A stretch of DNA of 64,000 bases from Rhodocyclales bacterium (GTDB lineage Bacteria; Pseudomonadota; Gammaproteobacteria; Burkholderiales; Rhodocyclaceae). The stretch spans positions 172,951 to 236,950 of the forward strand of contig JACRMV010000006.1 of the NCBI GenBank assembly GCA_016235025.1, read 5' to 3'. Positions 1 to 64,000 of the stretch are shown piece after piece. How positions within the stretch are numbered: position 1 is the stretch's first letter; each line of letters opens with the position of its first letter. A model generated the notes under the pieces. That model did no database searches. It saw only the letters and a list, made by a program, of their open reading frames with translations, and was not told the origin of the DNA. The position numbers and the translations under genes are program-made.

Positions 1-161
1 CCTGACGGCACCATGCCCATCAGTGCTGCGCCGGTGGCAAGCCCGACGCTCTGGCGCAGGAAATCGCGTCGCGAGGATGCATCGGTCACTGCCGTATCCA
101 ATGCGGAACCCGGTACAGAACCAGCATCACCGGCAGACAGAAACGTCTTGTTGTTGGTCAT
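1..161 (-). CDS. 5' part of a Tat-exported protein, probably nitrate/nitrite ABC substrate-binding protein (NrtA/NasF/CmpA-like); runs off the window edge
   Basis: Hand translation MTNNKTFLSAGDAGSVPGSALDTAVTDASSRRDFLRQSVGLATGAALMGMVPS.. has twin-arginine motif SRRDFL plus hydrophobic stretch; GGAGG/AAGGA RBS upstream (alternative in-frame ATG at 167). Product inferred from nasT and ANTAR leader context. Confidence 0.55.
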   Translation of the reverse strand, partial: MTNNKTFLSAGDAGSVPGSALDTAVTDASSRRDFLRQSVGLATGAALMGMVPS

Positions 162-191
162 ATCCATATCCTTTTCCTCCAAAGTCAGCCC

Positions 192-249
192 AAAAAAAAC
201 GGCGCCCGTTGCGCCTCCCGTCAAAACAGGAGACTCAACAGACACCGTT
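192..249 (-). terminator. Leader terminator, mutually exclusive with ANTAR hairpin P2
   Basis: Minus strand AACGGTGTCTGTTG-A-GTCTCCTGT-TTTG-ACGGGAGGC-G-CAACGGGCGCCGTT then T6: 14 bp + 9 bp stem (with G.U) followed by U-tract; 5' arm consumes loop and 3' arm of P2. Confidence 0.8.
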
Positions 250-278
250 GTCCATTCGCGCCAAACCGCCGTTGATTC
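237..278 (-). promoter_or_regulatory. ANTAR-binding dual hairpin (P1 263-278, P2 237-256)
   Basis: GAATC-AACGGC-GGTTT and AATGGAC-AACGGT-GTCTGTT, hexaloops with A1/G4, 6-nt linker; downstream of a sigma54 promoter and next to nasT. Confidence 0.8.
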
Positions 279-296
279 AGCGCACAGGTTCTATAG

Positions 297-312
297 AGCA
301 ACCACCATGCCA
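297..312 (-). promoter_or_regulatory. sigma54 (-24/-12) promoter
   Basis: TGGCATGGTGGTTGCT matches TGGCAY-N5-TTGCW, just upstream of hairpin P1. Confidence 0.8.
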
Positions 313-360
313 GCCCATGCCGAAATCGTTGAAACCCTTGGTACAGCGTGAATAATGGGG

Positions 361-385
361 AAAAGTCGGCGCTGGCGAGACGGTG
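361..385 (+). repeat. Dispersed 25-bp motif, copy 1
   Basis: AAAAGTCGGCG-CTGGCGAG-ACGGTG, intergenic. Confidence 0.75.
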
Positions 386-401
386 GCGGGCCCTCCATTG
401 C

Positions 402-449
402 TGCACCGCAATAGCACGCCCGGGAAATTCCTTGCACCGCAATGAGGCA
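402..449. promoter_or_regulatory. Tandem NtrC-like upstream activator sites
   Basis: TGCACCGCAATAGCACG (402-418) and TGCACCGCAATGAGGCA (433-449), 31 bp apart, resemble TGCACC-N5-GGTGCA; about 90-135 bp upstream of the sigma54 promoter. Confidence 0.6.
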
Positions 450-489
450 TTCTGAAGCGCGTGCTGGAACAGCAGAATTATGACAATAG

Positions 490-1065
490 CTACAGCAAAA
501 ACTTCGCCATCGCCACCAGCTCGGCGGCTGTTTTCCCCAGCGGCTGGGCACGTTCCATGGCCAGCTTGCGCAGCGCGCCATAGGCCTGGTCTTCATCCAG
601 CCCGCGCGTCTTCATCAGGATGCCCTTGGCCTTTTCAATCTGCTTGCGCTCGGACAGTTTGCGGGTTGCCGCCGCCAGTTCCTGCTTCAGATTCTGGTGT
701 TCCTCGAAGCGTGCAATGGCCACGTCGACAATCGGCGCAAGCCGCGCCAGATCAAGGTTATCGACCACATACGCCGACACGCCCGCCCTGAATGCGGCGC
801 GCATCACATCGGCATCGCGCTCCTGCGTCAGGACGATGACCGGGCGCGGCATGTCGCGCGTCATCACCGCCAGATTTTCCAGCGTATCGCGTGACGGCGA
901 GTCCGTCTCGATCAAAATCACATCCGATTTGATGGCCTCGACCTGGGCCGCCAGATCCAGCACGGACGGCAATATCGCCGCCACCTGATAGCCCGCCAGA
1001 ACGAGCGCGGAAGACAGCTCGGCCGCCCGCGCCCGGGATTCGTCGATGATGAGAATGCGCAACAT
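490..1065 (-). CDS. nasT: ANTAR-domain response regulator (AmiR/NasT family)
   Basis: MLRILIIDES.. receiver-like domain plus C-terminal ANTAR (ERKQIEKAKGILMK..AYGALRKLAM); start moved to 1065. Confidence 0.85.
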   Translation of the reverse strand: MLRILIIDESRARAAELSSALVLAGYQVAAILPSVLDLAAQVEAIKSDVILIETDSPSRDTLENLAVMTRDMPRPVIVLTQERDADVMRAAFRAGVSAYVVDNLDLARLAPIVDVAIARFEEHQNLKQELAAATRKLSERKQIEKAKGILMKTRGLDEDQAYGALRKLAMERAQPLGKTAAELVAMAKFLL

Positions 1066-1162
1066 GCAGAAAGTGCACGCAAGAGGCGTGCCGCAACGCA
1101 GCACGCCTCTTTGCAGCACAACGGCATCACATGCTTTGGCTTGGCGCAACAGGCAGCAACGG

Positions 1163-1187
1163 GAAAGTCGGCGCGGGTGCTACGGTG
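1163..1187 (+). repeat. Dispersed 25-bp motif, copy 2
   Basis: GAAAGTCGGCG-CGGGTGCT-ACGGTG, intergenic. Confidence 0.65.
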
Positions 1188-1289
1188 CAGGAATCGGCAC
1201 CAGCGGCTTATTTCAGTTGCGAAAAACCCATCTGCCGCATTGACGCGCCAGATGGGTCTGATGAGCACTCAGGGCACCGATCGGGCCAC

Positions 1290-1540
1290 TCAGAACTTAG
1301 CCTCGGCCCAGAGCCAGAACTTGTCGGTATCGACGAACCCGGCCGTTTTGGCATTGAAGGTGGCGTACTTGATGCCGACCAGGTAGTTCTTGGCGATGGC
1401 CTTGGTCGCTTGCAGATCCCATTCCGCGCCATAGTGCGCATTTACGCTATGCACGCCTTTGGCCAGGCCGGCTTCGAGGAAGCTGTAGTCGACGCGGTAA
1501 TCCGCCGGGTTGTTCTTGGCGCCCTGCCCGCCCATCCCGG
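1290..1540 (-). pseudogene. C-terminal remnant of an outer-membrane beta-barrel (alginate-export-like porin typical of nas clusters)
   Basis: NPADYRVDYSFLEAGL..HYGAEWDLQ..VGIKYATF..TDKFWLWAEAKF* shows beta-strand alternation and terminal Phe; no signal peptide, begins right after the PPIase stop. Family from recall. Confidence 0.6.
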
Positions 1541-2338
1541 CTACTGCACCAGCGGCGTATCAGCTGCTTCGATGTCCACGCCCTCGATCGTGGCGGCGCC
1601 AGCGAGCAGAAGAAGGTATTGCCGCAATGCCGTCGCATATGTTCTTTGCCGCAGGGCCATGACGACGGCGCCCTGTACGACGTCGAACGCCTGCTCCACG
1701 CCGGGTTGGCGTTCCAGTATCTCCACCACGTGCAGGCCGAAGCGGCTGTGCACCAGACGGGGCAGGACACCGACCTCAGCGTGGCCAAACACTTCTTTTG
1801 CGAACTCCGGGGCGCAGTCTGCCGCAGTCAGCCAGCCGAGCTCGCCGCCTTCGGCGCCGCTCGGGCAATTCGACAAGGTGCGCGCCGCCTTGACGAATTC
1901 ATCGGCCGCGTTTCCGTCATGACAGCGCACGCTCAACAAGGCGGCTTCCGCACGGTTGCGCAGGGCGACGACATCGACCCCTGGCGTTACAGCAAACAGG
2001 ATGTGGCGCACGCGCACGCGCTCGCCCGTGCTGTACGCGCTCCGGTGCGCGGCATGGTAGCGGCGGCAGGTCTCCTCGTCCGGCTCGGGCAGAACGATGT
2101 TCTGCTCCAGCAAGGCTTCTATCGCGCTGGCGGCAGCGGCGCTGAGTATCCCATCGGCCGAAGGCAGATCGTCGCCTGCCAGCAAGCCCGAGGAAATCGC
2201 CGCCTGGCGCAGGAGTTCGACGCAGGCGCGCTGACGCAACTCGGCGGCCGCCAGGGATTCGGCGGCGCTATTGAGCGCCACGCCATTGACGCGGGCGATC
2301 GGAGACTGCACGGGACGTTCACTCTGCATGGTATCCAT
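1541..2338 (-). CDS. PpiC-type peptidylprolyl isomerase of the nar operon (NifM-like)
   Basis: VRVRHILFAV..LSNCPSGAEGGELGW..HSRFGLHVV parvulin motifs; directly after narI. Confidence 0.85.
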   Translation of the reverse strand: MDTMQSERPVQSPIARVNGVALNSAAESLAAAELRQRACVELLRQAAISSGLLAGDDLPSADGILSAAAASAIEALLEQNIVLPEPDEETCRRYHAAHRSAYSTGERVRVRHILFAVTPGVDVVALRNRAEAALLSVRCHDGNAADEFVKAARTLSNCPSGAEGGELGWLTAADCAPEFAKEVFGHAEVGVLPRLVHSRFGLHVVEILERQPGVEQAFDVVQGAVVMALRQRTYATALRQYLLLLAGAATIEGVDIEAADTPLVQ

Positions 2339-2340
2339 CC

Positions 2341-3075
2341 TCAAAACCCCGCGCCCGGACGCCGCAACGGATCGTGTCCTGCGGGCAGATTGAGGCGGCG
2401 GGAGCGCACACTCTGGTAAGGCCGCGTCAGGTAGGCCACCGTGCCAAAACCGCTCCACACGTGCACCAGCCGGGTGAAGGGAAAGATCAGGAAGATGCTC
2501 ATGCCGAGGAACATGTGGGTCTTGAATATCCAGCCCGCCTCAGCCAGAAGCTCCGCAGCGCCGGGACGGAAGGTGACGATGCGCTGCGCCCATTCCGCCA
2601 GCAGCAGCATCATGCCGCCGTCAAGATGCTGCGCCGAGAGGGGGATGGTCGCCAGTCCCAATGCCAGCTGCAACCACAGCACGACCAGGATCAGGATATC
2701 GCTGGTTCTGGAATTGATGCGGATACGTTCGTCGCTCAGGCGGCGGTGCAGCAGCACCGACAGCCCGATGATCGCCAGCGTCCCGGCAATGCCGCCGGAA
2801 ACCATGGCCAGCATCTGCTTCGTACCCGCGCCGAGAAAGGGCTCGTACAAGAAGTGCGGAGTGAGCATGCCGAAAAAATGGCCGAAAAACAGGAACAGGA
2901 CGCCAACGTGGAACAGGTTGCTGCCCAGGCGCAACTGGCCCCGGCGCAACATCTCCGATGAATCGCTTTTCCATGTGTACTGATCCCGGTCGAAGCGGAT
3001 CAGGCTGCCCAGGAAAAAAACGCTCAGGCAGATATAGGGGTAATAACCGAACAGAAAACCGTCAAGGTAGCTCAT
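2341..3075 (-). CDS. narI: Respiratory nitrate reductase gamma subunit
   Basis: YPYICLSVFFLGSLIRFDRDQYTWKSDSS; heme-ligand His in LFHVG/FFGHF and KTHMFLG/LVHVWS. Confidence 0.97.
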   Translation of the reverse strand: MSYLDGFLFGYYPYICLSVFFLGSLIRFDRDQYTWKSDSSEMLRRGQLRLGSNLFHVGVLFLFFGHFFGMLTPHFLYEPFLGAGTKQMLAMVSGGIAGTLAIIGLSVLLHRRLSDERIRINSRTSDILILVVLWLQLALGLATIPLSAQHLDGGMMLLLAEWAQRIVTFRPGAAELLAEAGWIFKTHMFLGMSIFLIFPFTRLVHVWSGFGTVAYLTRPYQSVRSRRLNLPAGHDPLRRPGAGF

Positions 3076-3764
3076 GCGACTGCTCCTGAAGAAGGTGGTG
3101 ATTTACGAACGAGGTGAATGGGTTGGGTGTGGCCGGGCCGGGCCTGCCCCTGGGTGGAGCAACCGTCGAATACCACCGGTTCGGCCCAGGTCGCATCCAG
3201 CGGCGGCTCATCGGGGATGGCCTGCATGGCCTGCACCGGCTCGCCGGCCAGCTCCAGCAGCGCGCCGGGAATGCTGGCATACGCACTCTGCCGCTGCTGC
3301 AAGGCATTGAAGATGGCGTTGAAGATATGCGCCATCTCCGACAAAAAAGCGCGGGCCTCTTTAGACGGCTGGGTCGAGACAAACTCGAGGACGACCGGCA
3401 GATAATCGGGCAGCTCGCCGGGGGCAAGGTACAGCCCGGCCTGTTCATAGGTTTGCGCCAGATCGACCATGGCCGGGCCACGGTCGCGCGAATCGCCATG
3501 CACATGCTCGAACAGGTGCAATGAGGTGGCGCGTCCATGGTCGAACAGGTTCACATAATCCGCTTCGACAACGAGCGGCGGAGTCGAACCCAGCGCAGCG
3601 ATCAGCGTGTCGAGCGCAGCCAGGCGGGCCGGAGAAAGGCTGCCTTCCCGCTGCAGCGCCTCGCGCAGGCCGGGCAGCTGCTCGCGCAGCTCGGCATCGG
3701 GATAGGACAGCAACCGCGCCAGCGCCCGCAGGCTCAAGGGGGCATGTGGAATGGACATGGTCAT
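3072..3764 (-). CDS. narJ: Nitrate reductase molybdenum cofactor assembly chaperone
   Basis: SLHLFEHVHGDSRDRGPAMVDL..GELPDYLP motifs; between narH and narI. Confidence 0.95.
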   Translation of the reverse strand: MTMSIPHAPLSLRALARLLSYPDAELREQLPGLREALQREGSLSPARLAALDTLIAALGSTPPLVVEADYVNLFDHGRATSLHLFEHVHGDSRDRGPAMVDLAQTYEQAGLYLAPGELPDYLPVVLEFVSTQPSKEARAFLSEMAHIFNAIFNALQQRQSAYASIPGALLELAGEPVQAMQAIPDEPPLDATWAEPVVFDGCSTQGQARPGHTQPIHLVRKSPPSSGAVA

Positions 3765-5284
3765 ACCTCCAGCTTGATTGGAATGGTGCGCTTCTTGGCG
3801 CCGCCAAAGAGGCTGGCATCGCTGGCGCCATCGGAGCAGCCATTGCCAAACGAGAAGCCGCAGCCGCCGCGCACATCGAAGGTGTTCTCGGCATATTCGC
3901 GGTGTGTCGATGGAATCACGAAACGGTCTTCGTAGTTGGCAATCGCCATCACGTGATACATCTCTTCCACTTCCAACGAGCTCATGCCGACCTGTTCCAG
4001 CACGGCGGTATTGATGCGCTGGTTAACATGTTTTTCACGCTGATAGGCGCGCATCGCCAGCATGCGTTCCAGTGCGCGCACCACGGGCACGGTGTCGCCA
4101 GCCGTCAGCAGGTTGGCCAGGTAATTGACTGGAATCCGCAGCTGATTGACGTCCGGGATTTCGCCATTGGCGCCAATCTGTCCGGCATTCGCCGCGGCAC
4201 TGATGGGAGACAGCGGCGGCACATACCAGACCATCGGCAGCGTGCGGTATTCGGGATGCAGTGGCAGCGCCACCTTCCATTCCACCGCCATCTTGTAGAC
4301 GGGGCTGTTGCGGGCCGCCTCCATCCAGGCGTCGGGGATGCCGTCGACTTGCGCCTGGGCAATGACTTCCGGGTCGTTCGGGTCGAGGAAGATATCGAGC
4401 TGGGCCTGGTAAAGATCGCGGTCATGTTCCACGCTGGCGGCTTGCTCGATACGATCTGCATCATAGAGCAGCACCCCCAGGTAGCGGATGCGGCCAACGC
4501 AGGTTTCCGAGCAGACGGTGGGCTGGCCGGCTTCGATGCGCGGGTAGCAGAAGATGCACTTTTCGGCCTTGCCGCTTTTCCAGTTGTAGTAAATCTTCTT
4601 GTACGGGCAGCCGGAAACGCACATGCGCCAGCCGCGGCATTTGTCCTGATCGATCAGGACGATGCCGTCTTCCTCGCGCTTGTAGATCGAGCCCGAAGGG
4701 CAGCTCGCCACGCACGCCGGATTCAGGCAGTGCTCGCATAGCCGGGGCAGGTACATCATGAAGGTGTTTTCGAACTGGCCGTAGATATCCTTCTGGATAT
4801 CATCGAAATTCTTGTCCTGCGACCGCTTGCTGAATTCTCCGCCGAGAATTTCTTCCCAGTTGGGTCCCCATTCGATCTTCTCCATGCGCTGGCCGGTAAT
4901 CAGGCTGCGCGGCCGCGCGGTCGGCGCCGTCTTCATCTCCGGCGCATTCTGCAGGTGCGCATAATCGAAGGTGAAGGGCTCGTAGTAATCGTCGATTTCC
5001 GGCAGGTTCGGATTGGCGAAAATCTTCATCAGAAGTTTCCATTTACCGCCCTGGCGCGGCTCGATCGAGCCATCGGATTTGCGAATCCAGCCGCCGTTCC
5101 ATTTGTCCTGGTTTTCCCATTCCTTGGGGTAACCGATGCCCGGCTTGCTCTCGACGTTGTTGAACCAGGCGTATTCCATGCCGGGGCGGCTGGTCCAGAC
5201 GTTCTTGCAGGTCACCGAACAGGTGTGGCACCCGATGCACTTGTCGAGGTTGAGCACCATGCCGATCTGGGCGCGAATTTTCAT
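3761..5284 (-). CDS. narH: Respiratory nitrate reductase beta subunit
   Basis: MKIRAQIGMVLNLDKCIGCHTCSVTCK and further Fe-S Cys clusters. Confidence 0.98.
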   Translation of the reverse strand: MKIRAQIGMVLNLDKCIGCHTCSVTCKNVWTSRPGMEYAWFNNVESKPGIGYPKEWENQDKWNGGWIRKSDGSIEPRQGGKWKLLMKIFANPNLPEIDDYYEPFTFDYAHLQNAPEMKTAPTARPRSLITGQRMEKIEWGPNWEEILGGEFSKRSQDKNFDDIQKDIYGQFENTFMMYLPRLCEHCLNPACVASCPSGSIYKREEDGIVLIDQDKCRGWRMCVSGCPYKKIYYNWKSGKAEKCIFCYPRIEAGQPTVCSETCVGRIRYLGVLLYDADRIEQAASVEHDRDLYQAQLDIFLDPNDPEVIAQAQVDGIPDAWMEAARNSPVYKMAVEWKVALPLHPEYRTLPMVWYVPPLSPISAAANAGQIGANGEIPDVNQLRIPVNYLANLLTAGDTVPVVRALERMLAMRAYQREKHVNQRINTAVLEQVGMSSLEVEEMYHVMAIANYEDRFVIPSTHREYAENTFDVRGGCGFSFGNGCSDGASDASLFGGAKKRTIPIKLEV

Positions 5285-8200
5285 GTATTTTCTCCTTCAG
5301 CAAGTTCGCTCACGGCAGGACTGGGGGATGCCGGGGTATCGAGCCAATCGATCCTGTCCATCTTGCGCACAATGACAAACTCGTCACGGTTGGCGCCGAT
5401 GGTTCCGTAATAATTGAAGCCATAACTGAATTGCGCGTAGCCGCCGATCATGTGTGTCGGCTTGGTCACGATGCGTGTCACGGAATTGTGAATGCCGCCG
5501 CGCTGACCCGTGATTTCCGATCCCGGCGTGTTGATGGTTTTTTCCTGGGCGTGATACATCATGACCATCCCCGGATTCACCCGCTGACTGACCACCGCGC
5601 GCGCGGCGATGGCGCCGTTGATGTTGAACAGCTCAATCCAGTCGTTGTCGACAATCCCGGCGCGAGTGGCATCATCCTCGCTCATCCAGACGCACGGCCC
5701 GCCACGGCTGAGAGTCAGCATGATCAGGTTGTCGGTGTAGGTGGAGTGAATCCCCCACTTCTGGTGCGGCGTAATGAAGTTCAGCGCGATCTCGGGATGG
5801 CCGTTGGGTTTGATGCCGTGCATGCCGGCGGTGGTCTTCAAATCGACCGGCGGGCGATAACTGGCGAAGCCCTCGCCGAACGCAATCATCCAGGAGTGAT
5901 CCATGTAGAACTGCTGCCGCCCGGTCAGGGTGCGCCAAGGGATCATTTCATGCACATTGGTATAGCCGGCGTTATAGGACACCGTTTCACTCTCGATGCC
6001 GCTCCAGGTGGGTGAGCTGATGATCTTGCGCGGCTGCGCCTGAATATCGCGGAAACGGATTTTTTCATCTTCCCGATGAATCGCCAGATGCGTGTGATCC
6101 AGTCCGGTTTGTTTGCCCAGGGCCTGCCATGCCTTGACCGCCACATGGCCATTGGTCTCCGGGGCGAGTTGCAGGATCATTTCGCAGGCATCGATGTCGC
6201 TTTCGATCCGCGGCATGCCTTGCGTAACGCCCTCGCTCGTAACCAGCCCATTGAGCTGCCCGAGCTGGGTCACTTCGTCCTTGGTGTCCCAGGCAATGCC
6301 CTTGCCGCCATTGCCCAGCTTGTTCATCAGCGGCCCCAGCGCCGTGAAGCGCTTGTACACATTGGGGTAGTCCCGCTCCACAACCACCATGTTGGGCGCG
6401 GTCTTGCCCGGTATCAATTCCACTTCGCCGCGCTTCCAGTCGCGCACGCCCATCGCCTGCGCCAGTTCTGCCGGCGTATCGTGCATCAACGGCGTGAGTA
6501 CCAGCTCCCGCTCGACACCCAGGTGGCCAACGCAGACTTCGCTGAACTTTTTGGCAAAGCCTTTGTAAATATCCCAGTCGCTGCGTGATTGCCAGGCCGG
6601 ATCCACTGCGGTAGACAGCGGATGGATGAACGGGTGCATGTCGCTGGTATTGAGGTCGTTCTTCTCATACCAGGTGGCCGTGGGCAGCACGATGTCGGAA
6701 TACAGGCAGGTCGTGCTCATGCGAAAGTCCAGCGTGACCAGCAGGTCCAGCTTGCCTTCGGGCGCCGTCTCATGCCATGTCACTTCCCTGGGCTTGGCTG
6801 CGTCATGCCCCAAGTCCTTGCCTTGCACGCCATTGCTGGTACCCAGCAGATGCTTGAGGAAATATTCATGGCCTTTGCCGCTGGAACCCAGCAGATTGGA
6901 CCGCCAGATAAACATCACGCGCGGCCAGTTGCCGGGATGATCCGGGTCTTCGCAGCTCATCTTCAGCGAGCCATCCTTGAGCGACTTGACGGCGTAGTCC
7001 TTGACATCCAGTCCCTGCGCCTGCGCATCGCGCACCACCTGCAGCGGATTGGTCTGCAACTGCGGCGCCGAAGGCAGCCAGCCCATGCGCTCGGCGCGCA
7101 CGTTGTAATCGATCATGCTGCCGCCAAACTGCCGCTTGTCTGCCAGCGGCGAGAGAATCTCCTCCACGCCCAGTTTTTCATAGCGCCACTGATCCGTATG
7201 GGCGTAGAAGAAACTGGTGGAGTTCATCTGCCGTGGTGGACGAATCCAGTCGAGGCCAAACGCCAGCGCGGTCCAGCCGGTTTGCGGACGCAGTTTTTCC
7301 TGTCCCACATAGTGCGCCCAGCCGCCACCGCTTTGACCGATACAGCCGCACAGCATCAGCATGTTGATGACGCCGCGGTAGTTCATGTCGCTGTGATACC
7401 AGTGGTTCATGGCCGCGCCGATGATGACCATCGACTTGCCCTGCGTCCGGTGCGCGTTTTCCGCAAACTGGCGCGCCACGGCAATGACCTGCTCGCGCGG
7501 CGCGCCCGTGATGCGCTCCTGCCAGGCCGGCGTGTACGGGGTATCGTCATCAAAGCTGGAGGCGGCCAGTTCGCCCGGCAAACCGCGCGCCACGCCGTAA
7601 TTGGCGACCTGCAAATCGAACACCGTGGCGACCAGCGCGAAACGATCCTCACCCGCCGCTCCCAGCGCAATGCGCTGCACCGGGACGGTACGAACCAGCA
7701 CATCGCCATTCTCGCCCTTGATGGTGTTGTGCTGGAAGTGCTCACTTTCAATGCCGCCAAAGTAAGGAAAGCCAACTTTGGCGGTCTCGGTGCTGGCATG
7801 CTCGCCTTCCATTACGGTCAGCTTGAGCTTGACGGCATCGCCCTGACGCGCGTCTTTCGCCTCCAGGTTCCACTGGCCCGCGTCCAGACGCCCGTCCGCA
7901 CCCCAGCGGAAACCGATCGCGCCATTGGGCAACGCGACCTTGCCCGTCATGTCGAGCGCCACGGTCTTCCACTCGGGGTTATTGGCCTGCCCCATCTGGT
8001 CGCCGAAATCGGATGCGCGGACATAGCGGTCCGGCACCATCACGGTTTCGCCCGATGGCAGGGTGTGTTCCTTGAGCATCACCAGCATCGGCATGTCGGT
8101 GTAGCGGCGCACATAGTCGTCGAAATAGTCGCTGCGGCCGCCGGAAAAATTCGACAGGCCGTTCTGCTCGCTGCCGAAGTAGAACTCTTTCAGGATCACA

Positions 8201-9132
8201 TGGCCCATGGCCATGGCCATGGCGGCATCGGTTCCCTGCTTGGGATGCATCCAGATGTCCGCCAGCTTGGCCACTTCCGAGTAGTCGGGCGTGACCGCGA
8301 CCGTCTTGGCGCCCTTGTAGCGCACCTCGGTGAAGAAATGGGCATCGGGTGTGCGCGTCTGCGGCACATTGGAACCCCAGGCGATGATGAAGGTGGAGTT
8401 GTACCAGTCGGCCGATTCGGGAACATCGGTCTGTTCACCCCAGATTTGCGGGCTGGCGGGCGGCAGGTCGCAGTACCAGTCGTAAAAGCTCATGCAGACA
8501 CCACCGATCAGGCTCAGGTAGCGGCTGCCTGCGGCATAGCTGACCATCGACATGGCCGGAATCGGCGAGAAGCCAATGACCCGATCCGGGCCATATTTTT
8601 TGATGGTATGCACGTTGGAGGCGGCAATGATTTCGTTCGCCTCGTCCCAGCTGGCGCGCACAAACCCGCCCAGCCCGCGCATGCTCTGATAGTCACGACG
8701 CCTGGCATCGTTGCCCGCAATCGAAGCCCAGGCCTCGACCGGGCCCAGGGTCTTTCTGGCTTCGCGCCAGGACTGCAACAGGCGGCCGCGAATCATGGGG
8801 TACTTGACCCGGTTGGCGCTGTACAGGTACCAGCTGTAGCTGGCGCCGCGCGCGCAGCCGCGTGGCTCGTGGTTGGGCATGTCCCAGCGGGTGCGCGGAT
8901 AGTCTGTCTGCTGGGTTTCCCAGGTCACTATGCCGCCCTTGACGTAGATTTTCCACGAGCAGGAGCCCGTGCAATTGACGCCGTGGGTGGAACGGACAAC
9001 CTTGTCATGCGCCCAGCGGTCGCGGTAGGCATCCTCCCACGTCCGGTCTTCGCCAGTGGTTGTTCCATGGCCGCCGGAAAATGCTTCCGCCGGAGTGGAA
9101 AAGTATGTCAGTCGATCAAGAAAATGGCTCAT
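5281..9132 (-). CDS. narG: Respiratory nitrate reductase alpha subunit
   Basis: MSHFLDRL..STHGVNCTGSCSW..EPRGCARG, GWAHYVGQEKLRP; start at 9132. Confidence 0.98.
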   Translation of the reverse strand: MSHFLDRLTYFSTPAEAFSGGHGTTTGEDRTWEDAYRDRWAHDKVVRSTHGVNCTGSCSWKIYVKGGIVTWETQQTDYPRTRWDMPNHEPRGCARGASYSWYLYSANRVKYPMIRGRLLQSWREARKTLGPVEAWASIAGNDARRRDYQSMRGLGGFVRASWDEANEIIAASNVHTIKKYGPDRVIGFSPIPAMSMVSYAAGSRYLSLIGGVCMSFYDWYCDLPPASPQIWGEQTDVPESADWYNSTFIIAWGSNVPQTRTPDAHFFTEVRYKGAKTVAVTPDYSEVAKLADIWMHPKQGTDAAMAMAMGHVILKEFYFGSEQNGLSNFSGGRSDYFDDYVRRYTDMPMLVMLKEHTLPSGETVMVPDRYVRASDFGDQMGQANNPEWKTVALDMTGKVALPNGAIGFRWGADGRLDAGQWNLEAKDARQGDAVKLKLTVMEGEHASTETAKVGFPYFGGIESEHFQHNTIKGENGDVLVRTVPVQRIALGAAGEDRFALVATVFDLQVANYGVARGLPGELAASSFDDDTPYTPAWQERITGAPREQVIAVARQFAENAHRTQGKSMVIIGAAMNHWYHSDMNYRGVINMLMLCGCIGQSGGGWAHYVGQEKLRPQTGWTALAFGLDWIRPPRQMNSTSFFYAHTDQWRYEKLGVEEILSPLADKRQFGGSMIDYNVRAERMGWLPSAPQLQTNPLQVVRDAQAQGLDVKDYAVKSLKDGSLKMSCEDPDHPGNWPRVMFIWRSNLLGSSGKGHEYFLKHLLGTSNGVQGKDLGHDAAKPREVTWHETAPEGKLDLLVTLDFRMSTTCLYSDIVLPTATWYEKNDLNTSDMHPFIHPLSTAVDPAWQSRSDWDIYKGFAKKFSEVCVGHLGVERELVLTPLMHDTPAELAQAMGVRDWKRGEVELIPGKTAPNMVVVERDYPNVYKRFTALGPLMNKLGNGGKGIAWDTKDEVTQLGQLNGLVTSEGVTQGMPRIESDIDACEMILQLAPETNGHVAVKAWQALGKQTGLDHTHLAIHREDEKIRFRDIQAQPRKIISSPTWSGIESETVSYNAGYTNVHEMIPWRTLTGRQQFYMDHSWMIAFGEGFASYRPPVDLKTTAGMHGIKPNGHPEIALNFITPHQKWGIHSTYTDNLIMLTLSRGGPCVWMSEDDATRAGIVDNDWIELFNINGAIAARAVVSQRVNPGMVMMYHAQEKTINTPGSEITGQRGGIHNSVTRIVTKPTHMIGGYAQFSYGFNYYGTIGANRDEFVIVRKMDRIDWLDTPASPSPAVSELAEGENT

Positions 9133-9165
9133 TGATAATCTCCACAAGTGTTCTTCGGACTCGGT

Positions 9166-10776
9166 TCAGGGATTTCTGATTTCAGCACCTTTGCGCAGGT
9201 AAAACCACCAGTTCAGTATCAGGCACAGCGCATAGAACACCGCAAAGCCGTACATCGCGTTTTCCGGGGTGCCGGCCTTGATCTGGCCCTTGATGACCTC
9301 CGGTGCGATGAAAGAGCCGTAGGCGGCGACAGCGGACGTCCAGCCAAGCACCGGGCCGGCCTGGACACGGTCGAAAATGACGCCGACGGTGCGGAATGTG
9401 GAGCCATTGCCAATACCGGTGGCGGCAAACAGGACGACGAACACCACGAGGAACTGGGTGAAGTAAATCTCCGGCGTTGCGGAATGATAGGCCTGCATCA
9501 GCGTATAGCCGGCAAAGGTGGAAGCCACCACCATCACCGCCGAAATGATCTGGGTAACGATGGAGCCGCCCACCTTGTCGGAAATCCAGCCGCCCACCGG
9601 ACGGATCAGCGCGCCGACAAAGGGGCCGATCCAGGCGTAGGTCATGGCGGAAGGCGCATTGGGGTTCTTGACGTGGCTCCAGACCTGGGTCGTGGCATCA
9701 AGCAGATGCCGCTCACCAAAGATGATCGTGATGGCGAGCGGCAGAGCCATCGAGAAGCCGATGAAGGAGCCGAAGGTCAGCAGGTACAGCACCGTCAGCG
9801 ACCAGGTGTGTTTGTTCCTGAAAATCGCGAACTGCTTGGCCAGATTCTCCTTCATGGTGCCGAACGCGACCAGCTTCATCATCCCCAGCGTGCCAACGAT
9901 GATCAGCGGCATCACCAGCCACATGCTCAGCAAACCCAGCCCGGTCGGCTTGGGCATGTAGAGGTACAGCCCGAGACCGGCCGGAATGAAAGTCAGGGTA
10001 TACAGCCAGGTGATCTTGATGAATGACATCAAGGTATTCCCGCTCTCGGGGGAAATCTGCAGCAGGTTGTTCATGCCGAACCAGCACAGTACCGACAGCG
10101 GGATCAGGGACAGCGCCCAGGCAAAGCCGGCGTTCTGGATGAAAGTTGGCGTACCGGCAGGAATCTTGCCGAGAATCCAGCCGCTGTCCTTCACCAGCGT
10201 CATCGGTTCGCCGCCTAGGGCGCCAAAGATGCCGACCGTCATTACCAGCGGAATCACTACCTGCATGGTGGTGACGCCGAAGTTGCCCAGTCCGGCATTG
10301 ATGCCGAGCGCCGTGCCTTGCAGGCGCTTTGGAAAGAAGGTGTTGATGTTGCTCATCGAGCTGGCAAAGTTGCCGCCGCCGACCCCCGACCACAGTGCCA
10401 GCATCTGGAACACCCACAGCGGCCACTCCGGATGCTGCAGGGCGACGCCGGTGCCAAGGGCGGGGGCCAGGAGCATGGCGGTGGTCAGAAAGACGGTGTT
10501 GCGTCCGCCGGCGAGGCGGATATAGAACGAAGACGGAATGCGCATGGTCGCGCCCGCCAGCCCGGAAATGGCCGTCAGCGTAAACAGCTCGTCCTTGCTG
10601 AACGGGAAACCCAGGTTGAGCATCTGCACCGTGATGATGCCCCACATCAGCCAGACGGCGAAGCCGCAAAGCAGCGCCGGCACCGAAATCCACAAGTTGC
10701 GGTAGGCGATGCGTTCCCCTGTCGATTCCCAGAACTTCTCGTCCTCGACGTTCCATTCCTTGATATTCGTGCTCAT
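9166..10776 (-). CDS. narK2: NarK2-type nitrate/nitrite antiporter (MFS)
   Basis: WNVEDEKFWES..RNLWISVP; nitrate signature GGGNFASSM; 12+ TM helices. Confidence 0.9.
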   Translation of the reverse strand: MSTNIKEWNVEDEKFWESTGERIAYRNLWISVPALLCGFAVWLMWGIITVQMLNLGFPFSKDELFTLTAISGLAGATMRIPSSFYIRLAGGRNTVFLTTAMLLAPALGTGVALQHPEWPLWVFQMLALWSGVGGGNFASSMSNINTFFPKRLQGTALGINAGLGNFGVTTMQVVIPLVMTVGIFGALGGEPMTLVKDSGWILGKIPAGTPTFIQNAGFAWALSLIPLSVLCWFGMNNLLQISPESGNTLMSFIKITWLYTLTFIPAGLGLYLYMPKPTGLGLLSMWLVMPLIIVGTLGMMKLVAFGTMKENLAKQFAIFRNKHTWSLTVLYLLTFGSFIGFSMALPLAITIIFGERHLLDATTQVWSHVKNPNAPSAMTYAWIGPFVGALIRPVGGWISDKVGGSIVTQIISAVMVVASTFAGYTLMQAYHSATPEIYFTQFLVVFVVLFAATGIGNGSTFRTVGVIFDRVQAGPVLGWTSAVAAYGSFIAPEVIKGQIKAGTPENAMYGFAVFYALCLILNWWFYLRKGAEIRNP

Positions 10777-10796
10777 GATATTTTCTCTTTCCTGGT

Positions 10797-12065
10797 TCAA
10801 ATGGAAGCGGATTGTTGTGCCACCTGGCTCCGGGGCTGGCGGTCAAGTTTCACCGGACGCACCTCGGTCCAGTACATCCAGAGCAGCGATACCCAGACGA
10901 TGCCGAACATCAACATGAAGGAGGAGGAGCGAACACCGGTGAGATCGACCAGCACCCCGAAAATGATGGGCATCAGGAAGCCGCCCAGCCCCCCGGCCAG
11001 ACCCACCACGCCGGAAATCACCCCGATGTTGTGCGGATAGTCATCCGAGATGTACTTGAACACCGACGCCTTGCCGATGGCAAAAGCGACACCCATGGTG
11101 AACAGGATGATGGTGAAGAGTGTGGCGTTAAGACCAATGTGGAAGCTTTGCGGGCCTTTGACGGTCTGGATGACGACCTCGGTTTGCGGATAGGACAACA
11201 GGAACAGGCACAACAGCGACACCCACAGCACCCACCAGGTGACCGTGTGCGCGCCGTACCTGTCTGAAAAATGACCGCCCACCGCGCGCAAGATGCCGCC
11301 CGGGATGCTGAATGCGGCTGCCATCAGCGCGGCGGTCTTGAGATCGAAACCGTATTCACCGATGTAGTACTTGGTCATCCACAGCGCCAGCGCCACATAG
11401 CCGCCGAAGACGATCGAGTAATACTGGCTGTACTTCCACACCTTCGGGTCCTTGAGCACCGCCAGTTGCTCGCGCATGGTGATCGTGCTGGCGACCTTGT
11501 GCGCCGGATCGGAAAAGCTGAAAAACCAGAACAGGACGGCCGTGACCAGCATCAGCACTGCATACACCTGCGGCACCATCGTCCAGCCGTAGGCCACCAC
11601 GATCGCCGGCGCGACCAGCTTGGTCACCGCAGCCCCCGTATTGCCAGCGCCGAAAATTCCCATCGCCAGGCCCTGGCGATTCTTTGGAAACCAGCGTGCG
11701 CAGTACGCGATGCCCACCGTGAACGAGCCCCCCGCCACCCCGACGAACAACCCGGTCACCAGAAATTGCCAGTATTCGGTGCACATTGAAATCAGGTAAA
11801 TCGGCACCACGGTGGACAGCATCAGAATGAAAAAGACCAGACGGCCACCGAAGCGGTCGGTCCACATCCCCAGCGGCAGGCGAATCAGGGAACCGGTGAG
11901 CACCGGCATGGCAATCAGGATGCCGAACTCGGTTTCATTGAGGCCCAGTGATGCCTTGATCGGGATGCCGATCACCGCAAACATCATCCAGATCATGAAG
12001 CACACCGTGAACGCCAATGTGCTTGCGACGACCACCGACCATGCCTTGTATTCCTGCGTTGCCAT
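10797..12065 (-). CDS. narK1: NarK1-type nitrate transporter (MFS)
   Basis: STLAFTVCFMIW..GSLIRLPLG..FGAGNTGAA; precedes narK2. Confidence 0.9.
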   Translation of the reverse strand: MATQEYKAWSVVVASTLAFTVCFMIWMMFAVIGIPIKASLGLNETEFGILIAMPVLTGSLIRLPLGMWTDRFGGRLVFFILMLSTVVPIYLISMCTEYWQFLVTGLFVGVAGGSFTVGIAYCARWFPKNRQGLAMGIFGAGNTGAAVTKLVAPAIVVAYGWTMVPQVYAVLMLVTAVLFWFFSFSDPAHKVASTITMREQLAVLKDPKVWKYSQYYSIVFGGYVALALWMTKYYIGEYGFDLKTAALMAAAFSIPGGILRAVGGHFSDRYGAHTVTWWVLWVSLLCLFLLSYPQTEVVIQTVKGPQSFHIGLNATLFTIILFTMGVAFAIGKASVFKYISDDYPHNIGVISGVVGLAGGLGGFLMPIIFGVLVDLTGVRSSSFMLMFGIVWVSLLWMYWTEVRPVKLDRQPRSQVAQQSASI

Positions 12066-12207
12066 GCTTTTCTCCCTCTTTGCTGCAATGCCGCAAGATT
12101 AGAGCAAATCGAAGGCTGCGCCTATTCTGCAGAAGGATTAGAAGACGACAGGAAAGGGACTAGTTCTTTTGGCCAGCACAGGCGTCCCTGATTTTCCAGC
12201 GGCCACA

Positions 12208-12232
12208 AAAAGTCGGCGTTGACGCTACGGCA
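12208..12232 (+). repeat. Dispersed 25-bp motif, copy 3
   Basis: AAAAGTCGGCG-TTGACGCT-ACGGCA, 10 bp beyond the narL stop. Confidence 0.75.
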
Positions 12233-12241
12233 AGCGGCAGA

Positions 12242-12901
12242 TCACCTGGATGCCAGGCCATGTTCCACCGCATACACCGCCGCATGCACGCGGCTGGAAA
12301 GATTCAGTTTGCGCAGGATGCTCTGGACATGAATCTTGACGGTGGATTCCGACAGATTCAGTTCGCGCGCGATTTCCTTGTTGCTGGCGCTTTGCGCCAG
12401 CAAGGCGATGACTTCACGTTCGCGGGGAGAAAGCTTGCCGGCGTCGGCGGCGGATGAGGCGACACCGGGGCTGGCTGGCGCCCGCATGGCATCGGCCAGC
12501 CGCGTCGCCATGTGCGGCGACATCACGGATTCGCCCAGCGCAGCGCGACGAATCGAGTCAAGCAAAAACGCGGTATCGATATTTTTCAGCAGGTAACCGC
12601 GCGCACCGGCACGCAGCGCATCCAGCAGGTCATCCGTATCTTCCGACACGGTCAGCATCACCACCTGGGCCGCCGGCACCTCCTCCGCCAGCAGGGAAAG
12701 CGCCTCCAGGCCGCTGATGCCAGGCATGTGCAAATCGAGCAGGATCACGTCCGGGCCCGACTGCTTGGCGCGCTTGACGCCCTCCAACCCGTCGCCTGCC
12801 TCATCGACCACGACAAAATCGGTCTGCCGCTGCAATACCGACTTGATGCCACTGCGAAACAAGGCATGGTCATCAATGATGAGCACACGTATCGGCTTCA
12901 T
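12242..12901 (-). CDS. narL: NarL-family response regulator
   Basis: IRVLIIDDH receiver, LSPREREVIALL LuxR HTH; coupled to narX. Confidence 0.92.
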   Translation of the reverse strand: MKPIRVLIIDDHALFRSGIKSVLQRQTDFVVVDEAGDGLEGVKRAKQSGPDVILLDLHMPGISGLEALSLLAEEVPAAQVVMLTVSEDTDDLLDALRAGARGYLLKNIDTAFLLDSIRRAALGESVMSPHMATRLADAMRAPASPGVASSAADAGKLSPREREVIALLAQSASNKEIARELNLSESTVKIHVQSILRKLNLSSRVHAAVYAVEHGLASR

Positions 12902-14415
12902 GATTTTTGCATTTCCTTTTTCGTCGCGCTGCCGCACAGTGCGAGATTCATTCGCGTTCCCCGCCCCGGGGACGATTCCAGCGTCAGGACAGCGCCAATG
13001 CGGTGCGCGCGCTCACGCATGATGCGCAATCCGACATGGGTATCGCCGGGATCGTGAGCAGCGTCGAAGCCGGCGCCATTGTCGGTGACAAGCAGCCCGC
13101 AGCCGTCGCCTCCTCTCAACAAGATATCGACATGGCTTGCCCGCGCATGCTTGCGGACATTGGAAAGGGCTTCCTGCACGATATGCATGACCTGAAGAAC
13201 ATGCTCCGGCGGCAGTTCGGGCAATGCCCCGTCGCGTTCGAAGCGGGTATGGATGCCGGTCTGCCCCTCGAACTTTTCCAGCGCGGAACGCAGAGCGGTT
13301 TCCAGATCCGCATCGCCGATGCGGGTGCGAAAATGCACCAGCAATTCACGCACATCGTCGTAACTTTCCTGGACGCCTTCGCGAATTTTCTCGAGCTCCA
13401 GCAAGGCCTCGGCGGTCAAGCCTTTTTTCAGGTCTTCATGCAGCAATTGCACCTGGATGTTGAGATAGGCCAGCGACTGGGCGATGCTGTCGTGCAACTC
13501 CTGCGCCAGCAGGTTGCGTTCTTCCGAAACGGCCATCACCTTGTCGCGTTCGGCGAGCTCGCGATTCTTTACTTCCACCCGCAGCGTCTCCTCCCGCACC
13601 CGCTCCTCGAGCGTGGCGTAGATATCCTGCAGCTGCGCCGCCATGCGATTGAAGCCCTCGGCCAGGTCGCCCAGTTCGTCCTGGCTGCTTACCGGCAGGC
13701 GCACGTCGAAATCGGCCCGGCTCATGCGCTGGATACCTTCCTGCAACCGCAGGATGGGACGTACCACCATGAGCGAGAACAGATACACCAGCAACGCCGT
13801 ACCGGCTACGGCCAGGCTCGTCAGGCCGAGCTGAAACGTGCGCAGCAGCGTGGTGGCCCGGGCGTTGCTGCGTTCGACCATGGATACCAGCCCATCGATG
13901 ACGCCGACGAAATCATCGACCGCCCGCCGATAGCCGGACAACAGGGCTGCCCGCTCCTCCACTTGTTGCGCATCGAGCATGCGGGTAATGCGTGGCTGAA
14001 TATCGCCTTGCCATACCTGCCGCATGCGGAAAACCTGCTCCTGCACATCCTTGTCCTTGGGCAAGGAAAGCGGACGCTGCGGATCGCCCTGCTCGAGATC
14101 GCGCAACACCTTCTCGAATTGCGCTACGTTGGTCTCGATCTCGCTCCGCAGCGCGCTGGAAGGCTGCCGTACATACTGAGCCAGCAGGAAGGCGATATGG
14201 TAGGAGCGCATCCGCTCGCTGCCGGCATCGTTGATGGCGGCAGCGCCCCCCTCCAGCCGCCAGGAAACGAACAGCGTGGAACCTATGGCAACCATTGCCA
14301 CGACAAAGTAGACCATCAGCAAACCGACGATCTTCTCGCGTATCTTCAAGGGGCGCAAGGCAAAGGCGCGGGGCATCCGGCGCGATGCTGCTTCGGCTCC
14401 ATATCGGTGGTTCAT
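12898..14415 (-). CDS. narX: NarX-family nitrate sensor kinase (short form)
   Basis: P-box AINDAGSERMRSY, HAMP, HisKA_3 ERNLLAQELHDSIAQ, DNGAGF; apparently no central GAF-like region. Confidence 0.9.
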   Translation of the reverse strand: MNHRYGAEAASRRMPRAFALRPLKIREKIVGLLMVYFVVAMVAIGSTLFVSWRLEGGAAAINDAGSERMRSYHIAFLLAQYVRQPSSALRSEIETNVAQFEKVLRDLEQGDPQRPLSLPKDKDVQEQVFRMRQVWQGDIQPRITRMLDAQQVEERAALLSGYRRAVDDFVGVIDGLVSMVERSNARATTLLRTFQLGLTSLAVAGTALLVYLFSLMVVRPILRLQEGIQRMSRADFDVRLPVSSQDELGDLAEGFNRMAAQLQDIYATLEERVREETLRVEVKNRELAERDKVMAVSEERNLLAQELHDSIAQSLAYLNIQVQLLHEDLKKGLTAEALLELEKIREGVQESYDDVRELLVHFRTRIGDADLETALRSALEKFEGQTGIHTRFERDGALPELPPEHVLQVMHIVQEALSNVRKHARASHVDILLRGGDGCGLLVTDNGAGFDAAHDPGDTHVGLRIMRERAHRIGAVLTLESSPGRGTRMNLALCGSATKKEMQKS

Positions 14416-15872
14416 TTCTGCTTGGCCAATTTCTTTTCCTCTTCCAGTCTCTGGCGGAGTTCGCGCAGCCGCGCATCCACCTGTGACTGCTCGTAGAAAC
14501 TGCCATCACCGGCCTTCTGTCCCAATTCCAGTTGCTCGATGGCCTCACCCAGACGCCCCTCCAGGGCATAGTTTTCCGCCTGTGCCCGATGTTGCTGCAG
14601 GCGCTGGCCAAGCGCGGCGTAGATTCGCGCCTGGAGTGCATACAGCGTGGCATCCGAGGGATAACTCAACAGATCGTCGTTCGTCACCCGGAGCGCTTCA
14701 GCCGGCTGATGCGCCATGAGCAGCGCGTCGACCAGGCCATAGACCACGCCCCGCTCCTGCGGATATTGCGCGTAAGCGGCACGGAGTATTTTCACGGCGC
14801 CGGCGGTATCGTTCTGCTTCAGGCGCAACTCGGCTGCCAGAGTTTCAACCATCGGCGAATGCGCCTTGAGGCGGCGCAATTCGTCTATCTGCTGCTCGCT
14901 CGCCGGCAGATTCCCGGATCGCATCAGCGCACGCGCAAGGCCATAGCGCACCGCAAGTTCGCTGCCGGAGAACTTTCGATCAGCCAGGCGGCTTTTGAAC
15001 TCGATCACGGCATCCTGCGCGCTGCCCTCTGCTGCCCGCAACTTCGCCTTCACCAGTTGAAACTCCAGCGAATCGGGCACCTGCTTGTAGCGTCGGCCCT
15101 GAATCCGGTTGCCTATGTCGGCCAGCCGTTCGGTGGTGAGCGGGTGAGTGCGCAGATACACCGGGGCGTTGCTTTCATAAAGCCGGCCGAATTTCTGCAT
15201 GCGGCCGAAAAAGTTTTCCATGCCGCGAATGTCATAGCCCGAGCGCTCCAGCAAACCCAGCCCGATGCGGTCGGCCTCGCGTTCGAAGTCGCGCGAATAA
15301 TTCAGCTGATTCTGGATTCCGGCGGCCTGGCCGGCCATTGCCACACCAACGGCGGCATCCGGATTGCTGCGCGCTGCCAGCACCGCCACAGCAAGGGCAA
15401 CCAGACTGGCGACCTGGCCTTGCCCCGATTTGTTGATCAGGCGCGCCAGATGATGCTGGGTAACGTGGGAGATTTCGTGCGCCAGCACCGAAGCCAGTTC
15501 GGATTCCGTTTCGGCGGCCAGGATCAGGCCGGTATGCACGCCGATGAAGCCGCCCGGCATGGCAAACGCATTCAGCGTCATGTCGTGCAGGGCAAACAGC
15601 TCAAAGCTTTGGGGTGAGCCTTCGATTTGCGCCGCCAGCCGGTTGCCGAGGCGATTGAGATAGGCATTGACTTCAGGGTCGCCAAGCCAGGCCGGGTCGC
15701 GGCGAATCTCGTTCATCGCTTCCTCGCCCACGCGCCGCTCCATTGCCGGTGACAGGTCCGCCTGGGAGGTCTCGCCCAGATCAGGCAAGCCCTCGGCCCG
15801 CAACGACGGCGGCGCGGCAAAGGCCAGCAGCAGGGAAAACAGCAACGGACGAACAAGCAGACGTGACTTCAT
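14412..15872 (-). CDS. bepA: M48 metalloprotease/chaperone with TPRs (BepA/YfgC)
   Basis: [34 protein letters not shown]; start MKSRLL.. with signal peptide. Confidence 0.88.
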
Positions 15873-15920
15873 CCCGCTATGATAGCGGCTCTCAAAAAAC
15901 AGGTTGTGACACGATATTTC

Positions 15921-16430
15921 ATGAAGCCCCCCAAACATCCTGAAGCCGGCGACTTGACCCACTTCGACACCGCCGGCCAGGCGCATATGGTCGATGTCGG
16001 CGCCAAGGCTGAAACCGCGCGTGTTGCCCACGTGCGCGGCTGCATTCGCATGCAGCCCGCAACCTTCGCCCTGATTGCCAGCGGCACGGCAAAAAAGGGC
16101 GACGTGCTGGGTATTGCCCGTATCGCCGCGATTCAAGGCAGCAAACGCACGCCGGACTTGATTCCGCTATGCCACCCGATCGCGCTAACTCGCGTTGTGG
16201 TGGACTTCACGCTTGATGCCACCGCCAGCCGTATCGGTATCGAAGTCACGGCCGAAACCGTCGGCCGTACCGGCGTCGAGATGGAAGCACTGACCGCCGC
16301 CAGCGTCGGTCTGCTGACCATCTACGACATGTGCAAGGCCGTCGATCGCGGCATGGTGATCGAGGACATCCGCCTGCTTGAAAAGGCCGGCGGCAAATCG
16401 GGACACTGGACAAGCGATGACCCTGCCTGA
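15921..16430 (+). CDS. moaC: Cyclic pyranopterin monophosphate synthase
   Basis: [36 protein letters not shown]. Confidence 0.97.
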
Positions 16431-17499
16431 CCACGCTACGGATTCCCGGCGTGGCGTGGCGTGGTGGCTGTTTGCCTGTTGCGCGATGGTGTTCGTCACG
16501 CTCGTCATTGGCGGCGTGACCCGGCTCACCCATGCCGGCCTGTCCATCGTCGAGTGGCAACCGCTGATCGGCGCCCTGCCGCCACTCTCCGAGGCGCACT
16601 GGCAGGAACTGTTTGCCAAGTACCAGCAAACGCCGGAATTTCTCCTGCGCAATCACGACATGACGCTTGATGGCTTCAAAACCATCTTCTGGTGGGAATG
16701 GGCACACCGGCTCTCCGGCCGCCTGATCGGCCTGGTGTTTCTGCTGCCCTACCTCTGGTTTCTCGCCAGAGGCCGGCTGCGGGGCATGCTGGCATGGAAG
16801 ATCGCCGGCTTTTTCGTCCTCGGCGGCTTGCAGGGTGCGATGGGCTGGTACATGGTCAAAAGCGGGCTGGTCGATGATCCGCGGGTTTCCCAGTACCGGC
16901 TGGCGGCGCATCTCGGGCTGGCCTTTCTCGTCTTCGGCCTGATGGGGTGGACGGCGCTGGGGCTGATGCAGCCGAGGCGTTCCGCCATCGCCGCATCACC
17001 AACGCCGACTTTTCCCGGCTCTGCTGCGAATGCCTCGCGCTTTACCCTGCGCCTGGGTGCCTTCCTGATCGGGCTGGTTTTCGTGATGGCGCTCTCCGGC
17101 GCGCTGGTCGCCGGCATCCACGCCGGGCTGGCCTACAACACCTTCCCGCTGATGAACGGTGCGTTCCTGCCGCCGGAATCCTTCCTGCTGGAGCCGGTGT
17201 GGCTCAACTTTTTCAGCAACATGGCGACAGTGCAGTTTGACCACCGCCTGCTCGCCTGGACCTTGCTGGCACTGGTACCGTGGTTCGCCCTGCGCGTCTG
17301 GCGTGATTTTCCTGACGCGCGCCCGGCAGCGATGGCCATGAGCCTGTGGCTTCTGTTCCAGGTCAGCCTCGGCATCGGCACGCTGATGATGCGCGTTCCC
17401 GTATCACTCGCCGCCATGCACCAGGCCGGCGCGATGATCCTGTTTGCACTGGTGATCTGGACCAACCATGCCATCCGGCGCGCGAATAGTCACTCGTAG
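16417..17499 (+). CDS. ctaA: Heme A synthase (COX15/CtaA type 2)
   Basis: [45 protein letters not shown]. Confidence 0.93.
16989..17013 (-). repeat. Dispersed 25-bp motif, copy 4 (inside ctaA loop)
   Basis: AAAAGTCGGCG-TTGGTGAT-GCGGCG; encodes AASPTPTF. Confidence 0.75.
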
Positions 17500-18044
17500 C
17501 GAATCTCGATGATCTCCAGCTCGCGCAGGCCGCCAGGGCTTGCGAATTTCACGGTGTCACCTTCACGCGCCTTGAGCAGCGCACGCGCCAGCGGCGAAAT
17601 CCAGCTGATACGGCCTTCGCTGGCGTTGGCCTCGTCGATGCCGACGATCTGGTAGGTGACTTCGCCACCCTCGGCATCGCTTACCGTAACGGTCGCCGCA
17701 AAGAATACCTGATCGCAATTGGTTTGCGCCGCGGGGTCGATGACCACGGCCGACTCCAGCCGCTTGGTCAGAAAGCGGATGCGGCGATCAATCTCACGCA
17801 GCCGTTTCTTGCCATAGATATAGTCGCCATTCTCCGAACGGTCGCCATTGCCGGCGGCCCAGGAAACCACCTGCACAACGGCCGGGCGCTCGATCTTGAC
17901 CAGATGCTCGAACTCGGCACGCAGCGCCGCATGGCCACGCACCGTCATGTAGTTTTTTGTTCCGGCAGGCAGATGCGGCTGGAGAACCTCGTCCCCATCG
18001 CCCTCATCACCCCCTGCCGGCTCTTTGACAAACGCCTTGCTCAT
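17490..18044 (-). CDS. greB: Transcription elongation factor GreB
   Basis: MSKAFVKE.., NYMT, AAGNGDRSENGDYIYGKKRLREIDRR, ISWISPLARAL. Confidence 0.93.
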   Translation of the reverse strand: MSKAFVKEPAGGDEGDGDEVLQPHLPAGTKNYMTVRGHAALRAEFEHLVKIERPAVVQVVSWAAGNGDRSENGDYIYGKKRLREIDRRIRFLTKRLESAVVIDPAAQTNCDQVFFAATVTVSDAEGGEVTYQIVGIDEANASEGRISWISPLARALLKAREGDTVKFASPGGLRELEIIEIRYE

Positions 18045-18115
18045 GAGTCAACGCCGAGCCGTCGGCCATGCATGGCATGGGCTCACGGTCCGCAGCGGCA
18101 GGCCATCTGGATCGA

Positions 18116-18478
18116 TTATGCTTTTTGCCTTAATAGCAAACCTCGCTGAACCTCACCTATCGCGCGTGAAATGGCCAGGGTTTCTTCAGAGGGAATTTGC
18201 CGGATCAGCTCACCTGTTTCGGTATCCACGACCTTCACGATCACCCGCTTCGTCGCGTCGTCCACGCTGAATTCGAGATTCCGGTTGGCTTGCCGCAGCA
18301 CGGAGTTGATTTTATCCACAGCTGTCTTCAGCTGCACCGCCGAGGGCTGCTGTACCGTCGATGCATCCGTAGCGGCCACGGCCACACCAGCAGCATCACC
18401 ACGTTGGGCCGTCGCACGACCGATGCGGTCCGGCAGCGGGACATTTTGATTCTGAAGATTTGCGTTTTGGACAATCAT
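18116..18478 (-). CDS. flaG: Flagellar protein FlaG
   Basis: LEFSVDDATKRVIVKVVDTETGELIRQIPSEE. Confidence 0.92.
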   Translation of the reverse strand: MIVQNANLQNQNVPLPDRIGRATAQRGDAAGVAVAATDASTVQQPSAVQLKTAVDKINSVLRQANRNLEFSVDDATKRVIVKVVDTETGELIRQIPSEETLAISRAIGEVQRGLLLRQKA

Positions 18479-18526
18479 CACAAACTCTCTCTCGATAAAA
18501 AGAGCAACTCGCACAAGGCTTGATCA

Positions 18527-18602
18527 TCCCGGGCTACGCATCCTGAGGAACGCAGCCCGGGAGTATCACATCAGAAATCCATCAGCGCGAGCATGATGGA
18601 TT
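18527..18602 (-). terminator. Two hairpins between flagellin and flaG
   Basis: TCCCGGGCT/AGCCCGGGA (18527-18562) and AATCCATCA/TGATGGATT (18576-18602), both perfect 9-bp arms; no clear U-tract. Confidence 0.45.
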
Positions 18603-18613
18603 CCTGACCGGGC

Positions 18614-19133
18614 TTAACGCAGCAGGCTCAGAACGCTGTTCGGCTGCTGGTTGGCTTGCGCCAGAATGGCCGAACCCGCCTGCTGCAGAATCGAGTTGCG
18701 CGTCATGTTGGTGGTTTCCACCGCGTAGTCCGTATCCATGATCCGGCTATACGCCGCCGAAGTATTGACCGACTGAACGCCCACCCAGAATGCGGGTGTT
18801 TTCAGCCACCAGCGCAGTGGTTTCCGTACCGGAAGCCGTGCCGCCCAACTGCACGGCGATTTCGCGCAGGCGCTGGAGGTTTTCAAGCACCTGCTGGTGA
18901 TAGCCGTCGTTGATTTGTGCCGTCGAAATACCATCATTGGCATTTCGCATCGCCTGGTTTGCACCGCGAATCTGACTGTCGTAACCCGTGGCCGTGACCA
19001 GACCGGTAGGATCGTCCTTGGCGCTATTGATACGCAGGCCGGAAGACAGGCGCTGCATCGCCGTTTGCAGTGCGTTGTTCGACCTGTTCAGCGCCTGCTG
19101 GGATGCTACGTTGGTGTTAATGACCTGTGCCAT
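18614..19133 (-). pseudogene. fliC: Short, divergent flagellin split by a frameshift near 18785 and lacking its middle
   Basis: Frame [34 protein letters not shown]; frame B ..[44 protein letters not shown]; about 174 codons in total. Confidence 0.8.
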
Positions 19134-19226
19134 GAAAGTTCTCCCTGGTTAAAAAATGAAATCCATTTCTACCCACTACCTCCGGTGTGCCTGGCTTACA
19201 AGGCAGTTATCCCGCAGTTGGAACCT

Positions 19227-19253
19227 TTAACGGGCGTCTGCCCAGAAACTTTA
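19227..19253 (-). promoter_or_regulatory. sigma28 (FliA) promoter of flagellin
   Basis: TAAAGTTT-N11-CCCGTTAA versus consensus TAAAGTTT-N11-GCCGATAA. Confidence 0.75.
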
Positions 19254-19543
19254 GGGGCTTTTCACCACCCATTTCCGGCCTTTGCCGTAGCAGAACACGC
19301 AAGGCAAAGCGCCCTCCATATAAGAAGGCAGGAGCAGCCGTCGAAAAATAACAATCAACCCGTTCGCAGGTCTCTTTTTGTCGCTACCCCGACCTCTCTT
19401 TGCCGCCATCCCGCCCCGGAATGTCTGAATCCGGGGCGGGATGACTGGCTAAGCTTCATTGCCGATCAAAAATGCAATCGCCCTGACGCACCCTACAGCT
19501 CCCGCATTTTTTTCCGTTATAGTCAGCACAAAGGAGTTCGCAC

Positions 19544-20929
19544 ATGCCCACAAGTTCGATTTCATCGCCAGGTATCGCCTCCGGACTGGATGTCAACGGT
19601 ATCGTCGCCAAGCTGATGGAGCTGGAACGTATCCCCTTGACCCGGCTGGCGACCAAAGAGACCAACTACAACGCCAAGTTGACGGCCTACGGCTCGATCA
19701 AGGGCGCCTTGTCCAGCCTGCAGACTGCGGCAGCAGCCCTGGCGGCAACGGCTACCTTCAATGCCAGGTCGGTCGCCGTCTCTGACGCGACCGTGGTTAC
19801 CGCCTCAGCTTCCAGTGCAGCAGCGGCGGGCAGCTACACCCTGAGCGTGACGCAACTGGCCAAGTTTCATACGCTGCGCAGCACCACGAACTATGCGGCG
19901 ACGACAGATACATTCAATACCGGCACCCTGGCCATCAGCATCGGTGGCGGTAGCGCCGTCAACATCACCATCGACAGCAGCAACAACACGCTCGCGGGCA
20001 TTCGCCAGGCCATCAATGATGCGAACGCCGGTGTAACCGCCACCATCCTGAACGATGGCACCACCAACCGGCTGGTGCTCACATCCACCACCAGCGGCGC
20101 GGTGGGCTCCATTGCCGTGACGGCCACGGATTCGGGCAGCGGCGGCGCCAATGCGCTCTCCGGGCTGGATTCCGCCAGCCTGTTGCAGACCCAGCCCGCC
20201 GATAACGCCCTTTTCAACATCAATGGAATCGACATCATCCGCTCCTCCAACACGGTTACGGATGCGATCGAGGGTGTCACCTTCAAACTGACCAAAGGCA
20301 CACCAGCCGCGCCGGGTACGGCTACCCTGGTGATCAATCGCAACACCGATGCCATCACTACGTCGATTGCCACCTTCACCAAGGCCTACAACGATGCCGT
20401 GGGCCTGTTGAAGACCAGTTCGAGCTTTAACGCGGCAACCAAGGTCGCCGCGGTACTCAATGGCGATAGCACGGTGCGCTCCCTTCAAGGGCAATTAAGC
20501 GATCTCGTGCACACCAGCGTCACCGGCATTTCCGGCGGCATCAGCACGCTGTCCGACATTGGCATCACGGTGCAAAAAGATGGCACGCTGGCGACCGACA
20601 GCACCAAACTGGCCGCCGCGCTGGCCGACCCGGCAAAAGATGTGACGGCCTTATTCACGCAAACCACGGCAGGTAACGAAGGCATTGCCGTGCGCTTTAA
20701 CGCCATGCTGAGAACCAGCATTGGATTCGACGGCCTGATCGCCAGCCGTACGGATGGTATTGCCGCCTCGCTCAAGCAAATTGGCGACAGCCGCGATGCA
20801 CTGAACCTGCGCCTGGCAAAACTCGAGGCGCGTTATCGCGCCCAGTTCACTGCGCTGGATACGATGATGGCAAACATGCAAAAAACCAGTCAATACCTGA
20901 CGCAACAGTTCAAAACTTCGAGCAACTAA
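19544..20929 (+). CDS. fliD: Flagellar filament cap protein
   Basis: ISSPGIASGLDVNGIVAKLM.., C-terminal RYRAQFTALDTMM. Confidence 0.95.
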   Translation: MPTSSISSPGIASGLDVNGIVAKLMELERIPLTRLATKETNYNAKLTAYGSIKGALSSLQTAAAALAATATFNARSVAVSDATVVTASASSAAAAGSYTLSVTQLAKFHTLRSTTNYAATTDTFNTGTLAISIGGGSAVNITIDSSNNTLAGIRQAINDANAGVTATILNDGTTNRLVLTSTTSGAVGSIAVTATDSGSGGANALSGLDSASLLQTQPADNALFNINGIDIIRSSNTVTDAIEGVTFKLTKGTPAAPGTATLVINRNTDAITTSIATFTKAYNDAVGLLKTSSSFNAATKVAAVLNGDSTVRSLQGQLSDLVHTSVTGISGGISTLSDIGITVQKDGTLATDSTKLAAALADPAKDVTALFTQTTAGNEGIAVRFNAMLRTSIGFDGLIASRTDGIAASLKQIGDSRDALNLRLAKLEARYRAQFTALDTMMANMQKTSQYLTQQFKTSSN

Positions 20930-20944
20930 TCCCGGGAGAACTTC

Positions 20945-21370
20945 ATGTCCTTCGCCGCCTCCAACACTGCGCAAACCTATGCCAGGGTCGGCCTGGAAAC
21001 CAGCGTTGCCACCGCCAGCCCCCATCAGTTGATCCTGATGCTGTTTGATGGCGCCCTGCTTGCCATCGCCAAAGCCGCCACGGCCATGCAACAAAAGAAT
21101 GTCGTGGACAAGGGACAGGTGATTTCCCACGCCATCGACATCATCTCCAACGGACTGGCCGCCAGCCTCAACTTTTCCGAGGGTGACGAACTGGCCAACC
21201 GGCTGGCGGCGCTTTACGACTACATGTGCAGACGTCTGCTGCACGCCAACCTGCACAACGACCTCGCCGCGCTGAACGAGGTCAGCCACCTGCTCGGTGA
21301 AATCAAGTCGGCGTGGGAAGAAATAGCCGACGATCCCGCCGTAGTTTCACCCAACAAGGCCGCCGCCTGA
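20945..21370 (+). CDS. fliS: Flagellin chaperone
   Basis: ATASPHQLILMLFDGA, LAALYDYM, EIKSAWEEI. Confidence 0.96.
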   Translation: MSFAASNTAQTYARVGLETSVATASPHQLILMLFDGALLAIAKAATAMQQKNVVDKGQVISHAIDIISNGLAASLNFSEGDELANRLAALYDYMCRRLLHANLHNDLAALNEVSHLLGEIKSAWEEIADDPAVVSPNKAAA

Positions 21371-21378
21371 GTCTTACC

Positions 21379-21735
21379 ATGCTGTCGATGCCAGCCCAAC
21401 TCGACCTTTACGAAGAAATCCGCGCCCTGTCCGGACGCATGGCGGAGTCTGCCCAGACCAACGACTGGGATCGCCTGATAGAACTCGAACGCCGTGTATC
21501 GGAGCTGCGCGACATACTCATGGCTGACGTCGAAAGCTTGCCTTTGAGCGGGGCCGAGAATGAACGCAAGCGCGAACTGATTCAGCAGATTCTCGAAGAC
21601 GATGCCGAGATTCGCCGCCATACCGAACCCTGGATGGAGCATGTGCGTCAATTTCTCGGCAGCCAGGGGCGACGACGGCAAGTGCAGCAAGCCTACGCCG
21701 CCGAATCAGGCCAGGGCATATCGGGCAGCCGCTAA
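21379..21735 (+). CDS. fliT: Flagellar chaperone FliT
   Basis: NDWDRLIELE..LIQQILEDDAEIRRHTEPW; follows fliS. Confidence 0.85.
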   Translation: MLSMPAQLDLYEEIRALSGRMAESAQTNDWDRLIELERRVSELRDILMADVESLPLSGAENERKRELIQQILEDDAEIRRHTEPWMEHVRQFLGSQGRRRQVQQAYAAESGQGISGSR

Positions 21736-21831
21736 GCGGCGCAGAGCCCGGCGAGCACCCCTGTGCCGCATGCCCTGCATACGGTGCAAAATCGAGCAGA
21801 TCCGGCTCCACTCCGAGGCTAATGGCTTGTC

Positions 21832-23028
21832 ATGGTAATGATTCCAACCGATGTCGGCGTACAGCTCCGCAGCCAGACCGAATCACCGCTCCATCCGGTA
21901 CGCCCCGTTGCGGAGATTCCCTCCGATCTGCCGGATTTACGGCCGGGGCAACCGTTCCGCGCCCGGATTCAGGAAGTTCTGCCCGAGAACACCTATAAAG
22001 CGCTGGTGGCAGGAAGATCGCTGACACTCTCGCTGCCCGAAGGTGCAAAAGCCGGCGACACGCTGGAACTGGTGGTCATCGACCGTACCCCGCGCGCCAT
22101 CGTGGCGCAACTGGCGGAACACCTTGCCGGCGCCACCGAGCCTTACCAGAACACCACGCTCTCGCGCACCGGACAATTGATCGCCACGCTGCTCTCGCGC
22201 CAGGGCGAAGCACCTGCCCCAACCGCGCTTACCCGTGGCCAGCCTCTTCTGGCGCAGACCCCGTCCAGCGCAGCCGGCCTGGCGCAACAACTGGCGCCCC
22301 GACTGGCCCAGGCGGTGACCGTGAGCGGACTGTTTTACGAGTCGCATCAAGTCCAGTGGGCGCTCGGACAACGCCCGCTCGCCAGTCTGCTCGCTGAACC
22401 CCAGGGACAGCACGCCCATCCCGACACGCTGGCGGGCGCGATGCCAGCAGAAGACGGGGCAAAACCGGCCGTGGCAGACGGCGGCGAAAAGTTCCCAGAG
22501 GGACGCACAGCGCTGGCGCTGGCAGGACGGCGCGAAACCGCTGCCGGCAGCCCGCCGCCCGTCTCGCTGCTGCAAACCCTGTTTGGCGGCGAAACGGCCA
22601 GGAGCGGAGCGGGCACAACAGAGTTGCCCGCACCAAACCAGCCGGCGGTGGCCCAGACGATTCCCGATGACTTGCGGCCCTTGGTGCAACAACAACTTGA
22701 CGCGGCCGCGACGCAGCGCCTGGCATGGCATGGCGAGGTCTGGCCAAAGCAAACGATGAACTGGGAAATCGAACGCGACCCCACGGCAAGCGCTGGCTCG
22801 ACGGAAGAGGCGACCTGGAACACCACGCTGCGCCTCACCCTGCCGCGCCTGGGCGCCATCGACGCCCGCGTGCAGTTGAGCGGGAAAAACCTCCGGCTCG
22901 CGCTCCATACACCCAGCGACAACAGCGCCGCCGTGCTTCAGGACGCCATTCCGGCCTTGCAACAGGCGCTGGCCACGGCGGGCCTGGCCTTGCTGGCGGT
23001 ACAGACGAAGCATGGCGAAATCACCTGA
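21832..23028 (+). CDS. fliK: Flagellar hook-length control (FliK-like) protein
   Basis: SGLFYESH, WHGEVWP, WNTTLRLTLPRLG C-terminal domain. Confidence 0.8.
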   Translation: MVMIPTDVGVQLRSQTESPLHPVRPVAEIPSDLPDLRPGQPFRARIQEVLPENTYKALVAGRSLTLSLPEGAKAGDTLELVVIDRTPRAIVAQLAEHLAGATEPYQNTTLSRTGQLIATLLSRQGEAPAPTALTRGQPLLAQTPSSAAGLAQQLAPRLAQAVTVSGLFYESHQVQWALGQRPLASLLAEPQGQHAHPDTLAGAMPAEDGAKPAVADGGEKFPEGRTALALAGRRETAAGSPPPVSLLQTLFGGETARSGAGTTELPAPNQPAVAQTIPDDLRPLVQQQLDAAATQRLAWHGEVWPKQTMNWEIERDPTASAGSTEEATWNTTLRLTLPRLGAIDARVQLSGKNLRLALHTPSDNSAAVLQDAIPALQQALATAGLALLAVQTKHGEIT

Positions 23029-23332
23029 CGACGATGCGCAGCGCACGCTCGCCGTGGCGCTGAAATACACGGCTGGCGCTACGGCCCCCACCGTGGTGGC
23101 GAAAGGGCGCGGCCTGATTGCCGAGGAGATCATTGCCCGAGCGAAAGAGCACGGCATTTATGTCCATGAGTCCCCGGCATTGGTCGCCCTGCTCGCCCAG
23201 GTCGATCTGGATCAGCACATTCCGCCACAGCTTTATGTTGCAATTGCAGAATTGCTGGCCTGGCTGTATCGGGTGGAACACGGGGAAGCATTGGCCTTTT
23301 TCCCCGCGACCGACGTGAACAATCCGGGCTAG
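23012..23332 (+). CDS. FlhB C-terminal-like small protein (EscU/YscU/HrcU family)
   Basis: AVALKY..APTVVAKGRG..IPPQLYVAIAELLAWLY. Confidence 0.9.
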   Translation: MAKSPDDDAQRTLAVALKYTAGATAPTVVAKGRGLIAEEIIARAKEHGIYVHESPALVALLAQVDLDQHIPPQLYVAIAELLAWLYRVEHGEALAFFPATDVNNPG

Positions 23333-23367
23333 AATTCACCGAGTACGTTGCTCGCCTCCCCCTCAAG

Positions 23368-24171
23368 ATGACCCATCCCGTCACTGAATCCGTTCCCAGC
23401 CCGACGCCCGCCCCGGAACCCGGCGCAGATATGCTGTCCCTCGATGAGTTCAGTCAGTATCTGTTGCGCACCAAGGGTGAGATGTTCACTGTCTTTCGCG
23501 GCCTGATCGAACATGTGGCGCAGCTCACCCTGTTTTTCAACGAAGGGCGCGACATGCTGCTCACCAGCCTGGTGAGCTACAGCGATGCTGGTTTGGTTCT
23601 CGATTTCGGCGCCAGCGCGGAGATGAACCGCAAGGCACTGGAGGCAGACAAACTTTTCTGCGCCGCCAAACTGGACAAGGTAAAAATCCAGTTCGTCCTG
23701 CGCGGGGTAAAGCGCATCGAAGCCAATGGCCGCCCGGCTTTCCTTGCCCCGCTGCCAGACAGTCTTCTGCGCCTGCAACGGCGTGAATACTACCGGCTGC
23801 CGACACCGATCGCGCGACCGCTCAAGTGCACGATCGACTTCCCTGTCGTGGGCGGCTCAACCCACCGGATTGAATCCAACGTCGCCGACATCAGCGGCGG
23901 CGGCGTTTGCCTGACCGGCCTGCCATCGCATTTGCCGCTTGAGAAGGACATGGAGCTTCCTGGCTGCACCATCGGGTTGCCCGAGGTGGGATCGATCGCC
24001 GCTGCCCTGCGCCTGCGCAGCGTGGAGGAAGTCATCAGCCACAGCGGTGTCCGCAGCAAACGCGCGGGCTGCGAGTTCATGAAGCTGACGGGGCCGATGG
24101 CGACGCTGATTCAGCGTTACATCATCAAGACCGAACGCGAGCGCAAAGCCCGCGAATCGGGCATGGCCTGA
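23368..24171 (+). CDS. ycgR: c-di-GMP-binding flagellar brake (YcgR-N + PilZ)
   Basis: PilZ motifs QRREYYR and DISGGG. Confidence 0.9.
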   Translation: MTHPVTESVPSPTPAPEPGADMLSLDEFSQYLLRTKGEMFTVFRGLIEHVAQLTLFFNEGRDMLLTSLVSYSDAGLVLDFGASAEMNRKALEADKLFCAAKLDKVKIQFVLRGVKRIEANGRPAFLAPLPDSLLRLQRREYYRLPTPIARPLKCTIDFPVVGGSTHRIESNVADISGGGVCLTGLPSHLPLEKDMELPGCTIGLPEVGSIAAALRLRSVEEVISHSGVRSKRAGCEFMKLTGPMATLIQRYIIKTERERKARESGMA

Positions 24172-24180
24172 TCGGAACGG

Positions 24181-25020
24181 CTATCGCGTTTTTCTTGGCG
24201 ACGTCTTCGCCGCAGCCTGTTCCGCCCTCTTCGCCGCCTCATACAGCGGCATCACTTCGGGCAGGTGGCGTTCAATATCCTTGATCCGATTCTGCCCCGC
24301 CGGGTGAGTCGATAAGAACTCCAGCGGCGCGCCCTGGTTGGCGGCCATCATCTTCTGCCACAGGGTTACCCCGGCACGCGGATCGAATCCGGCACGGGCG
24401 GCCAGATCAAGTCCAACCACATCCGCGTCATTCTCGTCACTGCGCGAGAATTTGAGATTCAGCAAGTCGCCGCCGAAACGGAAAGCGCCGGCATAGCGGC
24501 CGCCACCGATCAGCTCGCCCAGCAGCCCGGCACCCAGTTGCGTCAGGCCGCTCTTGGCCATGCGCTCGCGCGCGTGCTCGCGCAGGGCATGGGCGATTTC
24601 GTGGCCCATCACCATCGCCAGTTCATCGTCGGTCAGCTTCAGGGTATCGATGAGGCCGGTATAGACGGCAATCTTGCCGCCCGGCATGCAAAAAGCATTG
24701 ATCTGCTTCGAGCCGATCAGGTTTACCTCCCACTGCCACTGGTTGGCGCGCGGGTTGTAGCGTCCGGCCAGCGGAATCATGCGCCCGGCGATGGCGCGCA
24801 GGCGCTTGACCTGCGGATGATTATCCGGTCCCAACGCGCCTTTCGCGGCGGCCTGCTGTTTCAGTTGTTCATACTGCTGCGCCGACTGCTGCTCGACCTC
24901 GGCCGCCGGCACCAGGTTGCGCAGCGCGGACGGCTTGCCGACATTGACACCATCCGCATTGGCCGGCAACGCGCAGCCAAGTGCCAGGGACAAAAGACAT
25001 GAAAAAAACAGTTTCAGCAT
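24181..25020 (-). CDS. M48 family metallopeptidase
   Basis: NAFCMPGGKIAVYTG, GHEIAH, SRSDENDAD, STHP. Confidence 0.9.
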   Translation of the reverse strand: MLKLFFSCLLSLALGCALPANADGVNVGKPSALRNLVPAAEVEQQSAQQYEQLKQQAAAKGALGPDNHPQVKRLRAIAGRMIPLAGRYNPRANQWQWEVNLIGSKQINAFCMPGGKIAVYTGLIDTLKLTDDELAMVMGHEIAHALREHARERMAKSGLTQLGAGLLGELIGGGRYAGAFRFGGDLLNLKFSRSDENDADVVGLDLAARAGFDPRAGVTLWQKMMAANQGAPLEFLSTHPAGQNRIKDIERHLPEVMPLYEAAKRAEQAAAKTSPRKTR

Positions 25021-25919
25021 TATTCACCCTCCCCTCCCAATGCCTCGGTCAAATGGGTCAAAAGTTGCGCCAGTTCACCCGCCATGAGGCTGAAGTCGGC
25101 GGCGAACAAGTCATCGGCATTCTCCGCCTGGCGCTCGGCATCTTCCTTGAGCAGATCAAGAAAGGCCAGGCGCTTTACCTGCAACTGCTCGGTGAGGACA
25201 AATGAAATGCGGTCATTCCATGTCAGCCCCAGCCGCGTCGCGGTTTTCCCGGCGGCGATATGGGCGCGCACATCGTCGCTGTCCAGATTGTGGCGGACAT
25301 ACCGCACGGCGGCACGCTCCTCGACCGCCGCGCACAATTCGCAATCGCGATCAATGCTGAAGCTGCCGGGCGCGGCGCCCGCCGCCAGCCACTGCGTCAT
25401 CGCCGTGGCTGGCGCCAGTTGCGTTTTCAGCAACGTCAGCGGCACTTCGCCGAGGACGAGTTTCAAGTGTTCGATGACTTCGTCGGCACGACCACTGGAG
25501 GCCGCATCGACCACCAGCCAGTGGTTGACGGGATCAATCCAGACGTAGGTCAGGCTGCGTTTGGCAAAGGCGCGCGGCAGCAGCTCCAGTTCGATCTGGT
25601 CGCTGATTTCGCGCGCCTGCTTGCGTCCCGGCTTGTAGCCCTGCGCCGCCTCGACTTCGGCCAGTTTGGCCTGCGCATACTGGCGCACCACCGAGGATGG
25701 CAGCAGTTTCTGCTCGACGCCCAGCGCAATCATCTGCTGGCGCTGCATCGAGAACACCAGCTCGCCATTTTCGCCGCGTGGCGGCACCCAGCCGCGTGCC
25801 ACGCGATCAGTGGCGCCGCAGCCCTGAAATACGCCGCGCGCGAGCTTTTCGGTCAATGCCTCATTGGAATAGTCCCAGGAATCGGTCAGGCAAAAAATTT
25901 GTAGATTACGAAACCACAT
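25020..25919 (-). CDS. rdgC: Recombination-associated protein RdgC
   Basis: MWFRNLQIF, EQKLLPSSVV, LGLTWNDRISFVL. Confidence 0.95.
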   Translation of the reverse strand: MWFRNLQIFCLTDSWDYSNEALTEKLARGVFQGCGATDRVARGWVPPRGENGELVFSMQRQQMIALGVEQKLLPSSVVRQYAQAKLAEVEAAQGYKPGRKQAREISDQIELELLPRAFAKRSLTYVWIDPVNHWLVVDAASSGRADEVIEHLKLVLGEVPLTLLKTQLAPATAMTQWLAAGAAPGSFSIDRDCELCAAVEERAAVRYVRHNLDSDDVRAHIAAGKTATRLGLTWNDRISFVLTEQLQVKRLAFLDLLKEDAERQAENADDLFAADFSLMAGELAQLLTHLTEALGGEGE

Positions 25920-25962
25920 GATGAATAGACCTGTAGCCAAGGGGGTACGATTTTAGCGTCCG

Positions 25963-25987
25963 CGCCGCATCACCAGCACCGACTTTT
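25963..25987 (-). repeat. Dispersed 25-bp motif, copy 5
   Basis: AAAAGTCGGTG-CTGGTGAT-GCGGCG, just after the decarboxylase stop. Confidence 0.75.
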
Positions 25988-25993
25988 TCAGGC

Positions 25994-28234
25994 TCAGGCG
26001 CGCACGCAGTCGACGTAATAGCGCACGCTGCCGTTGCTGCCATCCTTGACCAGGCCGTGGATATCGGTCTCGAAACCGGGGAATTTCTCGTTGAAATCGC
26101 GGGCGAATTTCAGATAGCGAACGATGGTGTCATTGAATCGTTCGCCCGGAATCAGCAACGGAATGCCCGGGGGGTACGGCGTCAGTAGCACGGCGGTAAT
26201 GCGGCCCTCGAGGTCTTCGATGGCGACACGGTCGATTTCCCGATGCGCCATCCTGGCGAAGGCATCGGCCGGACGCATCGCCGGCACCATGGTGGACAGG
26301 TACATTTCGGTGGTCAGGCGGGCAATGTCGTTGGCCTTGTACACCGCGTGAATCTGGGTGCACAAGTCCTTGAGGCCGACGCGCTCGTAGCGCGGATGCT
26401 TGGCGACGAACTCGGGCAGCACCTTCCACAGCGGATGGTTGCGGTCATAGTCGTCCTTGAACTGCTGCAAGGCGGTGACCAGCGTGTTCCAGCGGCCCTT
26501 GGTGATGCCGATGGTGAACATGATGAAGAAGGAATACAGGCCGCACTTCTCGACGATCACGCCGTGCTCGGCCAGGTATTTGGTGACGATCGCCGCCGGC
26601 ATGCCGATGTCGTCGGAGAAATCGCCATCGACATCGAGCCCCGGCGTGATCACGGTGGCCTTGATCGGGTCGAGCAGATTGAAGCCTTCGGCCAGGTTGC
26701 CAAAGCCATGCCAGCGCGCACCCGGCTTGAGCATCCAGGCTTCGCGCTCCTCGATACCCTCTTCCGAGAGATCGTCCGGGCCCCAGACCTTGAACCACCA
26801 GTCGACGCCCCATTCCTCATCGACCTTGCGCATGGCGCGGCGGAATTCCAGCGCCTCGGCAATCGATTCCTCGACCAGCGCCGTGCCGCCCGGCTCCTCC
26901 ATCATCGCCGCCGCGACATCGCAGGAGGCGATGATCGAATACTGCGGCGACGTCGAGGTATGCATCAGGTAGGCTTCGTTGAACACATCGCGGTCGAGCT
27001 TGTTCTGCTGCGCGTCCTGCACCAGGATCTGCGAGGCCTGCGAGAGACCGGCCAGCAGCTTGTGCGTCGATTGGGTGGAGAAGATCATTGACTCCGCGCA
27101 GCGCGGCCGGTCGGCGCCGATGGCGTGGTAATCGCCGTAAAAATCGTGGAAGGCGGCATGCGGCAGCCAGGCTTCGTCGAAATGCAGGGTATCGATCCGG
27201 CCATCGAGCATCTCCTTGATGTCCTCGACGTTGTAAAGAATGCCGTCATAAGTGCTCTGCGTGATGGTCAGCACCCGCGGCTTGGCCGTCTTGTCGGTAA
27301 TGAACGGGTTGGCGTCGATCTTTTTCCGGATGTTCTCCCAGAGGAATTCTTCACGCGGGATCGGCCCGATGATGCCATAGTTGTTGCGCGTCGGCATCAG
27401 GAACACCGGCACTGCGCCGGTCATCATGATCGCGTGCAGGATCGACTTGTGGCAATTGCGGTCGACCACCACGATGTCGCCGGGGGCGACCGTCGAATGC
27501 CAGACGATCTTGTTCGAGGTCGAGGTGCCGTTGGTGACGAAGAACAGGTGATCGGCATTGAAAATCCGCGCCGCATTGCGTTCCGAGGCCGCCACCGGCC
27601 CGGTATGGTCGAGCAGCTGGCCGAGCTCCTCGACCGCATTGCAGACGTCGGCGCGCAGCATGTTCTCGCCGAAGAACTGGTGGAACATCTGGCCCACCGG
27701 GCTTTTAAGGAAGGCGACGCCGCCCGAATGACCAGGGCAGTGCCAGGAATACGAACCGTCGGCGGCGTAATGCACCAGCGCGCGAAAGAACGGCGGCGGC
27801 AGCGAATCCATGTACGAACGTGCCTCGCGCACGACGTGGCGAGCGATGAATTCGGGCGTGTCCTCGAACATGTGGATGAAGCCGTGCAACTCGCGCAGGA
27901 TATCGTTCGGAATGTGGCGGCTGGTGCGCGTCTCGCCGTGCAAAAAGATGGGAATCTCGGCGTTCTTGTAGCGAATCTGCTCGACGAAGGTACGCAGCTC
28001 GGCAATGGTTTCTTCTTCCTCGTTGGCCAGTTCCTCGTCATCGACCGAGAGGATGAAGGCCGAGGCGCGGCTCTGCTGCTGGGCGAACGAGGACAGGTCG
28101 CCGTAGCTGGTGACGCCCAGCACGTCGATGCCTTCTTTCTCGATCGCCTCCGCCAGGGCGCGGATGCCCAGCCCCGAGGCGTTCTCCGAGCGGAAGTCTT
28201 CGTCGATGATGATGATCGGAAAATGAAATTTCAT
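25994..28234 (-). CDS. PLP-dependent Orn/Lys/Arg decarboxylase (wing-domain type)
   Basis: HCPGHSGG, DRNCHKS, HFDEAW, STHKLL (PLP Lys), PYPPGIP. Confidence 0.95.
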   Translation of the reverse strand: MKFHFPIIIIDEDFRSENASGLGIRALAEAIEKEGIDVLGVTSYGDLSSFAQQQSRASAFILSVDDEELANEEEETIAELRTFVEQIRYKNAEIPIFLHGETRTSRHIPNDILRELHGFIHMFEDTPEFIARHVVREARSYMDSLPPPFFRALVHYAADGSYSWHCPGHSGGVAFLKSPVGQMFHQFFGENMLRADVCNAVEELGQLLDHTGPVAASERNAARIFNADHLFFVTNGTSTSNKIVWHSTVAPGDIVVVDRNCHKSILHAIMMTGAVPVFLMPTRNNYGIIGPIPREEFLWENIRKKIDANPFITDKTAKPRVLTITQSTYDGILYNVEDIKEMLDGRIDTLHFDEAWLPHAAFHDFYGDYHAIGADRPRCAESMIFSTQSTHKLLAGLSQASQILVQDAQQNKLDRDVFNEAYLMHTSTSPQYSIIASCDVAAAMMEEPGGTALVEESIAEALEFRRAMRKVDEEWGVDWWFKVWGPDDLSEEGIEEREAWMLKPGARWHGFGNLAEGFNLLDPIKATVITPGLDVDGDFSDDIGMPAAIVTKYLAEHGVIVEKCGLYSFFIMFTIGITKGRWNTLVTALQQFKDDYDRNHPLWKVLPEFVAKHPRYERVGLKDLCTQIHAVYKANDIARLTTEMYLSTMVPAMRPADAFARMAHREIDRVAIEDLEGRITAVLLTPYPPGIPLLIPGERFNDTIVRYLKFARDFNEKFPGFETDIHGLVKDGSNGSVRYYVDCVRA

Positions 28235-28292
28235 GGCTGTTCCTCAGCGGCAACGGGGCTATGGAAAATCGGCCGACAAGCGCCAGGCGCCG

Positions 28293-28517
28293 TCATTTGC
28301 CAAGTGGGTACGGGTTAATCAGGCCAAGCATCAGGTCGGCCAGCACGGCGCGTACCTGCTGCTCGTCGCAGCCCATCAGCACGGCATCTTCCAGCGCATC
28401 CTGCGCCATCTGGCGGATTTCCTCGAAGTTCTCGCGCATCACCTTGTTCTTTTCGAAACAGGCGATGACCTGTCCATCGGCATCGCGCCAGACGATCGCA
28501 TCAAGCTCCAGCGCCAT
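28293..28517 (-). CDS. Small conserved hypothetical protein
   Basis: C-x-EK-x-KV..Q..QDALEDAVLMG..L.NPY pattern; in operon with dcd. Confidence 0.7.
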   Translation of the reverse strand: MALELDAIVWRDADGQVIACFEKNKVMRENFEEIRQMAQDALEDAVLMGCDEQQVRAVLADLMLGLINPYPLGK

Positions 28518-28521
28518 GGCC

Positions 28522-29088
28522 TCAAATCTTCGGCAAGGTCACGCCGACCTGCCCCTGGTACTTGCCACCACGATCCTTGTACGAGGTTTCGCAAACTTCG
28601 TCGGATTCGAAAAACAGCACCTGGGCGCAACCTTCACCGGCGTAAATCTTGGCCGGCAACGGCGTGGTATTGGAGAACTCCAGCGTCACATACCCCTCCC
28701 ATTCCGGCTCGAACGGCGTGACGTTCACGATGATGCCGCAACGCGCGTAGGTGCTCTTGCCGAGGCAGACGGTGAGCACGTTGCGCGGAATGCGGAAGTA
28801 TTCCATGGTCCGCGCCAGGGCGAACGAATTGGGCGGGATGATGCAGAAATCGCCATCCATCTCGACGAAGGAATTCGGATCGAAATTCTTCGGATCGACG
28901 ATGGTCGAGTAGATATTGGTGAACACCCGGAATTCACGCGAGCAGCGAATGTCGTAGCCGTAACTCGAGGTACCGTAGGAGACGATCTTCTGCCCCTCGA
29001 CCTCCCGCACCAGGCCGGGCTCGAAGGGCTCGATCATGCCGTGCTGCTCGGCCATGCGGCGGATCCATTTGTCAGGTTTGATGCTCAT
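28522..29088 (-). CDS. dcd: dCTP deaminase
   Basis: [37 protein letters not shown]. Confidence 0.97.
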
Positions 29089-29144
29089 GATTCATCCGGA
29101 AAGGTGGATATTAGAGGCGCGCAGTATACGGTTTTCTGCGCTGT

Positions 29145-29813
29145 TCAACCTAAGCACGCAGCCAGTTCGGCAATACCGGTTTGCGGCGCAGTACGCGTAA
29201 TCGCCACCAGCGGTACACCGCCGGCATGACAGCGCAGGCTAGCCAGCGTATCGACCAGCGCCACCGAGGATCCCGGCGATTCATTGACCACGATCGCCGT
29301 CACGCCAGCGCCGGCTTTTTGCAGGGCCTCCAGCGCCGTCAGCGTGTGGCTGAGGCTGCCGAGATAGCTGCCGGCAACCAGCACGCAGGGTAATTGACTG
29401 GCAGCAATCCAGTCGCGCACCGTATACGTTTCGTCGAGCGGCGCCATGACGCCGCCAACGCCCTCGATCAGCGTGGGCAAAAACTCGGCGCTGGTGATAC
29501 GGCGTGTCAAGGCAACCAGATCCTCAAAATCCACCCGCCGCCCTTCGCGCGCCGCCGCCAAATCGGGCGACAGGGGCGCGGCAAAGCGCCAGGGCGCGAT
29601 TTCATCCAGCGCAGCGGGCGTTATCTCCCGCCCCAGCGCCTGCAAAATCTGTCCGGCATCGCTTGTCGCAGCCTGCTGCTCATCGAAGCCCGAGAGTAGC
29701 GGCTTATAGCCTGCGGGGCGCAATCCGGCTGCCTGCCAGTGGCGCAGCAGCGCGCAGGTGAGCCAGGTCTTGCCGATATCAGTGCCGGTGCCGGTAATGA
29801 AATGTGTGCCCAT
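29145..29813 (-). CDS. bioD: Dethiobiotin synthase
   Basis: FITGTGTDIGKT, YKP..SG, IEGVGGVM, GSLSHTL. Confidence 0.92.
   Translation of the reverse strand: MGTHFITGTGTDIGKTWLTCALLRHWQAAGLRPAGYKPLLSGFDEQQAATSDAGQILQALGREITPAALDEIAPWRFAAPLSPDLAAAREGRRVDFEDLVALTRRITSAEFLPTLIEGVGGVMAPLDETYTVRDWIAASQLPCVLVAGSYLGSLSHTLTALEALQKAGAGVTAIVVNESPGSSVALVDTLASLRCHAGGVPLVAITRTAPQTGIAELAACLG
29296..29320 (-). repeat. Dispersed 25-bp motif, copy 6 (inside bioD)
   Basis: AAAAGCCGGCG-CTGGCGTG-ACGGCG, one core mismatch. Confidence 0.55.
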
Positions 29814-29831
29814 GCTGGAATCCGGGCCGCC

Positions 29832-32561
29832 TTAACGCAACGCGCTGGCGACCACTTCGGCGACATCCTTCGCCAGCCCCGCACACGCGGCAATCCGCTC
29901 CAGTTCGAGGCGGGCATGGCCCTGGCGTACGGCATCGAACTGGCGCCAGCGGTCGAAGCTGCGGGCGATGCGGGCAGCCACCTGGGGGTTCAGCGCCTGC
30001 AACGCAATGATGACGTCGGCGGCAAGCCGGTAGCCGCTGCCATCCGCCGCATGAAAATGCCTCGGGTTGGCGGCACAGAAACTGCGCACCAGGGCATAGA
30101 CCTTGTTCGGGTTCTTCAGGTCGAAGGCCGGATGGCGCATCAATTCGCCGACCCGCGCCGTGGTACCGGGCAGGCGCGAGGTGGCCTGCACCTGCAGCCA
30201 CTTGTCCACCACCAGCGCCTCGTCTTTCCATCGGGCATAGAAGTCGGCAAGCGCCGTTACCCGCTCGGAGCAGTCGAGATTGGCCAGGACGCCGAGTGCG
30301 GCGCTGGCATCGGTCATGTTGCCGGCGTCATGCAACTGGGACAGCAGACGCGGCAGCACCGAGGCCGCCAGATAATCCGCATCGCTCTCCGCAAGGTAGC
30401 CAAGACACAGGTTGCGCAAGGCGCGGCGGCCGACCTGGACACCCTCCGGCGCATAGGGTTCGACGGGCGCCAGCGCCTTCCATACGGCCTCGAACCGTTC
30501 GCGCAAGGCGGTGGCCAGATAACGGCGCAGGGCAATGCGGGCGCGATGAATCGCCTCGGGATCGATGACTTCGCCACACCCGGCCATCTCCTCGGCCAGC
30601 ACCTGCTCCGCCGGCAGCGTCAGCGCCTCGGCCGCCAGCGCGGCACTGTCGCCCGCACCCAGGCCGGCGCCGAGGACGCGGCCGCAGGCGGCAACGAACG
30701 AAGCCGGAACCTGACCGGAGGGAATGCAAAGCTGACCGGAGGGAATGCAAGGCCAGTGCACGCCCGCAACCTCCGCCGCAATGCCTGCCCGCAACACGCG
30801 TGTCGCCAGACGCTGGCTCGCCTCCCAGCGATTGAAGGCATCGGAATCGTGCGCCAGAAGGTGTTCCAGCTCGGCATCGCTCTGCTCGCAATCAAGCTGC
30901 ACCGGCGCAGAGAAATTGCGCAGCAGCGAGACGACCGGCGCTGCCGGAATGTCGTCGAAGACGAAGCTCTGCGTGGTTCCGGTGAGCGAGAGCACCCTGT
31001 TCCCGTCAGGAAAACCCGCCGCCAGCGCATCGCGTCCGTCCGGCAGCAGCAAGCCGACAGCGACCGGAATATGCAGCGGGCCATCATCCACCGGCAGGCC
31101 CGCCTCCCGCAGCCGGGCTTCATATGCGGTGGGCGCCAGCGTCTGCGTCAGGGTCAGCGTGTAGCGCCTGGCGGCGGCGTCATAGTTTCCCTCGGCCTTC
31201 AGGCGCGGCGTGCCGGCGCGGGCGTACCAGCGGCGGAACTGCGTCAAATCCACCCCGCTGGCCGCCTCCATCGCTGCGACAAATTCCTCGCAGGTCACAG
31301 CCTGGCCGTCGTGCCGCGCGAAATACATGTCCATGCCCCGGCGAAAAGCCGCTCGCCCGATCAGCGTCTCGATCATGCGCACCACTTCGGCGCCCTTCTG
31401 ATACACGGTGGCGGTGTAGAAATTGTTGATCTCGGCATAGGATGCCGGTCGCACCGGATGCGCCATCGGCCCGGCATCCTCGGGAAACTGGGCGATGCGC
31501 AGGCTGCGCACGTCCTGGATGCGGGTTACTGCGCGCGAATGCACGTCGGCGCCGAACTCCTGGTCGCGGAATACGGTCAGCCCTTCCTTCAGCGACAACT
31601 GGAACCAGTCGCGGCAGGTGACACGGTTGCCGCTCCAGTTGTGGAAGTATTCGTGGCCGACGACGCGGTCGATGGCCTGGTAGTCGGCATCGGTCGCGGT
31701 ATCCGGGCGCGCCAGCACGTATTTGGTGTTGAAAATGTTGAGGCCCTTGTTCTCCATCGCTCCCATGTTGAAATCGCCCACCGCGACGATCATGTAGTGG
31801 TCGAGATCCATCTCCAGGCCGAAGCGTTCCTCGTCCCAGCGCATCGCCTTTTTCAGCGCCGCCAGCGCGTGACCGCACTGGTCGAGCCTGCCCGGCTCGA
31901 CATACACCGCGCAGCGCACCCTGCGGCCGGACGCGGTAACGTGGCTGTCTTCGAGCACGTCGAGTTGCGCCGCCACCAGCGCGAACAGGTAACAGGGCTT
32001 GGCGAAGGGGTCTTCCCAGCGCGCCCAGTGTCGCCCGCCATCCGTTTCACCCCTCGCCACGAGATTGCCGTTGGAAAGCAGGTGCGGAAAACGCTCGCGG
32101 TCGGCCTCGATGGTGCAGGTGTAGCGCGCCATCACATCGGGCCGGTCGGGAAAAAAGCTGATACGGCGGAAACCCTCGGCCTCGCATTGTGTGAAATAAC
32201 CGTCGCGCGAACGGTACAGGCCGGAGAGCTGGGTGTTTTGATCCGGCGCGATGCGCACCACGGTTTCGAGCACGAAAGCATCGGGCAAGGGCGCATGCAC
32301 AGTCAGCGTGTCGTCCGTCAGCGTGTAGCCCGAGGCATCCAGCACCGTATCATCAACGCCGAGTTTTTGCAGATCAAGCGCCACGCCGTCGAGCACCAGC
32401 GCCGCACCCGGCACGCCCTGTAAATTTTTCCGACAATCGAGCCGGGCGCGCACTTCGGCGTAGCCCTGATGAATCGCCACATGAAGATCAACCCTGTCAA
32501 CCCACCAGGCAGGCGGCGCATAGTCCTTGAGATAAATAGCGTGCGGAGTTTCGGTACGCAT
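29832..32561 (-). CDS. pepN: Aminopeptidase N (M1)
   Basis: TQCEAEGFRR, GAMENK, GHEYFHNWSGNRVT..LKEG, TVYQKGAE. Confidence 0.97.
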   Translation of the reverse strand: MRTETPHAIYLKDYAPPAWWVDRVDLHVAIHQGYAEVRARLDCRKNLQGVPGAALVLDGVALDLQKLGVDDTVLDASGYTLTDDTLTVHAPLPDAFVLETVVRIAPDQNTQLSGLYRSRDGYFTQCEAEGFRRISFFPDRPDVMARYTCTIEADRERFPHLLSNGNLVARGETDGGRHWARWEDPFAKPCYLFALVAAQLDVLEDSHVTASGRRVRCAVYVEPGRLDQCGHALAALKKAMRWDEERFGLEMDLDHYMIVAVGDFNMGAMENKGLNIFNTKYVLARPDTATDADYQAIDRVVGHEYFHNWSGNRVTCRDWFQLSLKEGLTVFRDQEFGADVHSRAVTRIQDVRSLRIAQFPEDAGPMAHPVRPASYAEINNFYTATVYQKGAEVVRMIETLIGRAAFRRGMDMYFARHDGQAVTCEEFVAAMEAASGVDLTQFRRWYARAGTPRLKAEGNYDAAARRYTLTLTQTLAPTAYEARLREAGLPVDDGPLHIPVAVGLLLPDGRDALAAGFPDGNRVLSLTGTTQSFVFDDIPAAPVVSLLRNFSAPVQLDCEQSDAELEHLLAHDSDAFNRWEASQRLATRVLRAGIAAEVAGVHWPCIPSGQLCIPSGQVPASFVAACGRVLGAGLGAGDSAALAAEALTLPAEQVLAEEMAGCGEVIDPEAIHRARIALRRYLATALRERFEAVWKALAPVEPYAPEGVQVGRRALRNLCLGYLAESDADYLAASVLPRLLSQLHDAGNMTDASAALGVLANLDCSERVTALADFYARWKDEALVVDKWLQVQATSRLPGTTARVGELMRHPAFDLKNPNKVYALVRSFCAANPRHFHAADGSGYRLAADVIIALQALNPQVAARIARSFDRWRQFDAVRQGHARLELERIAACAGLAKDVAEVVASALR
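30711..30750. repeat. In-frame 21-bp tandem duplication inside pepN
   Basis: CTGACCGGAGGGAATGCAA at 30711-30729 and 30732-30750; protein CIPSGQL-CIPSGQV. Confidence 0.9.
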
Positions 32562-32787
32562 GGAGGGTTCCTGGAAAATACTGGGTAACAATGGACACCC
32601 TGTCATGACTCAAGACAAGGCGGGACGGCAGGACAGAGCCGGAATCCTAGCAGACGCGACGGCTCTGCGTCATTCCCATAGCAGGGCGATTACATTTGAA
32701 AGCCCACACCTTATTTCACAGTGTCACTGGATGCCGCCCGGTGAAAGCCGGGGCGGCGCGACGGGCTTGATCAGTAGGTCGTTAACT

Positions 32788-32813
32788 GAAAACCCCGCTG
32801 CGGCGGGGTTTTC
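32788..32813. terminator. Rho-independent terminator after PEP-CTERM gene A
   Basis: GAAAACCCCGC-TGCG-GCGGGGTTTTC, perfect 11-bp stem. Confidence 0.85.
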
Positions 32814-32849
32814 AAAAACCGACTATCGAAGAACCAGCGAAAGACCCAC

Positions 32850-33848
32850 TCAGGCTCTGCGTCTCCTGGTGGCAGCCAGGCCCAGCAGCGCCACACCCAA
32901 CAGCGCCATCGAAGCGGGCTCTGGAACATTTCTGCCAAAGTCACACTCACTGCAAATCCACAACTGCTCGGCGCCCGCGTTGTTGCCAAAATACTTCATG
33001 TTGATCGACAGCAGATACCCCTGATCTGCCCAGGCTTGCAGATGATCGTTGAGGTAGGAACTGAAGACAGCGTATTCGGCATTGCTGGTGGAGAGATTGT
33101 CATTGACGAAATAATCTCCCGCAAGGCAGTCGCCTTGATTACCCGCCGTACCCACGGCGTATGCCGCCCCAGTGGCGGTACTTACGCAATAATTGCCGAT
33201 GGCCGGCACATAGTCGGTTAATAGAGGCGTGGTGCTGCCGCACCCGGAACCGAGGCTGAATTCGACGCAATCCTGAACCACGCCACTCGTATTGATGATC
33301 GAGACCTGCCCCCAGATGGAAAGTGACTGATTGAGGCCGCCGCCTTGCTGATTGTTGTCGAACAGGAATACCAGATCATGTCCATTGAGATACGTCAGCA
33401 GTGCGGCTATGCTCACTTCCCAGGAGCCGGTCTTGTCTCCAGCGAATGTCCCTCCCGGCTCGGGCGCAGCCGACGTCGCGAATGAGGTTATGGAGCCATC
33501 CGGCGTAATGAACGGATTATCCACAGCCGTTCCGGTGGGAAACGGGCCAGACGGGTTGCCTATGTTATCCATCGGGTTACCGTTATTACCAGTCAGAATT
33601 ACAGCCTGGTCATTGATCTGGCCGGGGGAGGATTGCACAGGGTAAGGACCGCTCGGGATACAACGCGGATCCAGTGCACTAGAGCACTTGTCATTCAAGT
33701 CAAGCGACTGAATCTGAAACCCGTTGTAGGTAGTGGTCGTGAAACTGTTGATGGGCGCCAACTGCAGTACCGTTGCCTGAACACCGGCAGAAAACGCGCA
33801 CGCCATGAGAGGGACGCCGATCAACTTGAAGTAACTAAACGATTTCAT
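32850..33848 (-). CDS. PEP-CTERM sorting-domain surface protein A (Cys-containing, unknown domain)
   Basis: Signal peptide MKSFSYFKLIG..AGVQA; C-terminal VPEPASMALLGVALLGLAATRRRRA. Confidence 0.92.
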   Translation of the reverse strand: MKSFSYFKLIGVPLMACAFSAGVQATVLQLAPINSFTTTTYNGFQIQSLDLNDKCSSALDPRCIPSGPYPVQSSPGQINDQAVILTGNNGNPMDNIGNPSGPFPTGTAVDNPFITPDGSITSFATSAAPEPGGTFAGDKTGSWEVSIAALLTYLNGHDLVFLFDNNQQGGGLNQSLSIWGQVSIINTSGVVQDCVEFSLGSGCGSTTPLLTDYVPAIGNYCVSTATGAAYAVGTAGNQGDCLAGDYFVNDNLSTSNAEYAVFSSYLNDHLQAWADQGYLLSINMKYFGNNAGAEQLWICSECDFGRNVPEPASMALLGVALLGLAATRRRRA

Positions 33849-33907
33849 GACGATCTCCCTTTCACAGCGAATCAAATAAAGCACCAGAACCACTCGACAG
33901 ATAGAAA

Positions 33908-34004
33908 AGCATAATTCATTCCAGAACAACCAACCCCATGTTAATGAACGGATATCATTTTTCAGGGCAATACCTGCCAGGCGACTCTGTAAAAAAATTC
34001 GACA
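33908..34004 (-). promoter_or_regulatory. sigma54 promoter plus enhancer site for PEP-CTERM gene A
   Basis: TGGAATGAATTATGCT (GG-N10-GC, 33908-33923); TGTCGA-ATTTT-TTTACA (33988-34004) 65 nt upstream. Confidence 0.7.
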
Positions 34005-34016
34005 GCCATGTCTGCT

Positions 34017-34558
34017 CAGGGCAATCGCATTTACCCGAGCGGAGCCAATCCAGGCAATGAAGCCCGATAGTCAGGGATTCTGTCAGCAGTTTTGCGGCGA
34101 CTTCGCAGGCTGCGCTTTGGATATTGCTGATCCTGCCGTAGCAAGGTCAAGGCGAACTTGCGCAAGGCCGACAGGTTCTGGGGCGCATGACCTTGGCGAA
34201 CTCGGCAGTCGTCTTCACGGAACGTGACATCGAGCACCCAATGCAACTTGTTCTCGATTTCCCAATGACTGCGCGCCGCGTTGGCAAAGGTCTCGGCATT
34301 GGCGATCCCCTTCGAACCTATGTAGAACGCACGCTCGGAGGATGTCTTGCCCTTGATCTCACGCAGATCGTGCCGTTGCGCCGGCCCCGTGCGCGGGTCT
34401 TGCAGCCCCGCAAATGCTTCCGTCAGCGTCATTTCCAGCCTCGACAAAAGTCGAGAGTAGACGTGATTTCAGCTGGGTTTACAAGTCATCGTCATAACTC
34501 GTTGTCTGTGAACACATTTCTCTCAGGGTTTACGACATCTGCGTATGCGATAGCCCTG
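34017..34558 (-). mobile_element. Internally deleted ISAs1-family element (542 bp, non-autonomous)
   Basis: TIRs CAGGGCAATCGCAT (34017-34030) and reverse complement CAGGGCTATCGCAT (34545-34558); ORF 34031-34447 joins N-terminal DPR..RHDL to C-terminal RSHWEIENKLHWVLDVTFREDDCR; no target duplication seen. Confidence 0.88.
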
Positions 34559-34688
34559 ATTCTTAGTCTAAGGGCTGACGCCAATCATCTATGAGCAGCG
34601 AGGTCCGCGACGTCTGCGTGGCGAGTCAGGTTGAATAATGGCAGGGTCCCCCGCGTCTCGTCGCCATACCGATTCTTGCAGGAAATCA

Positions 34689-34784
34689 TGTCGAAAAATC
34701 TTACATGACTCATGTTAATCCCGTCCTCGCCGCCAACATCATGCTGAATCCATTGAGATTTGCATATTAGGCATGTTACATGCT
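34689..34784 (+). promoter_or_regulatory. Enhancer site plus sigma54 promoter for PEP-CTERM gene B
   Basis: TGTCGA-AAAAT-CTTACA (34689-34705); AGGCATGTTACATGCT (GG-N10-GC, GG at 34770-34771) 64 nt downstream. Confidence 0.7.
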
Positions 34785-34921
34785 CAGTATTTGCCTACTA
34801 CTGAATGTTCATGAGCCCACGAATGATTTTGTGGTAGTTCTGTGATCATCTTATCGATGGTTTGGATCCAAAGTCGGGTTTTACACTTGATTGATGAGAA
34901 GTTTTCTAAGGAGACATACAA

Positions 34922-35716
34922 ATGCCTAATCTCACACACTTCCGCCGGAGCCTGCTACTGCTGGCGGTGTTGCTGGTTGCAAAAAACGCAGCCGCATCAA
35001 CTATATTTCTTGGCTTCGATACCCAGGGTCCTGTGCAGACGTACACGACTGGGGGAAGCTTTATCGCCAACTTTGGCCAGAGTGGGGCCACTGGTAGCGC
35101 ATTGGATGGCGCGGGGCATGTTTGGACGGTCGCACCAAATTTCGGGAATAACGTGATCAAGCAGTATGACGCCGCGCAGACTGAGCTGAACAGCTTCGTT
35201 GCGACAGTTGGGGGCAACTGGATTGAGGACATGGCCTGGGGAGGCAGCAATTCGATCTGGGCCGGGACATTTGAGGGAAATGTCTTCAACATCAATGCAA
35301 CAACCGGCGCCATAAACAGTTCTTTCGCCGTGGCAAACTCGACTTTTACAGGCGTAGCATTTGATGGGACGAATCTCTGGCTCAGTGGCGGGTTCGCGTC
35401 AAACAACCTTTTTAAGTATGACACCAGCGGGAATTTGCTAGATACCATCGCGCTAAGTGGCTTTGGTATCGGTGGTCTTGGCTATGATCTGTCAGACAAT
35501 ACACTTTGGGGTGGTTCTACGGCTTCCTTCGGCACTGTCTATCATTTGGCTTTGGATGGCACTGTGCTGGGCAGTTTTGTCGCCGGCAGTGCCTTCCATG
35601 ATGGTCTGGAAATTGGTGACATCAACGGGAACGGTAATACTGTGCCGGAACCATCAACCATACTGCTCCTTGGTGCCGGACTTGCTGCGCTTGCGCGCAG
35701 ACAGCGCTGCAACTGA
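34922..35716 (+). CDS. PEP-CTERM sorting-domain surface protein B, probable beta-propeller
   Basis: Signal peptide; about 42-aa repeats (GSALDGAGHVW, DMAWGGSNSIW, GVAFDGTNLW, GLGYDLSDNTLW); VPEPSTILLLGAGLAALARRQR. Confidence 0.92.
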   Translation: MPNLTHFRRSLLLLAVLLVAKNAAASTIFLGFDTQGPVQTYTTGGSFIANFGQSGATGSALDGAGHVWTVAPNFGNNVIKQYDAAQTELNSFVATVGGNWIEDMAWGGSNSIWAGTFEGNVFNINATTGAINSSFAVANSTFTGVAFDGTNLWLSGGFASNNLFKYDTSGNLLDTIALSGFGIGGLGYDLSDNTLWGGSTASFGTVYHLALDGTVLGSFVAGSAFHDGLEIGDINGNGNTVPEPSTILLLGAGLAALARRQRCN

Positions 35717-35742
35717 GTCGATACCATTACTAGGAGAGCAGG

Positions 35743-35768
35743 ACGCCAAGCGTCGCGACGCTTGGCGT
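35743..35768. terminator. Perfect 26-bp palindrome after PEP-CTERM gene B, probable terminator
   Basis: ACGCCAAGCGTCGCGACGCTTGGCGT equals its reverse complement; followed by TCTCGTTTT. Confidence 0.55.
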
Positions 35769-36023
35769 TCTCGTTTTGAAATGCACAATGGGCGAGGTGG
35801 CGCTGCTTAAATGCCATTTTCCTTAGCCATCAAACTTTTCGGGAATTTCAGCTCGAGACTGCTGATCTGCACTCTGAAGCCTAGGCACCGCCCTTGGCTC
35901 TGATCTGACAAGAACTCACGCCGTTCACATGCGGCGTTGGGTCCTGAGATCAATGGGTGACTGCAGTTCGAGAGCGCCTACCTGTCGGCTACGTCGCAGG
36001 CATGAAGTCAGTGTTAGCAGGCC

Positions 36024-36182
36024 CTAGTAAATGCCGAGATAAACGAAACTCAGCACATAGCTGATGAAGATGGGGATCAACAGACGCAACGCGGAGATAT
36101 CTTCGCCATGGGGCATTTTCAGTTCCAGCACCATGATGGCGATGACGCCATCGCTGAATGCTTCGAGCCGCCCTTTGCTCAT
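36024..36182 (-). pseudogene. TMEM175/DUF1211 potassium-channel family remnant
   Basis: MSKGRLEAFSDGVIAI-MVLEL..SYVLSFVYLGIY*: RLEAFSD motif, the usual IITI absent, TAG where Trp is expected, no recognizable homology afterwards. Confidence 0.75.
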
Positions 36183-36226
36183 TCCCCCGCTGGTACACTT
36201 CAGAAAACGAACCTCGTTCATACCCG

Positions 36227-37495
36227 ATGCCCGTCTCCCCGCCACCCCTCGATAACCTCTGGCTGCCCTATACCCAGATGGCGACGGCGCCAGCGCCACT
36301 GACAGCGGTCGCCACCCACGGCGTACGCATCCGGCTGGCCGACGGACGCGAGTTGATCGACGGCATCGCCTCGTGGTGGACGGCCTGCCACGGCTACAAC
36401 CCTCCGCACATCCGCGCGGCGGTCAGCCGTCAGCTCGAAACCATGCCGCATGTGATGTTTGCAGGCTTGGTGCATGAGCCGGCGCTGCGCCTTGCAACAC
36501 GCCTGGCGGCGCTGTTGCCGGGCGATCTGGAGCGGGTGTTCTTCACCGAATCCGGTTCGGTGGCGGTCGAGGTGGCGCTCAAGATGGCGCGCCAGTACTG
36601 GATCAATCGCGGCCAGCCGCAACGCCGGCGCGTCGTGCATTTCCGCCACAGCTATCACGGCGACACCTTCGCCACGATGGCGCTGTGCGATCCGGAAGAC
36701 GGCATGCACGCCTTGTTTGCCGGTAGTCTCAACGCCGAGCCGATGGCCGAGTTGCCTGAAGACGAGGCGCGCCGCGCCGCCTTTGCCGACCTGCTCGACG
36801 ACTGCTGCCATGAAATCGCGGGAGTTATCGTCGAGCCGCTGGTGCAGGGCGCAGGCGGCATGAAAATGCACACGGCGGCGACGCTGGCGTTCATCGCCCG
36901 CGCCTGCGCCGAACGCGGCATCCTGCTGATCGCCGATGAAATCATGACCGGCTTTGGCCGCACCGGACGGATGTTCGCCTGCGAAGAAGCCGGCGTCCTG
37001 CCCGATATCGTCTGCCTGTCGAAAGCGCTCACCGGCGGCACGCTGGCGCTGGCGGCCACCGTGGCGCGACGACATGTGTTCGAGGTTTTCCTGGGCGAGG
37101 ATGCACGTCGCGCCCTGATGCATGGCCCGACCTACATGGCCAACCCGCTGGCCTGTACGGCGGCGAATGCTTCGCTTGATTTATTCGAGAGCGAACCGAG
37201 ACTGGCGCAAGTCGCGGCGATCGAAACACAACTGCATGAACAGCTTGCGCCCTGCCGCGCTCTGGCGGGCGTTGCGGAGGTAAGGGTGAAGGGCGCCATC
37301 GGCGCGGTGGAACTCGCCGGCGCCGTCGATCTCGACGCCCTGCGCCAGCGCTTCGTCGAACTCGGCGTCTGGGTGCGGCCGTTCGGCAAGGTGGTCTATC
37401 TGATGCCACCCTTCATCATCACGCCGGACGAACTGACAACGCTGACCACCGCCGTGGTGCGCGTGCTGGAAGAGCGGGCAGCGCGCCGCCTTTAG
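36227..37495 (+). CDS. bioA: Adenosylmethionine-8-amino-7-oxononanoate aminotransferase
   Basis: WLPYTQM, ASWW, SGSVAVEVALKMA, YHGDT, DEIMTGFGRTG, CLSKALTGG. Confidence 0.95.
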   Translation: MPVSPPPLDNLWLPYTQMATAPAPLTAVATHGVRIRLADGRELIDGIASWWTACHGYNPPHIRAAVSRQLETMPHVMFAGLVHEPALRLATRLAALLPGDLERVFFTESGSVAVEVALKMARQYWINRGQPQRRRVVHFRHSYHGDTFATMALCDPEDGMHALFAGSLNAEPMAELPEDEARRAAFADLLDDCCHEIAGVIVEPLVQGAGGMKMHTAATLAFIARACAERGILLIADEIMTGFGRTGRMFACEEAGVLPDIVCLSKALTGGTLALAATVARRHVFEVFLGEDARRALMHGPTYMANPLACTAANASLDLFESEPRLAQVAAIETQLHEQLAPCRALAGVAEVRVKGAIGAVELAGAVDLDALRQRFVELGVWVRPFGKVVYLMPPFIITPDELTTLTTAVVRVLEERAARRL

Positions 37496-37516
37496 CGAGC
37501 AGCGCCCCGTTCAGTT

Positions 37517-40141
<2,625 letters not shown>

Positions 40142-40191
40142 GGTGATGGAGGCAATGATGCAAAGTACTGATTTTACGCGAGCAGGAAAGA

Positions 40192-40219
40192 AAAAAGCCC
40201 GCCATCCGGCGGGCTTTTT
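40192..40219 (-). terminator. Rho-independent terminator
   Basis: AAAAAGCCCGCC-ATCC-GGCGGGCTTTTT, with T-run on the minus strand after gene 40237-40614. Confidence 0.85.
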
Positions 40220-40236
40220 CCAGGCGCGGCCACGGA

Positions 40237-40614
40237 TCAGCGGTGCGGGCGGGAATGCTGCGGACGCGGATGCTGCGGACGATCCATCCTGCCGTCGTGG
40301 TTAAGGTCATGCTGGCGGTCGTGTTTCTCGCGGTAGATATGGCGGCTTTGCACATCCTGGGCGTGCTCGATGCGGGCGCGCTCCCTGCGCGTCACAGCGC
40401 CATCGGCTTCGGCCCGTGTCTCCATGTTGTCGACATGGGTCTGGCCTTTCTCCAGTCGCGTCGCTTCGCGTGTAGTCAGCGCACCGGATTGCACCCCTTG
40501 ATCGATGCGTTGCTGCTGGTTGGCCTGGCGCTGGTCGATACGCGGCGTAGCGACTTGCGCCAGGGCGGGAATGGACAGGGCGGCCAGGACAGCAAAGGCG
40601 GTCAGCTGTTTCAT
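40237..40614 (-). CDS. Small secreted Gln/Arg/His-rich hypothetical protein
   Basis: Signal peptide ending ALA-Q; [24 protein letters not shown] repeat; good RBS (AAAGGAA). Confidence 0.8.
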
Positions 40615-40725
40615 TTTCAGTTCCTTTCAGGTGAGTGAATGATGTTCGGGGTTTGCCCGGAACAAAGCTTAATTCATGCACATAACCACGATGGGTAACG
40701 AGTTGTAAGCGGGTATGTCCATGCT

Positions 40726-41463
40726 TTACATTTCCTCCGCCCGCCACAGGTCAATGCGGTCGCTGAACACCGCACAGACCCCTGCGGCGAACAGCGCATC
40801 GGCCGTAGCGCGATCATTCACCGTATAGCAGGCCACCCGGATGCCGCTGTTACAAATCGGTGCCAGTCGCTCCGGGCTGACCGCCTGCACCGCCGTGTGC
40901 AAAGCCTGCGCGCCAACGGCGGCCAGTTGCTCGCGCCAGTCCGCCGGGATCGTTTCCGTCAGCAGCGCACGCGGCACGGCCGGGGCAAGCTGCATGGCCT
41001 GTTGCAGCGCCAGAGAGGAAAACGAGGACAACACCAGCGCGGCCCCAGGCTGGGCCGCCAGGTGTGCGGCAACGGCGCCGGCCACGATACGCCCCGTTTC
41101 AGCCTCCGTTCCGGCCGAGGGCTTGATCTCGACGTTGGCCCACAAACCCAGCGCGGCGCACAGTTGCAGAGCGGCATGAAAAGTCGGCGCCGGCTCCACG
41201 GCGAAAGCGCGATGATGCTTGCAACCGGCATCAAGACGGGCAATTTCCGCCGCAGTCCTGGCGGCGACCCACCCCTTGCCATTGGTTGTGCGTGCCAGCG
41301 TTTCGTCATGCATCAGGATCGGCACACCGTCAGTCGTCAACATCACGTCGAATTCGACGCCCCGGCAACCCATGCGGGCGGCGATGCGCAGACCGACCAG
41401 CGTGTTCTCCGGCGCCAGCGCTCCACCGCAACGATGCGCGATGATGCGTGGATAGTTGATCAT
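40726..41463 (-). CDS. ugpQ: Glycerophosphodiester phosphodiesterase
   Basis: IIAHRCGGALAPENT, EFDV, MHDETL, NVEIK, YTVND. Confidence 0.92.
   Translation of the reverse strand: MINYPRIIAHRCGGALAPENTLVGLRIAARMGCRGVEFDVMLTTDGVPILMHDETLARTTNGKGWVAARTAAEIARLDAGCKHHRAFAVEPAPTFHAALQLCAALGLWANVEIKPSAGTEAETGRIVAGAVAAHLAAQPGAALVLSSFSSLALQQAMQLAPAVPRALLTETIPADWREQLAAVGAQALHTAVQAVSPERLAPICNSGIRVACYTVNDRATADALFAAGVCAVFSDRIDLWRAEEM
41179..41203 (+). repeat. Dispersed 25-bp motif, copy 8 (inside ugpQ)
   Basis: AAAAGTCGGCG-CCGGCTCC-ACGGCG; antisense to AVEPAPTF. Confidence 0.65.
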
Positions 41464-42773
41464 CCCCGGGGGGACTTGCGCCGTATCGCTGCTTTCGCCA
41501 CAGGCGCCGCCTTTGCCTGCGTCACAGGAGCATTGGCGCGCATGGTAGCCGTATCGAGCGCCTGTTTCGCGGCCCGGTCGGAATTCCAGACAAACGCAAC
41601 TTCTTCGCCGAGGAACTCGCGCAGACGGCCGCGCAGCAACCCCGGCCGGGTTCGATTGCTACCCTTGGAGGAAGCGGAAAGCCGTTTGTCGGCCGCATCC
41701 AGGAGCGCATCCGGAATACCGCTGCCACGCAGCGCCACCATCGCAGCGGGCGTCATCGGCAGGTAACTGGTGGCCGCCACCCACTCTTTCTGGATTTCCG
41801 GCCGCAGCAAATACTCGATGAACCGCGCCGCCAGCCTGTACTCGCTCTTCGTGTGCCCGGCCAGTACCCACAGGGCGGCGCCATCCGGCAACACATCTTG
41901 CGGACGCACGCCATAAACATCGTCGTAATACGGCAGGGGGGCAATGGTGAAGTTCAGCCCGGCGGCGCGCGCGGCAGCATAGAGCGAGGATTCACCGGTC
42001 AACATCGCACATTCGCCAGACAGGAAACGCTTGTCCCCGCCTGCACCCGGCCCCGAATAATGAAAGTAACGGCTTTTCTGCCAACTCGCCAGCAGGGCCA
42101 GATGCTTGACGTTCACCAGGTTGTTGGCGATCACCTTCTCGCCCCGACCGCTGCGCGCCTGCATCGGCTCCCCATGCTGGGAAGAAACATTTTCCACATG
42201 CACCCAGGCAAACCGGCTGCTGGTCAGCGGGCAGGCAACGCCTTTGTCATACAGCGCACCTGCCAGGTTCTGCACTTCCAGCCAGGTATGCGGACGCTGT
42301 TCCGGATCCAGCCCGGCCTGCGTCAAGGTGCTGCGATTGATGAACAGCACCGGCAGGGAAAGACCCAGCGGCAAAGCCTGCAAGCGCCCCGAGGCATCAT
42401 CAACCGCATCCAGAATCTGCGGGTAAAACCCTTTATTGTCAATTTTTCCGCCGCCTTCACGCATCACCTGATGCAGTGGCAGAAAGCGCGGTTGCGTGGC
42501 AAAAAACTCGATGTTGTCATCCGTATCCAGCAAGGCCAGGAGCGGCAGGTGTTTCTTGTCCTCAACGCTGCGCGCATCCTGCAACGCTATGCGTCCCTTA
42601 CCCTTCAGCTCATCGTTGAAACGCACCACCAGCGTGGACAACACGTCCTGTGCCTTGCCATTGAGCGCATGCCGGAGGGTGACTTCCTGTGCCGCTGCGC
42701 CTCCCGCAACAATGCTCGTCCAGAAACCAACCATCAGGCCGAGGGCCGCTTTTTTCATTTTGTCGCATCTCAT
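41460..42773 (-). CDS. UgpB-like extracellular solute-binding protein
   Basis: Signal peptide; SBP family 1 features (FLSGECAM..SS, GAALWV, W..ATSYLP); coupled to ugpQ. Confidence 0.8.
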   Translation of the reverse strand: MRCDKMKKAALGLMVGFWTSIVAGGAAAQEVTLRHALNGKAQDVLSTLVVRFNDELKGKGRIALQDARSVEDKKHLPLLALLDTDDNIEFFATQPRFLPLHQVMREGGGKIDNKGFYPQILDAVDDASGRLQALPLGLSLPVLFINRSTLTQAGLDPEQRPHTWLEVQNLAGALYDKGVACPLTSSRFAWVHVENVSSQHGEPMQARSGRGEKVIANNLVNVKHLALLASWQKSRYFHYSGPGAGGDKRFLSGECAMLTGESSLYAAARAAGLNFTIAPLPYYDDVYGVRPQDVLPDGAALWVLAGHTKSEYRLAARFIEYLLRPEIQKEWVAATSYLPMTPAAMVALRGSGIPDALLDAADKRLSASSKGSNRTRPGLLRGRLREFLGEEVAFVWNSDRAAKQALDTATMRANAPVTQAKAAPVAKAAIRRKSPRG

Positions 42774-42936
42774 TCATTGTCCTTTCAAGCTTTGGGCTCA
42801 CCCCGCCGTTCGGCAGATTTTATTTTGTTTTGGCAGACGCTGATGAGCGCCCAGCCTCAAGCTGCCAAGCTTAGCCGATCACGACAGCTTGTCTGAATGA
42901 ATTTCGACTTTCTTTGCCGTCAGTGCCACACATTCG

Positions 42937-42966
42937 TTCACCTTAATGAGCAATCATGCGTATAAT
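42937..42966 (+). promoter_or_regulatory. sigma70-type promoter for the tRNA
   Basis: TTCACC-N18-TATAAT, ending 13 bp before the tRNA. Confidence 0.5.
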
Positions 42967-42979
42967 CATGCCCTCTTTA

Positions 42980-43056
42980 GCGCCCGTAGCTCATCTGGAT
43001 AGAGTACTTGGCTACGAACCAAGGGGTAGGGAGTTCGAATCTCTCCGGGCGCACCA
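42980..43056 (+). tRNA. tRNA-Arg(ACG), 77 nt, CCA encoded
   Basis: GCGCCCG/CGGGCGC acceptor stem, CTTGG-CTACGAA-CCAAG anticodon arm, TTCGAAT T-loop. Confidence 0.97.
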
Positions 43057-43062
43057 GATCAC

Positions 43063-43110
43063 AAGCCATTGCCGAACCCGTCTCCCGGACTTCTGCAATG
43101 GCTTTTCCTT
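43063..43110 (+). terminator. Hairpin/terminator after the tRNA
   Basis: AAGCCATTGC..GCAATGGCTT 10-bp arms followed by TTCCTT. Confidence 0.55.
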
Positions 43111-43321
43111 TTGCCGCCAGAAATACACCTGCACACAACGCCGAAACAGGCGCGCACTCCGGCCCGCATGCAATACACCCTCCTGTATCCCTGGCATTCT
43201 CCGAGAACATGGACAAACAGGTATGAAAGCAAAATAAGCATATGCTGCCTTAATTGATTACAATGGGCTTCAGTTTTCAAACCGAATGACATCAGAGGGT
43301 TAGCGCCAACCGCATTCGTCT

Positions 43322-44176
43322 ATGGCAAAACGTGACTCCCCCTGGGAGTATCTTCTCGTCATCGCAGAAATATTCCTGATCACTGTACTGAACTACAAGG
43401 TGACGGGGACATACTATTCTGTGGATGTGCTGTACTGCCTGCCCATCATCCAGGCGACACGCCTGAGTGCGATCCGGGCGTTGCGGCGCTCCGATACGCA
43501 ACTTCCGGTCATCATCGGGACATTCGTGGCACTGGCCTGGAGTCTTGTCGAATTTGCCGCCATCTATCCCGATTTTCCTCTTGCGGCGCTTGTCCTGAAC
43601 ATTCTGGCCCGTAGCGTCACCCTTACAGTGGTGGGCCGCGTAGTTGCCAAACTGTGGCGGGAACGCGAATTTGCCCGCAAGGATGCACTCACCGGCCTGG
43701 CAAACCGGGTTGAGTTTCTTGAACGCTTCGAGGCCGAGCAAGCACGCAGCAAGCGTTCTCAGCACCCCTATTCCGTGCTTTTCGTCGATGTTGACCAGTT
43801 CAAGAAACTGAATGACCAGCATGGTCACCACATCGGCGATGACGCGCTCAGGGTCGTCGCCGACATCCTGCTGGAAAACTCGAGGAACACCGACACAGTC
43901 GCCCGCTTCGGTGGCGACGAGTTCATGGTGCTGGCCACCGAGACCGATGCGCCGGCCTGTGCAACGCTCATTCGCCGAATTCAGGCCGCGGCGGAAAAGT
44001 CGTTCAAGGCCCGGGGCTGGGAAATCGCCTTGTCGATCGGCCAGGCGACCGCAACCGGAAACCAGCGGAGCATCGAGGACATTTTGCGCGAGGCGGACAG
44101 TTCCATGTATTCGGTCAAGAACGTCACACGCGGGCTGGCCGAATTGGGTACCACGCCCGCCAACCACGGCTCCTGA
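43322..44176 (+). CDS. Membrane-anchored diguanylate cyclase
   Basis: N-terminal TM helices; DALTGLANR, VDVDQFKKLND..GD, RNTD I-site, RFGGDEF. Confidence 0.92.
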   Translation: MAKRDSPWEYLLVIAEIFLITVLNYKVTGTYYSVDVLYCLPIIQATRLSAIRALRRSDTQLPVIIGTFVALAWSLVEFAAIYPDFPLAALVLNILARSVTLTVVGRVVAKLWREREFARKDALTGLANRVEFLERFEAEQARSKRSQHPYSVLFVDVDQFKKLNDQHGHHIGDDALRVVADILLENSRNTDTVARFGGDEFMVLATETDAPACATLIRRIQAAAEKSFKARGWEIALSIGQATATGNQRSIEDILREADSSMYSVKNVTRGLAELGTTPANHGS

Positions 44177-44270
44177 CGGTCTTGGCGACCAAGACTGGGC
44201 GCTCCATCATGCCGGGGTGCAGCGCATCATCCTTCCGGGCGCAGCGACCGTGACCTGCCGCAACACACCG

Positions 44271-45455
44271 ATGCCCCGTCCTCCTGCCAGCAAACATGAG
44301 ATCGCCACGGGCAGTGCTCATGACGCACCCCCTGGCCACGCCTGGCATTCGGCAAGCGGCAGCACCGCGCCCCGGCAGATCATCCGCACCGATGACACGA
44401 TGCCGGCCGATACGGCATTCCGCCTGGTCTGCGAAGGCACGGCCCTGTTATGGCAGGGGGATTTCCAGAACGCCCGGCAGTTGCTCCTGGCCCTGGCCCG
44501 CCGGGTGGACCGTCTGGCGGAAAACAGGGACAGCCGCGCCTCCCGCACGACAAGCCCATCCGTCGCTCCGTCGCCCACCGCCGTCTTTCAGCAGTTGCGT
44601 CAGGCACAGGCGCGGCGCGCGCGCCTCCTCGGCATGGTGCTGATCCCGCTCGACGCGGAAGGCCGCATTCCCCTGCGCCGCGCGCCGGACGTGCGCCAGG
44701 CGTGCAACGAAGCCTGCGGCCCGATCGATGTCCCCGGCATCGCCTCGCTGCGCGAAGTGCTTGGATGGATCGGCGCGCACGAATGGCGCAAGAAAGGGGT
44801 TGCCGTCCCGACCCTGAACGCACGCATCCATCCGCACTATGGCGTCTTCGCGCCGGTACGCGGAGAATATGTCGATCTGGTGGCGCAGACGCCCCTGCCG
44901 CCGGCGCTGGCATCCGATTCGCTGGCCTTCGACATTGGCACCGGCACCGGCATGCTGGCGGCCGTACTGGCGCAGCGCGGTATTGGCCGCATCGTCGCCA
45001 CCGACCAGAATCCACGCGCGCTGGCCTGCGCCGGCGAGAATCTGGCGCGGCTGGGATGGACACGACAAGTCACCGTGCTGCAGGCCGATCTCTTCCCCGC
45101 CGAACGTGCGCCGCTCATCGTCTGCAACCCGCCCTGGATTCCGGCGCAGCCCAGTTCCCCGCTGGAAGAAGCCGTTTACGATCCTGACAGCCGCATGTTG
45201 CGCGGCTTTCTCGCCGGCCTGGCCGGGCATCTCACTGCCGGTGGCGAAGGCTGGCTGATCCTGTCCGATCTGGCCGAGCATCTCGGCCTGCGCTCGCGCG
45301 AAGAACTGCTGGCGCGGATTGCCGATGCCGGCCTGAAGGTTGCCGGCCGGCTCGATGCGAAGCCGACACATCGCCGTACGACCGACACCTCCGACCCGCT
45401 GCATGCTGCCCGCGCCGCCGAAGTGACCTCGCTTTGGCGGCTGACGGCACGCTGA
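44271..45455 (+). CDS. Class I SAM-dependent methyltransferase (MTS/HemK-like)
   Basis: FDIGTGTG motif I, IVCNPPW motif IV; start uncertain. Confidence 0.85.
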   Translation: MPRPPASKHEIATGSAHDAPPGHAWHSASGSTAPRQIIRTDDTMPADTAFRLVCEGTALLWQGDFQNARQLLLALARRVDRLAENRDSRASRTTSPSVAPSPTAVFQQLRQAQARRARLLGMVLIPLDAEGRIPLRRAPDVRQACNEACGPIDVPGIASLREVLGWIGAHEWRKKGVAVPTLNARIHPHYGVFAPVRGEYVDLVAQTPLPPALASDSLAFDIGTGTGMLAAVLAQRGIGRIVATDQNPRALACAGENLARLGWTRQVTVLQADLFPAERAPLIVCNPPWIPAQPSSPLEEAVYDPDSRMLRGFLAGLAGHLTAGGEGWLILSDLAEHLGLRSREELLARIADAGLKVAGRLDAKPTHRRTTDTSDPLHAARAAEVTSLWRLTAR

Positions 45456-45460
45456 TTGCG

Positions 45461-45535
45461 TTACGCCGCGAACATGGCCTGCCAGGACGCCAGGCAGACG
45501 GCGTCGAGCAGGGTCTTGTCGATGAGCTTGATCAT
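45461..45535 (-). pseudogene. 24-codon minigene coupled to dnaE, probably fused termini of a WbuC-type cupin gene
   Basis: ATGA overlap with dnaE stop; MIKLIDKTLLDAVC-LASWQAMFAA*; N-terminus resembles WbuC-family starts (recall only). Confidence 0.5.
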
Positions 45536-48500
45536 GAGTAGATGATTTTTACGTTTTCGGGTTTGAGCCAGTCGGCCAGTCCGACCAGCAAGCTGTCGTC
45601 GAGCCGCACGCGCCAGGCGTCGGACAAGGGCAATTCGGTACTTGCATCGGCATTCCGATACGTCAGCCGCACCGGACAGGGGCCGTCACGGAAGGGTGCC
45701 AGCAGGCTGTGCAGGCGCCTGGCATCGGAGCCGCCGTTCATGGCCAGCCGCAGTTCACGGGCATAACGGCCGCGCGCCTCGGCCAGGGTGAACAACTTAT
45801 CGGCGGTAATGCGCAGGCCGCCGCTGTAGTCGTCCTTCTGTACCTTGCCCTCCACCAGCAACAATTCATCTTCCCTGATCTTGGCCCGCTCGGCTTCCCA
45901 CAGTTCGTTGAATACTGTCAGTTCAAGTTGCGTGGCGCCATCATCGAGCACGACCACCGCCATCTTGCCGCGCCGTGTCATCTGGGTGCGGGTACTCATC
46001 ACCACGCCGGCCAGCAACACCGGTTCACGCTGGGGTGCGAGCTGTCCCAGCCGCCGCTTGACGAAGGCGGACAGTTCTGCGGCATAGCCGTTGTAGGGGT
46101 GACCGGAAAGGAAAAATCCGAGTGCCGCCTTCTCGTGCATCAGGCGTTCGCGTTCGTTCCAGCGCGCAACATTGACGTAATGCGTGGTCGCCGCATGATC
46201 GTCGTTGCCGCCATCGAACAGGCCGCCTTGCAGGGCATGGCGCTCGGCATGCTCGGCGGCTTCCAGCGCCACGCCGACCGACGCCAGCAGTTTGGCGCGG
46301 TGGTCATCGATGGCATCGAAAGCACCGGCGCGAATCAGCGCCTCGATCACGCGCCGATTGGCAATGCGCTTATCAACGCGATTGCAGAAGTCGAACAGAT
46401 CGGTAAAGGCGCCCGCGGCACGTGCCTTGAGAATCGAATTGAGCGCCGCTTCGCCGGTACCCTTGATGGCGCCGAGGCCATAGCGCACGGTCTTGCCATC
46501 CACCGGCCGAAAACGAATGCCGCTGGCATTAATATCGGGCGGCAGGAAGGTGAGGCCGTTGTCGACCGCATCCTTGAAGAAAAACTGGATCTTGTCGGTG
46601 TTGGCCATTTCCGACGACAGCGTAGCCGCAGCGAATGCCGCCGGATGATGATGCTTGAGCCAGCCGGTCTGGTAGGCCACCAGCGAATAGGCGGCGGCAT
46701 GCGACTTGTTGAAGCCATAGCCGGCAAACTTCTCCATCACATCGAAAATTTCGTTGGCCTGCGTTGTGCCAATGTCATTCTTCGCGGCACCGGCAACGAA
46801 TACCGCGCGCTGCTGGTCCATCTCCTCCTTCTTCTTCTTGCCCATCGCGCGGCGCAGCAGGTCGGCGCCGCCGAGGCTGTAGCCGGCCACCACCTGCGCC
46901 GTCTGCATCACCTGCTCCTGGTACACCATGATGCCGTAGGTCGTCGACAACACACGTTCCAGACTCGGGTGCGGATAGATGACCCGCTCGCGGCCATGCT
47001 TGCGGGCAATGAAGTTGGGAATGAAGTCCATCGGCCCCGGCCGGTAGAGGGCATTGAGCGCAATCAGGTCTTCCAGCCGGTCGGGACGGGCCTGTACCAG
47101 CGCATCCTTCATGCCATCCGATTCAAACTGGAATACCGCCGTGGTGTTGGCGTTCTTGAAAATCGCGTCATAGGTTTCCTTGTCATCGAGCGGCAACGTG
47201 GCGAGATCAATGTCGGCGCCTTCCACCTCTTTCGCCAGGCACACGGCTTCATCGATGATGGTCAGCGTGCGCAGGCCGAGGAAGTCGAACTTGACCAGTC
47301 CGGCTTTTTCCACATCATCTTTGTCGAACTGCGAAACCACGGCCGCAGCGCCATCGGCGGCATACAAGGGGCAGAAGTCGGTCAGCTTGCCCGGTGCGAT
47401 CAATACGCCACCGGCATGCATGCCGACGTTGCGCGTGAGGCCTTCAAGTCTCAGCGCCAGCGCCCACAGCTCGGCGATTTCCTCCTCGCTCTCGATCCGC
47501 GTGCGAATCAGCGGCTCTTTTTCCAGCGCGGTACTGAGCGTGATTCCGAGCTCGTTGGGAACCAGCTTGGCAAACTGGTCGACAAAGTTGAAGCCAAGGT
47601 CGAGCACGCGGCCGACATCGCGGATCACGGCTTTGGCCGCCAGCGTGCCGAAGGTAACAATCTGCGAGACGGCATGGGCGCCGTATTTCTGCTTCACGTA
47701 CTCGATGACGCGATCCCGCCCTTCCTGGCAGAAGTCGATATCGAAGTCGGGCATCGAGACGCGCTCGGGATTGAGGAATCGCTCGAACAGCAGATCGTAG
47801 TACAGCGGATCAAGATCGGTGATGCCGAGGCTGTAAGCCACCAGCGAGCCCGCGCCGGAGCCGCGCCCCGGGCCGACCGGAACGCCATTGTTCTTGGCCC
47901 AGTTGATGAAGTCGGCGACGATCAGGAAGTAACCGGGAAAACCCATCTGGATGATGGTCTTGATCTCGAATTCGAGACGCTCGACATAGCGCGGCCGCTC
48001 CTGTTCGCGTCGGGCGGCATCGGGAAACAGCCGTTCCAGCCGGCGTGTCAGGCCATCGTGCGCCTCACTGGCGAAGAAGTCCTCCAGCGGCTGGCCAGCC
48101 GGCGTCGGAAAATCCGGCAGGCGGCTCTTGCCCAGCTCCAGCGACAGATTGCAGCGCCGGGCAATCTCCACCGCATTGACCAGCGCCTCCGGCAAATCGG
48201 CGAACAGCTCGGCCATCTCCGCCTGGGTCTTGAAGTACTGCTCGGGGCCGAAATTCCTGGGCCGGCGCGTGTCGCCCAGCACATAGCCCTCGGCAATGCA
48301 GACCCGCGCCTCATGCGCCTTGAAATCATCGCGGGCCAGGAATTGAACCGGATGCGTCGCCACCAGCGGCAACCCGAGTCGTGCAGCGAGGTCGGCGCTT
48401 GCCGTCACCAGCGCTTCTTGCGCCGATGCGCCCGCCGGCCGCTGCACCTCGATGTAATACGCCCCCGGAAACAGCTGTGCCCAGGCCTGCGCACGCACCT

Positions 48501-48972
48501 CGGCCTGCTCGATCTTGCCCGCCGCGAGCAACTGCCCGACATCGCCCAGCGGGCCACCGGAAAGCGCAATCAGGCCGCCGTTGTCGCCTGCACCCAGCTG
48601 GGCACGCGTAATCTCGGCGCGGCCATGACGGCGCGGTGAAAGATAGGCGGCGGAGAGCAACTCGCACAGCCGCAGATAACCCGCGTTATTTTTCACCAAC
48701 AACAACAGCCGCGCCGGGGCGCCCTGCGCATCGCTGCCGGCATCGCCGATCCAGACATCACAGCCGACGATTGGCTTGATGCCGCGCGCACGTGCGGCGG
48801 AATAAAACTTGACCATGCCGAACAGATTGGCGAGATCGGTCAACGCCAGTGCCGGCTGGCCATCTTTCACGGCGCACGCAATCGCCTCGTCAAGACGCGT
48901 GATGCCGTCGCTGATCGAGTATTCGCTGTGAAGCCGAAGGTGGACGAACTGCGGGGAAGTTGAAGCAGGCAT
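45532..48972 (-). CDS. dnaE: DNA polymerase III alpha subunit
   Basis: FVHLRLHSEYS PHP domain, GPGRGSGAGS, MPDFDIDF, KFDFLGL, YGFNKSH. Confidence 0.98.
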   Translation of the reverse strand: MPASTSPQFVHLRLHSEYSISDGITRLDEAIACAVKDGQPALALTDLANLFGMVKFYSAARARGIKPIVGCDVWIGDAGSDAQGAPARLLLLVKNNAGYLRLCELLSAAYLSPRRHGRAEITRAQLGAGDNGGLIALSGGPLGDVGQLLAAGKIEQAEVRAQAWAQLFPGAYYIEVQRPAGASAQEALVTASADLAARLGLPLVATHPVQFLARDDFKAHEARVCIAEGYVLGDTRRPRNFGPEQYFKTQAEMAELFADLPEALVNAVEIARRCNLSLELGKSRLPDFPTPAGQPLEDFFASEAHDGLTRRLERLFPDAARREQERPRYVERLEFEIKTIIQMGFPGYFLIVADFINWAKNNGVPVGPGRGSGAGSLVAYSLGITDLDPLYYDLLFERFLNPERVSMPDFDIDFCQEGRDRVIEYVKQKYGAHAVSQIVTFGTLAAKAVIRDVGRVLDLGFNFVDQFAKLVPNELGITLSTALEKEPLIRTRIESEEEIAELWALALRLEGLTRNVGMHAGGVLIAPGKLTDFCPLYAADGAAAVVSQFDKDDVEKAGLVKFDFLGLRTLTIIDEAVCLAKEVEGADIDLATLPLDDKETYDAIFKNANTTAVFQFESDGMKDALVQARPDRLEDLIALNALYRPGPMDFIPNFIARKHGRERVIYPHPSLERVLSTTYGIMVYQEQVMQTAQVVAGYSLGGADLLRRAMGKKKKEEMDQQRAVFVAGAAKNDIGTTQANEIFDVMEKFAGYGFNKSHAAAYSLVAYQTGWLKHHHPAAFAAATLSSEMANTDKIQFFFKDAVDNGLTFLPPDINASGIRFRPVDGKTVRYGLGAIKGTGEAALNSILKARAAGAFTDLFDFCNRVDKRIANRRVIEALIRAGAFDAIDDHRAKLLASVGVALEAAEHAERHALQGGLFDGGNDDHAATTHYVNVARWNERERLMHEKAALGFFLSGHPYNGYAAELSAFVKRRLGQLAPQREPVLLAGVVMSTRTQMTRRGKMAVVVLDDGATQLELTVFNELWEAERAKIREDELLLVEGKVQKDDYSGGLRITADKLFTLAEARGRYARELRLAMNGGSDARRLHSLLAPFRDGPCPVRLTYRNADASTELPLSDAWRVRLDDSLLVGLADWLKPENVKIIYS

Positions 48973-48984
48973 GGTGAGTCAATT

Positions 48985-50658
48985 TTAACGCGGCAATTTC
49001 CTGGATTCCGGATGCTCGTCGGGCTCCTTCACCACAAACAGCAGCTTGGCAGTATCCAGCAACCCGGTCTCGGTCTCGAAAAGAGCAAGCAGCGAATGTG
49101 AAATCGCGTCATGCGAGTTCTTCCGCTCTTTCAGCGCCCTGGCACTTGCCAGATCAACGTCGGACGACTCCCCCGCCCAGAGCACGGCCGGAATCTCGAT
49201 CTGCTCTTTCGGCGCCAGCCGGTATGGCATGCCATGCAGATAGAGCCCGTTTTCTCCCAGCGACTCGCCATGATCGCTCATGTACAGCAGGGTCGTCTCG
49301 AATCTTGGCGTATTGGCCTTCAGCAACTGGATGGCCCGGGAGAGGAAATAGTCGGTATAGAGCACCGCATTGTCGTACGCATTGTTGATTTCCTCGGGCG
49401 TGCACGTCGCTAACTCGGCCGAACGGCAGGCCGGCTTGAAGCGCTCGAATTCGGGCGGATAGCGCTTGAAATAGGCTGGCCCGTGGTTGCCCATCTGGTG
49501 CAGGACAATCAGGATGTCGCCCTTTTGCGTATCGATGAATTCCTGCAGGCCATGCAACATGCCGACATCGCGGCATTCGCTGTCGCACAGCGGATTCTTT
49601 TGCGGATTTTTGAAATCCTCATACTGCAGTTTTGCGCTCAGACGTGAGGCAACACCCTTCGAATCCGAATTATTGTCGCGCCACAGGATGCTCACACCGA
49701 TGCGGCTCAGGATGTCGAGCACGTTCTCGGTATTTTTCGCCGTTTTGATGTCAAAATTCTCGCGCCCGCCCAGAGAGAACATGCAGGGCACCGAATCGGC
49801 GGTCGACGTGCCGCAGGAGGTGATGTTGGTATAGCTGACGAGACGATCTTCCTTTGCCAGCTCCGGGTTGGTATTGCGTGCGTAGCCGTTGAGCGAAAAC
49901 CTGTCACGGCGGGCTGTTTCGCCGACCACCATGATCACCAGTTCGTGGTGCGTGTCTGCCATCCTGATTTTCGCGTCGGGGGCCACCCGTACCAGGCTGG
50001 CCAAGGGCGCCGTTCCCGTTTCGGCCAGGAACCGGGCCAGCGAATAGACGGGATAAAGCGGATTCATGTAGAAACGAACCTGCTTGTGCTCACGAATGAA
50101 GCTGGCATAGTGGCCGCTGAACATGAACACGCACAGCACCATCACGACCACCGCGCCGAGACTGGTCTGCACTGCATAGCGCGCCTCGCGCAGACGGCTG
50201 GCGCGATATAGCGGCCAATGCCAAACCACCATGGCCGGGACAATACCGAGCAGGAGCAGGCGCAACAGGAAACGCACGTTCAGCAAGTCGGCTGCCTCCC
50301 TGGCGTTGGTCTCGACCGCATTCCTGATCATTCCGCTATCGATCACGACCCCGAACTGGTCGGTGAAATATCCGGTCACTGCGCCCAGCACGAGGAAGAT
50401 TCCGATCACTAGGCGAACCGGAAAAACAGCAGACAACACCGCCAGCAGCAGTGTCAGAGCACTGCCAAGAACGACAGTTACCGACAGCAGGAAACCGGCA
50501 TTGTCGGCGCCCCACGCATAGATGTCGGTCAGCTTGCCGAAGAAGGCAAGGTTGCCGGTTGCGGTCAGAAATGCCGCAGCAAGCAGCACCAGCCGGGTCG
50601 GCGTCAGGCTGTGTTGAGTGGTGCTGGTTGTCAAATTCAAACGATTAATCCTCTTCAA
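48985..50658 (-). CDS. eptA: Lipid A phosphoethanolamine transferase (EptA/MCR family)
   Basis: Five TM helices; VVGETAR, SCGTSTA, HQMGNHGP, YDNAV.YTD, SDHGES, LHGMPY; start uncertain. Confidence 0.92.
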   Translation of the reverse strand: MKRINRLNLTTSTTQHSLTPTRLVLLAAAFLTATGNLAFFGKLTDIYAWGADNAGFLLSVTVVLGSALTLLLAVLSAVFPVRLVIGIFLVLGAVTGYFTDQFGVVIDSGMIRNAVETNAREAADLLNVRFLLRLLLLGIVPAMVVWHWPLYRASRLREARYAVQTSLGAVVVMVLCVFMFSGHYASFIREHKQVRFYMNPLYPVYSLARFLAETGTAPLASLVRVAPDAKIRMADTHHELVIMVVGETARRDRFSLNGYARNTNPELAKEDRLVSYTNITSCGTSTADSVPCMFSLGGRENFDIKTAKNTENVLDILSRIGVSILWRDNNSDSKGVASRLSAKLQYEDFKNPQKNPLCDSECRDVGMLHGLQEFIDTQKGDILIVLHQMGNHGPAYFKRYPPEFERFKPACRSAELATCTPEEINNAYDNAVLYTDYFLSRAIQLLKANTPRFETTLLYMSDHGESLGENGLYLHGMPYRLAPKEQIEIPAVLWAGESSDVDLASARALKERKNSHDAISHSLLALFETETGLLDTAKLLFVVKEPDEHPESRKLPR

Positions 50659-50720
50659 TCACGGCGACTCGCCGGGTGCAGCGGGTACACACCGGCGAAG
50701 CAAAAATACCCGGACAGCCG

Positions 50721-50745
50721 CGCCGTCTCATCAGCGCCGACTTTT
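50721..50745 (-). repeat. Dispersed 25-bp motif, copy 9
   Basis: AAAAGTCGGCG-CTGATGAG-ACGGCG, overlapping the TAA of the ParA-like gene. Confidence 0.75.
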
Positions 50746-51370
50746 ATCCAGCCGTGCTCCAGGCAATCAGCGGTTGCCACTCGGCCCAGTCCTTTTCCGC
50801 ACGCGAGGCGGGCAGATCGAAGATGCTCGCCCCATGCGCCGCCGCCTGCACATAGTTCTGCGTATCGCGCAGGTGGGCTATGACCGGCAGGCCCGTATCG
50901 GCGAGGAAGCGCTCCAACTCACCGGCGGCGCGGGTGCGGGCATCGATGCGCATGGCAACGATGGCAACGAAGGCTTCATGCTTGCGCACCGCTTTTTCCT
51001 CTGCCAGTTGCAGGAGAAAGTCGCGCGTGGCGAGGATGTCGAAAATCGAGGCCTGCAACGGCACGATGACGCGCCTGACCTGCTTCAGCACCTGCGCCAG
51101 TTTCTTGCCATGCAGCCCGGCCGGCGTGTCGAGCACGGCATGGGTAGTGCCTTGTGGCGGCCGCGCCGGATGTCCGTCCGATATCTCCCAGCTGGCGATA
51201 TGCGGCAGCGCCGGCGAGCGCAGCCTCAGCCATTCACGCGATGACTGCTGGCGGTCGATATCCCCCAGCATGACGCGGTTTCCGGCGCGCGCCAGATAGC
51301 CGGCGAGATTGGTCGCCAGCGTGCTCTTGCCGACGCCGCCCTTGGGATTTGCAATCAGAAAGGATTCCAT
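50744..51370 (-). CDS. Short orphan ParA-family ATPase
   Basis: NPKGGVGKST, DIDRQ, VLDTP. Confidence 0.88.
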   Translation of the reverse strand: MESFLIANPKGGVGKSTLATNLAGYLARAGNRVMLGDIDRQQSSREWLRLRSPALPHIASWEISDGHPARPPQGTTHAVLDTPAGLHGKKLAQVLKQVRRVIVPLQASIFDILATRDFLLQLAEEKAVRKHEAFVAIVAMRIDARTRAAGELERFLADTGLPVIAHLRDTQNYVQAAAHGASIFDLPASRAEKDWAEWQPLIAWSTAG

Positions 51371-51374
51371 CGGT

Positions 51375-52364
51375 TTATGGTATCAGGATGGTCGAGCCGG
51401 TGGTCTTGCGCGCCGCCATGTCGCGATGCGCCTGCGCCGCGTCCTTGAGCGCATACGTCTGGTTGATTTCAATTTTCACCTGCCCCGACATCACCACGGC
51501 AAAGAGTTCCGCAGCCATGGCCAGCAGATCGGCGCGTGCGGCAGTGTAGGTGAACAAGGTCGGCCGCGTCAGGAACAAGGAGCCACGCCGCGCCAGCTCG
51601 CGCAGGTCGAGCGGCGGCACCGGCCCCGAGGCATTGCCGAAGCTGACCATCAATCCGAGTGGCTGCAAGCAGTCGAGCGAACCGGAGAAGCTGTCCTTGC
51701 CGACCGCGTCGTAGACCACCGGCACTCCCTGCCCGCCGGTGATTTCCTTAACCCGCGCGACAAAATCCTCCCGCGCCGTGACGATGACATGATCGCAACC
51801 ATGGGCACGTGCCACGTCCGCCTTCGCCTCTGTGCTGACCGTGCCGATCACTGTGGCGCCGAGCACTTTCGCCCATTGGCAGGCAATCAATCCAACACCG
51901 CCCGCAGCGGCATGAAACAGGATCGTATCGCCGGGCTTGACGCGGTAAGTGCGGCGCAACAGATACTGCGCCGTGAGGCCGCGCAACATCATCGCCGCCG
52001 CCGTCCTGGAATCGATGGCATCCGGCAGTTTCACCAGACGCCCGGCCGGCAGGTTGCGCACTTCGGCATAGGCGCCCACCGGTTGCAGTGGCCCGTCGGC
52101 GTACACCACCCGATCGCCCACCGCAAACTCTGTCACACCCGGCCCCACGGCTTCGACCACGCCGGCCGCTTCAAGACCGAGACCCGAGGGCAGGGGCAGC
52201 GGATAGAGGCCGCTGCGCTGATAGATGTCGATGAAATTGACGCCGATGGCCTGGTGGCGCACCCGCACTTCGTCCGGCACCGGCGCCGCATCACCAGCGC
52301 CGAGTTTTTCGAAGCACAGGACCTCCGGGCCGCCGCTCTGGTAAAAGCGGATCGCATGCGTCAT
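51375..52364 (-). CDS. qor: NADPH:quinone oxidoreductase (zeta-crystallin family)
   Basis: GVNFIDIYQRSG, HAAAGGVG, RGSLFLTRP. Confidence 0.93.
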   Translation of the reverse strand: MTHAIRFYQSGGPEVLCFEKLGAGDAAPVPDEVRVRHQAIGVNFIDIYQRSGLYPLPLPSGLGLEAAGVVEAVGPGVTEFAVGDRVVYADGPLQPVGAYAEVRNLPAGRLVKLPDAIDSRTAAAMMLRGLTAQYLLRRTYRVKPGDTILFHAAAGGVGLIACQWAKVLGATVIGTVSTEAKADVARAHGCDHVIVTAREDFVARVKEITGGQGVPVVYDAVGKDSFSGSLDCLQPLGLMVSFGNASGPVPPLDLRELARRGSLFLTRPTLFTYTAARADLLAMAAELFAVVMSGQVKIEINQTYALKDAAQAHRDMAARKTTGSTILIP

Positions 52365-52368
52365 GGAT

Positions 52369-54654
52369 TCAAGCTTTCACCGCGTTGGCATCGACGACAG
52401 CCAGTGCCGTCATATTGACCAGCCGGCGTACCGTGGCGGTCGGGGTCAGGATGTGCACCGGCCTGGCCGCACCGAGCAGAATCGGGCCGACGGTAATGCC
52501 ATCGCCATTGGACGCCTTGATCAGATTGAAGGCGATGTTGGCGGCGTCGAGATTGGGCATGATCAGCAGATTGGCTTCGCCCTTGAGCCGGCAACCGGGA
52601 TAGGCCCGCTCGCGTATCGCCTGCGACAGCGCCGCATCGCCATGCATTTCGCCATCCACCTCGAGTTCTGGCGCGCGTGCCTCGATCAGGCGCCGCGCTT
52701 CGGCCATTTTCTGCGCCGATGCCGAACGAATGCTGCCGAAGTTGGAATGCGACAGCAGCGCCGCCTTGGGCGTGAGGCCGAAACGCCGCACTTCCTCGGC
52801 AGCCATCAGCGCAATCTCGGCCACCAGTTCTGCCGATGGGTTTTCATTGACATAGGTATCGCAAATGAACAGCGTGCGCTGCGGCAGCAGTAGCAGGTTC
52901 ATCGCTGCAAAGTTATGCGCCTGCGGCTTGAGGCCAATCACATCGGCCACATGGCGAAGATGATGGGCATGCTGGCCAACCGTGCCGCAGATCATCGCAT
53001 CGACATCGCCGCGCCGCAGCAGCATGGCGCCGATCAGTGTCGTATCCGAGCGCAGCAACTGCCGCGCCAGCGCCGGAGTCACGCCCTGGCGCCCCATCAG
53101 TTGATGATAATCTTGCCACAACTCCTTGTAGCGCGGATCGGAGTCGGGGTTGACCACGTCAAAATCGGTTTCCGGTCGCAGCCGCAAGCCCGCCGCCTGG
53201 ATTCGCTGGGCGATGATTCCGGGGCGGCCAATCACTACCGGTCGGCCCATGCCTTCATCGGCCACAACCTGCACCGCACGCAACACGCGCTCATCCTCGC
53301 CCTCGCAATAGATCACGCGGCGCGGCGCTTTTTTCGCCGCCTCGAACACCGGCTTCATGATGAAGCCGGAGTGGTAAACAAAGTTGTTGAGCCGGTCGCG
53401 ATAGGCGCCGAAATCAGTGATCGGGCGCGTGGCCACACCCGAATCCATCGCCGCCTTCGCTACTGCTGGCGCGATCTTGACGATCAGGCGTGGATCGAAT
53501 GGACGCGGAATCAGGTATTCGCGGCCGAATGAAAGGCTCTCGTCACCATAGGCTATCGCCACCACATCAGAAGCCTCGACCTGCGCCAGTTCGGCAAGCG
53601 CATGCACGGCCGCAAGCTGCATCGCCTCGTTGATGGTGGTCGCCCCGACATCCAGCGCGCCGCGGAAGATAAACGGGAAGCACAACACGTTATTGACCTG
53701 GTTCGGATAGTCCGAACGACCGGTGGAGACAATGGCGTCGGCACGTACCTGGCGCACTTCCTCGGGCATGATTTCCGGCGTCGGATTGGCCAACGCCATG
53801 ACCAGCGGATCGGGCGCCATCTTCGCCACCATCTCCGGCTTCAATACCCCGCCGGCGGAAAGCCCGAGAAACACGTCGGCGCCCTCGATCACCTCGGCCA
53901 GCGTCCGCGCGGAGGTGGCCTTGGCATAGCGCGCCTTGACCGGATCCATCAGCTTGACACGGCCCTCATACACCAGGCCTTCGATATCGGTGACCCAGAT
54001 GTTCTCCACCCGGATGCCGAGCGACACCAGCAACTCGAGGCAGGACAAGGCTGCCGCACCGGCGCCCGAGGTCACCAGCTTGACCGTGTCGAGTTTTTTC
54101 CCGACCAGTCTCAGGCCGTTCAAAATCGCGGCGCTGACGACGACGGCCGTACCGTGCTGATCATCGTGAAACACCGGAATCTTCATCCGCTCACGCAACT
54201 TCTGCTCGATGTAAAAGCACTCCGGCGCCTTGATGTCTTCCAGGTTGATGCCGCCGAACGTCGGTTCCATTGCCGCGATGGCGTCGACCAGTTTGTCCGG
54301 ATCAGGCTGTTCGAGCTCGATATCGAACACATCGATGCCAGCGAATTTCTTGAACAGCACGGCCTTGCCTTCCATCACCGGCTTGGCCGCCAGCGGCCCA
54401 ATATTGCCCAGCCCCAGCACCGCCGTGCCGTTGGTTACCACCCCCACCAGATTGGCGCGGGCCGTCAGCCGGTTGACCTGCTCCGGCTCTGCGACGATGG
54501 CATTGCAGGCCGCCGCCACACCGGGGGAATAAGCCAGCCCCAGGTCGCGTTGATTGGTCAGTCCCTTGGTTGGCACCACCGCAATCTTTCCTGCGGTCGG
54601 GAAGGCATGGTATTCGAGAGCGGCAGCGGCGAGATTTTCCTGGATGGATGACAT
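52369..54654 (-). CDS. maeB: NADP-dependent malic enzyme with PTA-like domain
   Basis: [35 protein letters not shown]-terminal VGPILLG. Confidence 0.96.
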
Positions 54655-54775
54655 GAAATACCCTTGGATACGATACTGAAAAAGACGTCATGATAAACCC
54701 GTCAGGGGCGGAACAGGTTCCAAAAGACAATGCCAGTCTGTGGCAGAATCCGTCCATCCACTTGCGGAGACCATC

Positions 54776-55582
54776 ATGAAACGTGTCGTTTTCAATCAAA
54801 AGGGCGGCGTCGGGAAAAGTACCATCACCTGCAACCTGGCGGCCATCAGTGCCGCGCGCGGCACACGCACGCTGGTGGTCGATCTCGATCCCCAATCCAA
54901 TTCGACGCACTATCTGCTGGGATCCGCCGCCAACAACCTGGAAAACACGGCGACCGGCTTCTTTGACCAGATGTTGAATTTCAAGCTGCGGCCGCTGCCG
55001 ACCGAAGACTTCATCGTCGCCACACCGTTCGAAAACCTGTCGTTGCTGCCGGCCGATGCCGCCTTGGAGGAATTGCAGGCCAAGCTTGAATCGCGCTACA
55101 AGATCTACAAGCTGCGCGAAGCGCTCGACGCGCTCGACGAGTTCGATGAAATCTGGATCGACACGCCACCCGCGCTGCACTTCTATACCCGCTCGGCGCT
55201 GATCGCGGCCGATGCCTGCCTGATCCCCTTCGACTGCGACGAATTCGCCCGCCGCGCGCTCTACAGCCTGCTCGACAACGTCACCGAAATTCAAGCCGAT
55301 CACAACGCCGATCTGATCGTCGAGGGCATCATCGTCAACCAGTTCCAGTCGCGGGCGACCTTGCCCCAGGCAATCGTCGAAGAGCTACGCAGCGAAGGGC
55401 TGCCGGTGCTGGCCGCCATGCTTTCCTCCTCGGTCAAAATCAAGGAATCCCACCAGCAGGCGCTGCCGATGATCCACCTCGACCGCAACCACAAGCTGAC
55501 GAATGAATATCTCAGCCTGTTCGACGAGCTCGAAGCGGCGCGCGCTGCGCGCGCCACAGCCGCCACAAAGAAGCGCGCATGA
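54776..55582 (+). CDS. Orphan ParA-family ATPase
   Basis: FNQKGGVGKST, DLDPQSN, IDTPP. Confidence 0.9.
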   Translation: MKRVVFNQKGGVGKSTITCNLAAISAARGTRTLVVDLDPQSNSTHYLLGSAANNLENTATGFFDQMLNFKLRPLPTEDFIVATPFENLSLLPADAALEELQAKLESRYKIYKLREALDALDEFDEIWIDTPPALHFYTRSALIAADACLIPFDCDEFARRALYSLLDNVTEIQADHNADLIVEGIIVNQFQSRATLPQAIVEELRSEGLPVLAAMLSSSVKIKESHQQALPMIHLDRNHKLTNEYLSLFDELEAARAARATAATKKRA

Positions 55583-55623
55583 AATAAACGCACTCTGCAG
55601 GTGCAAGCGTTTCAGGTCCGGCT

Positions 55624-55648
55624 CGCCGTCTCGTCAACACCGACTTTT
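55624..55648 (-). repeat. Dispersed 25-bp motif, copy 10
   Basis: AAAAGTCGGTG-TTGACGAG-ACGGCG between convergent genes. Confidence 0.75.
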
Positions 55649-55741
55649 AGCGTACTGGCGAAACACCGGGAGGAAACAGAGGACAGGAAACTGCCCGCCC
55701 TCATTGCTCCCGCCCACTTCGGTCCAGAGCTGATACCAAGA

Positions 55742-56110
55742 CTACGCACTCACAGGCTTGGGCACTCCGGTGTAATCCGTGATCGCCCACACCAGCAGGA
55801 CCACCACGCCCATGGCCAAATAAAACATCTGGGCATTTCCGGTGAAACCAAGCAGCCATGGCACGGCAAGCAACGCCGGGCCAACAACCATTTCGATAAG
55901 ACCATGCAAGCGGAACGGAATGACAGGCCACATGCCTCCGGGGAATGCCGTCAGCAACGTTACCGTCAAGTGTACACCGGCCAGCAAGTAGCTCAGGATG
56001 GCTGCCACGCCAGAAAGTCCAAGAAGCGTGGGCGCGGTCGCGAAAATAATGACAGTAAGATAGTCCAGCCAGGTATGTTGCGAAGGGGTTAGTTTCATGA
56101 TTGCGTTCAC
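55742..56110 (-). CDS. Small four-TM membrane protein (SPW-repeat-like)
   Basis: H..LDY..AP.L.G and H...E....LL..PWLLGF duplicated halves. Confidence 0.7.
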   Translation of the reverse strand: MNAIMKLTPSQHTWLDYLTVIIFATAPTLLGLSGVAAILSYLLAGVHLTVTLLTAFPGGMWPVIPFRLHGLIEMVVGPALLAVPWLLGFTGNAQMFYLAMGVVVLLVWAITDYTGVPKPVSA

Positions 56111-56159
56111 TCCTGAAAATTGAAGGCCTCAAAATGAGCAACGGTGTGCTCGGAAGTGG

Positions 56160-56202
56160 ACGCTACAGGAAACCCGCGGCGACTTTTGTCACCTATCTAA
56201 CA
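56160..56202 (-). promoter_or_regulatory. Crp-type box with -10 element in class II geometry
   Basis: TGTTA-GATAGG-TGACA (56187-56202) centred 29.5 nt upstream of TAGCGT (56165-56160), i.e. at -41.5. Confidence 0.5.
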
Positions 56203-56820
56203 GTGATCTGCCGATACCCATGCATCGCCTACTTCGACTCGGCGGCGCAAAAGTTCCGGCCGCACGCAAAGCTGTTGCGCCGTGTAATCGAGCAGGCCTT
56301 GTTCCTTGAATCTGTTCAGCACCTGGCTGACGACAGGACGGCTGGCGCAAACGATGTCGGCGAGTTCCTGCTGTGTCAGCAGGATTTCGAGCGAATAACC
56401 ATGGGAACAGGGTACATTGAACTGGCTGGACAGATCGCACAGGATGCGGATCACCCGTTGCTCGACCGTCTCATTGACCTGGCTGACCAGCCGATCCTTG
56501 AGCCGTGACTCCCGGCGTATCAAGGCCTGAACCAGACGCGCATCCGGTACAGGCACAGCCCCGTTTTCTGTCGCCGCTGATAGCAGCCTGGTGCAGCGCA
56601 CCTCGTTCAGGGCCACGGCTTCCTCGGTCGCGCTCCATGCGGATGGTGCAGAAAGATTCCCTATGACTTCCCTGGCGCCGACAATATCGATAACGACCAC
56701 ACGACCATCGGCAAACAACCGCCGCAAGCAAACCAGACCGGTATCGATGAGCAGAGGCGCTGCGACTTTTTCACGTTGCCGATAGATCACCGCGTGTTCC
56801 GCGAAAATCAAATGGGGCAT
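56197..56820 (-). CDS. Crp/Fnr-family transcriptional regulator
   Basis: cNMP-like beta-roll and HTH LTQQELADIVCASRPVVSQVLN; start MPHLIF, 5 nt after the GFA stop. Confidence 0.85.
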   Translation of the reverse strand: MPHLIFAEHAVIYRQREKVAAPLLIDTGLVCLRRLFADGRVVVIDIVGAREVIGNLSAPSAWSATEEAVALNEVRCTRLLSAATENGAVPVPDARLVQALIRRESRLKDRLVSQVNETVEQRVIRILCDLSSQFNVPCSHGYSLEILLTQQELADIVCASRPVVSQVLNRFKEQGLLDYTAQQLCVRPELLRRRVEVGDAWVSADHC

Positions 56821-56825
56821 GAGAT

Positions 56826-57239
56826 TCAGGCCGGCGGATTCCCCGCTATGCAGGGGATAGACTCGTCCATCTTCACCCACGGCTGGGCGGAAGTGCACCA
56901 GATGTTCATCTGCGGCTTGAGCCACGACGTGTCATCGAGTGTACCGGCCTTGAGAAAGTCCATCGTCGGCATCGCATCCACCTCGGTCACGATCGGCGAT
57001 CCGCAGTTCGCGCAGAAGCGGCGAAAAACCGGCAAGCCACTGTCGCCGACATCCTGGTAGGTGGCCGGTTGCCCGGTTTCGAAAACCAGCGATCCCTTCG
57101 GCACAGCAACAACAATCGAAAACGCAGTGCCGGTCTGGCGCTGGCAGTGCTTGCAATGGCAGATCGCCGTCATCAGCGGTGCGGCAGCCGACGTATAACG
57201 AATGGCGCCACACAAACATTGGCCGTGAATTTTCTCCAT
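56826..57239 (-). CDS. GFA/CENP-V family Zn protein
   Basis: GQCLCG, CHCKHCQR, RRFCANCGSP. Confidence 0.9.
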   Translation of the reverse strand: MEKIHGQCLCGAIRYTSAAAPLMTAICHCKHCQRQTGTAFSIVVAVPKGSLVFETGQPATYQDVGDSGLPVFRRFCANCGSPIVTEVDAMPTMDFLKAGTLDDTSWLKPQMNIWCTSAQPWVKMDESIPCIAGNPPA

Positions 57240-57305
57240 GCTTCCTCTCCTCGCAGGTTATGTGTTATTTGTGCTGCGCGGTGATTCCAGCACCGGTATC
57301 CGCCG

Positions 57306-58394
57306 TCAGGTATTTTTTATCACAATATTGGGAAATTTGCTGCTGTGATCCTGTGCCCGCTCCGCCAGCTTGACGGCGACGCGGCGTGCGATCGTGGCAT
57401 AGATTTCGGCGATGCGGCCCTGCGGCTCGGCCGCCACGGTCGGATTTCCGGCATCCGCCTGGACACGAATCGCCATATCGAGCGGCAAGGCGCCGAGCAT
57501 CTCGATGCCGTAGTCCTGCGCCATGCGCTCGCCGCCGCCAGTGCCGAAAATGTGCTCTTCGTGGCCGCACTTCGAACAGATATGGATGCTCATGTTTTCC
57601 ACCACACCGAGAATCGGCACGCCGACTTTTTCGAACATCTTGAGCCCCTTCCGCGCATCGAGCAGCGCGATGTCCTGCGGCGTGGTGACGATCACCGCGC
57701 CGGTGACCGGCACCTGTTGCGACAGGGTGAGCTGGATGTCGCCGGTGCCCGGTGGCATGTCGATGATCAGGTAATCCACATCGCGCCAGCGGGTTTCGGT
57801 CAAAAGCTGCGTCAGCGCCTGGGTCACCATCGGCCCGCGCCAGACCATCGGCTGCTCCGGGTCGATCAGCAGGCCGATCGACATGGCTTGCACCCCATGC
57901 GCGACCATCGGCTCCAGGCCGCGGTTTTCTGCGGCTTCGGGCTGATCGCGAATACCCAGCATCTGCGGCAGCGACGGGCCGTAGATATCCGCATCGAGAA
58001 TGCCGACACTGGCCCCCTCCTTTGCCAGCGCCAGCGCCAGATTCACCGCCGTGGTGGACTTGCCGACGCCGCCCTTGCCGGAAGCCACGGCGATGATGTT
58101 CTTGACACCCGGAATCAGCTTGACGCCGCGCTGCACGGCGTGGGTAACGATTTTGGAATAGACATTGACACTGATGTTGCCGATGCCGGGAACCGTTTTC
58201 AGTTGCGCGATGATGGCGGCACGCAACGTATCGATCTGGCTTTGCGCCGGATAACCCAGTTCGACGTCGAGCGCCACATCGTTGCCGGAAACGCGGATGT
58301 TTTTCGCACTGCGCGTGGTAACGAAATCCTTGCCGGTATTGGGATCGACGACGGCCTTGAGCGCGGCCTGGATGCTTTGTTCGGTGATGGTCAT
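57306..58394 (-). CDS. apbC: Fe-S cluster carrier ATPase ApbC/Mrp
   Basis: SGKGGVGKST, WRGPM, DMPPGTGD, VENMS..CSKC. Confidence 0.96.
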   Translation of the reverse strand: MTITEQSIQAALKAVVDPNTGKDFVTTRSAKNIRVSGNDVALDVELGYPAQSQIDTLRAAIIAQLKTVPGIGNISVNVYSKIVTHAVQRGVKLIPGVKNIIAVASGKGGVGKSTTAVNLALALAKEGASVGILDADIYGPSLPQMLGIRDQPEAAENRGLEPMVAHGVQAMSIGLLIDPEQPMVWRGPMVTQALTQLLTETRWRDVDYLIIDMPPGTGDIQLTLSQQVPVTGAVIVTTPQDIALLDARKGLKMFEKVGVPILGVVENMSIHICSKCGHEEHIFGTGGGERMAQDYGIEMLGALPLDMAIRVQADAGNPTVAAEPQGRIAEIYATIARRVAVKLAERAQDHSSKFPNIVIKNT

Positions 58395-58512
58395 GAAACG
58401 GTATCCGTGAGTATGAAAAGTTGGGAAATTACTTGACTAAACCGCTACAGTATAGCTTCGTCGGGGCTCGTGGCGTGCCTTTGCTAAACTGCTCCGTTAG
58501 TCGAATTTTCTC

Positions 58513-60645
58513 ATGCCCACCATGACTCTGCGCAAGCTCCTCATTACCTCCGCCCTGCCCTACGCCAATGGCGCGATCCATCTCGGCCATCTGGTCGAAT
58601 ATATCCAGACCGATATCTGGGTCCGTTTCCAGAAAATGCGCGGCCATGAATGCTGGTATGTCTGCGCCGACGACACCCACGGCACACCGATCATGCTGCG
58701 CGCCGAGAAGGAAGGCATCACGCCGGAGCAACTGATCGAGCGCGTGCATGCCGAACACAGCCGCGACTTCGCCGGCTTCCATGTCGCCTTCGACAACTAT
58801 TACACAACGCATTCGAACGAGACCCGCGACTATGCCGTTGAAATTTACGGCAAGCTCAAGGCGGCCGACCTGATTGCCGTGCGTGCCGTCGAACAGTTTT
58901 ACGATCCGCTCAAACAGATGTTCCTGCCCGACCGCTTCATCAAGGGCAACTGCCCGAAATGCGGCGCGAAAGACCAATACGGCGACAGTTGCGAAGTCTG
59001 CGGCGCAGTTTATGCGCCGACCGATCTGAACAACCCCTACTCGGCCCTTTCCGGCGCCAAACCCGAGCTGCGCAACTCCGAACATTTCTTTTTCAAACTC
59101 TCCGATCCGCGCTGCCAGGCATTCCTCCGGCAGTGGACCCGCAGTGAAGACCGCTTGCAGCCGGAAGCCGCCAACAAGATGCAGGAATGGCTCGGTGCGG
59201 AAAATGAAAACAAACTCAGCGACTGGGACATCTCGCGCGACGCGCCCTACTTCGGCTTCGAGATTCCCGACGCGCCAGGCAAGTACTTCTATGTCTGGCT
59301 CGACGCCCCGGTCGGTTATATGGGTTCATTCCGGAATCTCTGCGCACAGCGGGGGCTCGACTTCGATGCCTTCTGGCGCAAGGATTCCAGCGTCGAGCTG
59401 ATTCACTTCATCGGCAAGGACATCCTTTATTTCCATGCCCTGTTCTGGCCGGCGATGCTCGAATACACCGGCTATCGCACGCCGAGCAAAATTTTCGCCC
59501 ACGGCTTCCTCACCGTCGACGGCGCCAAGATGAGCAAGTCGCGCGGCACATTCATCACCGCCGAATCCTATCTGGCGCAGGGCCTCAATCCGGAATGGCT
59601 GCGCTACTACTACGCCGCCAAGCTCAACGGCACGATGGAAGACATCGACCTCAACCTCGGTGACTTCGTCGCCCGCGTCAATTCCGACCTGATCGGCAAG
59701 TACATCAACATCGCCAGCCGCTCGGCGAATTTCATTGCCAGCCATTTTTCCAGCCAGCTACTGGATGAGAATTTCGACGAACGCTTCCGCAGCGACCTGC
59801 CTGATCTGGCGCTCGCGGCCGACGAAATCGCGGCGCATTACGAAGCGCGTGATTACGGCCGGGCCATCCGTCGCATCATGGGCCTGGCCGACCAGGTCAA
59901 TCAATACGTCGACCATCACCAACCCTGGAAGCTGGCCAGGCACGGCGGCAAAGAGCGCGAATTGCATGTGGTCTGCACCATGCTGATCAATGCCTTCCGC
60001 CTGCTCACGCTCTATCTCAAGCCGGTGCTGCCCAAGCTTGCCCAGCGCGCCGAGGAATTCCTCAACATTGCGCCGCTGGTCTGGGCCGATGCCGGCCACC
60101 TGCTGCCGCCATCCCATCTGATCAACAGCTACGAACATCTGATGCAGCGCATCGATGCCAAACAGATCGAAGCGCTCGTCGCTGCCAATCGCGAATCGCT
60201 CACGCCTTCCCCCGTTGCCCAGCCGGAGCCGCACTCACCGCAGCGCCACGCCCAGCATCAACAGCATCCCGAGAACAACATGCAAACACCGACCCGCCCC
60301 GTTGCGCCCGCCATCTCGATCGACGACTTCGGCAAGATCGACCTGCGCATCGCCCGCATCGCCGACGCGCAGCATGTCGAGGGCGCCGACAAACTGATTC
60401 GCCTGAGCCTCGATCTCGGCGAAGGCAGCACGCGCCAGGTCTTCGCCGGCATCAAGTCGGCCTACGACCCGGCACGGCTGGTTGGCCGTCTCACCGTGAT
60501 GGTCGCCAACCTCGCTCCGCGCAAGATGAAATTCGGCCTCTCCGAAGGCATGGTGCTGGCCGCCTCCGATGTCGACGGAGAAACGCCCGGCCTGTTCCTG
60601 CTCTCCCCCGACAGCGGCGCGACACCCGGCATGCGCGTCAAGTAA
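58513..60645 (+). CDS. metG: Methionine--tRNA ligase with C-terminal tRNA-binding domain
   Basis: [41 protein letters not shown]. Confidence 0.98.
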
Positions 60646-60679
60646 GTTTCCGCAATCTTCAACCCCAAAGGAGTTTCAC

Positions 60680-61276
60680 ATGGCTGTACTCGTCGGCAAA
60701 AAAGCCCCCGATTTCACTGCAACTGCCGTCTATGGCGACAACGACATAAAAGAACTCACGCTCTCCTCGCTGCAAGGCAAGTACGTCGTGCTGTTTTTCT
60801 ATCCGCTCGACTTCACCTTCGTCTGCCCGTCCGAACTGATCGCCTTCGATCGCCGCCTCGAAGAATTCAGGAAGCGCAATGTCGAGGTCATCGGCTGTTC
60901 GATCGACTCGCAATTCACGCACCTGGCCTGGAAAAACACGCCGGTGGAAAAAGGCGGCATCGGCCAGGTCGGCTATCCCCTGGTTGCCGACATCACCCAC
61001 GCCATTTGCCAGGCCTATGACGTCGAAGCCGCCGAGGGCGTCGCCTTCCGCGGCTCCTTCCTGATCGACCAGGCCGGCGTGGTCCAGCACCAGATCGTAA
61101 ACAACCTGCCGCTCGGCCGCGACATCGACGAGATGCTGCGTATCGTCGATGCCCTGCAATTCACCGAAGCGCACGGCGAAGTCTGCCCGGCCGGCTGGCA
61201 AAAGGGCAAGACCGGCATGCAGGCCTCGCCCGACGGCGTCGCCAGATACCTTGCCGAACACGCCCAGGCGCTCTGA
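60680..61276 (+). CDS. Typical 2-Cys peroxiredoxin (AhpC/Prx1)
   Basis: FFYPLDFTFVCPSE and GEVCPAGW. Confidence 0.95.
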   Translation: MAVLVGKKAPDFTATAVYGDNDIKELTLSSLQGKYVVLFFYPLDFTFVCPSELIAFDRRLEEFRKRNVEVIGCSIDSQFTHLAWKNTPVEKGGIGQVGYPLVADITHAICQAYDVEAAEGVAFRGSFLIDQAGVVQHQIVNNLPLGRDIDEMLRIVDALQFTEAHGEVCPAGWQKGKTGMQASPDGVARYLAEHAQAL

Positions 61277-61291
61277 GCGCCGCTGCCCCGC

Positions 61292-61321
61292 AACCGCCCC
61301 GCCCTCCGGGGCGGTTTTTTG
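61292..61321 (+). terminator. Rho-independent terminator
   Basis: AACCGCCCC-GCCCTCC-GGGGCGGTT followed by TTTT. Confidence 0.85.
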
Positions 61322-61337
61322 CCCGCCGCCTTCCTGC

Positions 61338-61362
61338 CACCGTATTACCAACGCCGACTTTT
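61338..61362 (-). repeat. Dispersed 25-bp motif, copy 11
   Basis: AAAAGTCGGCG-TTGGTAAT-ACGGTG, 40 bp upstream of the CHASE2 gene. Confidence 0.75.
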
Positions 61363-61401
61363 GGCTCCGGCAGAGCCTTGCTGCCGTGACATAATCAACA
61401 A

Positions 61402-63210
61402 ATGCAGGCGTTACGTCACATCCGGCCCTACCTCACCCTGATCGGCTTTACGCTGGCGCTGGCGCTGGGCTTTCTCATTCATTCGGCGCACCCGCTGCGC
61501 TTTGCCGACCAGGCGCTGTACGACATGCAGACCCGCTGGCTGCGCGCAAACGCCCCCACGCCACTGGCACAGGACGTGGTGGTGATCGGCCTCGACGAAG
61601 CCGCCTACGAAACCATTCCCGAACCCACAGCGCTCTGGCATCGGCACCTGGCCGACCTGCTCACCGGCCTGGCCCAGGCGCGACCGGCAGTCGTCGGACT
61701 GGCCACGCCGCTGCCAGTTCGCTCATACAACTTTCTCGTCGAGAACATCGACATTCCGCTGACCGAAGCCCTGAAGCGACAAAAGAGCGCCGCACCGCTG
61801 GTGATCGGCCAGCCCTTTGGCATCGGCAGGCAACTGCGGCCGATTGCGCCCGAAATGCTGGCAGCCGCAGGCGCCGACACCATTGCCTCGCTGGCGATCT
61901 GTGAAGACGCCGACGGCGTGGTGCGGCGCATCAACCAGCCGCGTTGCCGGCCAGAGGCCAAAACCGAGCCGCTGGCGCTGGCAATGGCGCGCCATCTCGG
62001 GCGGCAGGGCGCGGCCAGCGGCATGATCGACTACACCGTCGGCGGGCCGATCGACTACACGCCCGTAGGCGACGTGCTGGATTGGATCCGCCGCGGCGAA
62101 CACGACAAGGTGCGCACACTGGTCGAGGGGCGCGCCGTGGTTATCGCCAACCTGCTGCCGACCGAGACCCGTCATCGCCTGCCGGTACAACTGGCGGCCT
62201 GGGAACCCGGCAGTCGTACCGAGCCGGGCGCCGTGGTACACATCCAGGCATTGCGTTCGCTCCTGGCACAGGGACTGATCGAGCGCGTTCCGGTAACGGT
62301 CTCGCTGCTGCTGATCGGCCTCGCCAGCCTGTTCTGGTTCGGCCCGCACAGCCGGCGCAAAGTCCTGCTGGCCACGGCAGTCGCGCTCGCGCTTGGAGCC
62401 GGCTCGACCTATGCGCTGTGGAACAAGTATTACCTGCCTACCGCCACGGTGCTGGGCTGCCTGTTGCTGGCGTTTACATTGCGCGCCGTCTGGGATGGCG
62501 TGCGCCAGTATCGGCACAAACAGGCATTGCGCGGCATGCTCGCCGGGCACGTCAGTCCGCAGGTGCTGCGCGCGATTCTCGGCGGCACACTGGAGCTTGA
62601 AGGCGAAGGCCAACGCTGCCGGGTGACGCTGCTGGCGACCGGGATTCGCGGCTTCTCGCAGCGCAGCGAACAAGGTGCTCCCGCCGCCATGATCGATCTC
62701 CTCAACCGTTTTTATGCCGAGGCCGCCGCCGCCATCCAGAATCATGGCGGCGCCATCGACCAGTACATCGGCGACGGGCTGGTCGCCGTGTTCGGTGTGC
62801 CGCAGCCGCTGGACGCACCGCAGCGTAATGCGCTCGAGGCCGCACAGGAAATCCTGTGGCGGCTTGAACGCCTGAATGCCGAACTGACGGCCAATGCCCA
62901 GGAAAAATTACAAATCGGCATTGGCCTGCATGAGGACGATGTCCTCGCCGGATATGTCGGTTCGCCGCAGCATCGTGACTTCTCGGTGATCGGCGCCGCC
63001 GTCATTCGCGTCCAGGAACTGCAAGCCCTGACCCGGAAAACCGCGCATCCGATACTCCTTACAGAAGAAGTCGCCCGGGCCGCGGGCTTTGCGGGCGGCA
63101 TGGAAAATCTTGGCCCGTTGCCGCTGCGCGACGGCACGACGCCGCCGCTCTGGGGCTGGACTCCGCCGCAGCCCCTGGCCATGAGCCCGAAAACGGAACC
63201 AACGTCATGA
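61402..63210 (+). CDS. CHASE2-domain protein with degenerate class III nucleotide-cyclase domain
   Basis: TM, CHASE2 (DVVVIGLDE, DADGVVRR, PGAVVH), three TM, cyclase fold (IRGF, YIGDG, IGIGLH) with catalytic residues altered. Confidence 0.85.
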   Translation: MQALRHIRPYLTLIGFTLALALGFLIHSAHPLRFADQALYDMQTRWLRANAPTPLAQDVVVIGLDEAAYETIPEPTALWHRHLADLLTGLAQARPAVVGLATPLPVRSYNFLVENIDIPLTEALKRQKSAAPLVIGQPFGIGRQLRPIAPEMLAAAGADTIASLAICEDADGVVRRINQPRCRPEAKTEPLALAMARHLGRQGAASGMIDYTVGGPIDYTPVGDVLDWIRRGEHDKVRTLVEGRAVVIANLLPTETRHRLPVQLAAWEPGSRTEPGAVVHIQALRSLLAQGLIERVPVTVSLLLIGLASLFWFGPHSRRKVLLATAVALALGAGSTYALWNKYYLPTATVLGCLLLAFTLRAVWDGVRQYRHKQALRGMLAGHVSPQVLRAILGGTLELEGEGQRCRVTLLATGIRGFSQRSEQGAPAAMIDLLNRFYAEAAAAIQNHGGAIDQYIGDGLVAVFGVPQPLDAPQRNALEAAQEILWRLERLNAELTANAQEKLQIGIGLHEDDVLAGYVGSPQHRDFSVIGAAVIRVQELQALTRKTAHPILLTEEVARAAGFAGGMENLGPLPLRDGTTPPLWGWTPPQPLAMSPKTEPTS

Positions 63211-63962
63211 GCAGCGCACCTTCCGCCACCACCCGATTGACCGGCTACACCCTGCTCGCCTGGGCCGCCGCGCGGCGCTGGCGCAGCGCGCGACAGCCCC
63301 TGGTGCACCACGCCTTTCTGCATCACGCGCATGACGCAGGCATCACCGCGCTGCCAGTGACCGGCCTGCTGGCGGCGCTGCTCGGCGCCACGCTGGTGAC
63401 CCAGCTCACAGCGCTGGCCGGCACCGACAGCGACCTGATGCAACGTCTGGTATTTCTCGGCCTGTTTTTCGAGCTGGCGCCGTTGATTACAGCGCTGATC
63501 GTCGTCTCCCGCAGCAGCGCGGCGATCACCTCGGAACTGGCGGTGATGCGGCTGCATGACGATTTCACCGCCCTGCGCCAGCTCCGCGTGCCGCTGGTCG
63601 ATTATCTTTTCCTGCCGCGCATCCTTGCCCTCGCGGTGGTGTTGCCTGTCCTCACCCTGATCTTCCAGGTGATCGCCGTCGGCAGCGGCTGGCTGGCCGT
63701 GGCGCTGCTGCAAAATCTTTCGCTCAATGAAGTGGCTGGCCGTTTCCTCGATCTCGCCGATCCGCTGCTGATGCTGGCGAGCCTGGGCAAAAGCGCGCTG
63801 ACCGGCGCACTCATCGGCCTCATCGCCTGCTATCACGGCCGGGCGGCCGTGGCCTCGGCCGAGGCCATTGCCAAAGCCACGACCCAGTCGATCGGCAATG
63901 GCCTGGTGGCCGTCTTCGTCATTGACGGCATGTCTGCCCTGCTGATCTGGTTTGCGCAATGA
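63207..63962 (+). CDS. MlaE-like ABC permease
   Basis: ELAPLITALIVVSRSSAAITSELAVM..PRILA..KS..G..ATT; ATGA overlaps on both sides. Confidence 0.85.
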   Translation: MSSAPSATTRLTGYTLLAWAAARRWRSARQPLVHHAFLHHAHDAGITALPVTGLLAALLGATLVTQLTALAGTDSDLMQRLVFLGLFFELAPLITALIVVSRSSAAITSELAVMRLHDDFTALRQLRVPLVDYLFLPRILALAVVLPVLTLIFQVIAVGSGWLAVALLQNLSLNEVAGRFLDLADPLLMLASLGKSALTGALIGLIACYHGRAAVASAEAIAKATTQSIGNGLVAVFVIDGMSALLIWFAQ

Positions 63963-64000
63963 GCGACGTCACCCATGACGCCACGGCGCCACACTGGGAT
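63959..64000 (+). CDS. Start of next coupled ORF (MSDVTHDATAPHWD..), truncated by window end
   Basis: ATG overlaps the permease TGA; open to the edge; too short to identify. Confidence 0.4.
   Translation, partial: MSDVTHDATAPHWD

Follow-up and report, generated by a model that had tools for sequence, protein, structure and literature searches.

A sharply bounded, asymmetric 25-nt motif, AAAAGTCGGCG-YTGG(C/T)G-nn-ACGGYG, occurs 14 times in the 64-kb window (the whole stretch of DNA that was analyzed, from a Rugosibacter-like genome), compared with ∼0.3 copies expected by chance. We give roughly even odds (probability of ∼0.5) to the proposal that this 25-mer serves the Sterolibacteriaceae (Rugosibacter, Sulfuritalea, and Sulfurisoma) as a family-specific signal for DNA uptake (self-recognition), a counterpart by analogy, and not by homology, of DUS in Neisseriaceae and USS in Pasteurellaceae.

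Definition of the motif and its copies in the window

Copies were counted with a 23-nt degenerate pattern (≤2 mismatches; 14 copies, 0.30 expected). Dinucleotide shuffles predict 0.06 occurrences of the exact core AAAAGTCGGYG, but nine were found. Eight belong to complete copies of the motif; the remaining one (57620-57630, minus strand) lies inside mrp, encodes FEKVGVP and has no tail. Scored with a 25-nt weight matrix, the 14 copies reached at least 28.9 bits, while the next best site scored 15.5 bits. Information drops to zero beyond positions 1-25, making the boundaries of the non-palindromic motif exact. The original prediction had listed 11 copies, eight of them with an exact core; all 11 are present where it placed them (the one given at 29296 spans 29295-29319) and the eight were recovered, but three further copies (29480+, 32367-, and 52308-), which share the core variant AAAACTCGGCG, had been missed. 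Its description of the motif as bipartite is correct for core and tail but overlooked the linker between them, YTGGYG, which is conserved too, so that only positions 18-19 are free. A triple GGCG sub-repeat (TCGGCG, CTGGCG, ACGGCG) is also visible. By simple arithmetic, ∼14 bits would suffice for the observed frequency of the motif, whereas it contains ∼40 bits, which fits drive or copying better than an ordinary family of binding sites. Seven copies are intergenic, all among the 11 listed originally and as many as then counted, and seven are genic, in Pfam-confirmed host genes (Table 1).

Table 1. The 14 copies of the 25-nt motif in the window, with gene context and counterparts in related genomes
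Copy	Position	Strand	Score (bits)	Context	Counterparts
AAAAGTCGGCGCTGGCGAGACGGTG	361..385	+	39.0	Intergenic, convergent genes; 6-10 nt past stop of upstream + strand ORF	
GAAAGTCGGCGCGGGTGCTACGGTG	1163..1187	+	32.2	Intergenic, antisense to transcription; between ANTAR regulator and PPIase genes (both - strand)	
AAAAGTCGGCGTTGACGCTACGGCA	12208..12232	+	35.1	Intergenic, antisense; between narL-like and narK-like genes (both - strand)	
AAAAGTCGGCGTTGGTGATGCGGCG	16989..17013	-	39.3	ctaA/COX15 (+ strand gene), antisense	Orthologous copy retained in MAG UBA5602 (L017 2773-2797)
AAAAGTCGGTGCTGGTGATGCGGCG	25963..25987	-	37.7	Intergenic; 6 nt past stop of Orn/Lys/Arg decarboxylase gene, upstream of rdgC	Retained in 96% relative L321, missing from L026
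AAAAGCCGGCGCTGGCGTGACGGCG	29295..29319	-	33.6	bioD, sense; encodes KAGAGVTA	Orthologous copies in L321 and L322
AAAACTCGGCGCTGGTGATACGGCG	29480..29504	+	40.1	bioD, antisense; newly listed	Orthologous copy in L321
AAAACTCGGCGTTGATGATACGGTG	32343..32367	-	38.6	pepN, sense; encodes QKLGVDDTV (aa 80-88); newly listed	
GAAAGTCGGCGCTGGCGTGACGGCG	38495..38519	-	34.5	alaS, sense; encodes LKVGAGVTA	Orthologue in Sulfuritalea MAG (L016 6487-6511), 22/25 positions identical
AAAAGTCGGCGCCGGCTCCACGGCG	41179..41203	+	28.9 (weakest)	Glycerophosphodiester phosphodiesterase (GDPD) gene, antisense	
AAAAGTCGGCGCTGATGAGACGGCG	50721..50745	-	40.0	Intergenic; first two A part of TAA stop of small orphan ParA-like gene; tail forms one arm of weak hairpin, then T run	
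AAAACTCGGCGCTGGTGATGCGGCG	52284..52308	-	37.7	Quinone-oxidoreductase-like gene (qor), sense; encodes KLGAGDAA; newly listed	
AAAAGTCGGTGTTGACGAGACGGCG	55624..55648	-	36.9	Intergenic, downstream of second ParA-like gene	Identity island in L114 and L116; rest of spacer unalignable
AAAAGTCGGCGTTGGTAATACGGTG	61338..61362	-	38.4	Intergenic; 40 nt upstream of CHASE2 cyclase gene; strong hairpin+T7 terminator-like site 24 nt away	L116: tail decayed, core retained

Distribution and orientation across genomes

Matches listed in a scan of a genome collection came almost exclusively from Sulfuritalea, Sulfurisoma, Rugosibacter and “Rhodocyclaceae” genomes, the three named genera all belonging to the NCBI family Sterolibacteriaceae. 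For an unbiased comparison, loci were picked via pepN, independently of the motif: 105 kb from Rugosibacter and Sulfuritalea held 16 copies, whereas none occurred in 68 kb from Thiobacillus and Gallionellaceae, whose PepN is just as similar. In 1.03 Mb of proteobacterial DNA from other lineages a single copy was found, and the 11-mer core was absent. Density in Rugosibacter, Sulfuritalea, and Sulfurisoma genomes is ∼1 copy per 5 to 10 kb; unbiased samples at this density bear out the hundreds of copies per genome extrapolated from the window. Lineage variants are mild: Rugosibacter-like genomes favor GGTGATACGG, the other genomes GGCGGGACGG.

Intergenic copies often adjoin gene 3′ ends and amount to about half of the total, although spacers make up only ∼1/10 of the DNA. 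Several intergenic copies are kept at orthologous positions among genomes of ∼77% identity. Where a relative of 96% identity has the same copies, 8 of 100 positions differ, which means that these copies are conserved no better than the surrounding DNA. As originally claimed, orientation is unrelated to transcription (58 in-gene copies sense, 53 antisense) and strand polarity is absent (61 copies on the G-rich strand, 53 on the other). Adjacent copies are randomly oriented without regional clustering, and tight inverted pairs are nearly lacking (1 in ∼400 copies). Viral contigs carried extra copies at 0.040 per kb, a rate 2.4 times lower than that of host DNA (0.098 per kb), which speaks for an uptake function. 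Some phage-like contigs held 3 to 4 copies in 9 to 10 kb, some of them with phage replication and recombination genes.

Origin of copies within genes

Copies within genes arose by point substitutions at the DNA level, including amino acid replacements, and not by insertion. The pepN copy aligns with its homologues without any indel, and in the codon alignment QAVGIDGxA (Thiobacillus, Sulfuritalea) gives way to QK(L/V)GV(G/D)DTA in the Rugosibacter lineage; the motif was therefore built by amino acid replacements. In-frame insertion of a copy is impossible because its length of 25 nt is not divisible by three. Synonymous-codon shuffling of 38 window genes, which the original prediction had named as a check able to refute it, left it standing: 0.44 matches were expected and seven observed (a 16-fold excess), and none of 300 shuffles gave more than three. 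The frame xxA-AAA-GTC-GGC predominates in genes, and the frame encoding KSRRWRDG is almost unused, a bias comparable to that of DUS and USS (10.1101/2025.10.24.684340). Mismatched forms are graded, with 45, 84, 52, 28, 16, and 7 copies carrying 0, 1, 2, 3, 4, and 5 or more mismatches, respectively, and none in controls; for uptake sequences, a graded excess of this kind was reported by Bakkali (PMC1939737).

Candidate function and its alternatives

As an uptake sequence, the motif would act through a surface-exposed transformation component (a minor type IV pilin being the likeliest candidate) binding dsDNA with AAAAGTCGGCGCTGGCG-nn-ACGGCG in either orientation, and fragments from the own family would therefore be preferentially taken up and recombined. 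Chromosomal sites mutating towards the motif would be over-transmitted, mutation and uptake bias together amounting to molecular drive, and copies would accumulate at tolerant sites across the genome, namely spacers (above all the DNA immediately after stop codons) and, within genes, permissive reading frames where the protein is variable. What we infer is that the pattern is driven by uptake bias and not by some other sequence-specific process. No receptor emerged: in a search for ComP-like pilins, as originally suggested, all ComP-family matches with names came from Neisseriaceae or close neighbors. No account of natural transformability in Sterolibacteriaceae was found in the literature searched.

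The DUS of Neisseriaceae is a 12-mer (ATGCCGTCTGAA, with dialects) to which ComP, a minor pilin, binds, and in Pasteurellaceae the USS combines a 9-nt core (AAGTGCGGT or ACAAGCGGT) with phased AT-rich flanks (∼30 nt in total); both have densities of ∼1 per kb. Like DUS, the 25-mer is non-palindromic, restricted to one betaproteobacterial family and present at hundreds of copies or more per genome in both orientations, in genes with a frame bias as well as in spacers close to gene ends; like DUS, too, it varies between lineages and has mismatched forms in graded excess. Unlike DUS, it is 25 nt long, occurs once per 5 to 10 kb, lacks overall sequence homology and has no ComP orthologue attributable to Sterolibacteriaceae, its uptake role being putative. 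It is also almost without inverted-pair terminators, whereas about half of the uptake sequences in known families sit in terminators (10.1101/2025.10.24.684340). Its tail, AGACGGC, equals part of the DUS reverse complement (TTCAGACGGCAT), a mere resemblance that may be due to chance. With USS it shares an asymmetric, extended layout (∼25 to 30 nt) in which a phased element lies downstream of a strong 5′ block, accumulation in coding regions by substitutions that alter encoded peptides, and the absence of strand polarity. The head AAAAGTCGG is similar to aAAGTGCGG minus one base, again as a resemblance only. It differs from USS in its GC-rich downstream element (ACGGCG, not an AT tract), its lower density and its hosts, which belong to a different bacterial class and are free-living in groundwater and sludge. 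The proposed USS receptor is the minor pilin ComN/PpdA (PMC12616744).

Several points count against an uptake function: the density 5 to 10 times lower than that of DUS/USS, the near absence of tight inverted pairs, a length far exceeding the 12-nt DUS or 9-nt USS core, and the phage-like contigs with several copies. The persistence of intergenic copies at orthologous positions would be explained equally well by a site-specific function. Such a function underlies the main rival, in which the motif is bound by a putative abundant, family-specific intracellular protein (in nucleoid organization, global regulation, or replication/segregation bookkeeping, for example) and copies are kept by selection on that function. 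We consider this unlikely, though a serious contender. Intergenic copies form conserved islands in otherwise unalignable spacers in three genomes and make up about half of the total in roughly a tenth of the DNA, both orphan ParA-like genes of the window are directly followed by a copy, and the triple GGCG sub-repeat could suit a multi-domain binder. Against this, half of the copies are genic, in both orientations, and the protein changes that build them would be costly for a binding site; ∼40 bits is far above the need for this number of sites; polarity and regional clustering are absent; and copies shared with the 96%-identical relative are not better conserved than their surroundings. Judging by matS, parS, SBS, NBS, and KOPS, we know of no nucleoid protein with so long an asymmetric site. 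The 25-mer is, like Chi, KOPS, matS, parS, and SlmA- or Noc-binding sites, an over-represented chromosomal word with putative protein recognition, but it is long and unpolarized, unlike Chi and KOPS (8 to 16 nt, strongly strand-polarized), and shares none of the features of matS, parS, SBS, and NBS (8 to 16 nt, palindromic, regional, tens of copies).

It is less probable still that the motif is a “self” mark for a DNA-processing or defense system (a Chi-like nuclease modulator or own-DNA sparing signal), favored genome-wide and copied by resident phages. Its family specificity, genome-wide spread, high information and presence in many viral contigs (some with 3 to 4 copies in ∼9 kb) would suit such a mark, but Chi-type signals are short words whose orientation strongly follows that of replication, the viral extra-copy rate is lower than that of the host, not higher, and no system associated with the motif came to light. 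A very small mobile element, remnant or active (MITE, or REP/REPIN with RAYT transposase), or its target sites, is highly improbable. Like these elements, the motif is short, dispersed, abundant and family-restricted, and it often lies outside genes, close to their 3′ ends. REPs, however, spread by insertion, are imperfectly palindromic and hardly occur within genes, whereas the 25-mer is asymmetric, nearly without inverted pairs and half intragenic, and is built by substitutions without indels. As the sequence beyond the 25 nt carries no information, neither flanking conservation nor target duplication is seen, and in-gene copies, which could not insert in frame, already contradict this explanation. 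The least credible reading is that a recurrent protein motif (K-V-G-A-G-x-T-A) combined with codon bias yields the 25-mer as a by-product, or that the 25-mer is a promoter or terminator element. Although K(V/L/A)G(A/V)(G/D)x(T/A)(A/V) is encoded in the same frame by four copies of the window, YTGACG in two copies resembles a -35 box and two copies adjoin terminator-like hairpins, this reading is already refuted by the orientation of the copies and their intergenic share (half of the copies intergenic, about half of those in genes antisense, orientation independent of transcription), with further evidence in the synonymous shuffle, the absence of a conserved -10 box or partner arm, and terminator-like matches not above shuffle level.

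No Rfam family matches the motif. MITE/REP, Chi/KOPS, parS/matS-type sites, promoters, RNA motifs and ordinary transcription-factor regulons are ruled out by the sharp limits, lack of palindrome and polarity, family restriction, substitution origin, frame bias and shuffle excess; the original prediction had likewise matched the sequence to none of REP, Chi, KOPS, parS, matS, dif, or the Neisseria/Pasteurellaceae uptake sequences, and these exclusions stand. Of the two roles it had offered, “uptake-like” fits the genomic behavior well, given the family restriction, both orientations, placement in genes and spacers, frame bias, substitution origin and mismatch cloud, while “chromosome-organizing” fits worse, given the absence of polarity and regional clustering and the surplus of information. 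To our knowledge, DUS and USS have been recorded in Neisseriaceae and Pasteurellaceae alone. If the 25-mer is indeed an uptake sequence, the Sterolibacteriaceae, which are groundwater bacteria, would be a further family with “self” DNA tags.

Definition and abundance of the motif

The exact 11-nt core that forms the head of the motif (AAAAGTCGGYG) was matched nine times in the window, against 0.06 matches expected from dinucleotide-preserving shuffles, and a degenerate 23-nt pattern with up to two mismatches retrieved 14 sites, against 0.30 expected. All 11 copies of the original prediction proved to be real when their contexts were read one by one, and three further copies carried the core variant AAAACTCGGCG. 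With a 25-nt weight matrix built from these 14 copies, the copies themselves scored 28.9 to 40.1 bits. The runner-up in the 64 kb, a degenerate motif-like sequence within a narK-like gene (AATTTTCGGCGCTGGCAATACGGGG; 15.5 bits), could be a copy that has decayed or is still forming. A match to the core in mrp/apbC was rejected as a chance coding match (conserved FEKVGVP) that has no tail, the RCGG-type 3′ block of the motif, and shows that the core by itself is not diagnostic.

The consensus read AAAAGTCGGCG-YTGGTGATACGGCG in the window and AAAAGTCGGCGCTGGCG-rn-ACGGCG in the clade. Information, computed over 204 copies in 120 genome tiles, amounted to ∼1.2 to 2.0 bits per position at positions 1 to 17 and 20 to 25, ∼0.5 bits at positions 18 and 19, and essentially zero everywhere in the flanks; this delimits the motif as a self-contained asymmetric 25-mer (total information, ∼40 bits) rather than one end of a larger element. 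T6, C7, G8 and G9 in the core and C21, G22 and G23 in the tail are invariant. The description of the motif as bipartite is apt only in part: the two blocks, core and tail, are there, but the stretch that links them is conserved as well. No self-complementarity was found within the motif, and no family overlapped it in an Rfam scan of the window, in which a tRNA was the sole match. Mismatched forms were over-represented in a graded manner (45, 84, 52, 28, 16 and 7 copies at 0, 1, 2, 3, 4 and 5 or more mismatches, respectively, versus none in 1 Mb of controls). A mild split into lineage dialects was seen at positions 16 to 19, where Rugosibacter-like genomes, including that of the window, prefer GGTGATACGG and other lineages GGCGGGACGG.

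Motif copies and other features of the window (copies are given by their start or, on the minus strand, by their end)
Feature	Position	Strand	Context
Motif copy	361		intergenic
Motif copy	1163		intergenic
Degenerate motif-like site	11634-11658	-	within narK-like gene
Motif copy	12208		intergenic
Motif copy	17013 (16989-17013)	-	antisense in ctaA
Motif copy	25987		intergenic
Motif copy	29319		sense in bioD
Motif copy, core variant	29480	+	antisense in bioD
Motif copy, core variant	32367	-	sense in pepN
Low-GC segment	32600-36100		two PEP-CTERM proteins, zero motif copies
Motif copy	38519		sense in alaS
Motif copy	41179		antisense in GDPD gene
tRNA	42980-43053	+	sole Rfam match
First orphan ParA-like ATPase gene	50744-51370	-	directly 5′ of a motif copy
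Motif copy	50745		intergenic; overlaps stop codon of first ParA-like gene
Motif copy, core variant	52308	-	sense in qor
Second orphan ParA-like ATPase gene	54740-55582	+	directly 5′ of a motif copy
Motif copy	55648		intergenic; ∼65 nt beyond end of second ParA-like gene
Core match without tail	57620-57630	-	within mrp/apbC
ORF rejected as pilin	60659-61351	-	beside copy 61362
Motif copy	61362		intergenic

Distribution among genomes and viral DNA

The organism of the window has a groundwater or sludge habitat. Look-ups of two window proteins by exact sequence gave no match, and the organism was placed by its PepN, which shares 96% identity with the protein of a Rugosibacter sp. MAG. When one genome per species was scanned with the degenerate 23-mer, at least 120 stretches were matched, and nearly all of the 120 listed came from Sulfuritalea, Sulfurisoma, Rugosibacter or MAGs labelled Rhodocyclaceae or Rhodocyclales, among them the isolate Sulfurisoma sediminicola BSN1 (locus L030). 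All three genera belong to Sterolibacteriaceae in the NCBI taxonomy, the outer boundary of the clade being mapped only from the matches listed. Two or more copies were present in 65 of the 120 fixed 8-kb tiles, which yields an ascertainment-free rate of 0.098 extra copies per kb (∼0.1). Among loci chosen by their pepN gene, those bearing the motif held 16 copies in 105 kb combined, with 4 in 14 kb (L321), 3 in 23 kb (L322) and 4 in 23 kb (L324) in Rugosibacter-like MAGs, and 3 and 2 in 23 kb each (L325 and L329) in Sulfuritalea MAGs. No copies were found in the 23-kb pepN loci of Thiobacillus sedimenti (L326), T. denitrificans (L327) or a Gallionellaceae MAG (L328), though their PepN proteins are equally similar to that of the window (75 to 78% identity). 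In a negative control of 80 pepN loci of other lineages (1.03 Mb from a metagenome pepN scan, mostly distant relatives), the 11-mer core had no matches and the motif occurred once, in the sole close relative there. We regard the motif as a genuine and sharply delimited feature, confined to one family among the matches listed. At one copy per 5 to 10 kb, a genome of 3 to 4 Mb would hold ∼300 to 800 copies, and the earlier expectation of hundreds per genome is supported by this density and by that of the pepN-chosen relatives. Perfect copies were also seen in tiles labelled as Thiobacillus or Burkholderiaceae MAGs (L022, L024 and L089), whereas genomes that truly belong to Thiobacillus lack it; the motif may help to spot mis-binned contigs.

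The motif pattern was also present in at least 120 IMG/VR stretches (e.g., L170, L140, L137, L129, L177 and L231), with an extra-copy rate on viral contigs (0.040 per kb) that was 2.4 times lower than on host tiles. Some viral contigs combined three or four copies within 6 to 10 kb with phage replication or recombination genes (DnaB, primase, RecE/RecT or a DNA methyltransferase), and one stretch included chromosomal rdgC. The motif could assign such phages to Sterolibacteriaceae hosts. Island-like DNA, in a small sample of ∼20 kb, contained no copies (the 32.6- to 36.1-kb segment of the window, a defence island in L324 and an efflux cluster in L322). The window segment is low in GC (0.546 versus ∼0.62) and looks like an accessory island. 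The L324 defence island (18152 to 22682) encodes DUF6088/AbiEii, an Mrr-like nuclease and a Hachiman-like pair of HamA and a helicase, and adjoins an interrupted RND efflux gene of a Rugosibacter-like MAG in a 9-kb stretch without the motif.

Placement, origin and turnover of copies

By Pfam annotation, the window is an ordinary chromosomal region that includes a narGHJ/narK/narXL cluster, ctaA, greB, fliD-K, rdgC, bioD, pepN, bioA, alaS, dnaE, eptA, two orphan ParA-like genes, maeB, a Crp/Fnr gene, mrp, metG and mlaE. Seven of the 14 copies are intergenic, all of them among the 11 of the original prediction, which had placed seven between genes; copies cluster directly past stop codons, and three of these seven begin 0 to 10 nt beyond one. 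Orientation was unrelated to transcription, as had been proposed, with four sense and three antisense in-gene copies in the window and 58 and 53, respectively, across the tiles. All four sense copies of the window lie in the frame xxA-AAA-GTC-GGC, encoding K-(V/L/A)-G-(A/V)-(G/D)-x-(T/A)-(A/V), and the frame encoding K-S-R-R-W-R-D-G is almost unused. Relative to GC skew, the G-rich strand carried 61 copies in the tiles and the opposite strand 53 (P = 0.51); in the window, where skew is uniformly negative, 9 of the 14 were on the G-rich strand (P = 0.42, not significant). Neighbouring copies had evenly mixed orientations and seemingly random distances, and a single tight inverted pair turned up among ∼400 copies. 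That pair (L075, 1359/1413), with 25-nt arms 5 nt apart, would form a perfect A-tract/hairpin/T-tract resembling a bidirectional terminator, an arrangement common for the uptake words of Neisseriaceae (DUS) and Pasteurellaceae (USS). Scans for sigma-70 promoters and intrinsic terminators gave counts not above those of shuffles, at sites not systematically tied to copies. The adjacency of both orphan ParA-like genes to a copy could be a coincidence (∼2%, by a post-hoc estimate) or hint at a link to DNA positioning.

A unit of 25 nt makes in-frame insertion impossible. In pepN, the copy occupies a variable part of the N-terminal region that aligns to 12 distant homologues with zero indels. In a codon alignment of nine pepN orthologues, L-Q-(A/S)-V-(G/S/T)-(L/I)-D-G-x-A is found in Thiobacillus, Gallionellaceae and Sulfuritalea (for example, CAG GCG GTC GGC ATC GAC GGC GTG GCG) and Q-K-(L/V)-G-V-(G/D)-(D/N)-T-A in the Rugosibacter lineage (for example, CAA AAA GTC GGC GTC GGT AAC ACG GCG); the DNA word thus arose through several amino-acid replacements. 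A seven-codon insertion (L V E T H R A) in pepN of L322/L323 (∼10190 to 10260) splits the motif into head and tail and falls exactly where relatives carry the pepN copy. The codon-preserving shuffle named at the outset as a possible refutation, with synonymous codons permuted within each of 38 window genes, left the claimed excess standing (mean of 0.44 and maximum of 3 in 300 shuffles versus 7 observed): the proteins of the window favour the motif to some degree, but the signal itself resides in the DNA.

Between relatives, the alaS copy was kept in L016 (22 of 25 positions at 76% overall identity) and the ctaA copy in L017 (23 of 25 at 71%), and the copy downstream of the second ParA-like gene is a conserved island within an unalignable spacer in L114 and L116. 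Site 61362 retained its core and lost its tail in L116, and site 25987 was absent from L026. The main rival to an uptake sequence, an abundant intracellular DNA-binding protein that recognises the motif, would explain such conserved intergenic islands as well as the copies after both ParA-like genes. We nonetheless regard it as unlikely; it fits poorly with the intragenic copies, with the excess information and with the absence of any added conservation among close relatives: in L321, which is 96% identical, all four sites of the shared 14 kb are present and differ at 8 of 100 positions, a conservation no better than that of the surrounding DNA.

A candidate uptake sequence and its alternatives

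Comparison with known systems suggests, with a probability of roughly 0.5, that the motif is a family-specific DNA uptake sequence, which we rate the best explanation because uptake bias is the only described process with such a signature. A sequence-specific process would favour the word wherever it is tolerated, in either orientation, at the expense of protein sequence and in one family only; the force would be uptake bias in natural transformation followed by recombination, which has been described as a molecular drive (Bakkali, PMC1939737). DUS and USS show frame bias and terminator association, and have been held to be confined to Neisseriaceae and Pasteurellaceae (10.1101/2025.10.24.684340). 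In function, the motif appears closest to a DNA uptake sequence of a third kind. It shares with DUS and USS the massive genome-wide over-representation of one word (14 in 64 kb versus 0.3 expected), its occurrence across genera of one family, with lineage dialects, and absence from the other lineages compared, an orientation that follows neither replication nor transcription, and in-gene copies built by substitution in preferred reading frames. Unlike them, it is longer (25 nt), 5 to 10 times sparser and almost never found in inverted-pair terminators, with terminator-like sites not enriched, whereas a large share of DUS and USS copies lie in terminators, many as inverted pairs. The head AAAAGTCGG resembles the USS aAAGTGCGG, and the tail AGACGGC resembles the DUS reverse complement TTCAGACGGCAT; both are leads and not evidence.

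The cognate surface receptor of DUS is ComP, and ComN/PpdA has been proposed for Pasteurellaceae. A word search for ComP returned only Neisseria, and a profile search gave 528 matches at E ≤ 1e-10, the named ones from Neisseriaceae, Crenobacter and Stenoxybacter and none attributable to Sterolibacteriaceae. A pilin regular expression run over the comparison DNA stretches yielded no more than three uninformative MSHA/pseudopilin-like ORFs, and the ORF beside copy 61362 was rejected as a pilin, its translation looking like antisense noise of a plus-strand gene. The searchable literature held no report on transformation in Sterolibacteriaceae, and queries with the whole motif or parts of it, in either strand, matched only unrelated eukaryotic primers; the motif is new to that literature. 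With low probability, the motif may instead be the recognition word of a new sequence-specific machinery (such as biased gene conversion or repair, or self-marking) and no pilus-receptor tag. The 25-nt word would then be actively imposed on the genomes of the family even at the cost of changed proteins, and would represent a drive signal of an entirely new category, acting genome-wide.

Known classes of repeats and sites were rejected. Sites of the parS, matS, SlmA and Noc type are palindromic, 12 to 16 nt long, present in tens of copies and regionally clustered, whereas the motif is an asymmetric 25-mer with copies spread over numerous contigs and positions of individual genomes. A transcription-factor regulon or promoter does not agree with half of the copies being intragenic, with random orientation, with ∼40 bits of information or with promoter-like matches that do not coincide with copies. 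REP, REPIN and MITE elements were dismissed on the lack of a palindrome, the single tight inverted pair and the in-gene copies made by substitution without indels; polar Chi/KOPS signals on the absence of co-orientation with replication (61 versus 53); structured RNA on the lack of an Rfam match and copies on both strands relative to transcription; a terminator element on terminator-like matches no more frequent than in shuffles; a protein-motif artefact on the codon shuffle and the antisense and intergenic copies; a sigma-54 promoter, inspected by hand, on a GG-to-GC spacing off by 3 nt; and a type I restriction site on conserved intervening bases in a word that is over-represented and not avoided.

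For decades, only two families, both host-associated, have been known for sequence-specific DNA uptake, Neisseriaceae and Pasteurellaceae (10.1101/2025.10.24.684340; PMC1939737). Even with another function, the motif would be a ∼40-bit word in coding genes across several genera that is unexplained by any described system. A direct test of the uptake reading is feasible because cultured isolates exist, including the motif-bearing S. sediminicola BSN1. If true, the motif would offer a practical tag for the genetics of hard-to-manipulate denitrifiers, sulfur oxidisers and PAH degraders, a taxon marker for MAG binning, a new receptor-DNA pair to study and, given that the known words are shorter and denser, a natural test of molecular-drive theory. 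It would then constitute a third, independently evolved uptake word, carried by free-living groundwater and sludge Betaproteobacteria, and self-preferring transformation would not be peculiar to mucosal commensals.

Follow-up and report, generated by a model that had tools for sequence, protein, structure and literature searches.

What is a CHASE2 receptor doing at the head of an operon with an MlaE-like permease when its cyclase domain lacks the residues that make a cyclase? The question is raised by the 3' end of the window (the whole stretch of 64,000 nucleotides analysed here), where an earlier note, made from the letters alone, had read a CHASE2 pseudocyclase coupled to an MlaE-like permease and had proposed an undescribed module in which a dead cyclase regulates or scaffolds an Mla/Mce-like transporter. 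Is the protein dead as an enzyme? Is the linkage conserved, and does the degeneracy follow it? And is there a transporter at all? Of that overall reading, the pseudocyclase and the conserved coupling to MlaE stood, whereas degeneracy as the hallmark of the module did not, and the word transporter has become doubtful.

A pseudocyclase at the head of a five-gene operon

In the ORF list, the CHASE2-cyclase gene (gene 1) occupies 61402..63210 on the plus strand, starts with ATG and encodes 602 aa; it is followed by the MlaE-like ORF (gene 2; 63207..63962, +, ATG start, 251 aa) and by a third ORF that starts at 63959 and continues past the window end. The ATGA overlaps said to chain these ORFs are present in the raw sequence at both junctions (63207-63210 and 63959-63962, +). 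The 5' boundary of the operon is an intrinsic-terminator-like hairpin with a T-run (61299..61324, +; 6 G-C pairs, a loop of 4 and TTTTTT), located 3' of a peroxiredoxin gene; the leader region gave no match in an Rfam scan, and no sigma-70-like promoter was found. The window holds the first 14 codons of gene 3 together with the ATGA overlap (63959..64000, +), and these codons match residues 1-14 of a 206-aa ABC-NBD relic (pNBD) at 100%. The rest of the operon was read from identical contigs (L001-L006), in which the pNBD gene is followed, beyond the window end, by genes 4 and 5, giving the order cyclase, MlaE-like permease, pNBD, MlaD-like protein (310 aa) and TPR-like lipoprotein. The further ORF of the earlier note, which had asked whether MlaF-like or MlaD-like genes lie downstream, is in this way a degenerate ABC ATPase, with MlaD-like and lipoprotein genes behind it. 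Large antisense ORFs over the region (e.g., 62742..63959, minus strand) were treated as high-GC artefacts. The public sequencing runs containing the locus are DNA metagenomes, from groundwater and other environments, with no RNA runs among them.

The ORF list, Pfam, alignment to PDB sequences and hydropathy agree on the layout of the gene 1 protein, which comprises a first transmembrane segment (aa 7-29), a periplasmic CHASE2 domain, three further segments (hydropathy peaks within aa 287-363) and, behind a linker, a class III cyclase-homology domain that is degenerate; the one N-terminal and several C-terminal membrane segments are those of a CHASE2 receptor. It shares 96% identity with a Rugosibacter sp. 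MAG protein. The CHASE2 domain (aa 24-310, 61471..62331, +; PF05226, 6.8e-19, above the gathering score, whose cut-off is 26.3 bits) is under the tightest constraint within the protein (dN/dS 0.05-0.24), and its AF2 model (pLDDT 72.7, pTM 0.77) matched no PDB fold, nothing scoring better than E 0.39. A caspase-like nature of CHASE2 itself was also considered, and support for it was not found.

The cyclase-homology domain (aa 407-570, 62620..63111, +) is detected by Pfam, where Guanylate_cyc (PF00211) exceeds its gathering score over aa 407-545 (3e-10), and by matches to solved cyclases, the Cya2 entries 2w01/6fht (4.5e-22 and 1.6e-22). Alignment to these and to CyaC (1wc1) assigned the catalytic positions. 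Of the two metal-binding Asp residues, the first is replaced by G414 (codon 62641-62643; 'TLLATGIRGF' vs 'TILTSDLRGF') and the second, D458, is kept. The substrate Lys is Q454 (codon 62761-62763; 'IDQYIGDG' vs 'IDKFMGDG'), which, paired with S528, departs from the usual Lys or Glu with a Thr, Asp or Ser partner, the canonical relatives having Lys and Thr. The transition-state Asn and Arg are I535 (63004-63006) and E539 (codon 63016-63018), both within 'GAAVIRVQEL', aligned with 'GAQVNLTYRI' and 'GPSVNIAARL'. The four losses named in the earlier note (Gly, Gln, Ile and Glu) are therefore real, its three motifs lying at aa 412-418, 453-458 and 532-540, and so is its point that neither half-site of this protein is complete, the metal half lacking the first Asp and the other half the Lys, the Asn and the Arg. 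Its description as a CHASE2 pseudocyclase is borne out by Pfam and by the residue alignment, and the protein is predicted to be catalytically dead as a cyclase. The dead domain is under purifying selection: its dN/dS ranges over 0.11-0.32 among members of the degenerate clade, compared with 0.05-0.17 for the canonical clade, and is 0.19 between the window lineage and the locus L012, many of its non-catalytic positions are invariant among 10 sequences of 56-79% identity, and no frameshift or stop was found in the cyclase gene at any locus examined.

The gene 2 product is an MlaE-family protein (Pfam MlaE, PF02405, 2.1e-41), and represents a divergent MlaE subfamily, because its score remains under the NCBIfam equivalog cut-offs (112.9 vs 212.2 bits); it matches solved MlaE weakly (9e-12) and is closer to the MlaE proteins of two related modules, L129 (2e-31) and L127 (5e-28). 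Gene 3 is more unusual. The pNBD of the window lineage has no match in Pfam, and its profile, searched against the PDB, retrieved ABC ATPases only (101 sequences at E<=1, the best at 1.4e-4), while 19 of 20 pNBD members matched the NCBIfam LptB model and 17 of 20 that of FtsE, all far under cut-off. In profile alignments it lacks the Walker A motif (no GxxGxGK[ST]), the Q-loop Gln, LSGGQ and the catalytic Glu expected of an MlaF-type ATPase; 'LERIE' stands at the LSGGQ position, 'LLVLDR' at Walker B, and an Asp-Arg pair is invariant at the Walker B/catalytic-Glu position in the 20-sequence alignment. It aligns with the helical and Walker B region by which NBDs dock on the coupling helix of the permease. 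Since the AF2 model, built from a 40-sequence alignment, was poor (pLDDT 55.7), ABC ancestry has to rest on these sequence matches, which are individually weak and very consistent; only the order of secondary-structure elements was taken from the model, and its Foldseek matches (top Cas1, E 0.08) were dismissed as noise. With these motifs missing, pNBD is predicted to be incapable of canonical ATP binding or hydrolysis. The pNBD-like proteins number 218 representatives. Some remote relatives (P0455, P0469, P0475 and P0507) do keep a Walker A motif, and a tblastn search of plasmids with a pNBD-like protein gave no match.

Gene 4 encodes a membrane-anchored MlaD-like protein with an N-terminal transmembrane segment, a single MCE domain (PF02470, 1.9e-15) and a long helical tail that makes it some 180 helical residues longer than MlaD; its counterparts in related modules give weak or faint matches to the Pfam family 'Helical_needle'. 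Genes for MlaB (STAS), MlaC and MlaA were absent from the operon at every locus examined. With an MlaE-type membrane partner and a single MCE domain, the set is neither that of PqiA/LetA with a multi-MCE protein nor that of mycobacterial Mce systems (two YrbE and six Mce genes).

A conserved linkage and a late loss of catalytic residues

The linkage was followed in 43 genome loci searched from the cyclase and in 68 metagenome loci searched from pNBD, and it held in all of the approximately 100 loci, whether found from the cyclase or from the NBD relic. The coupling, whose conservation the earlier note had wanted surveyed, is very strongly conserved: mlaE lies directly 3' of the cyclase gene in all 69 non-redundant loci that allowed the two genes to be positioned, 65 of them with the 4-nt overlap, and reverse searches from the third gene led back to the cyclase and MlaE every time. 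The pNBD gene follows mlaE directly (short form) or after an inserted cassette (long form), its reading frame usually overlapping or nearly abutting the preceding one, and no ATPase gene was found in any of about 110 neighbourhoods examined. In distant versions, at about 40% protein identity, the same gene set recurs in three or more orders. Relatives of pNBD were never found without MlaD and, where flanking DNA sufficed, had a cyclase and MlaE or a cNMP-binding protein nearby; in a Nitrospirae version, the cyclase is replaced by a cNMP-binding membrane protein, a BrkB-cNMP_binding protein that follows the module. All four core proteins are closer to each other's module relatives than to canonical Mla proteins. 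Literature searches for CHASE2 with MlaE, for MlaE with MlaD and an adenylate cyclase, and for degenerate Walker A motifs in MCE systems returned nothing relevant, in keeping with the earlier claim that the module is undescribed, the CHASE2-MlaE link being absent from the literature searched. What emerges, in our reading, is an undescribed Mla-like envelope module, probably independent of ATP, with a tie to cyclic-nucleotide signalling.

Does the degeneracy, then, belong to the module? The earlier note had expected MlaE-linked orthologs to lack the catalytic residues, and this expectation failed. Reading positions 414, 454, 458, 528, 535 and 539 in order, 8 distinct MlaE-linked proteins are canonical (DKDTNR), as is the distant L129 cyclase, and 7 further MlaE-linked proteins differ from them at one residue (DKDMNR, DKDTNQ or DKDTTR). 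Degeneracy cannot track MlaE linkage if the linkage is universal, canonical cyclases included, and because MlaE-linked orthologs keep their catalytic residues, the dead cyclase is a late, derived state rather than the defining feature of the module. One conserved operon thus offers a series from canonical (DKDTNR) through partly degenerate (GKDSGR, the Sulfuritalea-type proteins) to fully degenerate (GQDSIE, the window protein). Catalytic positions have changed repeatedly in separate lineages: D414G is accompanied by N535G, the Hylemonella group has R539Q, L050 has N535T, and the window clade combines K454Q/R/H with R539E. Sulfuritalea-type proteins, which retain both Lys454 and Arg539, may have preserved nucleotide binding, so that a purely structural role may fail for the clade as a whole.

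Most members of the canonical older grade also encode a second CHASE2 protein (CHASE2b) and two DUF4384 proteins, one of them a secreted caspase+DUF4384 protein. Signal peptides or a lipobox are present in all accessory proteins. The window operon is the reduced form of this larger system, whose adenylate cyclase looks canonical (Lys/Thr type) and which includes the secreted caspase+DUF4384 proteins. In a tree rooted with L129, the G414 clade is nested in the D414 grade and monophyletic in 100 of 100 bootstraps; this clade is both cyclase-dead and caspase-less, and the death of the cyclase and the loss of the caspase coincide as a single evolutionary event. A general rule that degeneracy tracks caspase loss was downgraded to this one coincidence, given that the caspase-less loci L029, L056 and L070 keep a canonical cyclase. 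A hidden second cyclase domain in CHASE2b, forming a C1/C2-like heterodimer, was likewise considered and is unsupported, only the CHASE2 parts being alignable; the C-terminal tail of CHASE2b had no match in the PDB.

A proposed single complex without an ATPase, and its rivals

The explanation we favour, at about even odds, is that of a conserved five-gene Mla-like envelope operon whose proteins act as one complex that is not driven by ATP, with cAMP as its ancestral output and the dead cyclase kept as a non-catalytic subunit. To judge from the operon structure and its conservation, an MlaE dimer, a pNBD dimer, an MlaD ring with its needle and the outer-membrane lipoprotein would form a single trans-envelope assembly, which, instead of pumping, might serve as a passive conduit, a scaffold or, coupled to the CHASE2 receptor, a conformational relay. 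The ancestral form would have responded with cAMP, possibly upon periplasmic proteolysis; in the window lineage, this catalytic output would have been lost, and the cyclase-homology domain retained for dimerisation or docking.

The transporter of the earlier note is questionable precisely because the NBD of the module lacks every ATPase motif. Could the ATPase come from elsewhere? A true ATP-driven Mla/Mce-type lipid transporter, energised for instance by a shared housekeeping MlaF, with the CHASE2 protein as a regulator and pNBD in no more than an accessory or regulatory role, is unlikely, though it deserves some weight: the MlaE-like and MlaD-like proteins truly belong to their families, mycobacterial Mce operons have a common ATPase, MceG, supplied in trans, and the remote pNBD relatives with a Walker A motif point the same way. 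However, a pNBD aligned to the very part of the NBD that docks on the coupling helix would compete with an MlaF-type NBD for the same site, it is always encoded in the operon, mostly in overlapping or nearly abutting frames, and no ATPase gene was found in the neighbourhoods examined.

Mere co-transcription, with the CHASE2 pseudocyclase as an independent sensor or decoy receptor that makes no contact with the Mla-like proteins, we consider improbable. Bacterial operons often contain ATGA overlaps, which prove co-expression rather than contact, and no fusion between the cyclase and Mla components was found among the homologue matches; yet the persistence of the same families across divergent proteins and rearranged gene orders, and the constant company of pNBD relatives and MlaD, is a pattern typical of the subunits of one machine. 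Residual catalysis, by non-canonical chemistry or in a heterodimer with a cyclase encoded elsewhere, is very unlikely: the protein retains D458 and the fold-defining motifs (IRGF, GDG), its cyclase domain is under purifying selection, and GKDSGR resembles a C2-like half-site lacking only the Asn, but the window protein, broken in both half-sites (G414; Q454, I535 and E539), could not complement a partner in either role, and neither the operon nor the window contains a second cyclase gene. A domain decaying as a pseudogene-like relic, as the repeated catalytic changes could suggest, is scarcely credible next to its intact reading frames, its low dN/dS and its invariant positions.

The preferred single complex can be extended, much more speculatively and with a low probability, to a cross-phylum class: MlaE-pNBD-MlaD-TPR modules would be ATP-independent, Mla-derived trans-envelope transducers, relaying periplasmic or outer-membrane events (lipid state, or proteolysis by the secreted caspase encoded alongside) via MlaE and the relic NBD to a cyclic-nucleotide component, which would be the CHASE2 adenylate cyclase in Betaproteobacteria and the cNMP-binding membrane protein in Nitrospirae. 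If so, this would be an ABC 'mechanotransmission' machine working outside-in without ATP, and would give the orphan CHASE2 domain its first functional partner.

Mla/MCE systems have a central place in the lipid homeostasis of the outer membrane, and, to our knowledge, all MlaE-type systems studied so far are ATP-driven. A conserved MlaE subfamily with a built-in NBD lacking every ATPase motif raises the question of what an MlaE/MlaD architecture is capable of when ATP is not used. For CHASE2, a domain named in 2003 with hardly any known ligand or partner, the obligate genetic association with an Mla-like complex, joined in the ancestral form by a secreted caspase-like protease, provides a concrete, testable context. 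The natural series DKDTNR/GKDSGR/GQDSIE is useful, moreover, for studying the transition from enzyme to pseudoenzyme subunit. The short form also occurs in a MAG assigned to Sulfuritalea hydrogenivorans sk43H (L053), a species with a cultured strain, which should bring experiments within reach.

Comparison with known systems

Among the closest systems is the phospholipid ABC transporter MlaFEDB (E. coli, A. baumannii and P. aeruginosa; PDB 6xbd, 6z5u and 7ch8), which likewise encodes in one operon an MlaE-family permease (PF02405), a single-MCE MlaD-like anchor and an NBD-derived subunit. Unlike it, the window operon has an NBD without Walker A, Q-loop Gln, LSGGQ and catalytic Glu, no MlaB gene, a permease only distantly related to the solved ones and below the NCBIfam cut-offs, an MlaD-like protein with about 180 more helical residues, and a TPR-like lipoprotein and a CHASE2 receptor as obligate partners. 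PqiAB and LetAB (YebST) are also MCE envelope machineries without a dedicated ABC ATPase that build long periplasm-spanning assemblies, but they do so with PqiA/LetA membrane proteins and multiple MCE domains instead of an MlaE-type permease, a relic NBD and a single MCE domain.

Inactive class III cyclase domains are known from the pseudo-symmetric C1/C2 site of mammals and from degenerate mycobacterial cyclases. As in the window protein, the fold is kept and metal or transition-state residues are lost, the domain being retained for regulation or dimerisation; the window protein differs in being broken in both half-sites, in its expected homodimer and in its envelope-operon context. In Sinorhizobium meliloti, the CHASE2 adenylate cyclases CyaD1, CyaD2 and CyaK act with the outer-membrane protein NsrA (PMC13001267). 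They share the order of a periplasmic CHASE2 and a class III cyclase domain, and are a precedent for a CHASE2 cyclase that needs a separate envelope protein for signal reception, although they make cAMP that acts through Clr, whereas the window protein lacks four catalytic residues, and their partner is a beta-barrel, not a set of Mla-like proteins. Caspase-CHASE2 fusions, finally, have been noted for cyanobacteria (PMC3501461) and also among EACC2 conflict systems (PMC8195603), and stand-alone cassettes of CHASE2, secreted caspase+DUF4384 and DUF4384 proteins occur at the loci L124-L126, with neither Mla-like genes nor a cyclase. The window lineage has lost this cassette, while its longer operon relatives contain exactly its three members: CHASE2b, the caspase+DUF4384 protein and the DUF4384 protein.

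Gene content and conservation of the operon

At its downstream end, the window enters a conserved operon that contains two pseudoenzyme domains and derives, by reduction, from a larger system. According to the ORF listing and the raw sequence, three ORFs are chained there on the forward strand (61402-63210, 602 aa; 63207-63962, 251 aa; and a third from 63959, running past the window end), with ATGA overlaps at both junctions. The first encodes a CHASE2 domain (Pfam, aa 24-310, 6.8e-19) and a cyclase-homology domain (Guanylate_cyc, aa 407-545, 3e-10), its hydropathy agreeing with the usual CHASE2 topology (one transmembrane segment, a periplasmic domain and three transmembrane segments), and the second an MlaE-like protein (Pfam MlaE, 2.1e-41). 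The rest of the operon was read from contigs identical to the window (L001-L007), which add three genes. Gene 3, whose first 14 codons start the third ORF of the window, encodes a 206-aa protein with no match in a Pfam scan (pNBD); gene 4, a 310-aa MlaD-like protein with an N-terminal transmembrane segment, one MCE domain (1.9e-15) and a long helical tail; and gene 5, a lipoprotein (lipobox LLAAC) that matches TPR weakly. Across phyla, such TPR-like lipoproteins keep a Cys pair in mid-protein ('KCAPQCP', 'ACTADCP', 'CSNECP', 'CKENAC'; contigs L001:4465-5244, L008:17465-18334, L127:6175-7053 and L129:11064-11924), which may form a periplasmic disulfide.

A terminator hairpin with a T-run (61299-61324) separates the operon from the upstream 2-Cys peroxiredoxin gene (60680-61276, +), which was identified, as was that of the methionyl-tRNA synthetase (58513-60645, +), by its match to a Pfam-annotated gene of the related contig L008. 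In relatives, an acylphosphatase gene, missing from the window, lies between these two. Further upstream, a GFA-like Cys-rich ORF (56826-57239, -) and an Mrp/ApbC-like P-loop protein with 'GKGGVGKST' (57306-58394, -) were assigned by sequence reading only.

The cyclase has 287 homologs at E<=1e-10, with identities of 57-96% among the 120 listed, the best of which is a Rugosibacter sp. MAG protein (96%). The cyclase search yielded 43 loci of the family in species-level genomes, from Rhodocyclales (Sulfuritalea and others) and Burkholderiales (Hylemonella, Curvibacter and others), and an independent search starting at pNBD, 68 metagenome loci. All loci with sufficient flanking sequence have the order cyclase, mlaE, pNBD, mlaD, lipoprotein, and the cyclase gene overlaps mlaE by 4 nt in 65 of 69 loci; this bears out the coupling of the cyclase to an MlaE-like operon proposed in the earlier note. 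The overlap between mlaE and the pNBD gene is present in 58 of 70 five-gene (short) operons, and synteny extends throughout to MetG and peroxiredoxin upstream and to HTH_92 and 4HBT thioesterases downstream.

The two pseudoenzyme domains

Alignment to the solved cyclases Cya2 (2w01/6fht) and CyaC (1wc1) places Gly at position 414 of the window protein instead of the first metal Asp, Gln at 454 instead of the substrate Lys, Ser at 528 instead of its Thr partner, and Ile and Glu at 535 and 539 instead of the transition-state Asn and Arg; only the second metal Asp (458) is kept. Both the C1-like (metal) half and the C2-like (substrate/transition-state) half are thus incomplete, and the degenerate domain described in the earlier note is confirmed.

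As for pNBD, its profile matches identify it as a probable relic of an ABC nucleotide-binding domain (NBD). The family profile retrieves only ABC ATPases from the PDB (101 sequences at E<=1, best 1.4e-4); the NCBIfam LptB and FtsE models are matched by 19 (best 5.8e-6) and 17 (best 3e-6) of 20 members, respectively; and the 25 families listed of the 52 matched in NCBIfam are all ABC ATP-binding proteins, every match of the window-lineage pNBD being far under its cut-off. Automatic naming at JGI likewise calls its relatives MlaF, LptB or FtsE-type ATPases. In the pNBD alignments, the Walker A motif GxxGxGK[ST] is absent, 'LERIE' occupies the LSGGQ site and 'GVLPA' that of the Q-loop Gln, while Walker B reads LLVLDR, with an Asp-Arg pair invariant in the 20-sequence family alignment. 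Of the poor AF2 model (pLDDT 55.7), only the NBD-like order of strands and helices was used. Because of these residue and motif losses, both cytoplasmic "enzymes" of the operon are without catalytic equipment.

An exhaustive profile search for distant pNBD relatives (218 representatives at E<=1e-3, 59 at E<=1e-10) revealed a gradient from 170-227-aa forms without Walker A, through 250-268-aa forms with GxxGxGKT and without LSGGQ, to true ABC ATPases, reached only at E ~1e-6 to 1e-5. Four MlaF-like proteins of 250-268 aa (P0455, P0469, P0475 and P0507) combine a canonical Walker A (GxxGxGKT) with 'xxRxWxxR' at the LSGGQ site and, in most, with DA, DN or DS at Walker B; these proteins may represent NBDs in partial decay that link true MlaF to the relic family. 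In most pNBDs, a conserved Cys-rich tail (C-x(8-14)-CPC, CHC or CPS) forms the C terminus, and 'DLDSHELP', which resembles an H-loop, is retained. Comparison of L001:2916-3536 with L008:15935-16549, L010:12528-13157 and others (alignment A3) shows that the window lineage has neither and ends in '...DLAADDARHAIAPMEVA', losses that parallel its more extreme cyclase decay.

The dead cyclase domain is nonetheless maintained: all ORFs are intact, and Nei-Gojobori dN/dS for this domain is 0.11-0.32 in the degenerate clade (0.19 for the window lineage vs the related contig L012) and 0.05-0.17 in the canonical clade, that of the CHASE2 domain being 0.01-0.24. Since Sulfuritalea-type proteins nearly always keep Lys454 and Arg539, they may still bind nucleotide; the window clade, in which these residues are also lost, lies at the far end of the series.

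Derivation by reduction from a larger system

A long form of the operon has a second CHASE2 protein (CHASE2b, 569 aa, Pfam 9e-53, no output domain) and a secreted caspase C14+DUF4384 protein (564 aa, its SGHG and DACHSG motifs intact, with a signal peptide) inserted between mlaE and the pNBD gene, and a gene for a secreted DUF4384 protein after that of the lipoprotein. Counting distinct proteins (12 long and 52 short operons) and writing the residues at 414, 454, 458, 528, 535 and 539 as six-letter codes, Asp414 is kept in 12/12 long operons (DKDTNR 5, DKDTNQ 5, DKDMNR 1, DKDTTR 1), whereas 49 of the 52 short ones have Gly414 and no Asn535 (GKDSGR in 37; GQDSIE or GRDSIE in the window clade). 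DKDTNR persists in three short operons (L029, L056 and L070). MlaE-linked orthologs with canonical residues thus exist, an outcome that the earlier note had itself named as refuting its proposal, and a dead cyclase is not the defining feature of the module.

The same cassette that is interleaved into the long operons (CHASE2-only protein, secreted caspase C14+DUF4384 and DUF4384 protein) also stands alone in Rhodocyclaceae-type contigs (L124:10001-14417, L125:10001-14380, L126:8990-13420), divergent from a gene for a ~1000-aa TPR+CHAT protein and with no Mla-like genes or cyclase in its surroundings. Many operons, including short ones without an in-operon caspase, are followed within a few kb, on the opposite strand, by genes for other secreted caspase C14 proteins of 602 aa or of 888 aa, the longer type carrying DUF3108-like repeats (L010:16342-19008 and L008:19166-20974, both -, and also in L031, L036 and L038); the 64-kb window contains no homolog of them.

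Distant pNBD relatives show the same families in other gene orders, as well as partial versions. In contig L129 the order is CHASE2-cyclase, a 288-aa secreted protein, MlaE, caspase+DUF4384, pNBD, MlaD, TPR and DUF4384-like; in that of the related protein P0386 it is caspase, pNBD, MlaD, TPR, a 281-aa protein, CHASE2-cyclase, a 284-aa protein and MlaE. The secreted ~285-aa protein between the CHASE2-cyclase gene and mlaE (L129:6069-6935; the 284-aa gene of the P0386 contig) has no Pfam match and is absent from betaproteobacterial operons. The L129 cyclase, with 40% identity to the window protein, reads DKDTNR and was used to root the cyclase tree, in which the Gly414/short clade is monophyletic (100/100 bootstraps) and nested inside a paraphyletic Asp414 grade (monophyletic in only 20/100). 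This nesting gives the ancestor both a caspase and a canonical cyclase domain of the Lys/Thr (adenylate-cyclase-like) type, and the window form is a product of loss. Caspase loss and D414G/N535G coincide as a single event, so no statistical correlation between them is claimed, and L029-type loci have lost the caspase cassette with no decay of the cyclase. Several more changes at catalytic positions (R539Q in the Hylemonella group, N535T in L050, K454Q/R/H together with R539E and D532A in the window clade, and sporadic ones at R539 within Sulfuritalea) suggest that the domain is constrained mainly by something other than catalysis.

The four core proteins of L129 and of L127, a contig of a Nitrospirae MAG, are much nearer to the window lineage than canonical Mla proteins are: the window MlaE matches them at 2e-31 and 5e-28, respectively (solved MlaE, 9e-12), MlaD at ~1e-42 (canonical Mla, 2e-3) and the TPR lipoprotein at 1e-12 to 1e-16. 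The L127 module (L127:3773-8246) comprises MlaE, a 225-aa NBD relic ('DSDDEKN' at Walker A, 'IIYDS' at Walker B), MlaD, TPR and a membrane protein of BrkB/YihY type with a fused cNMP-binding domain, followed by a PPIase and a FapA-like gene. Between the CHASE2-cyclase operons and this cNMP-binding protein, the module has two unrelated ties to neighbouring cyclic-nucleotide components, that of L127 being independent of the first.

A putative envelope assembly and its known relatives

We infer that these proteins would form a single Mla-like assembly across the envelope, not driven by an ATPase of its own, which could be a scaffold, a passive conduit or a relay of conformational change serving the CHASE2 receptor. 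The main rival explanation is that the ATPase for the Mla-like assembly is encoded in trans. In our main reading, the ancestral output would have been cAMP, and the CHASE2-cyclase protein of the window would be a non-catalytic subunit. The pseudocyclase was correctly recognized in the earlier note, yet is secondary to the larger system that contains it. A literature search found no account of an MlaE-type module with a relic NBD, nor of one coupled to CHASE2 cyclases or caspases. The parts themselves come from families already known (CHASE2, class III cyclase-homology domain, MlaE, MCE and ABC NBD). Caspase-CHASE2 fusions have already been noted (PMC3501461, PMC8195603), and the closest characterised CHASE2 cyclases are CyaD1, CyaD2 and CyaK from S. 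meliloti, for which NsrA, an outer-membrane protein, is required (PMC13001267).
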